A stretch of 62,669 bases of DNA, the filler included, from Bonamia ostreae (taxonomy: Eukaryota): the NCBI GenBank assembly GCA_040357525.1. It is 41 parts of 41 records of this genome, joined end to end, with 100 filler letters (N's around TTAATTAATTAA, not from the genome) between each part and the next. Parts side by side here need not be neighbours in the genome. Positions count along the whole stretch, not along the records: positions 9,233 to 10,670 come from JBDODL010001813.1; 40 more parts are not named here. The stretch is one strand, 5' to 3'. The translations under genes were made by a program, and so were the position numbers. Under the pieces are notes generated by a model. It had not been told where the DNA came from, searched no databases, and saw only the letters and a program-made list of their open reading frames with translations. Positions 1-62,669 of this stretch are shown here, piece by piece. How positions within the stretch are numbered: the stretch's first letter is position 1; each line of letters opens with the position of its first letter.

Positions 1-136
1 GATACAAAATATCTTTTATATTTCTTTCCTATATCACCAAAATGGTTCAAAGCACCGGTAATATATCTTTAATTTTATTTTTATCAATCATAAAATTTAT
101 CAGAACATTTTTCAAGTACTCCAAATGATAATTCAA

Positions 137-1140
137 TTACAATTTTTGCGTTTTTTCAAATTGTCCGGGGCCTCTTTTTTCGTCGATCAATTCCATTATC
201 TTTTTTTCTTCTTCGCTTTTTTTGATTTTATTTTCGTCGATGTCATTTGAATCAGTTTGAATATTTTTGTCGTTCCATTGTTCAATTTTCGAAGCCATTT
301 TTCTGATTTCGTCATTCTTTTTGTTGATCATTTCTTCATATTTTAATTGCAGTTCTTTTAAGCTTTGCTCCTTTTTTTTCAAATTTTCAATTGTTTCTTC
401 TTTTTCTTTGTTTATTTCTAATTTTGAAATTTGCGAAACCTTTAAATTGGTCCAAACTTAAAAAAATGTTGTTTTTGAATTTTTGGGAATAATCGAATTC
501 CATTCTGGACGCGTTTTTTCTATCCGCGATTTGTTCTTTCCGCAATTTTATAATTTCGTTTTTCAATTCGCTATTTTCTTTTTTTAGAATTTCCATCTTT
601 CGCAATTTTGAAATTTTAAAACATTTTTATCAAAATTTTCTTTTGGACGATCACTTTTGACTTTTTCACAATTGCTTTTTTCTTTGTTTTCAGACAAAAA
701 ATTTTGATTGTCCAAATTTCTTATTTTATCTCTGAAAAGAATATTTTCAATCATCAATTTTTCCAATTTTTCTTCATAATCATTTTTGAGCTTCAGAATG
801 TCCGATATCGACTTGTTTTCGGACTTTTCAACCGCTTTTATCGAAATCTCTTTTGGAAATGACGACCCGTCAATATCACAATCCTCAGTTATTTCCAGCT
901 TAAAATTAGAAAAAATTGCACTTGTTTTTTGTAAATCGATTCTAAAGTCCAAAAATAGCCAAATTTTTGATTTTGGCCAAATCTGATTAACATCCAAAGA
1001 GCGCCTTCGTAGAAAATTCGGGCGACGCATTTCAAAGAAGGATCATTTAAATTCGCAGAAGGATGCCAAAAATTTCTGATGCACCATTCCAGACGCGATT
1101 TGTTGCTGCTAAGATTTTCTGCCAAATTAAGAAGGTCGTT
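137..1140 (-). CDS. Hypothetical coiled-coil protein (protist, multi-exon, 5' partial)
   Basis: K/E-rich ORF segments join in frame after removing GT-AG introns at 597-622 and 418-439, and probably one at about 943-992. Confidence 0.6.
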
Positions 1141-1185
1141 ATTTTTCGCCGACTTTTATGAAAATAGCAAATTTTGTTGCTCAGT

Positions 1186-1439
1186 TTTTGTCAAAATTGT
1201 GTAGAAAATGATTTAAAATATCGCAATTTTGTATTTTTTGTCAAAATTGTGTAAAAATGATTTAAAATATCGCAATTTTGCATTTTTTTGTCAAAATTGT
1301 GTAGAAAATGATTTAAATTATCGCAAATTTGCATTTTTTAATAAAAATTGTGTAAAAATGATTTAAAATATCGCAATTTTGCAGTTTTTTAATAAAAATT
1401 GTGTAAAAATGATTTAAAATATCGCAATTTTGCAGTTTT
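1186..1439. repeat. AT-rich tandem repeat, ~50-52 bp unit
   Basis: About 5 copies of tcaaaattgtgta(g)aaaatgatttaaaatatcgcaattttg up to the contig end. Confidence 0.9.
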
Positions 1440-1539
1440 NNNNNNNNNNNNNNNNNNNNNNNNNNNNNNNNNNNNNNNNNNNNTTAATTAATTAANNNNN
1501 NNNNNNNNNNNNNNNNNNNNNNNNNNNNNNNNNNNNNNN
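1440..1539. other. Artificial contig spacer (44 N + TTAATTAATTAA + 44 N); first of 40 identical spacers
   Basis: Identical 100-nt block recurs about every 1.53 kb; the linker has stops in all six frames; contig lengths fall monotonically from 1439 to 1422 bp. Confidence 0.99.
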
Positions 1540-1991
1540 TACGTAATATAAAAATGTTGTAATTTTATAATCTTTTTCGTGAATATATTATAATCTTTTT
1601 TGCCATATAACAGAAACTTAAAAAAAATTCTGTATTTAAAAATTTAAAATTTCGAAAAAATCGCTTAGAGAAATTGTTTTTATTGTAAAAGATGGAAATT
1701 GTTTGTTTAGGGCATGCTATATCATTTTTTATGGCGCAGTGAAGCTTAATTTTTTTGTGAATTGTTTTTTATTGAAAAATTGAATTTTTCTTGTAAAGGG
1801 GAAATTTTCATGCAGATATAAGCTCATTTTGAACATAAAAAATAAGGCTTAAACTGCCGCACAAAATTATTCAAATGAATGTTTTTGGGTGCTCTTAATA
1901 TTGTGGCTTATATCGGGAATATATTTATGTACTTTGTTTTTGAAATTAGGAAAAGCTACTTTAGTTTTTCCTAATAATTTATTGCAAAAAT

Positions 1992-2978
1992 TTATATTTG
2001 AATATCAGTCAAATTTTTCAAGTTTGTGTCGTTGAGGATGTCATTGAGCGATAAATTAAGCTGTTTGCTCTTTTCGTAGACTTTTGTAATGGATTTGTCG
2101 AATATGGCCATCGAAGAGGTTTTTAGAACTTCCATACAGTTTTTAAGTCGCACTACTTTTTCAAACAATTCAGCAAAACGTTCTTTTGATCTTTCTTCTC
2201 CGTTTTCCGGGTCGGATATGCTGATCCATATTCTTCCGTTCAGTCCTTTTTTAATTATAGGTTCAAACTTTTTCACTATAATTTCGGACATTTTAACCAG
2301 AATTTTGCTAATTTTAATATAAAAGTCACGTAACCAGAACGTGGCATTAAAATCCGCGACCATATAAAATAATGTCGGAATCAAATTAACTAACCTACCA
2401 CTATGTTTATTTGGTCAAACGGGTTAATAAATTGAGACTTCATTTTTCGTATTTGAACATGGGGAACAGTGACTAAGCAACCGTTTTTTAACTATTTATT
2501 GTCTTGAACAAAACCATTCCATATTTTACAGATCGAGTTTGGAGGTTTATTGAATCGTTTTGATGCATTTTCTGTATCTCTGCCGAGATCAAGTCACCTT
2601 CTTTGAAAATGTTCCGGATTTGGGATTCGTCAATGACGGTCTTTCTGTCCTTTAAGTATTTGAATTTCAACTTGAAAGCTCCCAGGAACAAATAAAGAAT
2701 TAACTAAAAGAGTCGCGTTGAACTTGCCGTTAATGTCAATTTTCCAGCCCCTATCGTTGACTTCTAAAACTCTACCAACGATGACATCGCCTACGTTCCC
2801 GATGTATCTAGAATTGATCGGTCTGACCGACACAAGTTTATTTGTCCGTTCTATGTATCCAGATATATTTGAAATGAGTTTTCCGTTTACCAATGATGTT
2901 CCATGACCTCTTAAAATCACTATTTATTACCTTATAAATCCTTCTTCGTGCACAGTCTGCTCTCCTGGTTGGGTATAT
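1992..2978 (-). CDS. RRP4: Exosome complex component RRP4 (5' partial, 4 introns)
   Basis: Spliced protein contains GFIRGHGT, RYIGNVGDVIVGRV, EGDLISAEIQ, LQTRSVKYG, GLNGRIWI; introns 2910-2930, 2650-2671, 2492-2514, 2246-2394. Confidence 0.95.
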
Positions 2979-3078
2979 NNNNNNNNNNNNNNNNNNNNNN
3001 NNNNNNNNNNNNNNNNNNNNNNTTAATTAATTAANNNNNNNNNNNNNNNNNNNNNNNNNNNNNNNNNNNNNNNNNNNN

Positions 3079-3325
3079 CCCCTGTGCGGTTGGACCCGTC
3101 GCAAATAAACAATGACCACCAACTCCTCTCTCGTGCGGTTGGACACGTCGCATTTGAGAAAGCGAAAACAACCCTTTCTTGTGCGGTGGTTTCGCGCGGT
3201 TGGACCCGTCGCTTTTGGAGATTGTAAAAAATTTAATTTCTCGTGCGGTGGTTTCGCGCGGTTGGAACCGTCGCATTTGAGAGATTGTAAAAAATTTAAT
3301 TTCTCGTGCGGTGGTTTCGCGCGTG
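3079..3325. repeat. GC-rich tandem repeat (~62 bp unit, core gcggttggacccgtcgc) overlapping the 3' end of the GT60 gene
   Basis: Four core copies; gtgcggtggtttcgcgcg recurs at 3181, 3243 and 3306. Confidence 0.85.
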
Positions 3326-4517
3326 AAACCGCCCCGAATACACTTCTTGGCTCAAATTTTTGCACTCTTTTGTTACAGGGTCGATCCCGAGCAAGTGGTA
3401 ATATTGCTCCAAAGAGCGTTTCGTCCCCATCGAATACAGTCCGATTTGCCTCAGATCGGCTGGGAATTCGTTGTCGGGTGCCATTTTGAACAGATATCGC
3501 AGCCTGGCGCTGCTGCGCTTTCCCTCTCGCTGCGTTCTTTCAAAGTTGACTTTCCAAAAAGAGGGCCGTTTTTCGTCCTTTTTGTCGGCGTAGAAGTGAA
3601 AGACGATGTCTTCGGAGGGCGCGTAAAAATCGTATCCGTGTGTCCAGAGACGGGTGGTCATGTTAATCTCCTCGCCGTCGAAGATGTGCGGCAGAAAAGG
3701 GTCGTTTTTGACTAGTCGAACACGGTCTGCTTTCGAAAAAGAGAATCCGCCGCCGAACATGGGCACCATTAAGGGCATTTGGGGGTCTGCGAGGGGATTG
3801 TGGATTTGGGCCGCGTTCTTTATTCGAGGCATTCCGTATTTGCCCTTTTGTAAAATAAATTAGATTCAGACGAACATTAAAATAATAAATTTGTTCTTTG
3901 TCGATTTGACCAACATGAAATATTTCAAAATGAAAAAACTTCAAAAGTAAACTGTCCAAAAGCCACAATAAGATTATCGATACCAATATTATCTTTTGTT
4001 ACCATGCTTTTTTCAACATCTCTCGGATAACTGGTTATTATTGCCATCTCGTTTCCAATTCGATACCACATTTTTAGTACCTTTTCGTCCCAATGGCGCG
4101 TAAACAATGAATGGCAATCTATTTGCATCGCAAAATCTTCATCTCCGCCTTTAATTGTTGTTACAATGATTTCTTTGTTGCAACATTAATTTTTTAAGTG
4201 CAAAATCTATGCTCAAATCAACCAATCATTTGATCTTGCATCGATCTAGCCCACAATGGTCCTTTCGCTTCTATCTCGCTTACTCTCCAAACACGGATTT
4301 GGTGTTTTCTTGAACAAATCGGATGTTTTTCTTTGTTTTCTTGTTTAAAAATCAAAACTTTCTGTGGCGAAGCACACTTTGGAAAAATCAGCGCAATCCA
4401 AATCCCTTGGATGGTTCTGTTGGAAAATGGCAAATCTCACTCTGTCTGGACACATCGCCATTTCCATCGCCGACAATATTGTACTTTTTGTCATTGTAAC
4501 AATAATTATTGTCCCTT
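3296..4517 (-). CDS. GT60-family polypeptide/Skp1 N-acetylglucosaminyltransferase (Gnt1/Gnt2-like), partial
   Basis: Motifs AKGPLWAR, MQIDCHSLF, IITSYP, FGGGFSFS, DPFLPHIFDGEE, RLWTHGYDFYAP, typical of the 'GlcNAc' (GT60) family. Confidence 0.85.
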
Positions 4518-4933
4518 NNNNNNNNNNNNNNNNNNNNNNNNNNNNNNNNNNNNNNNNNNNNTTAATTAATTAANNNNNNNNNNNNNNNNNNNNNNNNNNN
4601 NNNNNNNNNNNNNNNNNCATTTCTAGATAAGATCAATGGAAATTGATATATTTTATACTTTCAATTTGACTTAAGTAACTTTTTAAATCTTCTACTTACA
4701 AAAAACTACCGTTTGAATAATAACTAATATTTTATTTTGTAAAATGATCAAATTGTTAGAAGTTAGCATTTTCTTGAACCCAAATTGAAAGTTTGGAAGT
4801 CGTTTTTCATCATCAAATGACATTTTGTTTGATTTTCAAAAATTTAAGATTTGTAACTCAGACGGTTCAAAATTGCAGATATTCTGTTCATTTTTTAAAA
4901 CAAACCGCTCTGTATAAAAAGTGTGGACATCAT

Positions 4934-5734
4934 TTAATAAACAATTAACTGCACATTCTTTGGCAAACAACATTTAAAATATCCTATTAGAAATACAGCA
5001 AAAGACAATAACAAAGAACATACCGACAACGGAAGCACAGATGTCTGGAAAACAGTTTTTTCGTAATATTCCAAAAAATTTGTAGAGTCGTGTCCCGACA
5101 ATTCAGAAGAAACACCACATCTCCCGTTGGCCAATGCAGTTCCTTCGACGCATTCGATTTCAAAGTAATTTTTCCCGTTGCTCAAAAGTCCTTCGGGGCA
5201 AAGCACATACGCTTTGTCCAAAAACAAGTTATTTTCAAAATTGCTGAAAAAAGTGCTCCCGTCTTTCGGATCTTCATAGAAGCAATGGCTTAGAATTTGT
5301 TCTTTAGATAGTTCGAACGTTTTGTTTGGATCACTTATTTTGCACGTTTCTTTAGAATATGTGACTGGCATTTTTGAGTCTGCAATTCCGTACATTAATT
5401 TTTTTACATGACACTCTATTTTATTTTTAAATATTTTTAAAGGTCAAATAAGAAAAGTTTCAAATTAAAAAAAAAAACTTGATGTGAACAAAGACCTATG
5501 GTTTGCTAAAACACCATTTTTGCATCGCTTCCTATAAACTCCATCAAACACATCAATCAGAGGATAAATTCCCCCAAACGTCTTTTCAATTTCGATTTCA
5601 CAAAACTCGCCTTCGTCGACAAATTCAGGGCATTTTTCTAAATTGAAGAGATTACTTTCGATATTAGGGTCGAACAAAATATCGCTTCGGTTGCATTTAG
5701 CAACAAAGATTTTGAGGAAATATAAAAAAATCAT
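4934..5734 (-). CDS. Cys-rich type I membrane/surface protein (possibly sushi/CCP-like), 2 exons
   Basis: Hydrophobic N-terminus MIFLYFLKIFVAKC, spaced cysteines, C-terminal TM (VLPLSVCSLLLSFAVFLIGYF) followed by CC; the two ORFs join in frame via a GT-AG intron at about 5415-5478. Confidence 0.6.
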
Positions 5735-7774
5735 TTTTAAAGCGTCAGGGTTGAATGTTTTTACCTTTCAATATAATTTTGCTGCGATGCAAGTTTATTC
5801 TCATATTTTAATCATTTCTTTTTCTATGTGCACTTTTTTGCCCAAAAACTGCTTTTATTCTCACTTTTAGTAAGACGAGTTAGGGAGGGAAAACTCATGG
5901 CTCTACTGGAGACAAAATCTAGCGCAGGACTCAGACAAGACTTCCTGCCGACATGAGAAGACATCAACAAAATTGAAACTTTGTAAAATTTCTTCGTTCA
6001 AATTTGTAAAATAAATTTTTTATATAATGGTTTCGTTTTTTCTACATCGATCAACANNNNNNNNNNNNNNNNNNNNNNNNNNNNNNNNNNNNNNNNNNNN
6101 TTAATTAATTAANNNNNNNNNNNNNNNNNNNNNNNNNNNNNNNNNNNNNNNNNNNNACAGAATAATCCTTTGTCAAAATCAGTGTGGGGACAACGGCTTG
6201 ACGATATGATGAAATGGATAAAAGAGATAACATATAGATAGTATACACAAGCCAGATTACACCATATACACGATATCTAAATCACAAGACAGATCACGCT
6301 ATACATACGGTGTCACATGACTTGAGAAGATGGATATCATATTGAGATTTTAGAGGTAAGCCAGAAATATATACACATTACGGCAAATTGCTTTAAATCT
6401 CAATATTTTAAATGTATGGAAAATATTTGGTTGAATGTTCAAAATCAGTACAAAAATAGTACATGCAAGTACATGTATATGACCCAGTGTAAGAGAATGT
6501 TGTCTTATGACATAACGTCAAAATACGCAGCGAACGTTATCAACCTCAAAAACATAGCGCGACATATGTATTTCTATTGACGTTCTAAATATGTTGAGCA
6601 TATTCCGGACTTATACACACCTAGTGAATTTTACTTAACGTTTTTGTTAATAGCAGTCGATATGGAAAAGAATCAGGTTGGAATTTCAGGAATGTACATG
6701 TATTATGTCTTTAATTACATGTTCATATATTTGTTGATGCAATTAAAATATTTTGTAATTGATAAACCGATTAGATTTGTCGTTGATATTCCATTGTAAA
6801 TATTATCGTTCGGTGCTGTAATAAAACAATGTCAAAGTCCACATAGTATAATGTACCTCAACAATGAATTTGAAATAAAACAAAATTAATTTAAAGATTG
6901 GTTAAGTTATACCAGATCAAACTACCAACAGATGAGTAATGTCCAGAATGTCGAGCAGAGCGTTGTCATACAATGTACCAAGTTTTACAATATAAGAATA
7001 CATAAGTACATAGAACAATAATTAAAGTTTTGAATTTTGTACATCTTGGAAACGAATGGGAAAAGACCGGTGCTACTCTATTTTCGCGATATAAAAATGA
7101 AACCAAACCTGGTCGAATGAGCGAAGGTATTAATTCACAATCGAAGCTGAAATTGAAAAAAAAAATGACATTGCGACGTACTGATTGATTTATATGCATA
7201 TAACATACTATTACAGATATTCCGACTTCCCCATTGGTTTGTGTCATGATTATGCTCAAAATATCGACGAACAGTTTTGTCATAGACGACTTTGAAATAT
7301 AAAAACAAAGATATTAAAAAAAAACCACCAACTACATGTCCATTTGAAGACATAAACAAATGAATAAAAAGGCGTAAATAAGTATGTAAAGGTACATTTA
7401 GATAATATAAAATCGATTGTTATCTAAAAGAGATTAGACGAACTATTATTAGCTCGCGTACTTATGCAAAGTTTAATAGCAATATTCCAGTAGTGATACA
7501 AATCAAGTGATTTGTTAAAGATGAGGATAGTGGATTCCAGGAATAAATAACATTATAATTGGTTGGTTTTGTATCATTTAACATCCCGCTCTAGNNNNNN
7601 NNNNNNNNNNNNNNNNNNNNNNNNNNNNNNNNNNNNNNTTAATTAATTAANNNNNNNNNNNNNNNNNNNNNNNNNNNNNNNNNNNNNNNNNNNNTTTTTG
7701 AAAATTAGCCAAAAATATTTATTCTAAACATATTAAAATTTTAGCCAAAAATATCAAGAATGATAGTTTTCGCA

Positions 7775-8806
7775 ATGAAATGGATTTTTTTCTTTTCGAT
7801 TTTATTTGTTATTTTCGTATTTTTGTTTTCTTTCGCCATTCGTTTCTATCTAAATATGCTCGTTTTCACTTAAATTTTTTCTGCAATTATTCAAATTTAA
7901 AATTTTGCAAAATCATTCATTTGTTAAAAAGACGAAAGAAAACCCAAAAATCAGAGTTCCAAACTTCCAAAAATGTGAAAATAAAAAAGATTCGAAAATA
8001 ATAATTGTCGGCGCTGGGGTCGTCGGCAGTACATTGGCCATTTCGTTGGCTAAACAAGGGAGAGAGATCGTTGTCATTGAACGCGCCATTGGCGAAAACG
8101 TAGACAAAAAGAGAATTATTGGAGAATTGCTACAGCCCAGCGGAGTACTTTTGTTGCGGCAATTGGGGCTTTCACGTGATTTTTTTAAATTTAAAAAGAC
8201 GTTTTGTCGTTCAAAGAAAAATCGACGATAAACGGTTATCAAATAATCTTCGAAAAGAAAACAATAAATTGTCAATATCCAAAACAAAACAATCTCTTCT
8301 TCAACGGAATCGGGTTTCACAATTATCGACTTGTGCAAAATTTGCGCGACGAATTCAAAAATTATCCCAAGTTTAAAATCATTTTTATTGTACAAAAATG
8401 AAGTATAAAAGTGATAGAAGGAACAGCAAATAAATTGATAAAAGAAAAAAATGTCGTGAAAGGAGTGAAATATAAAAAAATTGCAAAATTTGAAAAAAGC
8501 GCACGTGAAAATTTTAAATCGGAATTTGCAGATTTTGTTATTGTGTGCGACGGATGTTTCTCGATATTTAGGAATTTGCCACAAAAGAAATCTGTTTACA
8601 CGCGAGTTTTGTTTTACGCAATTTTGTAAATGGTTTGCAAAATTTACGATTTTAAAAATGTCCAAAATATTTGGATAATTTGTCGATTCGTAATATTAAC
8701 ACAAAAGGGAAGTTTTCTGGGAATTTGCCTCAAAAATTGCAAACTTGAAGAGGACAAAAAAGCGATATTGATCATTAATGATCCAAATAATGTCTTAATT
8801 TATCCT
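7775..8806 (+). CDS. SQLE: Squalene monooxygenase/epoxidase (3' partial)
   Basis: N-terminal TM (MKWIFFFSILFVIFVFLF), IIIVGAGVVG FAD motif, RIIGELLQPSG, GIGFHNYRLV, IVCDGCFSIFR; introns 7862-7931, 8176-8198, 8371-8403. Confidence 0.9.
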
Positions 8807-8819
8807 GTTTATTATAAAA

Positions 8820-9132
8820 ACGAAAATTGCTTTTTTTGATAAATCGTTTTTGTTTAATTTTCGAAAAAATGCTTTTTAATTTAATCGTTTTATGTTAAAA
8901 TTTCGAAAAATGAAAATCGCTTTTTTTGTTTAAAGTTTTAAAAACGAAAAAATGAAAATTGTTTTTTTGATAAATCGTTTTTTGTTTAAATTTCGAAAAA
9001 TGAAAATCGCTTTTTTTGTTTAAAGTTTTAAAAACGAAAAAATGAAAATTGTTTTTTTGATAAATCGTTTTTTGTTTAAATTTCGAAAAATGAAAATCGC
9101 TTTTTTTGTTTAAAGTTTTAAAAACGAAAAAA
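8820..9132. repeat. AT-rich tandem repeat, 90 bp unit, probably intronic
   Basis: aaaacgaaaaaa recurs at 8941, 9031 and 9121; degenerate copies upstream start just after a putative GT donor. Confidence 0.85.
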
Positions 9133-9232
9133 NNNNNNNNNNNNNNNNNNNNNNNNNNNNNNNNNNNNNNNNNNNNTTAATTAATTAANNNNNNNNNNNN
9201 NNNNNNNNNNNNNNNNNNNNNNNNNNNNNNNN

Positions 9233-9306
9233 ACACCTTTAGGTATCATTCTACCACTAACCTCTTTATCCATCTTACCCTTTACAAAGTCATTAACTAA
9301 TTTCAT
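9233..9306 (-). CDS. N-terminus of a crAss-like/Bacteroidetes phage tail stabilisation ('muzzle') protein, partial
   Basis: MKLVNDFVKGKMDKEVSGRMIPKG resembles the F.KGKMNKD...R..P.G N-terminus of this family; starts 2 nt after the upstream stop. Confidence 0.7.
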
Positions 9307-9308
9307 CC

Positions 9309-10670
9309 TTAAAGCATTTTGTTGTATCCAACATCAGAACCAAGCTTTTGAATTATCTCCCCTGGCTTAGTGAACATTCTTCTTTGTGACTTTCTTACTT
9401 CATTATAAAATTCCCTTCTAGCAGATTCTTTTTCTACTCTAGGAACGTTTCTTAATTTATCTATATATCTATGATATATTCCAGCTTCAAGTGCAGTCTG
9501 GAAGTATTTATGTATCCTTAATTTCCTTGGGTCTTTCTCTGCTGCAATAGGGTCAGAAAGATATTCTATTACTACATGAGTAAATTCTGATGGTATTCCA
9601 TCAAGTAAAAATTCTCTAGCTTGAGAATCATATCTATATGCTCCTGTATAAGATTGTTGACCACCTTTTATGCCATATAATGCATTATCATATATGAAAT
9701 CCCCATCTACTGTTGGACTTGCTAACCAATATTTTTTTGAACCATTAGACACTTCACTGCTTCTAGTTCCTTGTGCTTTTATTGGATAACCTAAGTTATC
9801 AACTATTATTTCTCCATCTTGATCTTTGATATATTTCTGAGAGATATTAAGTTTTTTATTTACAAATAGTGGTAATAAAATTCCTGAAGGTGATACTAAA
9901 GATAATCTTACAAAGTCAACAAAATCCACTGGAGGTATTACTTTATTTGCTGTGCTTATCTCAGCTTCATATACTCTTAATTCACGTTCACAATCGTAAC
10001 TTAAATCTTGAATAAGTCTCTTAGCTAATAACAAAGCATGGAATCTATTTATTCCTTGCAAGTAAGAATCTCCATTAATAGATTCTATCATTATATTATC
10101 AATAATATCTTTTAAAAAGACAGACTGTGAATCACTGTCTGATGATTCTTGAGTAACTATAAGAGATTTAGTAACTAATAAATCTTCCTTCAGAGTTAAT
10201 ATAAAAGTATCAGATAAATCTACATATCTATCATTTCTATTTACTGATACTGTTATCTCCGTTGTAAAATTTGCATTAGCAGCTAGTAAAATAGAACCCC
10301 ACAATAAAGGTGCTATATCTTCCTTAGCAACCACATATACTATCTTATTTACACTATCTATTTTAAATACATATCCATACTCTAAATCATCTCCTACCGT
10401 GCTAGGTGGGAGTGGAGTAGTGTATGTCTCTTTCCTTATAGGTATTATTCCTAGTAAATCACTTTTACTATGAGAAGTGCATAATTTTGCTGTTGAACAT
10501 CCTATAGCTGTTGTCTCTGAATCTTCTGTCGAAGTCCAATATGAGGTATATTGTAAAGGACTTTTAGGTAATGATGATAAAGAATCTATTAAATCCTCAA
10601 ACTCATCTTGAGCAGGAAGATACCAGCCTATCTCTTCAGTATATAATGGTGGTACATAGTTAATAGCTGC
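9309..10670 (-). CDS. Phage tail tubular/ring protein with N-terminal DUF1566-like and BACON-like extensions (5' partial)
   Basis: Intronless frame open to the contig edge. The C-terminal ~270 aa (VFLKDIIDNIMIE...AKRLIQDLSYD...PVDFVDFVRLS...VVIEYLSD...IHKYFQTALEAGI) resemble crAss-like ring proteins; upstream GWYLPAQDEF...YWTSTE...IPIR is DUF1566-like. Confidence 0.8.
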   Translation of the reverse strand, partial: AAINYVPPLYTEEIGWYLPAQDEFEDLIDSLSSLPKSPLQYTSYWTSTEDSETTAIGCSTAKLCTSHSKSDLLGIIPIRKETYTTPLPPSTVGDDLEYGYVFKIDSVNKIVYVVAKEDIAPLLWGSILLAANANFTTEITVSVNRNDRYVDLSDTFILTLKEDLLVTKSLIVTQESSDSDSQSVFLKDIIDNIMIESINGDSYLQGINRFHALLLAKRLIQDLSYDCERELRVYEAEISTANKVIPPVDFVDFVRLSLVSPSGILLPLFVNKKLNISQKYIKDQDGEIIVDNLGYPIKAQGTRSSEVSNGSKKYWLASPTVDGDFIYDNALYGIKGGQQSYTGAYRYDSQAREFLLDGIPSEFTHVVIEYLSDPIAAEKDPRKLRIHKYFQTALEAGIYHRYIDKLRNVPRVEKESARREFYNEVRKSQRRMFTKPGEIIQKLGSDVGYNKML

Positions 10671-10967
10671 NNNNNNNNNNNNNNNNNNNNNNNNNNNNNN
10701 NNNNNNNNNNNNNNTTAATTAATTAANNNNNNNNNNNNNNNNNNNNNNNNNNNNNNNNNNNNNNNNNNNNACTTTAAACAGGAATGTTGAAACCCATGTA
10801 ACAAGGAACATTTATCGTCAGGCATGTTTTCTTTATCACAAATAGTACTGCAGTTTAGGTTTTCTACCTTTCATATATTCTTACATTCTTTGTGCAGTTT
10901 CAGTTTGTAAAGAAATTATATTGTTTATGAATAGAATAATCAATATTCAACATTAAACATGTTTTAG

Positions 10968-11093
10968 AGGGGCTGCGTTATCATTGAATGTCCGGAGGAA
11001 GTTATCTACGAAGAATGGGATCCATATCTTGCAACAGATATCCTGATATTCATTGTTGGTATTTCTGACAGTTGGGTTACAAAACCAGAAACG
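10968..11093 (+). CDS. Isolated metazoan-type exon, product unknown
   Basis: ttttag acceptor, open frame RGCVIIECPEEVIYEEWDPYLATDILIFIVG..., gtaaga donor. Confidence 0.4.
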
Positions 11094-12746
11094 GTAAGAA
11101 GAAATCACACTCAATGTCCTTCAAATATACGAGTGCATTAATAAGATATAGAAAATAAAGGTTCTCCGTGTGATACATGCCTTACAACAAGTTATGAAAT
11201 ATTATTTTGAGCTTGAATACTTATCAAATTATGAGAAGTATGGTTTGAGGACTGGCTTTAAGTGGTAATCTATGTAAGAACTATGCAGGACGAAAAATAA
11301 GATGCCCAGCAATACAATTAAAGTATCTTGAAATGATTGATTTTGAAAAAAATCACGCTCTTGATTCATTTCATTAAAATGGCCTTCATTGCTTGTTAAG
11401 ATGTTTAATCATCTGAAATCATATTCAGTCTCAAAAATAAGTTTCCATTATTTTCTTTAAACGAATCACTAAACTAAATAAACATATGTATACATATCTG
11501 GCGAACTGTCAAGAGAGATAAATAGATATTTGAAAGTAATACCATGGACAGTAAAAGAATTACAAAAACCAATCGGAAACGTTCACAAATTAGTTACATA
11601 TTTTTAAACCCATGCACGACCTGGAATACTGACATTTTATTATTATGTCCCTATGCTAACTCTTTGATGTTGAAGATAAAATTGTTAGCGAGACCATGTC
11701 AGACGAAGAGAAAGGTTGAAGTAAGATAATTCAGTTTTGCAGTATTTGTTTTGTGCGCATATGTATTTGGTTTAGTTCGTATGTGTTTTATTGTAGTATG
11801 ATTACAAAGGGATTGGACACAAGTTCTACAACCTCATACCTCTCTCTCTCTCCCTATATACTAATGCCATAAATACAAAGCATTTCATAATATGCTTGAT
11901 TATTAATTAATTTAAGGAATACGAGTATACTATGAGATAATCAGTAATAGACATGACATCTAACAACGTTCGAAATATATGTAATAGGCTGATATACAAT
12001 TTTAAATTAATAAATAAATCGATTACGTTACTTAATAAATGCATGAATAACACTGAGAAGATATTCATTTTCCTTATTGCAGAGAGGCGCAATATCCAAC
12101 AATAGAACATGCGTGTTCACTATTTGAGCTTAAGTTTGTCAACACTAAATATGTTGTTAAATAATTCATGTCTGGCATCTTTATATTTATAACAAGGACT
12201 ATAAAAANNNNNNNNNNNNNNNNNNNNNNNNNNNNNNNNNNNNNNNNNNNNTTAATTAATTAANNNNNNNNNNNNNNNNNNNNNNNNNNNNNNNNNNNNN
12301 NNNNNNNGTTTTCTTGTTAGAAAATTGGTCGTAAGACCTTATTTTGCATCGACCGATTCGACGTTTTCTGTTTTTGCTATATCTTTTTTTAGATTTCGCC
12401 ATTTTGTTTTGGCTAAATCTTTTTCCAGTATACAAATATATCGACTTTCTGTAGAATCAAAATTAGACATGTCGCTTAGGACGACATGTTTTTGAAATTA
12501 GATCGATATTCAAAATTTTTAAAAATTTTCTTCACTTTATTCAAAAACTATTTTTCATTATTTCTGAAAAGAATTCAAAAAATGAGCAAAAACAAAATTT
12601 AGTTGTTTCAGAAAGAAAATTATATCTTCAAATTTGATATTTTTTGTTACAATTGAAATTCCAAAATTTCTTTTATCAAACGACGACATTTTATTATAAC
12701 ATTTTAATCCCGAAAATTTATTTTGAGACGAATAAAAGCAAAATTT

Positions 12747-13106
12747 TTACTCATTTTTATTTTCAGAAAGATCATTTTTCATAGCTTGGACAACTCTTTG
12801 CAGTTTTGCATATTCTGCTCTTGCTTTCTCGATTTTGTCGTCGAGCAATTTCGTGTTGGCTTCAGCCGATTTGATGATTTTCGTCGCGTTCGCGGAATGG
12901 CTTTTTCTGTTTTTGTTTTTGACGTGATTCAGGAACAGATAGAGCGACAAGAAGATTAACGCGCCATAAACATATTTTCGGTTCGGATTTACCGAGCTTT
13001 TATCGATTTTTGGAAAAATTGGGCTATCGCCAGAAACTTTAGTTTTTTGGCAATATCTCCTTAATCTGAGCAACGACTTTTTGACTAATTTTCTTGAACG
13101 CAACAT
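12747..13106 (-). CDS. Small hypothetical single-TM coiled-coil protein
   Basis: 119-aa ORF with TM YVYGALIFLSLYLFL and a heptad-like C-terminus; start uncertain. Confidence 0.5.
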   Translation of the reverse strand: MLRSRKLVKKSLLRLRRYCQKTKVSGDSPIFPKIDKSSVNPNRKYVYGALIFLSLYLFLNHVKNKNRKSHSANATKIIKSAEANTKLLDDKIEKARAEYAKLQRVVQAMKNDLSENKNE

Positions 13107-13187
13107 TCCAAAACTATTTTATATGTTAAATCGCTAAAGTCGACGTATTTAGCGAAAATTTAGTCGCAAACTGACTTTAGTCCAAAA

Positions 13188-13743
13188 ATGACTTTAGTTC
13201 TCTCGGACATCAGAAAATTAAATTTGAACGACCGATCTCGAATTTCGGATTTTTGTAGTAGCTCAGATGGCGATTTTTACGATTTGTTGGGAATACCCGA
13301 CAAAAGACGGATTGCGACGGAAAGAGAAATCCAGATCGCTTGTTTTCCATTTTCTATTTCAGACAGGAAAAAGTCGCTGCGTTTTCATCCGGACAAAGCC
13401 AAACAGTGCTCCGACAGCGAAAAAGCAAAAATCCATTCTTTGTACGTAGAAATACAGACCGCGTTCGAAACTTTGATCGACTCAACGAAAAGAAGAATTT
13501 ACGATTCGAAGCTCAGTTTCGACGATAGTTTGCCCGAGACTTCTTTGGTCCCGAAAGAAAACTTTTTCCCCACATTTTATCCCGTTTTCGAACGAAACTC
13601 CGTGTAAGCTAAAAATTAAACAAAAGTTTTTCTGTGATAAAACCTGTTCCGTTATTGGGAGACGAAAACACACACATCGATCAAGTTTTCAGGTTTTGCG
13701 AACATTCAATATTTTATCGGACTTGTCTAATGTCAGATTTTAC
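13188..13743 (+). CDS. DNAJC2: Zuotin/DNAJC2 J-domain co-chaperone (3' partial)
   Basis: DFYDLLGI...FHPDK J-domain followed by the zuotin-specific FDDSLP...FFPTFYPVFERNS...PVPLLGDEN; introns 13342-13362, 13604-13626, 13693-13736. Confidence 0.9.
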
Positions 13744-13843
13744 NNNNNNNNNNNNNNNNNNNNNNNNNNNNNNNNNNNNNNNNNNNNTTAATTAATTAAN
13801 NNNNNNNNNNNNNNNNNNNNNNNNNNNNNNNNNNNNNNNNNNN

Positions 13844-15278
13844 TGAAAGACCTATTTGATGGCTTAGAGAAAGCTTGGAATTTCTTCGAAGACCCTTTAA
13901 CTTCATTTAACCATATAGAAATCGAAGTTTTACGGTAATTGTTTAAGACACAAGTACACGTAATTTCAAAACATCAGTATGCAATCAAGCATGTTGGTTA
14001 TTCTCTAGTTTTAAACGAATGATACATGTATGTTTCAGATTACGTGAATCAGTTATTGGGCTTATTGATGTAAAGAGAAAAATTGAGCAAAGTATGCACG
14101 ATACCACAGGCAAGTGCCTAGTCTCACATACATTGAACATGGAATATTCATACGTTAAGTACCCTTTTCATCAATACTGATTACTGAACGAACATGACTT
14201 TTTCTAATGATGGCATCATGTTTTAATTTTGAGTAGGAAGACATTCATATTGGTTGTTGGATGAAAACTATTTCGACACTCTCTTGGAACTTCTCCACTC
14301 AAGACACCGTGATCCTGGGAATTTGAGTGTACCTATGAATACTGCTGATAGGGTAAAGTGCTTAAAACATACCTGCTAAACAAACTTACATCAAAGATAA
14401 AATATTCAAAAGGAAATCAGGGATTATCAGAATCAAAATGCAGCCCCAAAGTACAGTGTTTTACATCACTTTTATTTTCTTGTAATTTAGCAATGTTAAT
14501 GTACCGTGCGACTGGATGACAGAATATGCATGTCTAACCTGTCAATCGTTGTAAATGTTGTAATAGATAAATGTTATCGAGGATATTTAGATCATTATCC
14601 AAATTGATATATACCAAATCCACGACAATTTAAAAGATGTTTCAAACTCTGTACATTAACCTTAACATACTTCTTCAATTGTGCAAGTATTCGTAAAAAC
14701 TTAGCAAATTGCAAATGACTGTAAAGCTCTTCATAAAGGATATGTACCAGAATTTAATGAAAATTACCTTCTGCTGATATCAATTTTCTCTTTCATTTAG
14801 CACAATTTATCTGAGCGGATTTCCGGTGCAGTGCATAGAACATATGTGTGGCTACAGAATTTCAAACCCAAAGTTTCAGACTTTAAGTCTTGTATTACTG
14901 GACTATTTACGTTGATTAAAGACGCAAAAACTCATTATATTACTTTATCGAATGCGTAAGTACCTTACACGTGTTTCCCATTTTCCGAATATCCTTTTTT
15001 AGTTCCATAACTCTAAATAAATTTAATTTCATATTCTAGTATCCAGAAAGGTAGATTTGAAACACAATCTATTTTTGGAACTAAATTCGCTGCTGAATTT
15101 CCCCGGAAGAAAGCATCATGTGAAAATGATTGTGGGTGTGGTGTTTACGATGAAAATAATGGACATCGGGGAATTGATCTGATTTTAGATTCTCTAGACA
15201 CAGTAGGTGGACATAAATGCAATTGTTCATTATACATATAGATCCTTAAAACAATTTTGCATTGCTTTAGGTGCATTT
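13844..15278 (+). CDS. Metazoan multi-exon gene fragment ending in a LECT2/M23-peptidase-like motif
   Basis: Five exons splice in frame with conventional polypyrimidine-YAG acceptors and gta-type donors (one gcaagt); the last full exon encodes CENDCGCGVYDENNGHRGIDL. Confidence 0.6.
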
Positions 15279-15378
15279 NNNNNNNNNNNNNNNNNNNNNN
15301 NNNNNNNNNNNNNNNNNNNNNNTTAATTAATTAANNNNNNNNNNNNNNNNNNNNNNNNNNNNNNNNNNNNNNNNNNNN

Positions 15379-15566
15379 TCGCGAATAACGAGTAACTCTT
15401 TACCGTTGGACAGGTAGTACAGAGTGTCATCCTCACCTAACTTAAACTTTTTGACGCGCTTACGAAGCACGTCTTTTTGGTTTTTGGTGAAGGACGGAGG
15501 AAACCGTTTAAATTTCAAGACATCTAACACATCGCCAAATGAGTACTCGTCGGAGTTAAGAGCCAT
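15379..15566 (-). mobile_element. N-terminus of a Gin/Ginger (gypsy-integrase-like) transposase, partial
   Basis: MALNSDEY...FPPSFTKNQKDVLRKRVKKFKLGEDDTLYY...LLVIR resembles the segment preceding the H2C2 zinc finger of such integrases; the catalytic part lies outside the contig. Confidence 0.55.
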
Positions 15567-16213
15567 ATTGTCTGCTGCGAAAAATGAATTAATCTTATAT
15601 CTTAAAAAACCAAAGGGGGAATCTAAACCTACTTTTAAAAAATGTTTCACTACTCTGAATACAAAAAATGCAAATTTGAAAGACAAAAAGTGAACAACTT
15701 TACAACGAATCACGAATTCTGTTTTCTCTCGCGCTTTCAGCCTCTGAATACTGTAGATTTGGAAGTCGCGGTCTTATGTATGCGTACCCACGCAGGCGCA
15801 GTCAGGTTTATAAAAACCGGACGAATCGGTTTTTGATTCGTCAAGTGAAGTCAAACCCTGCCCATCTGTTTTCAAATTGAACTAATTTGCATGAATGTTC
15901 GAAAAATATAATACAAAAATAAAAATGTACAAACGAACGATTAACAAATTTCGACTATGTTTTTTCATTACAAAATATTATTTGAAAAAATATAAATCTC
16001 CGAGACTACTTCCAATAAAAGAAATTTCTTGTTCGTGTTCTATAAAAATAAAAATTATGTCTTTAATTCATTTCGAAATAGACAGAACGAAGTTTGTAAG
16101 TTTCTAAATGATCAAAAATTTTGGATATACATTTTCTTAAACTGTACAAAATGGACAGATAATTATGTTTTCAAATATTTAACAAAATCAACATTATTTT
16201 TATCTTCTTAGAA

Positions 16214-16345
16214 ACTGTGACTTTTTGGGCTGTGACATTTTGTCCCACTGTTATAAAATTTCTTACTGTGACTTTGTTCATTGTTATGTTGTCCGCGACA
16301 TTTTCTCTGTTACTTTTTGTCCTTTGATTTTCTGTCCTACATTCA
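16214..16345. repeat. Degenerate short-period repeat (gtgacattttgtcc-like), host-type interspersed element
   Basis: Several gtgac/gttac + tttt + gtcc variants in tandem. Confidence 0.5.
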
Positions 16346-16913
16346 TCTTTAATTTTTACATCCCAGTTATATTGCACATTTCGTTTGAAGATAAAAAATA
16401 CAAGAGAAGATAAAAAAAAAATAAACATGTCCTGATATATTGGTAAGTAACCAAACACAAGAAATAAAATCAGTCTTATCTTGCTTTTGACTTACAGATA
16501 ATGTAACAGTCTCATTCAATGATATTTATTGCATTCAATGTACTGAATATCTTATGTGTGAGTTGCTATTTAGGATGATTTCATTCCTTTATATAGTAAG
16601 TAATTGTTTACATTTATAATATCACAACTAGTAAACAGCTAACAAATGGTCATGAGATATTGGCATCCTGGCTCTAAGACATGCGAGACATTACAAAATA
16701 CTCTTCACAATTTGAATTGGCCCTGCTTATTTTATCATTACAATGCAATCTAAAACCGACTAGTACTACAATATATTTGGTAAGATATTTGTGTGTTTCC
16801 TGCATCGGCACATNNNNNNNNNNNNNNNNNNNNNNNNNNNNNNNNNNNNNNNNNNNNTTAATTAATTAANNNNNNNNNNNNNNNNNNNNNNNNNNNNNNN
16901 NNNNNNNNNNNNN

Positions 16914-17027
16914 AACATTTTTAAATTTACAAAAAATCGCAATTGTTTTAAACAAACATTTTTAAATTTACAAAAAATCGCAATTGTTTTAAACAAACAT
17001 TTTTAAATTACAAAAAATCGCAATTGT
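16914..17027. repeat. AT-rich tandem repeat, ~41 bp unit
   Basis: Three copies of aacatttttaaatt(t)acaaaaaatcgcaattg at the contig start. Confidence 0.85.
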
Positions 17028-17130
17028 CGTAAAAGTTTTGTTCTTATCAAATTTGAAGTTTTTGTTAAAATGTTGTAAAAGTTTTGTTCCTTTGAAATTT
17101 CAAAATTTTGTAAAAATATTTTGAACAAAA

Positions 17131-18089
17131 GAAGCTGTCTATAAATCGCCAAACATAAAATTGAATCCAATGACGATATCTTTAGCAAGTCAGTTAAGGA
17201 AAAACAACAATTTCGACATGATGCTGTCTATAAAAGCTGTTGGCGAAGCTTGCATAGAAAAGGAAAAAAGGTTTCGGTTTTCATCGTCGCTATCGAACAC
17301 ACAAAAAGGTTTTTACCATTTTTAAAATCTTTTAAAAAAAGCAATATCAAAAGAGAAATCATTTAAAAGCGCTGGAACGCTTCCATCGCATTCAGATCTT
17401 AATACTCCCAAATTTACAATCAGAAACGATTATGGCGATCCTCCCCCTTTGCCACAACAAACTTCTGCTCTGCAGAACCCGAAACCACCGTCTTTTACTT
17501 CTAATCCTCCAACACCACCAAAACCGTCACCTCCACCAAAACCATCACCTCCACCAAAACCTTTCCTCCAAAATCAAACTGTTCCACCAAAACCGCCCTC
17601 TCGCGCGAGAATGCCGCCACCCCCAAAACGGATACAGTCCTCTCAAAACAGGCATTCGTTGCAACCGCCTTCTTTCTCAAAAGAACCGACGCCATCTAAC
17701 GATTCTTTGCTACCCCCTCCTTTCATGAACGCGCCGAAGCCTCCTCATAATGATTCGCTCGTCCCTCCGCCAATCGAAAATCTAGTTAAACCGCCATCGA
17801 CGAGAAATCTGACTTCTGCTACAAATCCACCTCCGCCCAATTCAAACCATTCGGAAAAAGGAGGTCGTGCGGATTTGCTGATGCAGATTCAGATGGGCAA
17901 ACAACTGAAGAAGACGGAAGTCAAAGATCGCAGTATTCCAGGGCCACCTCCCGAAGACGCGTCGATGGCTAACGCTTTGCGATTAAAACTGGTTCAAAAA
18001 AGCAAAATTTTATAAATTTTAAGGAAGATCAGCGAAAATATTTGGCGGAGCTCAACGAATCGAGCAGTGAAGATTCGATTTGGGAATGA
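17131..18089 (+). CDS. Proline-rich WH2/VCA actin nucleation-promoting factor (WASP/WAVE/WIP-like), 5' partial
   Basis: Poly-Pro region, WH2 GGRADLLMQIQMGKQLKKT, central helix MANALRLKL, and (after intron 17992-18023) acidic tail NESSSEDSIWE*; intron 17309-17341. Confidence 0.85.
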
Positions 18090-18452
18090 TTAAATATGAA
18101 AAAATTTATTCGCAATCGATGAAACTCAAAAACGGCGTCGATTTTGTTATTTCGATTCGCATTTTAGCGCCGCTGTCTGTTTTGCTGATCGCGAAGATCG
18201 CAGAACGCACTTGAATCGAGCGACTTATTTTTTGTATAAAAACTCGTTCCGACATTTAATAACAAAAACGTCGTTTTCGTCGTTGTATCTAGAAACCTTA
18301 ACTTTCGCTTCGTTGTAACAGAGCTTTAAAATTTTTTTGTTGTGTTAANNNNNNNNNNNNNNNNNNNNNNNNNNNNNNNNNNNNNNNNNNNNTTAATTAA
18401 TTAANNNNNNNNNNNNNNNNNNNNNNNNNNNNNNNNNNNNNNNNNNNNAAAT

Positions 18453-18926
18453 TTATTTGCGCTTAAGCGACTTATTGGCACTCAATTTTTTGTTAAAAGA
18501 GTCAAAATCGCTCGGAACAAATTCCTTCGAATAATGTTTTTTTCTTTTGCTCTCAAAATCGCTCTCTTCGTCATCGGTACTGAAAACACTATTTGAATCG
18601 CCGGAAGAATCAAAACTGTTCGTTCGAAAGGGGGTCAAAGGTTCTGTTATCTTCATTCTTGGCACTCTTTCCGCTTCGTTTTTTCTCAAATTTTTTTCGT
18701 CCCAGTTGAGCTGCTTTGAAATTTTTTTCGTTTTTTCGTTTTGGGAATTTTTAGTACGTTTTTTTATAGACAAGTCTTTGTTGTGTTTTGAATTTTCTAA
18801 TGCGATATCGAGCGATTGTTCTATACTCAAATTGGGCGATTTTTGTTGCAAATTTGTGGATTTGTTTATATTTTCTTCAGTTCCGCTTTTAGAATTTTTG
18901 AGAATCCCTTTAATGTTTAAGCTCAT
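18453..18926 (-). CDS. PPP1R2: Protein phosphatase 1 inhibitor-2
   Basis: KGILKN (SILK motif), LNWDEKNL, MKITEPLTPF, FESKRKKHY. Confidence 0.92.
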   Translation of the reverse strand: MSLNIKGILKNSKSGTEENINKSTNLQQKSPNLSIEQSLDIALENSKHNKDLSIKKRTKNSQNEKTKKISKQLNWDEKNLRKNEAERVPRMKITEPLTPFRTNSFDSSGDSNSVFSTDDEESDFESKRKKHYSKEFVPSDFDSFNKKLSANKSLKRK

Positions 18927-19124
18927 TGCTATTATTATTATATAAGATTTTGATAATAAGTGAGCTTCTATCAAAAATCCGAACTTTTTAAAAGTTTCTA
19001 TTCGTTTTTAAATCGAAATTAAAAAATCCATTTACAAATCTTAGCACAAAATTTTTTAAATTTTTTAAAGCTCAAAGCTAAATATGATATTATACGACCT
19101 CTGTAAATAATTTTTATTTTAGCA

Positions 19125-19609
19125 ATGGCAAGCAAATTGATCATTGAAACAGCAATAATAAAAACGCTGCAGAAAAGTGAATCTGTCGATTCGCTAAAAT
19201 TCTCAAAAGAAAACAATTTTGATCACAACGTTTTTATTTTTCAAAAAATTTTATAATAAACAACAAAAACGCAAATTTTAAAATAAATAATTTAAAATAT
19301 AAAAAGAACGTTGTGAGCACAATAAAAAGTATGGAAGCTAAAGACACGATAAAACTGGAACTAATTAAACTAGAAAAAACAATTTTAACCGATATGGCCA
19401 ATTATATTCTAGAAAATGGCTCTCCAGAATTTCTAGTTTTCCATTTAATTCCCGAAAATGGCATTTTAAAAGAGGAACTGACAAATTTAATAATTAGCGA
19501 AAAATCAAAAAATTCAAATGAAATGGTCAAAAACGGTCTTTCAAATTGTCTAAAATTGAAAAAAATTAGCATTTCTAAAACCGAAAATGGGCTTTACGTT
19601 ACTAAAAAC
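19125..19609 (+). CDS. FARSA: Phenylalanyl-tRNA synthetase alpha subunit, N-terminal part
   Basis: DSLKFSKENNFDHN/NVVSTIKSMEA...LTDMANYILENGSPEFLVFHLIPENG matches the eukaryotic PheRS-alpha N-terminal domains; intron 19230-19306. Confidence 0.8.
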
Positions 19610-19983
19610 GTCTTTTTTTTTGATTAATTTTTAAAATTTTGCAATTTTTTTAACAAAATGGTTTTTTAGTTTAAAAAATTTAGCAAAAAAATAATTTTTG
19701 CAGACGTCATTTTTTTGTTAAACAAAATTTCAGGTCCCATTTTTTCATTAATTTGAAAAAATTTTTAAATTCCAAAATAAAAAATCAAATTGGAATTAAT
19801 TTAAAACGAATTTAAAAAACAAACAATAAAAATTCAAAACGACAAAAGTAAAAAATTGCAAAAACAACAAAAATTAAAAATGCNNNNNNNNNNNNNNNNN
19901 NNNNNNNNNNNNNNNNNNNNNNNNNNNTTAATTAATTAANNNNNNNNNNNNNNNNNNNNNNNNNNNNNNNNNNNNNNNNNNNN

Positions 19984-21418
19984 AAAATGATATCGATATT
20001 GATAACAAAAAAGACAACAAAAATAATATTATTGAAGAAAATGAAAAAGACAACAAAAATGATATCGACAATGGAATTGAAAAAGATATCGAAAAGGAAA
20101 TGATAAAAGAAATGCAAAAGGATTTAGATAATAAGATAAATCTTCTCACAATAAACAACAAAATTCCAAAAAATCCGTCTTCTCTCATTTCAAATATTTT
20201 GTTTTACATTAATATCTCAGAAAAATACGGTAACAAAATAAATGTTAAAACGAAAAAAATTATTAAAATTTTTCGTACCTTCTTCAATGCTGAAAATGAG
20301 ACAGAACTTGAAAATTTGGAAATTTTATTAATTGAAATCATGTTTAAAAGATTAGAAGCAAATAATTTTATTTCGATTAACGCACCAAAAATAGTTTTAG
20401 AAGAAATCAAATGCAACGAAGAAAAATCTATTCGATTTCGATTTTTCGTTTCGTTTCTCAGTTTTTTGTATAAGCAATATAGAAAAAGAGGAATTTTTAT
20501 ATCTTTGAATGTTTTTAGTTGCAACAATGAGACATATACATTTTTTTGTGCTGATATCAACTTTTTTGACTATCTTATACAAAACATTGCAAAAATGGAT
20601 ATTAAAAATTCAAAATATTTGTAATAATGAGACATGTAACATAATATTTTTCAAAAAAGTGTTCCGATATAAAAAACTTGACGATTGGTGCGAGTATACA
20701 CATCGAAGATCCAATAATTCAGAAAAAATTATTATCAATTTTGAGAATGAAATTTGAACACAGTCATTTTTACAGCAAAAAGGAATTTAGATATGTACAA
20801 AATTATGTTTTTAATGTAACAATAATTGTAAAACATTTTTGCAAAATTTATTGCAGCAACAACATTTGTTATTAAAAAAGTTGACACGAATATTAAAAAA
20901 CAAAAAAATTGATGCCAATTTGAATATAAAAGTACTTGAACAAATAGAAGTTTACATTAAAAATGGATTTTGGAAATTTGAAGATGTTTTCTTACTAAAG
21001 AAAATCGGCTTCTTTTTAAAATCAAGTTTTAGACGATATTTTTTTGTTTGTCTGAATCTTGTTACAACCAGTTTAAAAATGGGTACAAGAATTCGTCAAA
21101 AATTTATTGATGAGTTTGTCAAGTTTGCCTATACAGAAATATTTATAATGAAACGGGATCCAGACATAAAAGATCTTGTTGCATTTTACGATCTTGTTGC
21201 TTTTCTGGCTAAAAATGTTTTTTTCTAAAATTTTTTGTTTATATTTTTTTTGATTTTCGAAAAATCAAAATTTTATATTTTTCATTTTTTGTAAACTTTA
21301 TATTTTAAGCGAGCAAACGAAAAATCGTTAAAGAAAGTTTTCTGTAAAGTGTTCAAAATCTTATCAAATGAAGAATTAATAGAAAACGAAGTAGAATTAA
21401 GAATGGGAGAATTCTTAT
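19984..21418 (+). CDS. Hypothetical multi-exon protist protein (partial)
   Basis: Successive same-strand ORFs with protist codon usage; no family recognised. Confidence 0.5.
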
Positions 21419-21522
21419 NNNNNNNNNNNNNNNNNNNNNNNNNNNNNNNNNNNNNNNNNNNNTTAATTAATTAANNNNNNNNNNNNNNNNNNNNNNNNNN
21501 NNNNNNNNNNNNNNNNNNCAAA

Positions 21523-22731
21523 ATGTTCGTCAATATCAATATAAATTTTACAAAACAAAAACTCCTATAAAACAAAAATCCGAAGAGCCATAATCAGGAA
21601 AGAACACCAAACAAAAAACCAAAAATATCGAACTACTACAAACACGCGAAAAAACGATCTTTGCCCGGCGACATCTACGAAACGCCCCCGAAATACGGAA
21701 AAGAAGGAGAAGACGTCGTTTACGACCGATACATCGCCAGCCGGGCCACATCGGCCGTTTGCTCGCCATTCTCCAAACCACTCGCCTTTTCCAAGAACTT
21801 CTCCACCAGCGACTCGCTCTCCGTCTCCTCCGAAAACCCCCTCGACCTCGGCGCTCCCACCCCCAAATCAAACAAACCGCCAAAACCGAACCTCAAAAAC
21901 GTCAAATCCGAAACCGAAAATTCGGACCAAATCCAATCGCGGAAAATCTTTTGTTCCGACCGCGAAAAACAAAGAAAGCTCCGGAAAACGAGAATCCGAC
22001 TGGAAATGCCCGCGGAGCGCCAACTGAGTTTCCACACTCCGAAGAAGAAGCCGCGTTTGCCGCGAGTGGCCGCAAATTTCGAGACGGTCCCGCTGGCCAA
22101 CCCGCGGCTGCGGCGGGCGCTCTTTCCGAGCGCGGGGCGACGCATCGCGCAGCGGCCGCTGCGCACGCTCGACGCGCCGGGGCTGCGCGACAACTTTTAC
22201 CAGTCGCTGTTGGACTGGTCGGCGCGCGGCTGTGTCGCGGTGGCGCTGGGGCGGACGGTGTACTTGTACAACGAGCACTCGCACGAAGTCGCGGCGCTGT
22301 TCTCGCAGGGCGCGGGGGCGCCGGAAGTGACGGCGCTGGCGTGGGACGGGCGCGGGGCGCGTCTGGCGGTGGGGCTGGCGAGCGGGCGCGTGGAGTTATG
22401 GGACGCGGCGGCGAGCAAGTTGGAGCGCGCACTGGAGGGGCACCGGGCGCGGGTGGGGCGGGCGGCGTGGCGGGCGGGGCAGCTGGCGACGGGGAGCAAG
22501 GACAGAGCGGTGGCGGTGCGCGACCCTCGCGCGAAGGGCGGGGGGACGTGGCTGCAGCAGCACAAGCAGGAGGTGTGCGGGCTCCGCTGGGCGCCGTTTT
22601 CGGAGAGGGCGCTGGCGTCGGGGGGCAACGACAACGAGCTGCTGGTGTGGGACGTGGGCGAGAAAGCGGTTTCGCACACGTTTTCGGAGCACAGAGCGGC
22701 GGTGAAGGCGATCGACTGGTCTCCGCACAAA
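21523..22731 (+). CDS. FZR1: APC/C activator Cdh1/Fizzy-related (Cdc20 family), 3' partial
   Basis: C-box-like DRYIASR, RRIAQRPLRTLDAPGLRDNFY..LLDWS, HKQEVCGLRW, LASGGNDN, EHRAAVKAIDWSPH; probable first intron 21529-21585. Confidence 0.9.
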
Positions 22732-22759
22732 GTTTTTTGTCGCGTTAGTTTTTTCATTT

Positions 22760-22952
22760 TTAAAATATAAAATTTTGAAGTAAAAAGGATTTTTAAAATG
22801 ATAAAATTTTGTTGCAAACAGATTTTTAAAATGATAAAATTTTGTTGTAAAAAGATTTTTAAAATATAAAATTTTGTTGTAAAAGGATTTTTGTTGTAAT
22901 GATAAAATTTTGTTGCAAAAAGATTTTTAAAATGATAAAATTTTGTTGTAAA
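22760..22952. repeat. Intronic AT-rich tandem repeat, ~32 bp unit
   Basis: gatttttaaaatgataaaattttgttg repeated after the GT donor at 22732. Confidence 0.85.
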
Positions 22953-23224
22953 NNNNNNNNNNNNNNNNNNNNNNNNNNNNNNNNNNNNNNNNNNNNTTAA
23001 TTAATTAANNNNNNNNNNNNNNNNNNNNNNNNNNNNNNNNNNNNNNNNNNNNCGAAAGCGAAATGGCAACTTTTCGAAAATTTCTTAAAACTTTGTTAAA
23101 ACTTTCTTAAAAATTTCTCAAAAATTGCAAAAATGCTGATAAAACGACTTATCTTCGAAAGATTGACATAAAATAACGCGAGAAGAAAGATTGCCATCAA
23201 AAATTGAAAAGACAAAACGGTTTA

Positions 23225-23982
23225 CTAATACAAACGACAACATTGATTATTCTTCTTCGCGTTCTGTGCAAACATTTTGGACATCATTGACAAATCTTCC
23301 GAATCTTTAATCAAGTCATCCAAGTTCCTTCCAAGCCCCAAAAGATTGTCGATATTGTTGTTCATTATGTTTTCTATCTTCTCCAATTCGGTTCCTAAAA
23401 GCAGCAGTTTATCCGCTTCTTCCGGTTTCTGGAACCGGTCCATCAATTCTTGAAGTAGCTCAGTTTTTAACTGTTGATCGGTCGAAAAAGTTTTAAAATC
23501 TGTTTTGTCTTTGTTGTCATTTTTAAAAGTTTCTTCTTCGAAGAACAAAAGTGCTTTGTTGATGACTTCGAAGGCCACTCTTTCTGGATATTGGTTGTTC
23601 GTAACAAGAATTCCCGAGAGACCATTGTTTTGAACGAAAACCTTTTTATATTACGTTTTTGTAAAAATTGATGCAATTTTGTTTTAGCCATTTTGTTCGT
23701 TTTAAGTTATTTGTTTAAGCCATTTTAACAGAAAAACGTGTGCCAAAAAAGGAAAATCTTTCATTGCGATTTTTTGGCGTTCTTCAAAGCCGATGTTTTC
23801 GATTAATAAACGCGAAATAAACAAAAGATGTTCACGAACACTTCGTCTTTGAAGCCAGCCGAAAGAACTTAGTTCTTCGACACTTCCTAATTTTATCGGT
23901 TTCTCAGCCGCATTTTTGTCTTTTTGCAATTAAAAATATTACGGAAAATGCCTAGATACAAAATCTGAATTTTTTCCGCCAT
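23225..23982 (-). CDS. YKT6: R-SNARE Ykt6 (complete, 2 introns)
   Basis: Longin domain (LSSFGWLQRRSVRE, QYPERVAF), SNARE motif, C-terminal KKNNQCCRLY; introns 23920-23942 and 23642-23737. Confidence 0.95.
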
Positions 23983-24080
23983 TGCGCCTAATTTCTAAAG
24001 AATAAAATCAACTATATAAGAACAATTTAACAATCTAAAATGTTTTAAGCTTATTTTATAAATTAGCCAATTTTATATAA

Positions 24081-24486
24081 ATGCCGGTTTATCGTTTATT
24101 AAAACGAATACTGTTCGGCGCTAATAGCAAGAATTTTCCAAATTTTGCAAAAATTCCAATTTCGACTAAAAAAGCTGTTAAAACAGAAAATCTGAAAGAA
24201 ATGGTAAAAGATATTAAAAAAATGTCGAAAACTGCTGAAAACATTTTTAGGGACAATGATTTCAAAAAGTCCATCTTGTTTCAATCTTTGTCTTATTTTG
24301 TAATCGGTTTCGGAGCGATCTATATTACGACAAGATTAAATGATGAATCGTTCATAAATCATATGAATCAGAAAAGCTCTTTTTTCTCGGAATGGCTGAC
24401 TGAAGATTTTCATCGCAAGAATCCTGGCAAAGTTAACGACGAAACTAAAATTTTGAAGGATATTAGTTTCGAAGATGTTTGCGGCA
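24081..24486 (+). CDS. FtsH/YME1-like mitochondrial AAA metalloprotease, N-terminal part
   Basis: Basic presequence-like N-terminus, single TM, then ISFEDVCG, the typical entry to the AAA domain. Confidence 0.6.
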
Positions 24487-24779
24487 NNNNNNNNNNNNNN
24501 NNNNNNNNNNNNNNNNNNNNNNNNNNNNNNTTAATTAATTAANNNNNNNNNNNNNNNNNNNNNNNNNNNNNNNNNNNNNNNNNNNNAAATATTTCATCAT
24601 TCGGTCATTGCTATTGTCATGCTTTATATATATTCTTCCTCTGGTCCCAAAGCACCGAAGTTTTATTAATTTAGACGTAGTGTGAATATTTAGCTATGAC
24701 TTATCGCATGATAACTTCCCCCGTCGGATTCCCCATCACAATCTCGCAAGCCTGCAAGCTGCAGAACTATCTTTGATTT

Positions 24780-25452
24780 TTGTTCATGACCATGCACGGT
24801 AAACAACATATTTCGTAAATATATTTTGGAGTAAAACGTATTGGTAATTGTTACAATAATGTTCAAAGATTAAATTTCCCTTACACTGCAGCACCATTTA
24901 CTACGGCTGTATCAGCAAATATTGGTTTTATGACTTTGCAATAAGGAAATAATTGTCTGATTTCCTCCTGTAAAACACAGCTTTTAGAAAAGTCTCCCAC
25001 GATAATAATTGTTTTTGTCCCCAAAACGGAAGATTGATTACAGTGAACATGCTTTGCGATTTGTTCTATGATAGGGAAATTGAAGCTCAAAACTTTTTGC
25101 GCATATTTGCTCTGCAAGTACTTTCCCCATTGCTTCTAGTTTGAAATCTTTCCGTTATATTTTCCTGAGGATTATGATTTTTGAAACACTTTCTCAATTC
25201 AACAGGTAACAAAATTTCTAAAAATCTATGTTTTCCAAATTTGGACATTTTTGTTATCGAATACATCCCGCAGTTTCATGTATTCTTCAAAGTAATTGAT
25301 CTGGAAATCTTCTTTCCCCATAATATCAGACATGAACTCAAGAAACTTAACGTAAACGTGGTTTCCTCCATAAACGTATCCCAATGTGTGAAAGATTTCT
25401 GTTGTTTCTCCCGATTGGTTTATTTCATACACTGGCGTTTCGAAATCCTCAT
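24780..25452 (-). pseudogene. HSPA12: HSPA12-like (Hsp70 12A/B) pseudogene, host-type
   Basis: YGGNHVYVKFLEFMSDIMG and IIIVGDFSKSCVLQEEIRQLFP...AVVNGAAV resemble HSPA12; broken by stops and frameshifts. Confidence 0.75.
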
Positions 25453-26119
25453 CTGTGACAATATTTAAGTGTTTACCATATTGTGGTAATACTTAATATA
25501 GATGATATAGAAGTCATTGATATATTAATTTTAATGCCATAAAATTCTATTATATATACATATGTGTATAAATATGATTCATAATTCCTGAGTACTATAC
25601 AAAATATACCTAGAATATAGGGAGGTGTATCGTTAAACATCTGGGCCATTTTTTAATTACAACCTTTTATGGAATGATAGAATCTGCATCGAAAAGTTCC
25701 AAGTACAAGTTAACGTTACTGTAAAAGATAGTGGATCAGATATTGTTTGGCAAGCTATGTTCCCTGTTAAGGATCAGATAATTCTTGTGGAATTTTGATC
25801 TTAATTTACAATTAAGATGCAATAGGATGAACGTTGGAAGTATGCGTACCTGTGGTATTCCAAGTGCCAAGAATGTACCAGTCTCTAACTCCACGGAGAA
25901 AATTGATAAGCTATCTATGTAAAACAATTTATATAAAGGCATGTATAGTCATATACAATAACCTAGATGAAAGCGCGGGAAATCACAATTAAAAAACGTT
26001 ACATAGAGGAGCGACTTTTNNNNNNNNNNNNNNNNNNNNNNNNNNNNNNNNNNNNNNNNNNNNTTAATTAATTAANNNNNNNNNNNNNNNNNNNNNNNNN
26101 NNNNNNNNNNNNNNNNNNN

Positions 26120-27122
26120 AAACGATCCTGACATAAGACAAGAACAGCTTGCTTTGCAACTAATTTTTCTGTTTAACGATATTTGGAATGTTTTTAAAAT
26201 ATTTTTAAACAAAGAGAGCCAATTTGCCACTAAAACTGACTTATTATGAAATATTTGTTATTTCTGAGAACGGAGGCGTTATTGAAGCCATTCCTAACGC
26301 CGTTTCTATCGATCAAATTAAAAAACAAAATGTTTAAAATTTAAAAAAAAATTAAAAAATTTAAAAACAAATTAAAGAAAATTGAATTTTTGTCAGAATA
26401 TTATAATAAAAAATGGGGGAGATCCAAAAAATCGCTGAAAATGGCGCGGAAAATGTTTTTGGAATCAATGGCGGCGTACTCTTTGATAACTTATTTTTTG
26501 AGAGTCAAAGATCGCCACAACGGAAACATTTTAATCAATGAAAACGGATCCGTCGCTCATATTGATTTCGGTTATTTTCTATCCAACAGGTTCAATAAAT
26601 TGCGCGATTTTAACACATTTTTGACAAAATTGAATTAATTGGAAGTCCCGGCGGAAATGTAAATTTTGAATCTGTACCATTCAAATTATCTTCAGAACAT
26701 GTCAAAGTAATGTGCGGAAACGAAAATTTGGATTCTTTTGAATATTTTAAAGTTAAATTTTTCAGTTTTTCGATTTTGCGTTGGCAATAATTTGGAAATG
26801 AAATTTTGTTAACAAAATTAATGGTGAAATTTAAAGTTGTTGGTTATCAAAGGATTCTTAGAAGCAAGAAAATATTGGGATTTTATTGCGATGATATTAA
26901 ATTTGGTCAAATCTACGGGTACTTCAATGCCGTGCTTCAGAGATTTTAACGCTGTCGAAAAAATGGTTGAGAGATTTTGTATTAAAAAAAGTGACCAAGT
27001 TTTTTCTTGCTTAAAACAAGGAATGCATTGAATATGTGTATTGGTTGATTGAAGAGAGTCTAGATAATTGGAGAACAACTCAATATGATTCATATCAGCG
27101 AATCACGAATGGAATTTTATGA
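26120..27122 (+). CDS. PI4KB: Phosphatidylinositol 4-kinase (type III beta-like), C-terminal catalytic region
   Basis: [55 protein letters not shown]; introns 26190-26214, 26332-26377, 26590-26645, 26752-26836, 26999-27020. Confidence 0.95.
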
Positions 27123-27859
27123 AAATTATAATTAAAATACTCTAAATTTTAAATTAATCAAAGTAAAAAAATGAAATAATTAATAAAAGAAAATATTACA
27201 TTATAAAGGAACAAACTCTAACTAAACACAACCCCAATGTCCTATAAAGAACAAAAAAGTTAAAATACAAGCAATAATTATCAAAACAAAATAACAATAT
27301 AATACATGCAAAAAAAAAAAATCAAAATCTTATAAAACAAATAAACAAAAAAATATAATAAAATATTAAAACTATAAAAATAAAATAAAATATACACTTT
27401 ATAATTCTAAAAAAAAGTAATAAAAACATTACTCTCTCATTAAAAATCAAATCATAATAAACCCATATAAAAATTCATAACAAAATTAAATATGTATCAA
27501 ATTAAAAGTTAAAAATAACGATCTAAAATAAAAAAAAAAAATGAAAATGACANNNNNNNNNNNNNNNNNNNNNNNNNNNNNNNNNNNNNNNNNNNNTTAA
27601 TTAATTAANNNNNNNNNNNNNNNNNNNNNNNNNNNNNNNNNNNNNNNNNNNNCGACAGGTAACACCCGCCGTGAAATTTATATTTTGATCAGGTGAACGG
27701 CGTTATACGTAGTAACAATCAATTTCCCAAGAATGGCGAAGCAATCTGTCCCAATATTTTCTCAAAGAGTTAAAGTTCTGAAACTAAAATCTACACTGTA
27801 TGGGACTATGACTTATCAATGCGAGTGGTTCCTGAAAAGACTATTTGTCTTCTAGTCTG

Positions 27860-28950
27860 CTGAAAAACTTTAGTTCCCTTTGGAGATTCTTGGGGCCTTG
27901 ATTTATACAAACTGGAATCTGCATTACCTTAGGATGTTTGTTTATTAATCTTAGTTAAAATGACTAATCATGATCTTGCTGTTCATATGACAAAACTGAG
28001 TTTGTACTACCTGAGGATATTTGCATATCTATTGGACTAAGCATAACCTTCTTGTTGTTGAAATGATCTTTAAAAAACACTAGTTTTTATAAATGCATTA
28101 CGATATGTAAATGCTTTATTCCTTATTGTGGGTCCATCCTATCTCGTTGGGGTATGGTTTGAAACAGTTTACAATCTACTCTATGCAGGAAAGTTTCATA
28201 TCTTTTACGGTCCAATTGGTTCTTGAGAAAAAAAATCTTAAATAACCCCACCCTACTTTACCTCTATGATGGATCATCTCCCTTAGAAGACTCTTCAATT
28301 GAATAATTGTGTGTCACTTTCACTCAAGGATGCTCTGTACCAAATTCAGCTGCTCTGGAGTAGTCGAAAATGTAAAGTTCAATGGCGGGTGGACGAGCAG
28401 CTGTGAATGGGCAACGAGTGACCGGGAAATCTCATTTGACTTTACAGCTCTAGTAAGTGAAAGGGGAAAATTGTTTACCAAGGTGTAAGGAAGAACGTTC
28501 TTTCCACAGTTTTGTATCCCTATATATAAAAAAGTCCCTACTCTGGCCCCACCATTCCTAGAGGAGTTATAATGTAAAGAGACCTACATCCACATAACAT
28601 GAGGTTGCATGCACATCAATTTGACATTCCGCATACTTGTCTTTCTTCAAACTCCAACAATCTTAAATTCTTCAGTAATGAAGTTGATATGTGGATTTCG
28701 GAATATCTGGTCCGGTGGATCCTGAGATTTTTAAGCAACCCACACAATTTTCCCTCGGAGCAGTTTGTAATCTTTCATTTAAACAAAATTGTATCTTTTG
28801 ATATACACCTGTTCGTGCTAACTTTGGTTGAAATTGACCGAATGCTTCTTAACAGTAAGTAGAAAATATGAAAAGTGTACACACAAGAGACAGAAGGCGA
28901 ACACATTTTCATCGGAAAAGCTCAATTGAGCTTTAAAGTCAAATTATCTG
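27860..28950. mobile_element. Degenerate bivalve-type Helitron/Helentron-like non-autonomous repeat fragments
   Basis: aaaagctcaattgagcttt (~28917) and a degenerate copy (~28427), plus caaggatgctctgtaccaaatt, resemble abundant oyster interspersed repeats (from memory). Confidence 0.5.
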
Positions 28951-31900
28951 ATCAAAAATAAAAAAAAAAACCAATTTCGATTAGATCATCAATAAGAGTT
29001 CAAACTTGATGTTTTCAGTTTGCCAATTACCGCCTCTTGATTGAGGGTTGTGGTACTAGGTATGTATCATCAATATAATATTTCNNNNNNNNNNNNNNNN
29101 NNNNNNNNNNNNNNNNNNNNNNNNNNNNTTAATTAATTAANNNNNNNNNNNNNNNNNNNNNNNNNNNNNNNNNNNNNNNNNNNNAGTGCATATAGTGCTA
29201 CAATTTTCAATCACCTGGAAATATTGTCGATTTCAGTTTATGCATTAGGATAAGAAATCCAGTTGAGCCATTCTATTTAGCTACTTTTTGCGCCATAGCG
29301 GCATTTTTGTGTAAACATCTTAGGAAGTACACCGCGACCACTTATTGAAAGTTGAAAGAAAATATATAATACTTATTTCTTATTCAATCAATTATGATGA
29401 TTATTATCACTGTTATCATTATCATTATTATTATTATTATAACTATTTATTATTGGTACAATTATTATTCATATTTGCGATTTCGAGTGGATGGAGTGAA
29501 TTCGGTAATTTATTGTTTCAAAAATATTAAACAGCTTGTCCTACATAAACCCATTGTCGATGAATACCCTGCAAGATGAGTTTAATATGATGTTTCTAAA
29601 TGTTTGTGGGTGATAGCTGTTGAAACGCTAGTGTATTACTTAAACTCTGAAATACATACAGGTCATGCAGAAAAGTAACATTTTGACCAACCACCTAGAT
29701 GCTCATACATGCATTAATGCCTGTTCTATTCGATTTGAATAGTTATACATGTATTACATCATTATTTTATGGCAATATTAATGATATGTACAAGTTCTCA
29801 AAATTTGTACAAGAAAAGCGATGCTCCTTGCTCATATAAAATAGATATGGAGGAGTAGGACGACCAGTGGACTAACAAAAGTATGAAAATAAATGAAAAG
29901 CCTAAACCAAATGATGATACTAATATACAACCCTTAAAATGAATTAATCTGCCCTAACCTCAAAGTCCTAATATGTGCGTGTGTGCGTGTGTGTGACAAA
30001 GGGTGAGTGATTCTTCATGAGTACAGTATATGGATTCAATTAATCAATTCATGCTACTTTACAACTACCATTCATTCATTTGTGCTATGATACTATGAAA
30101 AAAGTGGGGAGTGGCCAAACCAGATTTTGAGCATACGAACATCGACTTAGAATGTAGAAATAATGGACAAAGTACATTGGCCTCAAATTGGGGATGGGGT
30201 GGGACAAAGGAGCTGCTACATGACTTGGAAATTGATATAAGAAATGAAAAATATGATCTACAACATTTTTAATTCATCACTAAACATTTGGGGGAAGGGT
30301 TTAATGATAAATTATTTGATGATAGACTGTTCATATACATATTCATATCACTTTATATCTGTGTTATCTTCTGCATTTATTTTTACAAGGTCTTGTTTCT
30401 GTGTTAAAGGCTTATTTTTAGATCAACTACTAGATTTACTAACTGGAATATAGGAGATTGATATACAATTGAATATTATCAAAGAAAATGTCAGTACAGA
30501 TCAATTAAGCTTTTATAAAAAATTAGTCTAAATTGAATACTGTTTACATTTAACAACTTTCAAAAAGCAAATGCGTAAATTTCAATTCTGGAAATGTTTA
30601 AGGAGGTGTGCTACANNNNNNNNNNNNNNNNNNNNNNNNNNNNNNNNNNNNNNNNNNNNTTAATTAATTAANNNNNNNNNNNNNNNNNNNNNNNNNNNNN
30701 NNNNNNNNNNNNNNNAGGGGTGAGATAGACAGGAAATCCACATATATATTAGAGAAATTATCACAGCAAAAGTTATCAAAAATGAGGGGGAGGGTAATAT
30801 TCGGTGCCTGTGGGTGCACTTCACGCCATTTGACGTCACAGTAAAAAGTAGGACACGACGTACGGGTCTATTGTTGTATTGCGGGGAAATATCATGTTTT
30901 GTCGTTATTTACTACCGTTCATGTTCAAGCTGTATGTACACTGTATGTAAATCTGTTCTGTCAAACTCTTTTCAAATGAATTTTGTTTTGTTTACTTTTC
31001 TTTGATATTATGTAATTCTCTTGTTTTTATATTCAGTATACCTACAGTAATTGTCATGTTACACTGTGACCTCAAAATCTTCCCCATGTCCATAATTGAT
31101 AGTTAAACAAAGTCGATCATATGCAAATAACGAAGATTGTTTCCTGATATTTTGTGTGAAACTAGTAGTTGGAAATGTTGCTTGGTACTGTTATAATCAA
31201 TCTTTTTTTTGCAAGAGATTCCCTCACATTTTAAGATATTTGAAAATATCCTTCTAATATTGACGATTCTAGGAATAGTTAGGAATTTCCCAAACAAATT
31301 TCAAATAAGCCTATGTTTTACCTCCCTAGCTAATTTATATTTTAGTGTTATGGGATTTTTCAACAAAGCCATTTATTAGAGGTTAAAATATGGAAATATC
31401 GAGTCATGTGACTGTTACGATCATGTATCAATACAAAGAGGGGGTCTTCTCTCGACTGCTAAATGTTTCTAATTTCGTTTAAGAAACGTATTCATAGGGA
31501 CATAGGTGTTGGCGACATAATAACGGATATCTGAAGTGTCATTTTCACTAACTTTATGTAGTTAGGGAACCCTTAAACATTGTTGAACACAGTAAGTTTT
31601 GTGCGGATACTATGTTGAACTAATAGCTTTTTTTTTTTACTTAAATTAAAAGTTAATGAAGTGTGACATCGATTATATTTGGTCTCTTACATAAACGAAA
31701 TGGATGAAAGCGTTTTCCCTGTGAATTTTGGGGAAACGTTCCATCACATTTACGTTACTTCCTTGTGAACTAGTCAGATTTCCTACATTGTATACATTGC
31801 CGTTGCACTCATATAGAAATGCAGTACTTAGAGTCTTGGTACAGTTATCCCATCTTCCAAAAGAGGTACTTAAATGTTGGGTTGTTTATATGATGGTATT

Positions 31901-32035
31901 TTGCCCCTAGTATTTTGACCCTCATTGGTGGGATGGGATGATCGAATTAAAATGTTTATAGAGAACTTCATTACCTCCATTATTGATTGAAATATGTGTT
32001 CATATATATCTGTATAAGTAACACTTAAAATTCAC

Positions 32036-32146
32036 ACCGGTCGCGGTAACTCAGCGGTACAGTCGCGAGTTCGAGCCCCACTGATGCCGTGTTCGCGTCA
32101 ATCATACTACATAAACATACGTAGCAATTGTTCCCTCACCAAACGC
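32036..32146 (+). mobile_element. tRNA-derived SINE head (degenerate)
   Basis: A-box-like gtaactcagcggta and B-box-like gagttcgagccc with the anticodon arm missing, followed by non-tRNA body sequence. Confidence 0.6.
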
Positions 32147-33776
32147 NNNNNNNNNNNNNNNNNNNNNNNNNNNNNNNNNNNNNNNNNNNNTTAATTAATT
32201 AANNNNNNNNNNNNNNNNNNNNNNNNNNNNNNNNNNNNNNNNNNNNAGAGTGTGCCAAAACAGTGGAGTCAACAGCATTTGATACATATCTGATTGAATA
32301 CATCGTTACATGTACAGTGTTCAGCGTAATAGTCAATAAGTAGTCCACACAGTAACTAAGAAATAAGCTTGCCTAAAACTTAACTGGGTCACTCAATTTA
32401 GAGAATTTTACATAAATTACAGCATATAAATCTACTTTGATGGTGGGTATAAACGCAGCGTGGGAAAGAAAACACGACCGACAATACCATGATTCTGACC
32501 TGAGATCCCTGAATATCGAAACATGTTTCATCAAACACCAACGGATCTAGTAGTGCCTTGTCAACAACCATCAAACCAGCCTGGCCATACTGTAGATGTT
32601 TTTGTAACTAGCTATTGTTTTAGGTCGTTTAATTGACAATCTAAGCAAAATGATGAGCCGATACGAAACAATTTATCGTAAAAAAAAAAAAGACCAATCT
32701 TTTCACACATCTACCTTAAGGAAAGGAAAATTATTTTTTCAGAAGTGCTAGCAAAGTTTTGGCCGAGGTAGGCTTTCGTCTAAGGGAATTAAGATATTTA
32801 AATCAGTTGAAAGGTAGAAAATGCTATATTGTAATGAAAATAGCTTAAACCATCAAAATTCGTCTAAGGTTATTACTTTTCGATTAGCAGCATGGTGATT
32901 TGCGGAAATTTCATGCAAGTATATTAGTACTCCTTCAGCATTGGTTTCAGCATGTTTCATCTACACCATGGTTCATGACGCAAAATGCATTCATTTCAAC
33001 ATTGATTTGTAATACAAAAGAATTCTCATATAAAACCTGTCAGAAAGACCCAATTCAAAGAATATTTTTGAAGTCATGAGTCCCATACAGTCACTTCAAA
33101 TTAGTAGAAATAAGACTAAGTGTTTTGAAAAGTGAATTAAATAACTTACCTTTGGATAAATGCACAACATCGATCCTGTCAAATTGCTAAATGATAAATG
33201 TCCGATGGGAGGCAGTGGTTTCGGTTTGTTTACGACCGAAAGCTAAAATAAAACATGTTTCCTTTAGAGTAAAATCAAAATTCAAGTTAATAAGTAAATG
33301 AAATTGTAATGCAATACGTGGATTTATAAACCGTATACCAAGACATTTTCGCCATGTGTGATTACTGTCCACGCGCATTGGGGTTTGTATAAAATGTTCA
33401 AAGCCTAGCATATATTATGAATTCATATTCTCCAAGTTTTGAAATTTCTTGTTCAACATGAGAGAGAAATGGGTGAAAATAAAATAGGGAGGTGGTGAGT
33501 AAATGTCCTTGTCAACAGTATTAAAATGTAAACGACAACACACAGTTAGAGGTAGATAAATCAAACTACAGCGGCGGCAGTAATTGCACGATTATCGGTT
33601 CATATGTATAGTACCTAGATGCTGTCATAATACAGTTATACCGCATGCAAGTGTTTGCCTTTTAATATACTCTCCANNNNNNNNNNNNNNNNNNNNNNNN
33701 NNNNNNNNNNNNNNNNNNNNTTAATTAATTAANNNNNNNNNNNNNNNNNNNNNNNNNNNNNNNNNNNNNNNNNNNN

Positions 33777-35010
33777 TCCGTTTTTAATGAACAATAAATT
33801 TAATATCAATCAAAACAAACCGTTAACGATTTTGCAGACAAACCCATTCTATGTAAAATAAGACTTGTTCTGCTGTTGCTGAAACTTGAAACAGACATTT
33901 TCTTTTCGATTGAAGGTCGATCTTGAAATTTTTTGGGAAAAATCTTCAGCTCAAAATGACTCAAATCCGCGACTTTTTTGTCCAAGTCCAAAACGTGATT
34001 GTTGTCGTCTATTCGGTAACTGATATTCAAAAATTTGGGATTAAAGTTGTTGTCAAAATTTTCCTTTTGATTGATAAATTTTAACGAAAACATCACGAAG
34101 ATCATATTTACGATCTCGAAAAGTTTTACAACTTTGAATAAGAACATTCTGCAAATTATCGTTATTGTTAAATTTTAGTTTTATCTCGTTTGGAATTGAA
34201 ACGCAACAAACACAAATTTGTTTAAAATCGCCATTTAAATTGTTTTTTAAGAAAAAAAGTTTTTGGAATTTTTTGTTTGGAATTTCAGCGCTTTCAATTA
34301 TTCGAAATTTGTCGTCGATTTCATTTTTTTCGTACAAAGAGCAATGTTTTATCATTTTATTGCTATTTTGAGTTGAGTACTTTTATTAAAATTTAGCTTT
34401 CCGGATTTAAAGTTTTCTTGTTTTTTTAAACAAAACAAAATAAAAATGACTAAAAATTTCGAAAAACGACATATTCGATCATGTTTAGAAGATCGAAATA
34501 TTTTGATTTTGGTTTGATTTGGATATCGAAAATTCGATTATCGAAATCTTCAATTTCGATATTGATCAAATCGATTTTTATTGTCCGCAAATTCGGATTT
34601 ATGATTTGATTTAATATATTGTCGTCTAAATTGGAATGTTTAGTTGAAAGCTTTTTGTTCGGATTTTCTTTTAAAGGGATCTTTTCAGAGGAATGAAAAA
34701 TCACGTTGGATTCAACATCCGGCAACAAACTTTTCAAAATGCTGTCCGTCTAAATTTTGGCAATTTTAAAGTTTTATTAAAATTTAGTTTTCGACAAAAA
34801 TTTAACAATTTTTTCGTTATTTGAATCGATTTCGTTTCCTTCGTTTCTAAAGTACAGCGAAAAATTTTCGACAAGTCTGTCTAAATTTTATTTAAATTTG
34901 ACCTTCTTCGTCAACGCTTTTAGGGACCATAATTGAGATGATTTGATTTATTAATGATTCCAAAGTCGCATTCAATTTGAACTGGTGACGAAGCGGTCTT
35001 TTCGGCATTG
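33777..35010 (-). CDS. Hypothetical multi-exon protist protein (partial)
   Basis: Three same-strand ORFs plus tiny introns such as 34881-34902 (GTCAAATTTAAATAAAATTTAG). Confidence 0.55.
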
Positions 35011-35029
35011 TTTGATTTGCAAAAATTGC

Positions 35030-35206
35030 AAAATTTTGAAATTTGGATAAAATTAAATTTGTGACAAAATTAAAAATTGGAAAAACTTTTCAATAAAATT
35101 TTGAAATTTGACAAAATTAAATTTGCGACAAAAATAAAATTTTGAAAAACTTTTCAATAAAAATTTTGAAATTTGACAAAATTAAAAAATTTGTGACAAA
35201 ATTAAA
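35030..35206. repeat. AT-rich tandem repeat, ~65 bp unit
   Basis: aaaattttgaaatttgacaaaattaaatttgtgacaaaa repeated to the contig end. Confidence 0.8.
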
Positions 35207-36971
35207 NNNNNNNNNNNNNNNNNNNNNNNNNNNNNNNNNNNNNNNNNNNNTTAATTAATTAANNNNNNNNNNNNNNNNNNNNNNNNNNNNNNNNNNNNNN
35301 NNNNNNTATATATGATAAACCGGCATTATCATTAAGATGGGAGTTATTACTTTATAGGCAAAACTTCATTTTTCTCAAAGGATGGATAGATTTGCTCAGT
35401 ACAAAAATGCATCATTTCATAACCTGTTTTGGGCCATTTATGTTAAAAGTATTTTGATGAATGTGGCTCATCTTATTTATGGACGACGCAACATTTTAGC
35501 TGGATAAAAAACGAAGTAAAAAGAATATACATGTTACACAAAATTGGAAAAAAATAATGTTTATAATTCATCTAAGGGTATTAATTATCGAACCTATAAA
35601 GAAATACGTGAACCAAAAAATTAGCTTGCCTAAAAAAATTCAACTTTTAGATCTAACAATTTTAAACTTCCAAATGACAGTGGGAGATGGAATGGTATTT
35701 TTAGAGAACAAAGGGCTTGCACTTTAGAAGATTATGTTAAGATTGTTATGTTTTTGAATGCACATAAAAAGAAATTAAAGAGGCAAGATAAAAAATACAT
35801 CAAATAATCTCAGATAATGACCAACTATAAAGTTTAAACAACTCTTTTCAACAAAAAATAAATAAATTGTGCAGTATTAAAAAAAAAATGCAAATATCTG
35901 CGGTTAATTGTCAAACAAATCTTAGATACCAATGATTGACTTGAATTATTTCATGATAATTAGTACTGTTCTTATGTGTATACATGTATTATATTCTCTT
36001 CCTGTGTGTTTGTATGTTATATTTTCCTATCTCCTCTCTACAGTATATGTTTCTATTTTTAAGAAGGTAAAGTTATTGCCATTGGGAAAAACAGACATCA
36101 AAGTTGGAAGATCAAAAGCTAATCAAAGAATTGAAATGATATGGATATGGAGAATCGGTCATATCTTTAAAAATGTTCCTCAAGTACTGAGTGAAATGCC
36201 GTTTCCAAAAACTCCATATAATTTCAATCTACTGATTAGCAGTTAATCTTTCAACTTTATTGTCTATCCCCCCCCCCCCCCCAATAACATACTGTAATTG
36301 CGTTTTTGCAAAAATGTAATGATATAACAAACCAATTACCTACCAAGGATAAAATTATTTGCACCTTTAATAAACACCATACCAACATCTAATGTGTGAA
36401 ATTGATCATTGATTCCCTGCTAGTGCTAAGATAAATATGACATTAGTGTGTAGCAAGTATTGTAACAATCACTAATGGCAAATTCAAATCCACCAATGTC
36501 AACACTAAACCACTAGAAAGCATCATATAGCAACCACTTATGAAAAACTTACATTAATTCAATTACATTGAATTAATTACAATAATTCAGATACACCCTG
36601 TAACTATGGATACTGTAGTATGTTTGAGAACTTTTCCGATATACATTCAATCTCTTGATATAACTAATACACTCTAACTAACATTAGATGATGGATCCGC
36701 TCGCGTACTAGCATACTTAAAACCGATGCGAGTACNNNNNNNNNNNNNNNNNNNNNNNNNNNNNNNNNNNNNNNNNNNNTTAATTAATTAANNNNNNNNN
36801 NNNNNNNNNNNNNNNNNNNNNNNNNNNNNNNNNNNATTTTTATATTTATTTCGAATTGCAATTTCTTATAAAACATTTCAGTTTTTTTTTTAATTCAATT
36901 TTTTAAAATGTTTAAATCGAAACTTTAATTTATCAAATCTTTGAAACCTTTTTGTAAATTTACCAAAAAAG

Positions 36972-38165
36972 AACGAAAGAAAAACGGTCGAAGATATTTT
37001 CAAATTGCTGGAAGATCGATTCAAGTCAACTCCGCCTAACCGTAAAAACTATCTCCGCAGCTTAGAAACCTTTTCGACGTACATGGTCATGTGGCACGGC
37101 AATGGCTTACACGACATGATCGCCTTTCTCGCCGGATCTGCCTTGGAGACGAATCAAATGGCCCTCGCGCTCACTATTTCCACCAAAGGAACGCCGTTTG
37201 TCGACGGAATCCCTTCTTTAAAGGAACACACTTCTGATTACAAAACGCTCTGTGAAGAGGTTGAGGACAAAAGAAGAGTTTCCGATTCCAAAGACGACCG
37301 AAAAGAGAGCGAAAGCGATGGAAAAGGGCCGAACAAAAAGGAAATGAAAATGAGCGAAATGGTGAAAAATTTGGATCCCGGATTGTATGAACGATTCATC
37401 GGCAAAAAGGAAGCTAAAAAATATAAAACGGTTTTGTCTAAAATTCTATTTTTAGCCAAATAATTTTTTAAGCTTTAATGTTTTTTTTTGAAAAGTCGCT
37501 GTAAATAATAATGTTTCAAAAAGAAGTTTAAGTTAATTTGGAAAAGTCGCGTCATTATTTGAGCATTAATATTTTAAATTTGTAATGTTTGAATTTCCAA
37601 ACATTTTTAAAATCGCCAGAAAATCGATCGCATATACAAAACCCATTAAAAATTTTATTAAAGCCCGAATCGCTGCAAAACCCGGACGACATGAATTTTT
37701 TCTCGTATCTGTTGACGAACTACAACAAAGAGGATGAAGAACAGGAAATCAAACCTTTCAAAATAACGACGAAAGCGGGATCTTTGAGGTGCACGCACAG
37801 ATTGGAATTAAACGTGGAAGAAAAATTGGCGGTCATTTACGAAAAAAATGGCGTGAAAGAAGTTCTTTTCTTAAATTTTGAAGAGAGAAATAAAGATAGC
37901 GGATTACAAAACGATCAAAATTGTCAAACCGAAATACAAAAAAAACATTCATTCGATTCAAATGAGGAACCAGCTCGGAGATTCTGTTGTTTTCAGTATT
38001 TTTGGGGGAAACGAAGAAACGTTTTTAAATTTAAGAATTTGGAAATTTGAGAATTTAAATTTGAATTAAAGGAATCGGTTCAAGGAAAGTCTGCTTCGAA
38101 TGCTAAAAAACAAGATTTCCGCTGTGAACAGCAATTCGGCTTGCGTCAGTTATTCTGTTAGAAGT
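36972..38165 (+). CDS. Hypothetical multi-exon protist protein (partial)
   Basis: GC-richer exon-like blocks separated by AT-rich GT...AG segments; no family recognised. Confidence 0.55.
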
Positions 38166-38527
38166 AGTGCCCAAAGCAAAAAATTAGATAATTTAAAAAT
38201 TGTTTTGATATTAAATTTGAGATTTTAATAAAATGTCATAAATCAAGATAAAAAATTATCTAAANNNNNNNNNNNNNNNNNNNNNNNNNNNNNNNNNNNN
38301 NNNNNNNNTTAATTAATTAANNNNNNNNNNNNNNNNNNNNNNNNNNNNNNNNNNNNNNNNNNNNTTATTACTAAAAAATAACAAACGATAATATAGTTTC
38401 AGACCAAATTTAATTTTGTTTAAAAAGTTACTATAAAGGTTTACAACGCCATTTATAATTTGCTAATTTTTGAAAAATATTATATCAACACTCTTTAATA
38501 AAAATTCATTTGAAGCTTAAAAAATTA

Positions 38528-39295
38528 ATGAGCAAACAAGCACATCCGCATTGGGAAGTCCCAAAACCGAATTTAAATAAAAATCTCTTCGTTTACAATT
38601 CGCTCACTTCTCAAAAAAATCCTTTTTACTCTTTGAACGAGAACATCAGTTTTTAAACTAAATCGACAGTAAATTGGTACGCCTGTGGCCCAACTGTCTA
38701 TTCAAGTGCTCATCTCGGACATGCGCGAGCATATATGACATTTGACATAATCCGCAGAATTTTAGGAGAATATTTTCATTACGACATCAATTACGTAATG
38801 AACATTACGGACATAGACGACAAAATAATATTGAAAGCTCGTCGGAATTTTTTGTTGGAAGCTTATTTGGAAAAAAATGAAAAGTCAAATTTGGAGAGAA
38901 AGTTTAAAAGTGCAATTGAAGAAAGTGTTGGCAACGCACTCGGAAAGTTGGAAGAATTGGAAGAAAAACTAAAATTGGCAGATGAAAGACAAAAAAGCGA
39001 AATCGAACAAGTTATAAAAGGAGAAAAAGTAAAATTGAAGAGCGTTCGAAAAATGAAATCTTTTTCTATTAAAAAATTGATTGAAACTTCTCGTTTTATT
39101 TACGAAATTTTTGTGGAATTTTTGTTTTGTCGTTTTCAAAAAAATTTCAATAAAATTTTTTCGTTTTCAAACAAAAGAAAGCAGAGATGTTTTGTCTGAA
39201 AGTCTCGATAGAGAATCCGGCGAAAGAGAAATCGATTTTTCAATCTTCAAAAAACATTCCAAAAAGTTCGAAGAAGAATTTTTTGAAGATATGAA
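38528..39295 (+). CDS. CARS1: Cysteinyl-tRNA synthetase, N-terminal part
   Basis: [21 protein letters not shown] (HIGH motif), [20 protein letters not shown]; introns 38649-38669 and 39093-39177. Confidence 0.96.
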
Positions 39296-39309
39296 AGTTT
39301 TAAGAACAA

Positions 39310-39793
39310 TCTCAAAAAATAAAAAATAATTTCAAAAATTAAATAATTTCAAAATAAAAAATCATTTCAAAAATTAAAACAATTTCAAAATAAAAAACAA
39401 CTTCAAAATAAAAAAAACAATTTCAAAATAAAAAATAATTTCAAAAATTAAAAAACAATTTCAAAATAATTTCAAAATAAAAAATCATTTCAAAATAAAA
39501 ACAATTTCAAAACAATTTCAAAATAAAAAACAATTTCAAAACAATTTCAAAATAAAAAAGAATTTCAAAAATTAAAAAACAATTTCAAAATAAAAAAACA
39601 ATTTCAAAATAAAAACAATTTCAAAACAATTTCAAAAATTAAAAAACAATTTCAAAACAATTTCAATATAAAAAATAATTTCAAAAATTAAAAAACAATT
39701 TCAAAACAATTTCAAAACAATTTCAAAACAATTTCAAAATAAAAAAACAATTTCAAAATAAAAAAAATTTCAAAATAATTTCAAATTAAAAAA
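39310..39793. repeat. Intronic low-complexity satellite (aatttcaaaa[c/t] units)
   Basis: Dozens of aatttcaaaa variants following the GT donor at 39296. Confidence 0.9.
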
Positions 39794-41422
39794 NNNNNNN
39801 NNNNNNNNNNNNNNNNNNNNNNNNNNNNNNNNNNNNNTTAATTAATTAANNNNNNNNNNNNNNNNNNNNNNNNNNNNNNNNNNNNNNNNNNNNAAAAATC
39901 AAGCCAGGAGAGAACATCCTTAATTCTATGTATATGCATCATCAGATTCTTGATTTTTTATAAACGGCATATAACTTTGACAAGTTTAACTGTCAATATT
40001 AGGGGGATATTTTACTCTGATATCTCCCTTGATCAAAGAAAATCTGATTGGCACTGGCGGAAAATGTCGCAGTCTGTATAAAGGAATGACAAGACGTTTT
40101 TATTACAGAGATACAAATAGAGAGCACTATCTTCGGTCCCGGGTATACAGCTGTTCGCATTTGATGCGCTTTCTAGGCGAGCATACATGTAACATGTGGA
40201 TGTAATTTAGATAAATTCCATATACGTACCTTTATGCAATGTATCTTTTAAACAAGTCTTCGACAGGTTACGTATTTTAATTACTTTTTCTTATATCAAA
40301 TAATTTTACGGTACTACATGTTATAAATTACGACCCCCACCATCGATTAGTGTTTAGAACAGTTTCTGTCACTCGCGATTACAACAGCTACATGCACCGG
40401 TAATAGAATCTCCTGAATTAAATCAGTTAATCTAAAGTTTCACGTTGACTAAGTTCTGACGTTAAATATTTTAGCAATCATCTTTTTTAAAAACATAATA
40501 ATCGAGATATGATAAGCATATACATGTACATACATGTAATGTACAATGTACGATTGTGGCTTTTTTAGTTTGGAAGCCGTATAGAAGTAACTTCACAGAA
40601 AAATTTGCAAACCTCGTTGTTTCCGAGTTCCTCTTCCTTGGGATGAAAACGGGGTAGAGGGAAGAGCTCTTCACAAATCCCGGGACATTTCGCAATTACT
40701 AGTGAATATTCCAACATTGGTGTTTTCTCAATATGCTTTAAACACGTGTCGCAAATCTTATGTCCACAACGAATGACTGCAATTCTTGCCTAGAACCCAG
40801 GAAAAAGGTATTCGACTTAATACGTGTTGTGGAAATCAGTATGTTACTAGTATATCACAAAATGGCATACAGTAAATATCTTACCTTTGATGAACACGTT
40901 GAGCAAATCCACTCATCAATCGAATAATATCCCTCACATGTTTCTAACTGCATGATGAAAGGACTGGCCTGCAAAGGAATCGTGAAATAAACGACAATAA
41001 GCATAATTCATACTGTGAAATTTGATTATAACTGCTTTAAATATTAATTTTCCTAATGGAAGGAAGCGAGAAAGTATTAAAAACAAAAGACGCCATGTAT
41101 TTGATTTTATAGGCGAGTAACATGTAGTACGAACTACACTGAGTTTTATCAATGTTAAAGAAATGGCTATTTTATTGGACATGGCTTCCGAAATAGTGGA
41201 CCTCCGAACTAATTTAATCAGAAATAATATATTTGACTGAACGCAAATTTATACTATCTTTACTGGTAACAGCGATGCTTAAACATGATCGTTCATTATC
41301 CATATAAAACAAGTTCGAGCAGNNNNNNNNNNNNNNNNNNNNNNNNNNNNNNNNNNNNNNNNNNNNTTAATTAATTAANNNNNNNNNNNNNNNNNNNNNN
41401 NNNNNNNNNNNNNNNNNNNNNN

Positions 41423-42709
41423 CAAATCTCCTGCCCAATATCTAACTCTTTTCCCGTCTTCGAATTCGAACGCTTTTATTAAATCGCTTATAAGACGCGG
41501 GTCATCTCGAAGTCGGTGCCAAGTGGGAATTGGCAAAGTCGCCATCCCGCTTTCTCTGGCTGTTCTCCTCGCATCCTTCACCATGTTCTTGGCTCTCTCC
41601 TCGTTCCGTTCTACTCCCTTGTAACGTCCTTCATCGTCCACGAGGATCTCTGCTGCTCTCAAGTAGGCATCCGGCATCCCGAAGACACCCGCTGTGACTA
41701 AGTAGAAAATTGCCTTCTTCGCATTTCGCTCGAGTTCAAGTGGTCCGCTGTCGGCGAGCAGAAAACCCAGATCTCTCTGCGCCCCTTTGTGCCCTCTGTT
41801 CGCCGCTTTGAACATCCACTTCAAAGCATTCTCCGTCTTTCCGTCGATTCGTTTTTTCGTTTTGCTATTCTTTCCGTTTTGTCTCCGGTCTTCTTTTACT
41901 GTTCCATCTTTTTTTGATGTTCCATCTTTTTCTATGTTTCGATCTTCTTTTTCTATGTTTCGATCTTCTTTTACTGTTCCAACTTTTTCAACGTTTGCCA
42001 ATTTGCCATCTAAACTTAAAGCCTTAGCCATCTCTAACTGGATGGACAAACGACCAAAACTAGACATCCCCTCCACGTCGCCCCCTTCCGCCGCTCGCAA
42101 AAACCAATTTAAAGCTTCATTCGGATTTCTTCTCTTCGCTTCTAGACTTCCAGCCAAACGCTGCGAACGAGGCAAATTGCCCTTTTCGACATCGCCCGCT
42201 TTCTCCGCCAAACGCATCGCGACATGCAGATCCTTCTTCTCGTAGATGAACCCCAAATCGCACATCGCCCTAAAATTGCCTTTCTCCGCCGCCTTTTTGA
42301 GCCATCTTAGAGCTTCTGCTGAGCTCTGGTCTACTCCGATTCCTTCGTGAAGCATGTGGCCGACGGTCGCCATCGAGTCGACATGTCCCTTCGAAGCGCT
42401 GCGGACGAAGTGGCGGAATGCTTCTCGGACGTTTTTCTTGACGACCTTTCCCGCGAGAAGCAGTTTGGCCATGTGCGCCTCTGCTTCGGGGTGTCCTTGC
42501 GACGCCGCTTTGGCCATGTACAGACGAGATTTCTGGGTGTCCTTTTCGAAGCCATTCGAGCCGTCCAAGAAGTTGACGGCGAGTTCGTATTGTTCATTCG
42601 CGTTCCCTCTTTCGGCGAGATCAACGAGAAAGTCGCTTTTGGAGGAGAAAAGGGCCTTTAGCGGAGAAAGTCGTTTGCTGTGGAGTAGTGCTGATTTTTT
42701 GAGCAGCAT
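41423..42709 (-). CDS. Sel1-like repeat protein with putative mitochondrial presequence (3' partial)
   Basis: Repeated A..G...A...LG Sel1 motifs (e.g. EALRWLKKAAEKGNFRAMCDLG); N-terminus MLLKKSALLHSKRLSPLKALFSS is basic and lacks acidic residues. Confidence 0.9.
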
Positions 42710-44519
42710 TTTGAGATTTCAAATTTACTGAGTTGTCAATAAAGATTTTTTAGTCAGTAAAGAATCGAAATCAAATATGTCGTTTTAGCATTTTGACCAT
42801 TTACACAAAAATCATCAAAATTTTCATTTAGGATTTGATAGCAATAACGGNNNNNNNNNNNNNNNNNNNNNNNNNNNNNNNNNNNNNNNNNNNNTTAATT
42901 AATTAANNNNNNNNNNNNNNNNNNNNNNNNNNNNNNNNNNNNNNNNNNNNATTTAGAAGGATTATGTTTTATGAATAATAGTTTGTATTGATATCTTGTT
43001 TTGATGTAGGCCTGCTGTTTGACTTTCTTCTGCATTTACGTAATATATTGTCTCAGATCAATAGTTTTTTTTTTTATGATATTTGATTCTTTGGAGGTAT
43101 ATTGACGAAAGCAATGTCATTCTATATCATGCGTCGCTTTCATAAAAAAAATATATCTTGATAGGATGGACATATTGCAGATTCATTTTGTCGCTATCAG
43201 GGACGTAGAATTCTGATAATGAGGATGACGACACTATGCTAAACATGGTGGTATGCTTAAAACAATAACAAATGTTGCAATAGGCAACTAAGGACGATAC
43301 GATTATAAAATATATACACTTTTGTAACAAGACATGTTTACTGTTTCCACCATAAATTGATCTTGTGTGTTTTCTCTTCTGTTTTCAAACAAGATAATTA
43401 GATTTTAAAGATTGAACATTTTAGATAAGATCGGTTTTTCCGGGATATATTAGCGGTTTTATTGATTTTGATGAGCTGCCCTAAATATTCCTTAAGAGAT
43501 ATGACATGATATGGGTAATTATATGTGTCTTGGTTTACTGACTTGCAAATCTGCTGAATGTGTGTTTTGTACCTGTGCAGAACTTGAATACAGATGAATA
43601 AAATTATCATCGTTAATAAATAAACCATCGTAGATATATTTAAATGTCACATTAAAAGCCACAGCAAGATATGTTTTCCTCTCACTTAGAAGTTTTTTAA
43701 TAAATCATGCAAAAGATCTTAATTCACTGTGTATAAATTTGAATTTATATCATCAATTAAGAGGGAATTGTAAATCTGAGAGTAATGTGAGAACATTTGC
43801 CTTTTAAAAAGAAAAAAAAAATGATGGAATAGAAGAGACGGACGGAAATGTTAACGCAATTAAAAGTGATACATTACGGCTCATTTATATATATCCAATT
43901 AAAAGTATTACTGCATCCATGAATTCAGAAAAATGCATGAGAAAGACTCATCGTGTATAGATATATGTTGATTATGTTGTTGTTTATCAAACACTTCCTA
44001 TACGCTAAACATGATGTAACATTAATGTTGAATTTAGAACAATCAGTCTCGTTCGTAAGAAATATAATGCAAAGTTAAAGTTACTCATATCAAGACTTTT
44101 CTCAACATGTAACTGAAATCAATTTTTACATTGACACAAACTAACCAACATAACAATTATGAAATCATTCTGAATGAAAAAAATCCACCCAATATTTTCC
44201 GGTTAGAAATAAATTACATGTGTCCAATAAACTTCTATAACCCGACGGTCTCTCCTAAAATCCCCTATAACCCAAACTTCTGTCCTTTTTGAAGGCACTT
44301 CTCATTGTCATGATACTTTTTTCGGAATGTATAAAATGTAGAAGAGAAATATTGAATCATACGACACACTAACACAANNNNNNNNNNNNNNNNNNNNNNN
44401 NNNNNNNNNNNNNNNNNNNNNTTAATTAATTAANNNNNNNNNNNNNNNNNNNNNNNNNNNNNNNNNNNNNNNNNNNNCATTCTTAAAATATGTCGGTATA
44501 TGTATATTTATGCTGATCA

Positions 44520-45295
44520 GTTTTGTCCGACGTGCGCCTGTCCGTCCATATCTTAACTTTTAACATCAAAATTTTTATGGATACAGAAATTTAATTAATT
44601 TTGTCATGTGTGTCTGTCTGAAATTATAACCATTTCCATAACTTTTGGATGTTGCGGGATATGGCTATCATTTCACACATGTGCATTTGTTGACAAGACC
44701 TTTGTTTTAGTACCAAGTTTGAGTTTGACCTACGTTTGGTTAAGAGAATGTCTCTTGAACTATCCAAGGTTAGTCTTTCATCTTCTGTATAAATAAATGG
44801 CAAGACCTTACATTTCATACAAGAATGTTTGACTTTGTGACCTTGACCTTGGAGTTAGATCTAAAGTTCAAAATTTTAACCAAATATTTAACCTTGCTCA
44901 TACCTTTTGAATTGAAATTGATATATCTTTCATAGTCCATGTATGCATTCCTTCTAACAATTTTTTTTTTGGTACCAACGGGATTGAACTTATAACTTTC
45001 ACTTTGTATTTTGACCTACTTTGAAGAAAAGTTGATATTTCCTGAACTGTTTGAGGTGGCAATTTCAAATGTTGTATATAGATTTTATAGCAAGACCTTA
45101 TATTTCGTACAATGATCGTTAAACTTTTGACCTTGTATCACGGTTATGCTTTGACCTTAGGAGCTAGGTAGGGGCCACACTATGTGGTTAAAATTTTACT
45201 GGGAATAAATTTTTTAAAAAGTCTTAAAAATAGTACATATGAGCAAAAGGGCCAAGGTGATTCAGGTGAACGATTTGGCTCAGGAGCTTCTTCTC
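44520..45295 (+). mobile_element. Degenerate bivalve-type Helentron/HINE-like element
   Basis: gtccgtcc microsatellite-like head, internal ccttgacctt repeats, and end motif caggtgaacgatttggctc..., similar to oyster Helitron-N repeats (from memory). Confidence 0.5.
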
Positions 45296-46004
45296 TCTCT
45301 TTGACATATTTTTAGATTAAAACTGATGGTAGAGTTACACCTTGCCCGCGTAGTCACAAAATGACTTTATCAATACGAAAGTACTTACTTTACAAGTGCG
45401 GTTTAGAATCTTAGCCTTTGTTTATAATTGTTTCCTTTTCCTTTTCTAGTTATTCATCATATGCAGAAAATTTCATATCATATTAGCACAGAAAAAAATT
45501 GCAAGTAAAACAGGAAAAAAACGCAAAAAATAAAACATTAAAAAGCAATAAAAATAAATCACCAGCACACGTTTCAGATGTAATGTAGTTTTTGTTACCT
45601 AATTTTTGCATAAAACTGAAGTGAAACCGTATAGTTTGATTGTTCTCCATTGAATGAAATACATTCACATGTAATGAGAATTATTGGGGGGGATTCTGAA
45701 TGGTTTTGTTTGGGATGTTATTCGGTATATCTAAATTTACACTGTGTGTTCTTGGTGTAAATTCTGCGAGCTCGTTGCAAATTATCTAGGTTTGCGCTAA
45801 TTTTGTAATCTCACTTTTTAAAGTAGTACATTCAAAACATGGAATCCCGCTTATGAAGGTCATGAGATAGGCTAAAATTTTACACAGGAGCATTCAGTAA
45901 ATTTNNNNNNNNNNNNNNNNNNNNNNNNNNNNNNNNNNNNNNNNNNNNTTAATTAATTAANNNNNNNNNNNNNNNNNNNNNNNNNNNNNNNNNNNNNNNN
46001 NNNN

Positions 46005-46235
46005 AAAATGGCGTCAAAATAATAATAATAATAAAAACGAACAAAAATTGTCGAAATTCGGGAAAATGGCGTCAAAATAATAATAATAATAAAAACGAAC
46101 AAAAATTGTCGAAATTCGGGAAAATGGCGTCAAAATAATAATAATAATAAAAACGAACAAAAATTGTCGAAATTCGGGAAAATGGCGTCAAAATAATAAT
46201 AATAATAAAAACGAACAAAAATTGTCGAAATTCAG
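46005..46235. repeat. Near-perfect tandem repeat, 58 bp x 4
   Basis: Units start at 46005, 46063, 46121 and 46179; located downstream of the USP stop. Confidence 0.95.
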
Positions 46236-46308
46236 AAAAATTACAAATATGCAACAAATTCAGTAAAAGACAAAAAATAACATAAAAAAATTGCCAATAG
46301 GCAAAGAT

Positions 46309-47430
46309 TTAATCTTTCAATACATAAAAAAGCGTTGAAGCATATTCAGTCACAAATCGATCATCCGAAATATCCAATTCTTTTTTTCTCATATCGCTTA
46401 ACCTGTACCAGCTTTCACCACATTTCACTATCGCAAAGTAGTGCCCAGATTCACCATTTTGGTCATAAGAATTGTACATCACGAAAGATTTTAATTCATA
46501 AATCTCTTTTTTGACCAACCAATCAGTATTCCCCATTTCATTCGCTATTCTAGCGAATGAAAATGGCCCCAAATCGATTGTGATTGGAAAATCTAATGTT
46601 TTCTCGTTTTTTGGGTCCAATGTGTTTGTTATTAAGATTATTTTGGGATATGCAAGAAAACCCTTTTTAACGATTTTATCTTCAATTTTGTACGCTAAAG
46701 CGTTTTCAATGCATTCTTCCAATTTGTTTGTCTAATTTGTTTTTTTTTGAATATTTTTAACCAAATTTCGAATTTTTAAATTTGAAAAACTTTTTTCAGA
46801 GGTTGAATTGTTATGTTTTGATATTCATTAGTTAAATCCCCATTTTTGCTTAACAATTCTCCATTGAATAATTTTTCGTGCACCGATCTTTTATTTATTC
46901 AAAAATTAAGTTTTCATTTAAAAAACGGATGATTCTCTAAGATCTTTTTAATAACTACTAATGCAAAATTGTTTGCGTCGTTTTGTTCGTTCGCTTTGTA
47001 TTCATTTTGTTCGTAGAGTTCATTTAGCAGAGTAGACGCCTTTCTGCCAAAAGAATTTAAAATTTAATTTTACGAATTAAAATGTTAATAAACGAGAATA
47101 TTTTTTCTCTGTCGTGATAACAACCATCCCAAAAAGTAGACAACAAATCACAGAAACTTTTTAAAAAGCTTTTTCCAAGATTTTTCTCAGATGATAACGT
47201 CCTGTAAAAAATTTCGATTGCGCCAAAGGATTGAATAATTGCGTTAAGAAAGCAGTTTTGAGTCAAATTGGGCAATCCGTGCGGATCATATTTCAATTCT
47301 TTCTTTTTGTCACTCTCAGAATCTGTAGTTATGAACATCGACTCACGGCCAAAATTTAACAAAATATTATTGTAAATTTTTTTCGATTCTGCCACTTTTT
47401 GCACAAAAGTTTTTGTTAATTTGTTATTCT
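46309..47430 (-). CDS. Ubiquitin-specific protease (peptidase C19), 5' partial
   Basis: Cys box GLPNLTQNCFLNAIIQ, QNDANNF, His box GHYFAIVK...WYRLSD, YASTLFY. Confidence 0.9.
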
Positions 47431-49203
47431 NNNNNNNNNNNNNNNNNNNNNNNNNNNNNNNNNNNNNNNNNNNNTTAATTAATTAANNNNNNNNNNNNNN
47501 NNNNNNNNNNNNNNNNNNNNNNNNNNNNNNTTTCCACTATAAATTTGTTCACTTTTATTTTAAATTGTTTTTTTTTTCAAATGCATTCGTGACAGTATGC
47601 CTCGTTGGCAATCCAATTCAATTTCGGAATCGGAATGAACACACACCTAAACGCTTCTACTAGGATGAGTTGACGAAAGTGTATGATACTTTCATCAATT
47701 CTATTAGATATCAACCATTTATTTAAAAATTCTTTTTCTCGTGCAAATTCAACATGCGTTTGGTTGTCATTTTTTGTACTGTCTGGGTTTTTTTTTTATC
47801 TATACGCTTTGAACACTAATTCTTCAGCTTTTAAAATCGTATCCTTGACCTTGTCTGAACTCCCAGCTATGGCCAGCAACGAGAATGCATGAGTCGATTT
47901 GTCAATCAATGCAATTTGTAATAAAGTAGACCAACATGTCGTAACTATTTCAAATGTAAATTTCTCAAATTAAGGAAAACAATTATCTACTGCTTTTCCT
48001 TGAAATTTTGTAACTAATTTGATATTTTAGAGGCATCAAATTAAGCTCTGTCAAAGACGATTTCCTACTCAAATAACCTGTCTTTATCTCTTTCAAATTT
48101 TTCAGTTTCTTTTTCTGCTTTTGCATTTTCGAATTTCATTTTCTCTGTCTAATTTCATTTGTAAATCGATTTGAAATTCAAATTCAAATTCCTTCAACAT
48201 GGCTGATATATTTACTTCTTTTGGGAAATCATGTTTCAAAGATTTTTTCTTTCGGCAACCTTAACTATGCTTTTTTTTTTTTTTTTCATTGAAGTATTAA
48301 TCTCTGTTGATCATCATTTATCACCCGCTGTGGTTTAAAGAGCCGTGTTCAATTTCGGCATTGACTTAACCTTTACCGGGCCCACTGCACTTTGCAATGT
48401 CGATGATTGTAATTAAGTCGTAAACACCTCAGAGGTCTTCTACAAAGAATTATATGAGGTTTCAATATTCATTATTCGTGAAACTGTTCAACGATGAATT
48501 CCCTACCATTGCGTCAAGTAATTTGCCTCGCCCTCTTTGAGGCATCCGTAAATGTATTTCAAAAGTGGCGTTGCTGCATCAAAGCCTGTTGATGTTGTGT
48601 TCTTACAAATGGTCGACCAGGTCTTGGGCGATCATTTATGGACCCCGTTTAACGATAACGTTGTATAAATCTGCTTATTGTGTAAGGGTAACGTTAAAAC
48701 GTCTAGTTACGTTCATCTGAATTACGCCTTATTGCACAAAGCGCTTAACATTATATTGTTTAACTTTCCAATTCTTACAACTGTATGTGCATTTGCCATC
48801 GACAACATAATTCTTTCAAGATTGTATTGTTTACCTGTTTATTGCTTTTGAATAGGTTCTGGGAAATTGGTGCAATGATATTCACACCGCGTAAAATTTT
48901 CCATAAGTAACACGGGTAGTGGATTTTAAATATTAGTGGTGTGTCCGTGGGTCCGTNNNNNNNNNNNNNNNNNNNNNNNNNNNNNNNNNNNNNNNNNNNN
49001 TTAATTAATTAANNNNNNNNNNNNNNNNNNNNNNNNNNNNNNNNNNNNNNNNNNNNCTCTGCACTTTCCATTTCATCATTTGTTTTAGCAATTGGCGAGG
49101 CTATTTTAACCATTTCTAAAAATTTACTTTTGTGTTAATTTCTTGTTCGTTTAATATTTAGTTTTAACAGCTAATTTATAAGACCAACTTAAAAAATCAG
49201 AAA

Positions 49204-49763
49204 ATGGGCAAATCAAAGAAAAAGGGAAAGAAAGGCAATAACTTTTACAAACAACAAAACAAAAAACCAACGACCGTCAAAACGGAAGCAGTCGCTTCGA
49301 ACGACGAAGCATTCGAAAGAGAAATCGAAACGGAAAAAATAAAAATTGTTGATTGCCTTCTATCGAGAGGAATAAAACACGTTCCAAGTAATTAATAAAA
49401 CGAAACAACAAAAGTCGAAGATTTCACATCAATCGGTCAAACATATCCTCCCACAAAACCGATTGAAGAGTTGTTCGAACCAAAGAACTTTCCGCAAGGA
49501 GAAATTATGGATCATCCGTTAGAAATAAATGCAAACAGAAGAACATCCCAAGAACATCTCGAAAGCGAACAGAAGTATCAACACAAAGTCGATAAGGCCA
49601 GAGAAGGAGCTGAGATTCACAGACAAGTGTGAAGCTACATTCAAAGGATTATAAAACCGGGAATGCGGATGATCGACATTTGTAGATTGCTAGAAAACAA
49701 GAACAGAGAATTGATAAATATCGATCCGAAAACCCTCTGAAGCGAAGCATTGGTTTTCCGACA
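49204..49763 (+). pseudogene. METAP2: Methionine aminopeptidase 2 pseudogene (in-frame TGA, frameshift, truncated)
   Basis: QTYPPTKPIEELF...FPQGE...AEIHRQV*SYIQRIIKPGM; TGA at 49630 replaces the conserved Arg; frameshift before IGFPT, where homology ends; intron 49388-49414. Confidence 0.85.
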
Positions 49764-49786
49764 TAATGTCAATGGAGAAACGCATT

Positions 49787-50482
49787 ATGTTTATTTTTAT
49801 TTGGAGTCCAGCCAAAGACGTTTTCCGTATGCTTATCCTCGATTTCATTAATTTCAAACTGCGTTTTCTCGGCTAATACTTGGAACTTGTTTATGTATTT
49901 TTTCCTTTTCATACAATTTTTGTCTCCAGATTTGTGTTTTCCATTGCAATTGATACACTTCTTAGAATCTTTGTTCGGGCATTCCTAGAAGAGTGGCTCT
50001 CAGCACAATTTCGGCATTTGCTTCTTGCAAAACAGACCTTTGTGACGTGTCCGTATTTCTGGCAGTTAAAGCAGATAGTACACGCCTTTCATATTTTGAT
50101 ATTCTGAATTTTGAGCGTTGAATTGGACATGGGCTTTGATTTGTTTTTTATTAAATCAGCTATGTAAGTATCGTCATTAATTTGTCTTTTTTGTTATGTT
50201 TATGTTTATTTTTATTTGGAGTCCAGCCAAAGACGTTCTTCGTATGCTTCTTCTCGATTTCATTAATTTCAAACTGCGTTTTCTCGGCCAATGCATGAAA
50301 CTTGTTTATGAATTTTTTCCTTTTCATACAATTTTTGTCTCCAGATTTGCGTTTTCATTTGCAATTGATACACTTCTTAGAATCTTTGTTCGGGCAATCC
50401 CTAGAAGAATGGCTCTCAGCACAATTTCGGCATTTGCTTTTCGCAAAACATACCTTTGCGACGTGTCCGTATTTCTGACAAT
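49787..50482 (-). mobile_element. Two tandem degenerate copies of a non-LTR retrotransposon ORF1 (Gag-like) zinc-knuckle region
   Basis: CFNCQKYGHVTKVC...KCRNCAESHSSR.C...KCINCNGKHKSGDKNC triple CCHC knuckle; copies at ~49787-50080 and ~50202-50482 carry stops or frameshifts. Confidence 0.8.
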
Positions 50483-50582
50483 NNNNNNNNNNNNNNNNNN
50501 NNNNNNNNNNNNNNNNNNNNNNNNNNTTAATTAATTAANNNNNNNNNNNNNNNNNNNNNNNNNNNNNNNNNNNNNNNNNNNN

Positions 50583-51683
50583 AACGCAGTGTCGACATAA
50601 TAATGAAAGATTTATGCAAATTGGAGAGATTTGTTGAAAAGATTACAAAAGAATTTAATAATAAATAATCGTTTCTAGTTTAAAATCAGTCTGTGCTTTG
50701 CCCAAATAATATTCCAGCCAATTGATTCCATTAAAAACAGACAAATTTTTAATTTTCGTTAAGTCGTTTTCCTTTGATTCATTTTCGCTTAAGAATGAAC
50801 TTAAATAAAATTCGAGTAGACCAAAAACGAACGAGAAATCCGGTTCCTCTGTTGTTGTTTCCACATTAGTCAAGTCGGCTATGAAAAGTTGGTGATTATT
50901 TTTTGTCAAAAGCAGTTCTTTGCTAGAAGAAATTTTTGGATGAACAGATATCTGTGAGAGCTGATCGATCATGGTTATATATTGCGCCGTCACGTGGACT
51001 TATTTTTATCATTTTAAAACCTGCTGATGATCTTTTCAGAGTTTCAAAATCGCTTTATTTTTTAATTTTTATTTTTGACTAAAACTGGCCTCAATTACTA
51101 ACGGCCAAAATAATAATTTTTCGAAAATAATTATTAATTAATTTTTAGGCGTTGAAATAAAAATTGTAAATAAATTTTTGCTCTTCGTTTTTAGTGCTTT
51201 AAAGAGTAAACCTCAAAAATTTAGCTTCCGGAATTCCAGAGAGGAAAAGTTCGGTGTTTGCACCGGTTCTTTTGATCATTTCGACAGAAGGAAAATTTGC
51301 AGGTTTATTTTTTTGAATTCTTTTATAAGCTGAAATTTCATTATCAGCCTTAGTTCTATCTTTTATCTTTCTCAAGTAGCAGCTCTTGCCGTCTAAAGAG
51401 ACTCTTGGAAACGGTCCCGCGAAATTTTCTACCACCCAATATTTTCGATATAAATATCTATTCAAAAATTAAAGATTTTGAGGTTGTCAGCTAAGTCATA
51501 AAAACTTTAACGTTAAAATACAAAAATTTGAAAAAACTCATCTTTATTAATAATTGGTTGAACTAAATGGAATTTGTAATCGCTTCTCTTTTCTTTGAAA
51601 TGCAAAAAGGACAATATTATGGCAGGAAGCCAATAGGACACAATTGTGCATATAGATAACGCGATGTAGATATCGTACTGCAT
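50583..51683 (-). CDS. Hypothetical protein with N-terminal TM and possible kinase-like region (3' partial)
   Basis: MQYDIYIALSICTIVSYWLPAIILSF followed by exons including CYLRKIKDRTKADNEISAYKRI; family not confirmed. Confidence 0.4.
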
Positions 51684-52248
51684 TTTCTTAAATATGTTTG
51701 TTTTTGATTATAGAATTATCTTTAATCAAAATTTTAAATTTTTGAAAAATTGGTTTAACGACATTACTTATTCGAAATAAAATAAAAATGTTAAAAATAA
51801 GATTTCCGAATATGTTTTTACGTTAAAATAATGTTTTAAGTTATTTATTTATTCTAGACCGAATTTTTGATGCGATTGGCATTTCTTTTTGAGTTTCGAG
51901 TACTTTTTATTGTTATTTTTTATCTACAAAATAAAGTTCAAAGTTAAAATAATTAGTTGCGATAAAATTACATAAAGATGTGAAAAGATCTTTATCGTTT
52001 TGGTCCANNNNNNNNNNNNNNNNNNNNNNNNNNNNNNNNNNNNNNNNNNNNTTAATTAATTAANNNNNNNNNNNNNNNNNNNNNNNNNNNNNNNNNNNNN
52101 NNNNNNNCACACACATACTATTGAAATTATGTCGATTTATTTGTTCGTACAATAACCGTTAATGTTATTTTTTCATAACAACCGTCTTGAAAACTACATG
52201 TTCGGCATATAAACTGACCTTTTTCGGTAAGCAAACCAAGCCCTCAAA

Positions 52249-53531
52249 ATGGCAAAAGACAAAGTGAAAATAGCTCCTTCGATCAAATTCTGCATCGCCT
52301 TTATCGGTCTGCAGATAATCACGACTTACATTACCACGATTTCAGGTTTCAAAATGCGACCAAGAAAAATTAATTTGGTAAATTATTTTAATTTCCATTA
52401 AGTAAAACTTAGCGGAAAATCAAGCTAATTTTTTTTAAAGTTGCTGACATTTGGACACAACTCTTTTCGCGTAACATTTATACTACGTTCAATTATGTCG
52501 GTTCTATCCCAAATGTTGTTCTCGCTTTGTTTATCCCTCTTATGATGAAATTTGTCTCTATTTCCAAAATTTTCTACATCAACGCAGTCACTCAAATCGT
52601 CTCTTGCGCCGTGTTGACTTCCATCCCTACGATTTTAATCAAATCAAACAGGGACGTCGCCCTGGCGATGACCTGTTTTCAAATTTTACTAAAGTCTTGT
52701 TCTTACTAATTTCTTCTTCCGGCTTCGCTATCACTCAAACAGCCATTTTCGCGTTTTATTGGCTTTCAACAATTTTCCAAAAGATTCGCAGCCGAGTTTT
52801 CAAACCAGACGGTCCAGTTTTACATAACGGGGTTGTCCATTGCAAACCTCTTGTACGGTCTGTACTTCCTGCCCTTCCCTAACAATGTTCCAAACCTGCA
52901 AAATAGGACGATATGCTACTATGCCTTGCCACTTGTCGTCCATTTCGTTTCGATTCTCGTCTTCTATTTCACGTCAAAGAAAATCACCAAAAAGGAAGAA
53001 AGAGTTCATTTTTCCAATTTTCAGAGAGGAATCGAAAAAGACGAGAGCGAATTGCAACGCAGCTTCACAGAGAGTTTCAAAGTCGTGTTGAAGAAGAAGT
53101 GGCTAATTTTCACTCTCAATTTCTGTTTTGTTTTATATTGTAGTTATGTTCTTGGGCACGTTCTTGGTTTACCCCTCGTTTATGTTTCAAGCGACTTCGT
53201 CCAATCCCAATCTGAGGGATTTTTGGCCCAAAATCCTCATGATCATTTTCGGGATCAGCGAGGTCTCCGCTCGCATCATTAACACTTTGAAGATACGGTT
53301 CATCGTGAAAGGGATAACCGAGAGCAATATCTGGATGTTTTTAAGTCATTAAAAGTTTCTGCGTGGTGCGCTACATCGTCTGCATATTCCCCTTGTTTAC
53401 TTTCCTGGCGATGAACGGAGTCTTCTACTTGTCCCCGCTGTTGATCGACATCTGCAACGGTGTTTTCTACGCCATTCTCGCGTTCAGTCTCGGAGTGCTG
53501 TTTTATAGATTTAACGAAAGCGGGAACAACA
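52249..53531 (+). CDS. Equilibrative nucleoside transporter (SLC29/ENT-like), 3' partial
   Basis: Many TM helices; spliced AITQTAIFAFAAEFS...YITGLSIA and VLKKKW...FLGTFLVYPS fit the ENT pattern; introns 52675-52694, 52753-52783, 53125-53143, 53337-53355. Confidence 0.7.
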
Positions 53532-54478
53532 NNNNNNNNNNNNNNNNNNNNNNNNNNNNNNNNNNNNNNNNNNNNTTAATTAATTAANNNNNNNNNNNNN
53601 NNNNNNNNNNNNNNNNNNNNNNNNNNNNNNNATTATGTCATTGTTGTTGCAAATTTTTATAAAATCAGTTAGTTTGTTTTTTAAAGTATATTAATTTTCC
53701 TTATTTAATTTATTCCAAATAAAAATATTATTTATTATTCAAATGCTACGACACATTTGTTGTCAAAATTTTATCCCTTTTCAATTATTGTGAAGATCTA
53801 AATCGCAAAAATTTTAGGTTATCAATGTTTTTTGATGAAAATTGCCACACCACAAATTTTCTTTTTATTTCTTTTTTATTTATATGATTTTTTTCAACCA
53901 AGTTTCCTCGATAGCCATTATAAATTATTGAATATGTTATCTTTTTATTATTTAAACGATAATTTATTTCTTTAATCTACTATCACTTTTATGAAAAATA
54001 TTTTATTCGCATTCAAAAAACTTAACTTTTATTGTCCGATCTGAATTTTTATTTTTTCTGTAGGAGATTTACTAAACATCTAATATGACATTTTTTAAAG
54101 TCATTTTTAAATAAATTTTTCGGTTTATTCCATGTGTTCGTGTCGAAATTCTTTTCGGGTGTCCATATTTTTTTTGAATATTATTTAATATTGGTTCCAG
54201 TTCTTTATTTGAAAATATCTCTCAATTTGCAGAGAATAATAAAAAAACTTAACAAACGGTTATTGAACGAAAAAATATGGAATTCTACATGAAAATCTAT
54301 TTTGTAGTGTTTTAAGAACAAAGTTAAGGACAAAGCACCATTTAAAAAATGATCTGACTTTTGAAGAAACAAAAATTGCAGAAGGGACACAAAAAACAAT
54401 GTTACTTACGAAACTTCTAAGAAATGGAAATGTGTATCTTTACTAATTTAAGTTAAAACAGAAAATAAAAAATATTTA

Positions 54479-54964
54479 TTACATAACAGAACAACAATCT
54501 CTATTCTTTTTTTCGCGGCGATCCGTCTCCGACTCGAGGTTTCCCTTTCGATCCAAACATTCCAAAACTTCCACAATTTCAAGCTGTATCGCTTTTTTCG
54601 AGACGTACTCGAAACCCGAAAACTTTTTGTGGAACTGCTCTGGGATTTTTATGCGCTTGTATTTGTTCCGGTTGTTGTTTATAGACATTCTGTTATGTTT
54701 CTGGGGAAAGTCTTTTTTCGACGGCTTCCAAGGAGGATCGATGTAGCCGTTTTCAAGTAATCCGAAATCGATCGGGTTGAACCATTCGTGTTCCTTTATT
54801 TCGGATATGCCGTCCGGGCCTGACCCGAGTCGTTTCGAAGGGGACTTCTCTAAAAGTGCTTTTATGAGAGAAATGGCTTGGGGAGAAAAGAATTTGCTCG
54901 AATAACGGGGCTCGATGTTTAAAACGTTTTTGTCTAAATCACGGGATTTGTCTCCGAATGGTCT
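54479..54964 (-). CDS. AGC-group (GRK-like) protein kinase, last exon, C-terminal CaaX
   Basis: RPF...FSPQAISLIKALLEKSPSKRLGSG...EIKEHEWFNPIDF...IDPPWKP, then AIQLEIVE and terminal CCSVM*. Confidence 0.8.
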   Translation of the reverse strand, partial: RPFGDKSRDLDKNVLNIEPRYSSKFFSPQAISLIKALLEKSPSKRLGSGPDGISEIKEHEWFNPIDFGLLENGYIDPPWKPSKKDFPQKHNRMSINNNRNKYKRIKIPEQFHKKFSGFEYVSKKAIQLEIVEVLECLDRKGNLESETDRREKKNRDCCSVM

Positions 54965-55346
54965 CTTAAATTTGTTAGTTTTAAGGTGGTTTGATTTGTG
55001 ATATGTTATTTTTATTTTTTTATTCTTAATACAAATTGTTCCAATTTTTTCTACGNNNNNNNNNNNNNNNNNNNNNNNNNNNNNNNNNNNNNNNNNNNNT
55101 TAATTAATTAANNNNNNNNNNNNNNNNNNNNNNNNNNNNNNNNNNNNNNNNNNNNTAACCATTTCTAGAGAAGATTTATTGAAATTGCTATAACTTTTAA
55201 ATAGCTCTTTGCAAATTTTAAAAATATTCGAATTTTGCTTTTTCCATTTAAATTTTCCGTTATTTTTTGGATTGGTTCGATTCCCAATCCATGTATTTAT
55301 AGAGTCAGCGCAGTTAACGGGACAACATTTGCATTAAATTTTCGGA

Positions 55347-56208
55347 TGGAAAATTTTAAAAGAGAATTGGATAAATATTTAGCACAAAGAGCAACCGAAA
55401 AACAAAATTTACGAAAATTTGAATTTGAGGAAAATCAAAATTTCCATAAAAAAATAATTTGCAAATCTTTAATAATCGGGTCAAATAGTGTTCCGAATGA
55501 ATATTTGCAAATCGAAGAGCCAACTCGGTTTATTTAAAAAAACATTTCATCGTCAAAATTGTTAATAAATTAGCCAAATAACACGAGCTGTGATAATAAG
55601 CGATAAATCTTTAATCGGCGGAACAAATTCTTTTGTCGCTGTTAAGCCACCTAAAGAAAATTTATTTTCTATTACAATTATCCAGTTGTCTCAAGATCAA
55701 TTTGTTTCTATAGAAAATCATTGTTTTATAAATTTGAAATTTTTGTAACAAAAAATTGACGTTAAAAATTTCAAAAAGACATTATCTATATGTCAACAAC
55801 TTATCATGAAAACGCAAGAAAAGAAATTAGTGATTTGGTCAATAAAATTATAAAAAAAGAAAATTTAAAGTTGTTTTGCTTTTTCGAACAGAAGGAAAAA
55901 ATAATCAACAGAAATTTAGCCAAGAACCTTAAAAATGTTTGTTTAGTTGATCAATCGAGTTGTTCAATTGGATTTAATGCCAGTTATCGCCAGGCAGAAG
56001 AGTTGTTCGCGGAAATGTTTCCGAACAAAATGTTTTTGGAGAAAAGACATTGTGACTCTGAGAATGAAATTGTTAAATTTGCAATTACTAATTTTTCTTC
56101 AATTAATTCTCACGAAAATAAAAATTAGAAAGAAGAATTGGAAGAAATTGATGTGATGTTTGAAGGCGAAAAAACTGTTTCTAGACAAAAACTAGAATTC
56201 TTTAAATA
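55347..56208 (+). CDS. Hypothetical multi-exon protist protein
   Basis: ATG GAA AAT start and same-strand ORF blocks separated by GT...AG segments; no family recognised. Confidence 0.5.
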
Positions 56209-57519
56209 AATTTTTATAAAATTCGTCATTTTCATTTTTTACAAAGTTGTTACTTAACTTTTTGGCGACTTTCTTCAAAGGAGACTTAAATACTTAATCC
56301 ATTCAATTTTAAATCATTTTATTCATCGAATTAAAGTTTTGTTGATCTTTAAATTTTGTTGATCAATACGTTAAAATTAATTTTCTCGCAATTTTTAAAT
56401 TTTTGGGCCAAGCTTAAATTTTCAGTACCTTAATGTCGAAAATTAATTTTAATTTGCATTTAAAATTTTTCATTTGAAAAAAGCGCCTCGACTAGCTTTT
56501 ATGCAAAACAGCGCGACGAAAAAGACACCGAAGAAAAAATTTTCGGAAAAGAATTCAAAGAATCGGCTTTAAAAGAAATNNNNNNNNNNNNNNNNNNNNN
56601 NNNNNNNNNNNNNNNNNNNNNNNTTAATTAATTAANNNNNNNNNNNNNNNNNNNNNNNNNNNNNNNNNNNNNNNNNNNNAAGTAAAAACATAATAAAACA
56701 ATAAACATTAAATATTATTTATAATTAAAAAAAATCGAGGGTTCCGTATTTTCCCTTTTTGTATTTTGTATTCTTTGTAGGCGTTATGGGATTACTCATT
56801 GTTCGTTATTTTCACCGTTTATGTTGCCGTTAGGTGAAAGTAAATTAAGAGTGATATCCTGTATCGTGTACATTTGATCTTTTTATGTAACTGGAAAAAG
56901 TCATATCACATCCTCGTCATTTTCTAGCGGAACAGTCGGATTTCCTACATTTCTTTCGGTAGACATCTCTTTCCTGAATTCCAATCATTTTATCCATCCC
57001 TAAATTCCATATGCCGATTGAATGCCAAAGCTTTATTTCTTTGTAACCACGGTATTTGTGGACAACCCTAGTAGATGCAGATGTAAAGTGCGAGGAAAGG
57101 ACAGAGAAGAACAATTATTTACACAAACAACAGGGATGTGATAAACATAAAATACTAAACTTCAGTCGACTGAGTAATCATATTCAACCAAAAAGGATTT
57201 ATTTCATGTGTTGTGGAACTTCAATTAAAATATTGTTTCCCTTAAAGATAAGCCTTTCCTCCCGTTTTTCCTTTTTCGAGTATTGTTTAAAGTCAAGAAC
57301 TGCAAATATTGTAGGCTATCATGTCACTTGTTATCAATACATTTAAATAAGCATATGTTACGTGCCAAATTAAATTGAATGCTGGCATTATCTAACATTA
57401 TACGTTTTTGAAAATCTTGTTCCATCCTTTTTTAAAGTAAAATATTTGTAAATCTTTCAAAAAGATTTGTAAGCCCCAATGAGCATTTAAAACAATAGTC
57501 ACTATACTAAACTTGTACT

Positions 57520-57672
57520 CCCGTATTGTTCTGCTAATGAGTTGGCAATATCATCCATCTTTCTATGATCTTTAGCTGTTGCATCAATAACATACACAAC
57601 ACAGTGCATTAATCCATCGGTAATCGAAGATGTATTGTACACGTGACCATTAGATGCTTCGTGATCTAAATC
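57520..57672 (-). CDS. IFI44-like exon (host-type, possibly pseudogenic)
   Basis: tttcag acceptor followed by ...SITDGLMHCVVYVIDA, resembling the IHCVVYVIDA motif of IFI44/IFI44L proteins. Confidence 0.55.
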
Positions 57673-58202
57673 CTGAAATTTAGAATTTATGAATAAAGCG
57701 CATACATTCGTTAAGGTATTTATACTGGTAGACCAGGAATTTGATGAATGAGAGGTCATGTGATTGTAAACACCAGACCGCATAAGAGTAAATCGCATCA
57801 ATTACTCTATCGTCAACCTCACTGTATTAAAATTATTAACCAGTCTTTCAGATGAAATTTTGCGAGGTGAACACTCTTAACTACTAACCTACCGCAACAG
57901 ATATCAAGTCAAAGTAATGCACAACATATTCATGGGAAATTGCACTTGATACATGCACATTGTTTGTCTGCTAGACTATACGAATATTACTTGTATTACT
58001 TTTTAGATTTTATTTATTGGCATCTTTATTATATCATTTTTATAAATGTTGTTTAGGTTGAAAGTTTCAAACCAATAATTTTGTCATTTGTTACTTAGTG
58101 ATNNNNNNNNNNNNNNNNNNNNNNNNNNNNNNNNNNNNNNNNNNNNTTAATTAATTAANNNNNNNNNNNNNNNNNNNNNNNNNNNNNNNNNNNNNNNNNN
58201 NN

Positions 58203-59560
58203 ACCAAGTCCGGTGAATACGTCGGCAAATTGCTTAGTAAGTTCATCTTTGGTAAGTTCTGGTTGTTGTTTGATTGACATGATGTTCTCATGATTGACTT
58301 TCAGCAGGTTCATTTGTTGAACAGCCTTACTACCAAGAATAGGTGTCCTTGGATCGTCTATTATGACAAAGTCAGCCTTGTACTTCATGTTGTTTTGGGG
58401 GTTTATGAATGTTAGGTTGCATTTCCCCAGAGGACGAACTTTAGTGTTATTGTACATGATAAGTACTTGATTTGTAGAGTTGATTTTCTCAGAGCCACAC
58501 AGTAGACTTTTATTTATTATGTTACAGGATGCCCCTATATCCAATTCAAAATTTACGGGTCGGTCCTTGAGTAGCATTATGGCATACAGTTGATTATGCT
58601 TGATTTATGCTGCTGACGGATTCATCTGCAAGTTCCATTGATAGCGCAAAGTAGTCCAAGTCGGAGTCACTATTATCATTTTGAACAATGTGGATGTCTT
58701 GTCGATGTTTGCTTAAACACATTTGCTCAAAATGGTTGCTTTTGCCGCATAATTTGCATTCATGACCAAAAGCGGTACATTTGCGTTTATTATTCTCGTG
58801 CTTCGACCCACAATATTTGCACTTAACCGTTGCTGGTGATCGCAGATTCCCAGATTTGTATGAAGGCATACTTTTATTTTGCAGTTTGTTTTGTATAGTC
58901 CCACGTTGAGCTTGCATGTTCTTGGAATTGGAAGTTGCGACATGTTTCCTCTTTTTTAACAAAGTTGACTTATGTTTGTCCATTTGCTGTCAACTCTAGC
59001 GCTTTATTTCTTTCCTTAGAGAGCTCAGACGATCGGCATAGTGTTATACACTTTTCAAGATTGAGATCGAGTTCCCTCAAGAGTCGTTCGCGAGAGATGT
59101 GTCATTAGTACCGCAAAGCATTCTATCACGGATAAGTCAATCCCTTAAATCTCCAAAGCTACACGTCTCCGCAAGGATTCTCAGTTCAGCCAGGTATTTA
59201 TCGAATGGTTCACCACCTTCTGCTACAGAAGAATTTGTATCGTTCAACGGTTTCATTTTTGCGAGGGTCGCAGTGCTTATCGAATTCTTTGATAATCATG
59301 TCTATTTTCCGATCGTTCTCTTCAATTTCGAACGTATCTCCTTCTACGACCTTAGTGAATTTCATAGTTTTATACATCTCGTGGCCCTGTGTTCCGAGCA
59401 AGTACAGTAACATTTTGACCTTCTGAATGTCAGGTTTGTCACTCATTGTAAGATCTACATAGATGTTTAGCTCCTCTTTCCATTTCTTCCAAGCAAGTGA
59501 ATGGTTTTTTTGCGTCAAAGTTCATCGACTCTGGAGGATTTAGTTTGTCAATCGTGCTGG
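58203..59560 (-). mobile_element. Degenerate Ty3/Gypsy LTR retrotransposon gag-protease region (metazoan type)
   Basis: AWKKWKEELNIY...LLYLLG...PRKNETVERYKF gag, double zinc knuckle CKYCGSKH...CKLCGKSNHFEQMC, protease FELDIGA, FADVFTGLG; broken by stops and frameshifts. Confidence 0.9.
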
Positions 59561-59811
59561 TAAGACTCTACCTATTGACACACCTTGTACTTTACCGATG
59601 CAATGTTTTTGACAAGATTCGGTTGNNNNNNNNNNNNNNNNNNNNNNNNNNNNNNNNNNNNNNNNNNNNTTAATTAATTAANNNNNNNNNNNNNNNNNNN
59701 NNNNNNNNNNNNNNNNNNNNNNNNNTGCTCAAAATGCCATTTTATTGCCAAATTTTGATCGTTCTTTTCAAAAAATTTTGTTGTTGTTCAAAATATCATT
59801 TTATAAAACAG

Positions 59812-60808
59812 ACGAAAGTGAAACTAGAACTCAAAAAACAAGAAAACGAATCATTAAAAACTGAACTCAAATCCTCACAGAAAGCACAAATCAGCGAAAA
59901 TTTGCTGTTAAAAAAGCAACTGCGCGATTCCCGCGTGAGCGAGACAAATCTGCGCCATTCTTTGCTTCTCAGAGACATCTCCATACGCAGCCTCCAAAAG
60001 GAAAATTTGGAGATCAATCGAATCTGCCAAAACCTCGAAAAAGATCCATTAAAAATCTCGCCAATAAACTTCGACGACAGCTCAAACGGCAACAAATTGA
60101 TCAGAAATTTCGGAAAAAGCGTTTTCAGAGAAGCTTCTTTAAAGGCGCAGATCAAAAATCTCGAACGCGAGATCGAATTCAAAAACTTTTCCGAACGTTT
60201 TCTTATAAACTAAAAAAGACGACGAAGCCTCAAAACGTCAAAGCGAAAATTATTTTGACGACAAAAATTCGAAAAAAGTTTTGAACAGAGATAACGAAAA
60301 AACATCAAAAAATGTCCAATCGGACAACGAAAAAAGCGCTAAAATCCAAATTGACGAAAATAAAAAAAATGACGGTTTATCGGCCAAAAAATCGATGAAG
60401 GACAATTTGTTCCGGATAAAAAGTGATATGACAACAGAACTTTTGTCGGAAAATCAATTGAGCATGAAAAGACTTTCGCTCTATTCCAAAACTTTCGATA
60501 AAGAAAAATCCTCTTCTGTCAACGATCTCCCGAATGAGCTCAAAAACGTGGAAGATGAGATCGTTTTGGCGACGTTTGAAAAGAAGAAAGTTTCCGAATC
60601 GCTGAAAATAGTTGAAAAGAGCGACTATTCGGAGCGTTCGAAGGTCTTCAAGGCGTTTTCGAGTTCGAGTTCCGATGTCTTTGCGGTTTTGGAGAAAAGT
60701 TCGGAAGAGGACATTGCGGCGAATATGTTGTTAATTGTGCAGTCGATAAAGGACACGCCGTTGTGGCTGCACAGAGAGAGAAAAAGAATTTTGAGTATTG
60801 TTAGAGAC
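59812..60808 (+). CDS. Hypothetical coiled-coil protist protein (partial)
   Basis: Two ORFs join in frame via the 22-nt intron 60197-60218. Confidence 0.6.
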
Positions 60809-60829
60809 GTTTTAAATTTTAAAATTTGA

Positions 60830-61147
60830 TTTTTTAATTGATCAATTTTTTGACGAAGATCAATTTTTTATTATTTTTTTAATTTTGATCAATTTTTGTT
60901 AATTTTTTATTAATTTTTTTTAATTTTGATCAATTTTTGTTAATTTTTTATTAATTTTTTTAATTGATCAATTTTTTGACGAAGATCAATTTTAATTATT
61001 TTTTTATTTTGATCAATTTTTTATTATTTTTTTTAATTTGATCAATTTTTGTTAATTTTTTATTAATTTTTTAATTGATCAATTTTTTGACGAAGATCAA
61101 TTTTTTATTATTTTTTTTATTTTGATCAATTTTTTATTAATTTTATA
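60830..61147. repeat. T-rich intronic tandem repeat (ttgatcaatttt units)
   Basis: Repeated gatcaatttttt(gacgaa) blocks after a putative GT donor at about 60809. Confidence 0.85.
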
Positions 61148-62669
61148 NNNNNNNNNNNNNNNNNNNNNNNNNNNNNNNNNNNNNNNNNNNNTTAATTAAT
61201 TAANNNNNNNNNNNNNNNNNNNNNNNNNNNNNNNNNNNNNNNNNNNNTTTGTTAAAAAGATATAATTATAAACTGTTTATTATCTTGTTCATAGGTACAT
61301 GTACTTGATTATGCTTAAGTTAACACATATAGAGAACAGGGTAGTTAGGGTATATTTTTAGTATATTTTTTATTCTATCTCATTCAGGTGCCAATAATTC
61401 GGTTATATTTACCGTGACCATTTGGTATCAATTATAGCCATGAATTGCATAACAAATGCACATAAAAATACAAGAAAAAAGTGATACATGCATCATAATA
61501 TCATGAGCGCTAATTATGACAATTAGTTCAAGCTAATTCATACCAGATCATAGACAGTTAGATTGATCTGTGCATACTGGAAACTGATGTACGCATATAA
61601 AAGTAAAAGCTTTCGGTTAGTATACATTATTCCGAATTACTGTACGCAAATTCAAAAAAGCAATCTATGTATGGGGAGAGTTGTAAATACAGTGGATAGT
61701 AATCAGAAATTTGATAGTGAGCTTAATGCAGTAGAGGTTCAACGTCTAAGGTGAGCATGATCTGTCCTTAACGGGATTAGCGTTTTATTTGAACACAGTC
61801 TTAGTTCCGGTAACTTAGTGGATATTCGCAGTTTCTCAATACACACGTTTCCTCTCTTTTACAAAAAATTGATTAGTACACTGTATAGGGTTTTAAACAA
61901 CCATGAAATCTTGATAAAAAGTCATATTGCTTTCTACCACGTTACTTCCTATTTCCTTTGTCTTATAGTCATTAAACAGACAAAATCTACATGCAGATTT
62001 GTTAGAATTCTTATAGATTTTCGGGTAAAAAAGTCAGTGGTCACCTCATTTCCATGCATTGTATATGTGGATTCCAATAAGGGAAATATGTAATTTACAA
62101 ACAGTTCCTGTATTTCAATGTGCAAAGTTCCACAAAATTTTATTTTAAAAATAGATGTGAAATGCACATGCTCTGTATCTATCTACAAAATTACTTGTAA
62201 GAAAATTTCATTTCAAAGAAAACTTGTTCATTGGTTCACTTTCTACAACCAAGAGTAAAAGATACCATTTAAATGTACAAACATTAGTACAGTGTATCAA
62301 GATACGGGTTACATCCTTGTAACAAAGCATATTTAGATGCCCATACGTAACACAAATTTGATGACATCAGGGTAGGTCAAGATCCTGACCCAATACCATC
62401 ATGCATTACGCTGTTTGCAGGTGACCTGTGCATAAGTCATGATGCTATATCAAGGTCACTTTGACAAAGTCAAGTTCAATTATGCAAAAAAAAAACAAGG
62501 TTTTTATCAGGGTCCTGCATTTATGATAGATAATGTGGAATGTAAGGTAATTTAAATCGTCTTACCTGAAAAACGATATTCAGCAACATTTTATCTCGAA
62601 ATAACGAAAAAATGACAAAATGAAAGTCGAAACACGACAAATTACAGGCGAAAAGAAGACAAACAAAGC

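Follow-up and report, generated by a model that had tools for sequence, protein, structure and literature searches.

The very short segments that interrupt coding frames in the window, the whole 62,669-nt stretch of DNA analysed here, are very probably U2-type GT-AG nuclear introns of Bonamia ostreae with an ordinary splicing mechanism, a large share of them 19–31 nt long and the rest reaching about 150 nt, with one shared consensus. The original prediction had listed 17 segments as spliceosomal introns with GTT donors, AAG acceptors and no polypyrimidine tract. All 17 lie where it placed them, run from GT to AG on the inferred strand and measure 19–26 nt, and its tallies of GTT starts (12/17) and AAG ends (11/17) are correct. 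Eight additional supported introns (21–149 nt), GT to AG in 8/8, begin GTT and end AAG, except 53004–53024, which is GTT..CAG. For consensus counts these 25 were taken together, 15 being independently supported (3 by the contig of run X4, 12 by a gene model or homologue) and 10 known from the original prediction only. As introns, the 17 segments fall into two groups: the exact ends of 9 are independently supported, while 8 were placed by frame logic alone, and some of these 8 may have the wrong ends.

Evidence placing individual introns

RNA-level evidence covers 3 of the 25 introns and comes from run X4, whose label, 'RNA?', is a guess. Relative to genomic DNA, all three introns spanned by the X4 contig, in the minus-strand Rrp4 gene, were removed exactly: 2246–2394, 2492–2514 and 2650–2671 are absent from the contig, with no other letter difference from the window over 721 nt, and the DNA runs X1–X3 retain all three. 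The additional intron 2246–2394 (149 nt, GTTAGT..AAAAAG) corresponds to a join of 2244 to 2394 that skips 149 letters, with ends CT..AC when the cut is shifted by +1. The intron at 2492–2514 (23 nt, GTT..TAG) is absent from the contig, whose depth is 372. At 2650–2671 (22 nt, GTT..AAG), within the S1 domain, 22 letters are missing at 2649/2650, and the exons on either side align with positions 1–44 and 48–73 of the RRP4_S1 profile. A further putative Rrp4 intron, 2910–2930 (21 nt, GTA..AAG), contains in-frame stops; the X4 contig ends at 2892, and upstream there are only 15 codons to the scaffold end.

Three predicted proteins proved identical, by exact threading, to the NCBI Bonamia ostreae proteins MHBO_003365, MHBO_003376 and MHBO_003359, that is, on all three scaffolds tested (pieces 9, 16 and 35) out of 41 pieces. 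The contigs carrying these records equal the scaffolds in length, at 1434, 1424 and 1436 nt respectively. These models, which are predictions themselves, already splice at least seven of the introns discussed here (those starting at 13604, 23642, 23920, 52346, 52675, 52753 and 53004). On the minus strand, MHBO_003365 (100% identical) lacks 23920–23942 (23 nt, GTA..AAG) and, between HVF and VQNNG of a Ykt6-like SNARE, the additional intron 23642–23737 (96 nt, GTTTTT..AAAAAG), whose ends were set at the GT-AG pair agreeing with the threading and which the gene finder also predicts. On the plus strand, MHBO_003376 is spliced at 52675–52694 (20 nt, GTT..AAG) and at the additional introns 52346–52440 (95 nt, GTT..AAG), 52753–52783 (31 nt, GTT..AAG; threading put the ends 4 nt away, and they were moved to the GT-AG pair yielding the identical protein) and 53004–53024 (21 nt), and MHBO_003359 is spliced at 13604–13626 (plus strand, 23 nt, GTA..AAG), which contains a stop.

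The models depart from the original prediction at two plus-strand sites and end before a third. MHBO_003359 retains 13342–13362. MHBO_003376 leaves unspliced the putative intron 53125–53143 (19 nt, GTT..TAG), whose removal adds 69 open codons that encode hydrophobic sequence; if it is left in, 45 codons remain open, and neither reading gave a match in a Pfam scan. The putative intron 53337–53355 (19 nt, GTT..AAG) lies past that model's stop; it contains a stop itself, its removal links 76 and 59 open codons, and it scores at the 99.7th percentile of a PWM built from the 15 supported introns.

Homology placed introns in three plus-strand genes. In squalene monooxygenase, residue 64 of the 65-aa exon (7980–8174) upstream of 8176–8198 (23 nt, GTG..AAG) aligns to residue 64 of the human chain 6c6n_A (PDB; E 1e-11) and residue 8 of the downstream exon to residue 74 (the best hit, E 0.37), and both exons are collinear with the chain and gap-free. 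In a J-domain gene, continuity of the DnaJ profile supports 13342–13362 (21 nt, a multiple of three, GTT..CAG): the downstream exon begins at profile position 22, and the unspliced ORF, which has no stop, spends 78 residues on 63 profile positions. In a PI4-kinase gene, tblastn supports two introns of the original prediction, 26190–26214 (25 nt, GTT..AAG), where homologue residues 711 and 712 adjoin across 26187–26211 with a change of frame, and 26999–27020 (22 nt, GTT..AAG), where residues 571 and 573 of P0017 flank 26992/27018. Frame changes between tblastn matches mark three additional introns in this gene, all GTT..AAG: 26332–26377 (46 nt), one of two GT-AG options leaving the frame open; 26590–26645 (56 nt), the sole GT-AG option; and 26752–26836 (85 nt), one of three options, picked for its fit to homologues.

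Frame logic places five more putative introns. On the minus strand, 418–439 (22 nt, GTT..TAG) links 62 and 93 open codons; read unspliced, a stop follows 9 codons later, and a motif-blind gene finder recovered the intron, with acceptors at 406, 400 and 397 restoring the frame too. The intron at 597–622 (minus strand, 26 nt, GTT..AAG; 93rd PWM percentile) links 140 and 69 open codons, a stop follows 3 codons after it if unspliced, and it was recovered by the gene finder, as was 34881–34902 (minus strand, 22 nt, GTC..TAG), which contains a stop and links 62 and 34 open codons but reaches only the 44th PWM percentile. On the plus strand, 38649–38669 (21 nt, GTT..CAG) contains a stop and precedes an exon that matches cysteinyl-tRNA synthetase from its second residue; a search with the upstream exon gave no match. 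The intron at 60197–60218 (plus strand, 22 nt, GTT..AAG), with a stop inside, links 156 and 203 open codons, was recovered by the gene finder and scores at the 99.6th PWM percentile, and removal of 60197–60227 restores the frame too.

A splice-site consensus shared by short and long introns

The 15 independently supported introns begin GTT in 13 cases and end AAG in 13 (p about 4e-4 each), against a local background of 0.413 for T after GT and 0.415 for A before AG. Among all 25, 20 have T at position +3, 3 have A, 1 has G and 1 has C, so that the purine of GTRAGT is absent from most, and U predominates at +4 and +5; at −3, 18 carry A, 4 carry T, 3 carry C and none carries G, and YAG is not the rule. 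In the final 10 nt ahead of the AG, A makes up 49%, T 37%, C 9% and G 5%; their pyrimidine content, 46%, equals that of the whole intron, and no pyrimidine tract was found in the 25. A YTRA word occurs in 18 of the 25 and is absent from 7, the last one lying 1–42 nt from the 3' end, and no branch motif stands out clearly. These counts bear out the original prediction that extremely short GT-AG introns of spliceosomal type carry signals departing from GTRAGT, pyrimidine tract and YAG.

These ends are not confined to the ultra-short class. Eighteen or 19 of the 25 measure 19–31 nt (mode 22–23) and six or seven measure 46–149 nt, and GTT..AAG is the organism's general splice consensus across size classes, since the supported 46–149 nt introns all begin GTT and end AAG. 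Lengths spread over 19–149 nt rather than falling within the narrow, few-nucleotide range of ultra-short systems, and the gene finder predicts many further introns of 39–149 nt. In these small samples, lengths divisible by three number 3 of the 17 original segments and 4 of the 19 introns of 31 nt or less.

Introns of every size class present GTTT(T) at the 5' end; their bodies are rich in A/T and lack a pyrimidine tract, and the 3' end is rich in A, most often AAAG. The branch adenosine probably lies within the A-rich last ~10 nt, and the 3' AG would be the nearest AG downstream of it, chosen without the help of a pyrimidine tract. The usual U1 snRNA 5' end is ACUUACCU; because positions +3 to +5 are U, the 5' site would be read with little classical U1 pairing.

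Whether the machinery itself has changed is a further matter. The original prediction proposed a divergent, simplified recognition system, in which the U1 5' end would be changed or lost and U2AF65, U2AF35 and SF1 lost or diverged. Such a step toward the mikrocytids' reduced spliceosome would extend, not exclude, ordinary U2-type introns, and from the sequence signals we consider it a reasonable proposal, though rather unlikely. The departures at +3 to +5 and −3 and the missing pyrimidine tract would suit it, as would the drastic reduction of intron numbers and sizes in ascetosporeans (PMC13746701). Within the window, however, Rfam and tRNA scans gave no match and Pfam scans no splicing-factor domain, and the genome paper credits B. 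ostreae with 'canonical introns' and places losses of splicing genes at the ancestor of paramyxids and mikrocytids, not in Haplosporida (PMC11069148). In the portion of its supplement available, a 'U1 snRNA binding' orthogroup is gained in B. ostreae and loss of the 'U2AF complex' appears only at the paramyxid ancestor (PMC11069148), so that it gives no hint of a stripped-down system in Bonamia. A bolder form of the idea, which we offer tentatively, is that the specificity of the Bonamia spliceosome may have shifted toward GUUU at the 5' site and A-rich sequence, lacking a pyrimidine tract, at the 3' site, with a U1 5' end that co-evolved or became dispensable and 3' sites chosen independently of U2AF65; on this view haplosporidians would stand, as a living intermediate, between normal rhizarian splicing and the mikrocytid system, which has 16-nt introns and no U1.

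Specificity of the frame and motif evidence

The original argument that splicing restores the reading frame stands in part. Under the standard code, 15 of the 17 segments, if unspliced, run into a stop within the intron or at most 10 codons past it, the exceptions being 13342–13362 (a multiple of three, which stays open) and 53125–53143 (open for 45 more codons). Frame restoration has no specificity, however: GT-AG pairs restore frames at 119 loci, against 111–185 for composition-matched decoy dinucleotide pairs. The motif GTTT(N11-23)AAAG is found 92 times, where 103 ± 10 would be expected. With both at chance, it is the RNA contig, the gene models and homology that carry the case.

These controls are also what favours reading the list as partly a selection artefact, in which frames change through true introns whose ends lie elsewhere, indels in the assembly or gene decay. 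Wherever an AT-rich frame changes, a GT..AG pair is nearly always available, so that both the exact ends and the tally of GTT and AAG would be partly self-selected; single sites such as 418–439 and 60197–60218 do offer several pairs, and two segments of the original prediction are unspliced in NCBI models. We regard this as improbable for the list, given the independent support for the ends of 9 of 17 and a consensus that is stronger in the independently supported set (13/15) than in the introns known from the original prediction only, where AAG ends 5 of 10, modestly above background. Those 10 nevertheless outscore 3275 background GT..AG segments on the PWM (Mann-Whitney p = 2e-4). Since 405 of the 3275 score at or above the median of the 10, signals alone cannot identify introns. 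A gene finder requiring GT and AG only returned 25 introns beyond the original list, 20 with GTT and 14 with AAG.

Source organism and comparison with known systems

The window consists of 41 unrelated scaffolds of 1422–1439 bp each, joined by N spacers, with 31% GC; the span 418–60218, originally given as one feature, crosses 40 of the 41 and is no single locus. Bonamia ostreae is a haplosporidian oyster parasite (Haplosporida, Ascetosporea, Rhizaria). In its published assembly the N50 is 1417 bp and the GC content 33.3% (PMC11069148, Table 1). The genetic code of the window is standard: the Ykt6-like SNARE ends CCRLY followed by TAG, and the PI4-kinase has a TGA directly after the C-terminus of its homologues (27119). 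A ciliate source reading TAA and TAG as glutamine, with tiny ciliate-type introns, would suit the AT-rich DNA, the frames open through TAA/TAG and introns similar in size to those of Loxodes, which average 19.3 nt (PMC11441545), but it was rejected as having next to no probability because Bonamia ostreae records contain exact counterparts of three predicted proteins, with in-frame TAA/TAG falling within further introns and TAG or TGA ending genes where homologues end.

A close comparison for the Bonamia introns is with the mikrocytid species Mikrocytos mackini and Paramikrocytos canceri, which are likewise intracellular, AT-rich Ascetosporea of marine invertebrate hosts with introns at the lower size limit (PMC10245619). 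Of the few mikrocytid introns (224), 217 measure 16 nt and the rest 17 nt; they have highly conserved sequences and are confined to certain gene classes (PMC10245619), whereas those of Bonamia measure 19–31 nt with a 46–149 nt class besides, number about 2–5 per gene fragment and occur also in metabolic and transporter genes. Chlorarachniophyte nucleomorphs, Rhizaria in a wide sense, also have short GT-AG introns (18–21 nt, cited in PMC10245619) in a reduced genome, but a nucleomorph is the relict nucleus of a green-algal endosymbiont, while Bonamia introns belong to the parasite's own nucleus and include longer ones. The tiny introns of ciliates (mean 19.3 nt and mode 17 in the karyorelict Loxodes magnus, 15–16 nt in heterotrichs; PMC11441545, PMC13685798) share the length of the short Bonamia class, its A/T-richness and the lack of room for a pyrimidine tract. 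The heterotrich motif is GTAAWWTTTATWTAG, with a GTA donor and a TAG acceptor (PMC13685798), and ciliates differ from Bonamia in being an unrelated lineage with other genetic codes and narrow intron lengths, where Bonamia mixes long and short. The lineages named in the original prediction are analogies, the source organism being a haplosporidian.

The genome paper gives 'mean introns per mRNA 2'; its available text contains no statement on intron size or consensus, and the word 'intron' does not occur in four supplementary files (PMC11069148). The tiny GTT..AAG introns are present in the public B. ostreae genome yet apparently undescribed. In the window, retention of a tiny intron has left at least two NCBI models looking truncated or with an insertion. 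Flat oysters have a major pathogen in B. ostreae, whose only genome is a fragmented draft, and awareness of 19–31 nt GTT..AAG introns would better its gene models. The window also adds a lineage in which minimal and ~100 nt introns share one atypical consensus. Few known spliceosomes are as reduced as that of the mikrocytids, and because Bonamia adjoins the mikrocytids, the order of intron shrinkage, consensus change and factor loss becomes testable.

Short introns in reads, gene models and homology alignments

The original prediction listed 17 introns of 19-26 nt with GT and AG ends, and all 17 have these features on the inferred strand; recounting gave identical numbers of GTT starts (12/17) and AAG ends (11/17). 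Read unspliced in the standard code, 15 of the 17 meet a stop within the intron or at most 10 codons on, the two exceptions being 13342-13362 (21 nt), which is open, and 53125-53143, which is followed by 45 further open codons. The exact ends gained independent support for nine of the 17, and the other eight remain candidates.

Reads were compared on one scaffold, that of Rrp4 (1540-2978), using three DNA sequencing runs (X1-X3) together with X4, a small run whose RNA label is a guess. The X4 contig (721 nt, depth 372, zero other letter differences) lacks 23 nt at 2492 and 22 nt at 2649/2650 and connects 2244 directly to 2394; all three missing segments are retained in X1-X3. Two introns, 2492-2514 and 2650-2671, are removed in this contig precisely as predicted, along with a further 149-nt intron at 2246-2394 (GTTAGT...AAAAAG) that the original list did not hold. 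The contig stops at 2892, short of the predicted intron 2910-2930.

Three of three NCBI B. ostreae proteins (MHBO_003365, MHBO_003376 and MHBO_003359) could be threaded exactly onto the window, the first being a hypothetical protein of 212 aa that is 100% identical to the product of piece 16 (pieces being the joined scaffolds). These models splice 23920-23942, 13604-13626 and 52675-52694 as predicted, and remove four additional introns at 23642-23737 (96 nt), 52346-52440 (95 nt), 52753-52783 (31 nt) and 53004-53024 (21 nt), whose ends were set at the GT-AG yielding an unchanged protein.

Homology placed further introns. From 151 proteins (150 matches and P0001), we took 40 PI4-kinase representatives exceeding 550 aa and compared them with piece 18 by tblastn. 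The best six chains of the 40 queries contain five frame changes, of which two coincide with the predicted 26190-26214 and 26999-27020 and three mark additional introns at 26332-26377 (46 nt), 26590-26645 (56 nt, with a single GT-AG option) and 26752-26836 (85 nt). The exons flanking 8176-8198 match squalene monooxygenase (PDB chain 6c6n_A) up to residue 64 and from residue 74, with exact spacing across the intron and a weak downstream match (E 0.37, best match). For CysRS, the only family confirmed by ESM Atlas, a homology match was obtained in the downstream exon only, the upstream exon giving none in PDB or Pfam.

Splice-site consensus and chance controls

Frame restoration, one of the grounds on which the introns were inferred, was compared with decoys. 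A screen for sites where removal of 17-31 nt joins two open frames, each 30 codons or longer, and where the unspliced frame closes soon, returned 119 GT-AG loci versus 111-185 for decoy end pairs of matched composition. Because decoys score alike, frame restoration does not single out GT-AG, and the screen, with 495 candidates and no specificity, was dropped as evidence. The bare motif count was also dropped, GTTT(N11-23)AAAG occurring 92 times in the window versus 103 ± 10 times in shuffles, which is chance level.

The splice signal is visible only in the independently supported set. Among its 15 introns, 13 begin with GTT and 13 end in AAG (p ~4e-4 each), local backgrounds being 0.413 for T after GT and 0.415 for A before AG. 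A gene finder given only GT, AG, stops and codon usage served, in its standard-code version, as a motif-blind sample; its predicted models contain 25 introns off the original list, with GTT in 20 and AAG in 14. Its version under table 6 was unreliable and was rejected. A position weight matrix (PWM) built from the 15 supported introns placed the 10 found in the original prediction alone well above the background of 3275 GT..AG segments (p = 2e-4, Mann-Whitney), with 405 of the 3275 scoring at or above the median of these 10. The splice signals are real but information-poor. The end motif of real introns also recurs by chance some 90 times in the 62 kb.

Combining the predicted and additional introns gave a set of 25, in which T occupies +3 in 20, +4 in 15 and +5 in 15, and A occupies -4 in 17 and -3 in 18, the remainder at -3 being T in 4 and C in 3, with no G. 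The final 10 nt before AG consist of A 49%, T 37%, C 9% and G 5%, and are not richer in pyrimidines than the whole intron, in agreement with the predicted lack of a polypyrimidine tract. A YTRA word is present in 18/25, at a variable distance from the 3' end. Eighteen introns measure 19-31 nt and seven measure 46-149 nt, and all seven long ones have GTT...AAG ends. Since the long introns share these ends, the consensus is general to the introns of the organism; the GTT/AAG signal claimed for the ultra-short introns is thus real, but is not confined to them.

Splice-site recognition and related systems

Our data show GT-AG introns with an atypical consensus being cut out exactly. Introns this short must carry the branch adenosine in their A-rich last ~10 nt and use the nearest downstream AG, leaving a pyrimidine tract unable to contribute, and base pairing between a GUUUU 5' site and the canonical U1 5' end would be poor. 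We propose that B. ostreae may select its 3' sites in this way, with the branch adenosine in the A-rich final ~10 nt, the next AG downstream taken and no pyrimidine tract involved, and that either U1 would be changed or 5'-site choice would lean on other contacts. Pairing of the 5' U-run with the 3' A-run in a hairpin was rejected, as end complementarity was 4.0 versus 3.86 when partners were swapped, and the energies of folding were near zero, close to those of shuffles. Rfam and tRNA scans found no RNA genes in the window, and neither snRNAs nor splicing factors lie within it. The original observation is largely right, and its interpretation as a simplified splicing machinery goes beyond the data.

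In the literature searched, neither the size nor the consensus of Bonamia introns is described; earlier work on single haplosporidian genes encoding actin, which reportedly mentions small introns, may bear on this. The B. ostreae genome paper (PMC11069148) describes 'canonical introns', averaging 2 per mRNA, and places splicing-gene losses at the paramyxid+mikrocytid ancestor; entries in its supplement record the gain in B. ostreae of an orthogroup for 'U1 snRNA binding' and a 'U2AF complex' loss at the paramyxid ancestor only, and the word 'intron' has 0 occurrences in four supplementary files. Ascetosporean introns are described in a recent paper as drastically reduced in number and size (PMC13746701). 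Mikrocytids, of the same class as Bonamia, have introns of 16-17 nt and a much reduced spliceosome, with only U2, U4 and U6 identified (PMC10245619). Similar lengths are given for Loxodes (mean 19.3 nt; PMC11441545) and for heterotrichs (15-16 nt, motif GTAAWWTTTATWTAG; PMC13685798). The atypical consensus described here is real and applies generally to introns of this haplosporidian genome, longer ones included. Public annotation already contains the introns implicitly; what is new is the account of their size class and their consensus.

Disputed introns, genetic code and composition of the window

Two NCBI models depart from the original prediction, which is not a refutation because the models are themselves predictions. 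The intron 13342-13362 is kept unspliced by NCBI, and MHBO_003359 (piece 9, 12308-13743) retains a seven-residue insertion, CFPFSIS, in its J domain. Splicing leaves the J domain unbroken, with the downstream exon beginning at DnaJ profile position 22; the unspliced ORF spends 78 residues on 63 profile positions. On piece 35 (52108-53531), MHBO_003376 runs through 53125-53143, which is likely an intron of 19 nt, and continues as a short polar tail to a stop near 53280, so that 53337-53355 falls outside the model. Its resemblance to a nucleoside transporter is limited to the first third, covering profile positions 6-101 of 309 below threshold (P0152 versus Nucleoside_tran, 20.5 bits, Pfam cut-off 29.8). 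The originally proposed spliced reading gains hydrophobic stretches, and neither reading of the disputed C-terminal exons matched a family in PDB or Pfam. The two 19-nt introns are unverified candidates, and both gene models look imperfect. A paralogue, MHBO_002239 (P0153), may run into an intron after KKEER.

The ciliate code (table 6), first suggested by tiny introns and frames open through TAA/TAG, was ruled out, as the proteins match B. ostreae and the TAA/TAG that looked in-frame belong to further, longer introns. The genetic code of the window is standard: the SNARE terminates in CCRLY and then TAG, and the PI4-kinase terminates at the end of its homologues, followed by TGA.

The window of 62,669 bases comprises 41 separate pieces of 1422-1439 bp, ordered by length and joined by N44-TTAATTAATTAA-N44 spacers (1440-1539, 2979-3078 and so on). 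The predicted span 418-60218 runs over 40 of the 41 unrelated scaffolds, and coordinates spanning a spacer are without biological meaning. GC content is 24-36% in most pieces and higher in pieces 3, 15 and 28; the published draft has 33.3% GC and consists of 9705 scaffolds with an N50 of 1417 bp (PMC11069148). AT-rich tandem repeats with units of ~30-110 nt lie at the ends of many scaffolds (1185-1439, 8883-9132, 16914-17027, 22756-22952, 35030-35206, 39316-39793, 46005-46241 and 60831-61144). Such intergenic repeats probably break the assembly, explaining the 1.4 kb N50.

Four pieces are atypical in composition or structure: piece 15 (21519-22952; a 399-aa CDC20/Fizzy WD40 ORF without introns, 55% GC), piece 28 (41423-42850; a 432-aa ORF with Sel1 repeats, 47% GC), piece 3 (3079-4517; a GlcNAc-transferase, PF11397, 43% GC) and piece 7 (9233-10670; an ORF of 453 aa that matches no Pfam family). 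These may be contaminants or acquired genes, although piece 15 ends in an AT-rich tandem repeat resembling those of other scaffolds. In piece 1, a coiled-coil ORF (47-140, minus strand) reaches position 30 of 44 of the GRIP profile and then a TGA; beyond this and a TAG, the sequence presumably still resembles the remainder of the domain, so the gene end may be decayed or may hold one more intron that escaped recognition. Piece 33 holds two identical copies of a 29-nt stretch (49789-49817 and 50204-50232), 415 nt apart, with nearby candidate segments likewise repeated, which suggests a direct repeat of ~415 nt.

Follow-up and report, generated by a model that had tools for sequence, protein, structure and literature searches.

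We have analysed a gene on a short contig (JBDODL010001813.1) of the Bonamia ostreae assembly GCA_040357525.1, which forms part of a window of 62,669 nucleotides, the whole stretch of DNA considered here. On balance we think it probable that this gene encodes the neck-ring protein of a podovirus, in which an Ig domain carries a nested and permuted lectin-like module that originated out of register and is predicted to provide a glycan-binding display at the neck. The contig would derive from a phage of marine-type Bacteroidota and the protein would act as its head-to-tail adaptor; at full length, a BACON-like Ig sandwich with an inserted DUF1566/Lcl-type module would be followed by the ring domain. 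The features of the contig, numbered along the window, are as follows.

9233..10670, no strand assigned: independent contig of 1,438 bp, flanked on both sides by 100-nt artificial linkers (9133-9232 and 10671-10770).
9233..9306, minus strand: start of the next gene (24 codons, MKLVNDFVKGKMDKEVSGRMIPKG), truncated by the contig end; shared pattern MK..DF.K.KM.K......IPKG.
9309..10670, minus strand: ring/adaptor gene with nested N-terminal module, 5'-truncated as judged from homologue lengths; 453 codons plus a stop at 9309-9311.
9312..10124, minus strand: ring or head-to-tail adaptor domain, helices plus a beta-sandwich.
10125..10145, minus strand: Ser/Asp-rich linker SSDSDSQ joining display module to ring, with no regular secondary structure in either model.
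10146..10277, minus strand: C-terminal half of the Ig domain, three strands, NANFTTEITVSVN...KSLIVTQE, identified by VIA-align against 3zmr_B, the BACON profile in P0009 and hhalign.
10278..10385, minus strand: relocated beta-hairpin LEYGYVFKID...VYVVAKEDIAPLLWG, the homologue of the hairpin found N-terminally in canonical DUF1566 repeats.
10386..10424, minus strand: linker YTTPLPPSTVGDD, family consensus Y.T...PP...G.DL, with no regular secondary structure in the models.
10425..10670, minus strand: DUF1566/Lcl-type core as far as it is visible, fragment residues 1-82 (76-157 of the homologue P0001), with the motifs WYLP, YWTSTE and IPIRK.

A map of N-runs shows that 40 linkers of 100 nt (44 N + TTAATTAATTAA + 44 N) split the window into ~41 contigs of roughly 1.4-1.5 kb each. 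The contigs adjoining positions 9233-10670 are unrelated pieces and not genomic neighbours; where unrelated contigs are joined in this manner, open frames at contig ends and seeming neighbours are artefacts of the joining. The minus-strand frame ends with a TAA at 9311-9309 and, as the original prediction had it, reads on beyond the ORF-track start at 10334, through 453 codons. It is open as far as 10670 because the contig stops there, and the ring gene is therefore truncated at its 5' end, with ~75 N-terminal codons missing and the 3' 86% present. At 10334-10332 the GTG does not mark the gene start but encodes an internal Val, residue 113 in the visible fragment. With residues 77-528 of P0001 as query, tblastn matched the window at 10667-9312 with 79% identity. 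The missing N-terminus was absent from all other contigs of the window in tblastn searches with P0001, P0002 and P0016, nor did any of the 144 ORFs of a related 72-kb phage match another window contig. The sequence observations made originally are confirmed: the quoted peptides are all present in the order given, namely GWYLPAQDEFEDL ... YWTSTEDSETTA ... SKSDLLGIIPIRK, then VGDDLEYGYVFKID ... VYVVAKED ... WG, next EITVSVNRNDRYVDLSDTFILT ... KSLIVTQ, and last the ring domain, from ~10124 downwards. Their interpretation is partly supported.

Homologues match the fragment with E values of 1.8e-242 to 2.6e-108 at 97-100% coverage, and the frame is therefore not due to chance. Eleven full-length homologues of 502-549 aa (40-79% identity), encoded on contigs of 6-86 kb (the largest 86,305 bp), have the same whole architecture, and an independent assembly, L088, holds an intact 535-aa ORF. 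A contig of 1,438 bp lying among unrelated short contigs, with a ring gene cut at its 5' end, might lead one to suspect that the architecture is an artefact, be it the product of chimeric assembly, what is left of a pseudogene, or a tandem DUF1566 repeat cut short. Such an origin is scarcely credible: the segments occur in the same order in all 11 of these independent proteins, the 453-codon frame is intact, both structural models are confident throughout the module, and each protein has only one core and one hairpin. A chimeric assembly is ruled out by the architecture common to the 11 homologues.

The ring domain shows the two-part fold of alpha-helices together with a beta-sandwich found in crAss001 ring proteins. 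It was compared with the ring proteins of crAss001 (a 226-residue chain in PDB 7qog/7qoi and the tail-barrel chains of 7qoj) and with single-ring podovirus adaptors, those of KHP30 (7wmp_m), GP4 (8jov_2), VP1 (8zkk_B), Pa223 (9nwi_A), SU10 and N4. The sequence identity of these chains to the ring domain is only 5-14%, and the matched chains, at 195-243 residues, leave no room for the 255-residue N-terminal module. Several paralogous ring proteins are given as a defining feature of crassviruses in PMC10172136. Another relative is gp23 of Elemovirus (YP_010108990.1, Flavobacterium phage vB_FspP_elemoF_6-3D, annotated as 'virion structural protein', PHROG 13977), which has a homologous ring domain (28.7% identity to P0001 residues 257-508, E 1e-12) in the same gene neighbourhood. 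Among phages of cultured hosts, tblastn found relatives, with an Elemovirus-like gene order, in Flavobacterium, Cellulophaga, Tenacibaculum and Maribacter phages; the one record examined is classified as Elemovirus. Unlike the fused protein, gp23 and the Cellulophaga, Tenacibaculum and Maribacter homologues consist of the ring only (286 aa). Both in the Elemovirus record and in the 72-kb relative G001/L088, the ring gene follows portal and capsid-type genes and precedes a large gene of nozzle/muzzle type; in the 72-kb phage the gene directly after it encodes a 1,428-aa virion structural protein. The partial gene at the end of our contig corresponds to the start of this 1,428-aa protein, which belongs to PHROG 14478; a sequence search of the PDB with it found nothing. 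The gene upstream of the ring gene encodes a protein of 248 aa (PHROG 14543). The modules found N- or C-terminal to the ring are accessory: 113 of 146 relatives are ring-only, an N-terminal extension of 70-130 aa, an uninterrupted Ig domain of ~90 aa, is found in 19 of the 146, and three of the seven long relatives scanned have C-terminal LRR domains.

AlphaFold2 models were made with P0001, which is 79% identical, in place of the truncated window protein. The P0001 model has a pLDDT of 91.9 and a module-only model 93.2, with lower values in the latter for the residues equivalent to the Ser/Asp-rich linker. Three features emerge from these models together with fold and profile searches: a split Ig sandwich, a DUF1566/Lcl-type module inserted in it, and a circular permutation of that module. 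The proposed check by AlphaFold and Foldseek succeeded in part, giving confident fold models, whereas Foldseek returned no match to the module-only model at E <= 0.001; the nested topology, which disrupts alignment in sequence order, is the probable reason. VIA-align, used in its place, matched the Lcl and Ig folds.

The Ig sandwich is present in two halves, P0001 residues 1-49 (five strands, beyond the contig end) and 207-250, with the lectin-like module of ~157 residues between them. Thus the segment originally described as BACON-like is the second half of a split domain rather than a complete one, and a linear fusion of DUF1566, Ig and ring gives way to a permuted lectin-like module nested inside the Ig domain. 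VIA-align superposed 87 residues, over a model span of 3..254, on residues 42-131 of 3zmr_B, the BACON domain of the Bacteroides ovatus GH5 xyloglucanase; other Ig-like folds scored within ~1 Z unit. The phage sandwich differs both from this domain and from the crAssphage BACON-repeat proteins (PMC6949934) by its 157-residue insert, and its Pfam BACON score is below the threshold. PF13004 (BACON) matched one of 14 members, P0009, at the equivalent place (profile positions 24-60 of 61) with 18.6 bits against a cut-off of 25 (E 0.0018), and did not match the window protein. In hhalign comparisons the first half of the uninterrupted Ig domains aligned to residues 1-42 of the fused protein with E 1.5e-9, while the second half of the split Ig domain gave only a weak sequence match to them (E 0.007, probability 5%). 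The DUF1566 module is inserted in a loop of the sandwich, between the fifth and sixth strands. The hybrid domain of integrin beta subunits is likewise Ig-like and carries an inserted beta-I domain. Three integrin beta chains (6bxb_A, 9lt3_B and 4um8_D) matched the split sandwich over 88-91 residues with chain spans of ~290-355 residues, providing a topological analogue in which an Ig domain is split by a large nested domain; the inserted fold is a different one, the proteins are unrelated and no homology is implied.

Within the module, hhalign matched the core to columns 43-145 of canonical DUF1566 repeats (E 7.9e-25); for the hairpin the match lay in columns 3-32, with a probability of 94.7% and E 5.9e-8. 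The start of the core, P0001 residues 50-75, is missing from the contig. An HMM of 101 repeats in canonical order gave two matches in swapped order per protein in 12 of 12 members, its positions 1-27 matching fragment residues 101-127, although for several members the per-sequence hairpin match was weak, with iE values as high as 0.32. From these comparisons the module appears to be circularly permuted: the hairpin, normally the first element of the domain, comes last, and the linker at 10386..10424 connects the equivalents of the canonical C-terminus and N-terminus. The placing of the GD..YG.VF..D...WG hairpin 3' of the core rather than before it, noted originally, thus holds in 12 of 12 members. 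The two explanations first offered for it, a circular permutation or a truncated tandem repeat, fare differently; the swapped order speaks for the former and the single core and hairpin per protein speak against the latter. In a 205-aa phage DUF1566 protein of canonical order (L089), VGQDLGYGIVYK comes first and alignment yields swapped HSPs. Tandem DUF1566 proteins (P0018, with 17 repeats in 3,693 aa, P0146 and P0157) and L089 share profile homology with the module over core and hairpin, but have the hairpin before the core in free-standing or tandem units, the reverse of the phage module. The latter comprises a single period that begins with the DG..N motif and ends with the WG motif, and equals one repeat read out of register. 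A tandem DUF1566 array may have donated one such period, out of register, and an ancestral protein composed of Ig and ring may have received it within its Ig domain.

The core has the fold of the solved C-terminal domain of Legionella Lcl (VIA-align, PDB 8q4e), with helices and five strands superposing at an rmsd of 1.7 A over 83 residues (19% identity) and with the common motifs W.LP, YW(S/T)S.E and VR..R, but the canonical order of hairpin then core is not kept. In Lcl, strands S1-S4 stand before the DUF1566 core, whereas the equivalent hairpin of the phage protein stands after it; unlike Lcl, moreover, the phage module interrupts the Ig domain of a protein of the virion. Matches to PF07603 (Lcl_C) with E <= 1 were obtained for 10 of 14 members, and precomputed tables list PF07603.18 for five. 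The gathering cut-off of 34.9 bits was reached neither by the window protein (14.1 bits, E 0.058) nor by the best member, P0005 (34.4 bits). The HMMER check proposed for DUF1566 and BACON thus found no scanned member, the window protein included, at its Pfam threshold.

The original prediction knew of no such architecture on a ring protein, and its rarity was borne out. The fused architecture forms three clusters among 1.84 billion representatives and was found in no cultured phage; of 87 matching cultured-phage records, 0 cover >=80% of the fused protein. A metagenome scan with alignment A3 recovered two loci. The suggested search of viral databases returned 85 BFVD matches at E <= 0.001; the best 50 include no target with the whole fusion and are ring-only proteins, adaptors or neck proteins (best TMq 0.41). 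Used as a single query sequence, the module (P0001 residues 1-255) retrieved P0001 and P0002 only. When the module profile A4 was compared with proteins of 99-490 aa, 15 matches were obtained, each covering <=44% of the module and corresponding to the DUF1566 core only; proteins of this size thus yielded no nested cassette beyond the ring clade. Scores in the ESM Atlas were all <=0.86 and serve as leads only, one Bacteroidota cluster with Lcl_C and BACON being among them. When the window protein alone was compared with PDB sequences, the only match was at chance level (E 0.35). The accessible portions of the literature on DUF1566 in phages, on BACON and adaptor proteins and on circular permutation of C-type lectins do not describe the architecture. 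The nested combination is real and rare, yet it is made of known parts.

DUF1566 and C-type-lectin folds recur as targets of diversity-generating retroelements (DGRs) in phages and Bacteroidota, according to published work, and the lectin-like module might thus be the hypermutable variable region of a receptor-binding protein targeted by a DGR. This idea, also raised originally, found no support in the complete relative G001 (72,154 bp), where the reverse-transcriptase profile RVT_1 gave no match (it matches in four of 14 control genomes) and no template-like repeat was seen, any second copy of module DNA being no longer than 28 nt; this negative result concerns one relative, the phage of the window itself being represented by 1.4 kb only. 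The module is furthermore internal and N-terminal, away from the C-terminus of the protein. A DGR target is in our view very improbable.

We return to the neck-ring reading favoured at the outset. Judged by its solved adaptor homologues, the ring domain would assemble into a ring with the portal on one side and the large nozzle-like protein on the other. The Ig domain may serve as a stalk, with about 12 lectin-like heads projecting outward around the neck. These heads could bind a polysaccharide from the surface of the host or of its surroundings in a weak, multivalent and reversible manner, and such binding would aid adsorption alongside the tail fibres. Lcl's C-terminal domain has none of the classical Ca2+/carbohydrate motifs and binds by way of a trimer surface with positive charge (Lcl paper). 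The same paper suggests that DUF1566 may promote trimer formation besides carbohydrate recognition, which would fit an N-terminal module acting by protein contacts or oligomerisation, not through glycans, as a structural platform on which, for example, tail fibres or a collar could dock. Such a platform has a precedent in crAss001, where the ring proteins R1 and R2 carry the tail-hub collar and provide the interface to the fibre-docking hubs (PMC10172136), and the module sequence is fairly conserved in the clade (19 invariant columns over 255 residues). However, the N-terminal extension is absent in 113 of 146 relatives while related phages keep the same neighbouring genes, and docking therefore does not need the module. 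Other relatives have the Ig domain alone, or an LRR domain at the opposite terminus, a pattern typical of swappable binding add-ons, and BACON-like Ig, C-type-lectin-like and LRR domains are all ligand-binding folds. We consider a docking role unlikely and prefer glycan binding at the neck. More tentatively, and with rather more doubt than conviction, the neck ring might be a second receptor-binding platform apart from the tail fibres, on which swappable modules (Ig, Ig with nested permuted lectin, or C-terminal LRR) form an adhesin collar of ~12 copies that contributes to host or substrate specificity.

The module is a clear natural case combining circular permutation with insertion into another domain, and may serve as a scaffold example for protein engineering. 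Having largely escaped both Pfam and Foldseek, it is also useful for testing domain annotation. If the platform reading and the proposed origin are both true, a working lectin has been made naturally by out-of-register capture from a tandem array and domain insertion. Adaptor and ring proteins are usually regarded as inert connectors. Add-ons of Ig, lectin-like or LRR type in a clade of ring proteins suggest a part for the neck in adsorption, and such a role would have a bearing on host-range prediction for uncultured Bacteroidota phages.

The minus-strand reading frame of the ring protein runs from 10670 to a stop at 9311-9309 (453 codons), and the peptides quoted in the original prediction are all present in it, in the order stated. 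The frame is open up to 10670, as had been proposed, for the reason that the contig runs no further; the gene is thus truncated at its 5' end. At 10334, GTG encodes a valine inside the frame, and the family alignment places about 75 N-terminal residues outside this copy. The contig itself covers 9233-10670 (1,438 bp) and holds the beginning of the next gene, directly past the stop:

9306-9233, minus strand: next gene, 24 codons, similar to the start of a 1,428-aa virion protein

In a related phage this 1,428-aa protein adjoins the homologous ring gene on its downstream side. The peptide CSTAKLCTSH (10467-10496, minus strand), located in the lectin core's variable loop, has two cysteines six residues apart (C-x6-C, AIGC....LC). 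The window protein has this pair in common with P0001-P0003, the three relatives closest to it; the pair is absent from the other members and may form a subclade-specific disulfide.

The window is not a single genome piece, and neighbours in it carry no biological meaning. Within its 62,669 bases we mapped 40 identical 100-nt linkers (44 N, TTAATTAATTAA, 44 N) at 1440-1539, 2979-3078 and onward to 61148-61247; the contigs between them number about 41, measure roughly 1.4-1.5 kb each and are in descending order of length. Only 6 ORFs of at least 200 aa occur across the whole window, and GC content per contig ranges from 0.23 to 0.56. Two long ORFs, one for a CDC20/Fizzy-type WD40 propeller and the other for a Sel1-repeat protein, are located as follows:

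21661-22770, plus strand: one of these two ORFs
41375-42709, minus strand: the other of the two

The WD40 protein (E 1.6e-58, slightly below the Pfam cut-off) and the Sel1-repeat protein (E 2e-28) are encoded on separate contigs. These two contigs are richer in GC (0.56 and 0.46), and most of the remaining contigs are AT-rich and devoid of long ORFs, which suggests that the record consists of short leftovers of a mixed or eukaryote-associated assembly. Among the other contigs of the window, none matches the related phage or contains the missing 5' end of the ring gene, and none is an informative neighbour of the phage contig.

A word-indexed protein search returned 15 relatives of the window protein. 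Nine are full-length (527-549 aa, on contigs of 6-86 kb); they align to 97-100% of the fragment at 42-79% identity, with E values from 1.8e-242 to 2.6e-108. In an exhaustive profile search of 1.84 billion cluster representatives, only three among the 150 matches listed cover the whole profile; any extra full-length member would score far above the lowest of these matches. The three are:

P0016, 535 aa
P0011, 544 aa
P0017, 502 aa

The pooled searches give 11 distinct full-length fused proteins and the window fragment. Since the window copy aligns with full-length relatives, the fusion is conserved and is therefore not an assembly chimera, an outcome that the original prediction had considered. 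The fused architecture is rare, also in the viral databases that were to be searched for it. The N-terminal part is covered in 1 of the best 80 of 223 IMG/VR relatives; 87 of 50,697 cultured-phage records match, none covering at least 80% of the fused protein; and none of the structures listed as BFVD matches corresponds to the protein in full (best TMq 0.41). The JGI metagenomes yielded a single full-length locus; this locus, L088, has an intact 535-aa ORF and belongs to the 72-kb phage that was also matched in IMG/VR.

Canonical tandem DUF1566 repeats were found in giant proteins by exhaustive profile search. Their order is a hairpin (G.G.V.Y ... W), a 'G..NT' segment, AA..C, WYLPS, YWSSTE and VR.VR; in P0018 and P0157 this unit recurs about every 153-172 residues. 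A canonical HMM of 145 positions, made from 101 repeats, was run against 12 fused-family sequences and matched each of them twice, in swapped order. The core (HMM positions about 20-143) matches residues about 35-157 with iE values of 6e-14 to 1.3e-23, and the hairpin (positions 1 to about 27-51) matches residues about 175-231 with iE values of 1.2e-5 to 0.32; the hairpin matches are weak singly, and their location is constant across all 12 members. Profile-profile comparison confirmed the predicted permutation, aligning the core slice with canonical columns 43-145 (probability 99.6%, E 7.9e-25) and the hairpin slice with columns 3-32 (probability 94.7%, E 5.9e-8). The canonical order also occurs on a 4.1-kb metagenome contig:

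L089 538-1155, plus strand: stand-alone DUF1566-like phage protein in canonical order, 205 aa

Its 'VGQDLGYGIVYK' hairpin, nearly identical to that of the fused clade, is in the canonical first position, and comparison with P0016 gives swapped HSPs (E 0.002 and 0.018); its flanking genes have no Pfam match. This protein may come from the pool of genes that supplied the inserted module. The limits of the module are exactly the 'DG..N' and 'WG' motifs, that is, one repeat period out of register, which would make capture from a tandem DUF1566 array its simplest origin.

Extensions of the ring domain in A2, an alignment of 146 ring-domain relatives (N-extension: residues N-terminal to the ring domain)
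N-extension of 35 residues or fewer: 113/146
N-extension of 36-69 residues: 1/146
N-extension of 70-130 residues: 19/146
N-extension of 131-200 residues: 2/146 (truncated window fragment and P0148)
N-extension of more than 200 residues: 11/146 (full-length fused clade)
C-terminal extension of 245-373 aa: 5/146

The extensions of 70-130 residues are an uninterrupted Ig-type domain, and two proteins of this group, P0010 and P0006, have 53-56% overall identity to P0001. The first half of this domain aligns with fused residues 1-42 (E 1.5e-9); the second half aligns with residues 212-247 in the expected register, at a non-significant level (E 0.007, probability 5%). The Pfam profile for DUF1566 matches from about position 25-44 on only and scores under its cut-off. 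Positions 24-60 of Pfam BACON match residues 213-253 of P0009 (E 0.0018), a stretch equivalent to just the second half of the split Ig domain. An AlphaFold2 model of P0001, which is 79% identical to the window fragment, was built from 146 aligned rows and has a mean pLDDT of 91.9 and a pTM of 0.75; residues 1-255 modelled alone (pLDDT 93.2, pTM 0.83) retain the same secondary structure. We describe the predicted split sandwich as 'BACON-like', without assigning it to BACON, because other Ig-like domains fall within about one Z unit of the BACON match. Integrin beta chains likewise align to it across long chain spans, and the aligned segments are presumably the hybrid domain, an Ig domain known to have another domain inserted in it. 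Together, the alignments of the Ig halves and the structural match support a history in which a putative Ig-plus-ring ancestor acquired the lectin module as an insert in its Ig domain.

A module-only profile found 15 matches elsewhere (proteins of 99-490 aa), all to DUF1566 cores only, with coverage of at most 44%. A lead from ESM Atlas (score 0.85) is a cluster of 'BACON domain-containing proteins' of 575 aa from Bacteroidota, with Lcl_C in 66% and BACON in 40% of members. LRR domains are found at the C-terminus in 3 of 7 scanned relatives with long extensions, and the ring protein seems to serve as a base for a variety of accessory domains. The repeats match LRR_4 in P0057 (E 5.5e-19), P0078 (1e-6) and P0099 (1.3e-11); the long extensions of P0033 (815 aa), P0066 (931 aa), P0053 and P0037 have no Pfam match.

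In G001, the IMG/VR contig of the related phage (72,154 bp), the ring gene spans the contig ends, with residues 3-50 at 150-7 and 51-549 at 72148-70691. The contig begins and ends with the same 12 nt (1-12 of locus L084 and the end of L087) and the gene is in frame over the junction; this makes it a circular or circularly permuted record, though it is classed 'linear, 68% complete'. The ring ORF is unbroken in L088. Genes run from the portal (PHROG 6547) through 376-aa, 454-aa (PHROG 13704), 263-aa and 248-aa (PHROG 14543) products to the ring gene, and then to products of 1,428 (PHROG 14478), 137, 214, 575 and >974 aa. The 248-aa 'virion structural protein' directly upstream of the ring gene (L084 155-901, minus strand) could be another ring or neck protein. 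The gene order is the same in Flavobacterium phage vB_FspP_elemoF_6-3D (Elemovirus) around its ring-only gp23, annotated 'virion structural protein', and cultured relatives infect Flavobacterium, Cellulophaga, Tenacibaculum and Maribacter. In G001, the one related genome searched, there is neither an RVT_1 match nor a template-like repeat of the module, and the suggested DGR is therefore unsupported.

Each component has precedents: adaptor rings, Ig/BACON domains decorating proteins of Bacteroidota phages, and lectin-like DUF1566 domains. The novelty lies in how they are combined, in a ring protein whose N-terminus bears a split Ig domain that encloses a circularly permuted DUF1566. In titles and the opening parts of abstracts we found no description of a permuted DUF1566 nested in the Ig domain of a ring protein. 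In Lcl, DUF1566 comprises residues 314-399, with strands S1-S4 N-terminal to it, and the domain binds sulphated glycosaminoglycans via a positive surface.

By homology, the ring domain would form the adaptor ring between the portal and a nozzle-like protein, and the 255-residue module on each subunit, too large for the channel, would project outward. The main rival reading is that the module docks fibres, by analogy with the R1/R2 collar interface of crAss001. The module is absent from most relatives, others carry Ig or LRR add-ons, and all of these are ligand-binding folds, which argues for an accessory adhesin instead. Such an adhesin would consist of an Ig stalk and a lectin-like head in about 12 copies, and these heads would provide multivalent, reversible binding to polysaccharide.
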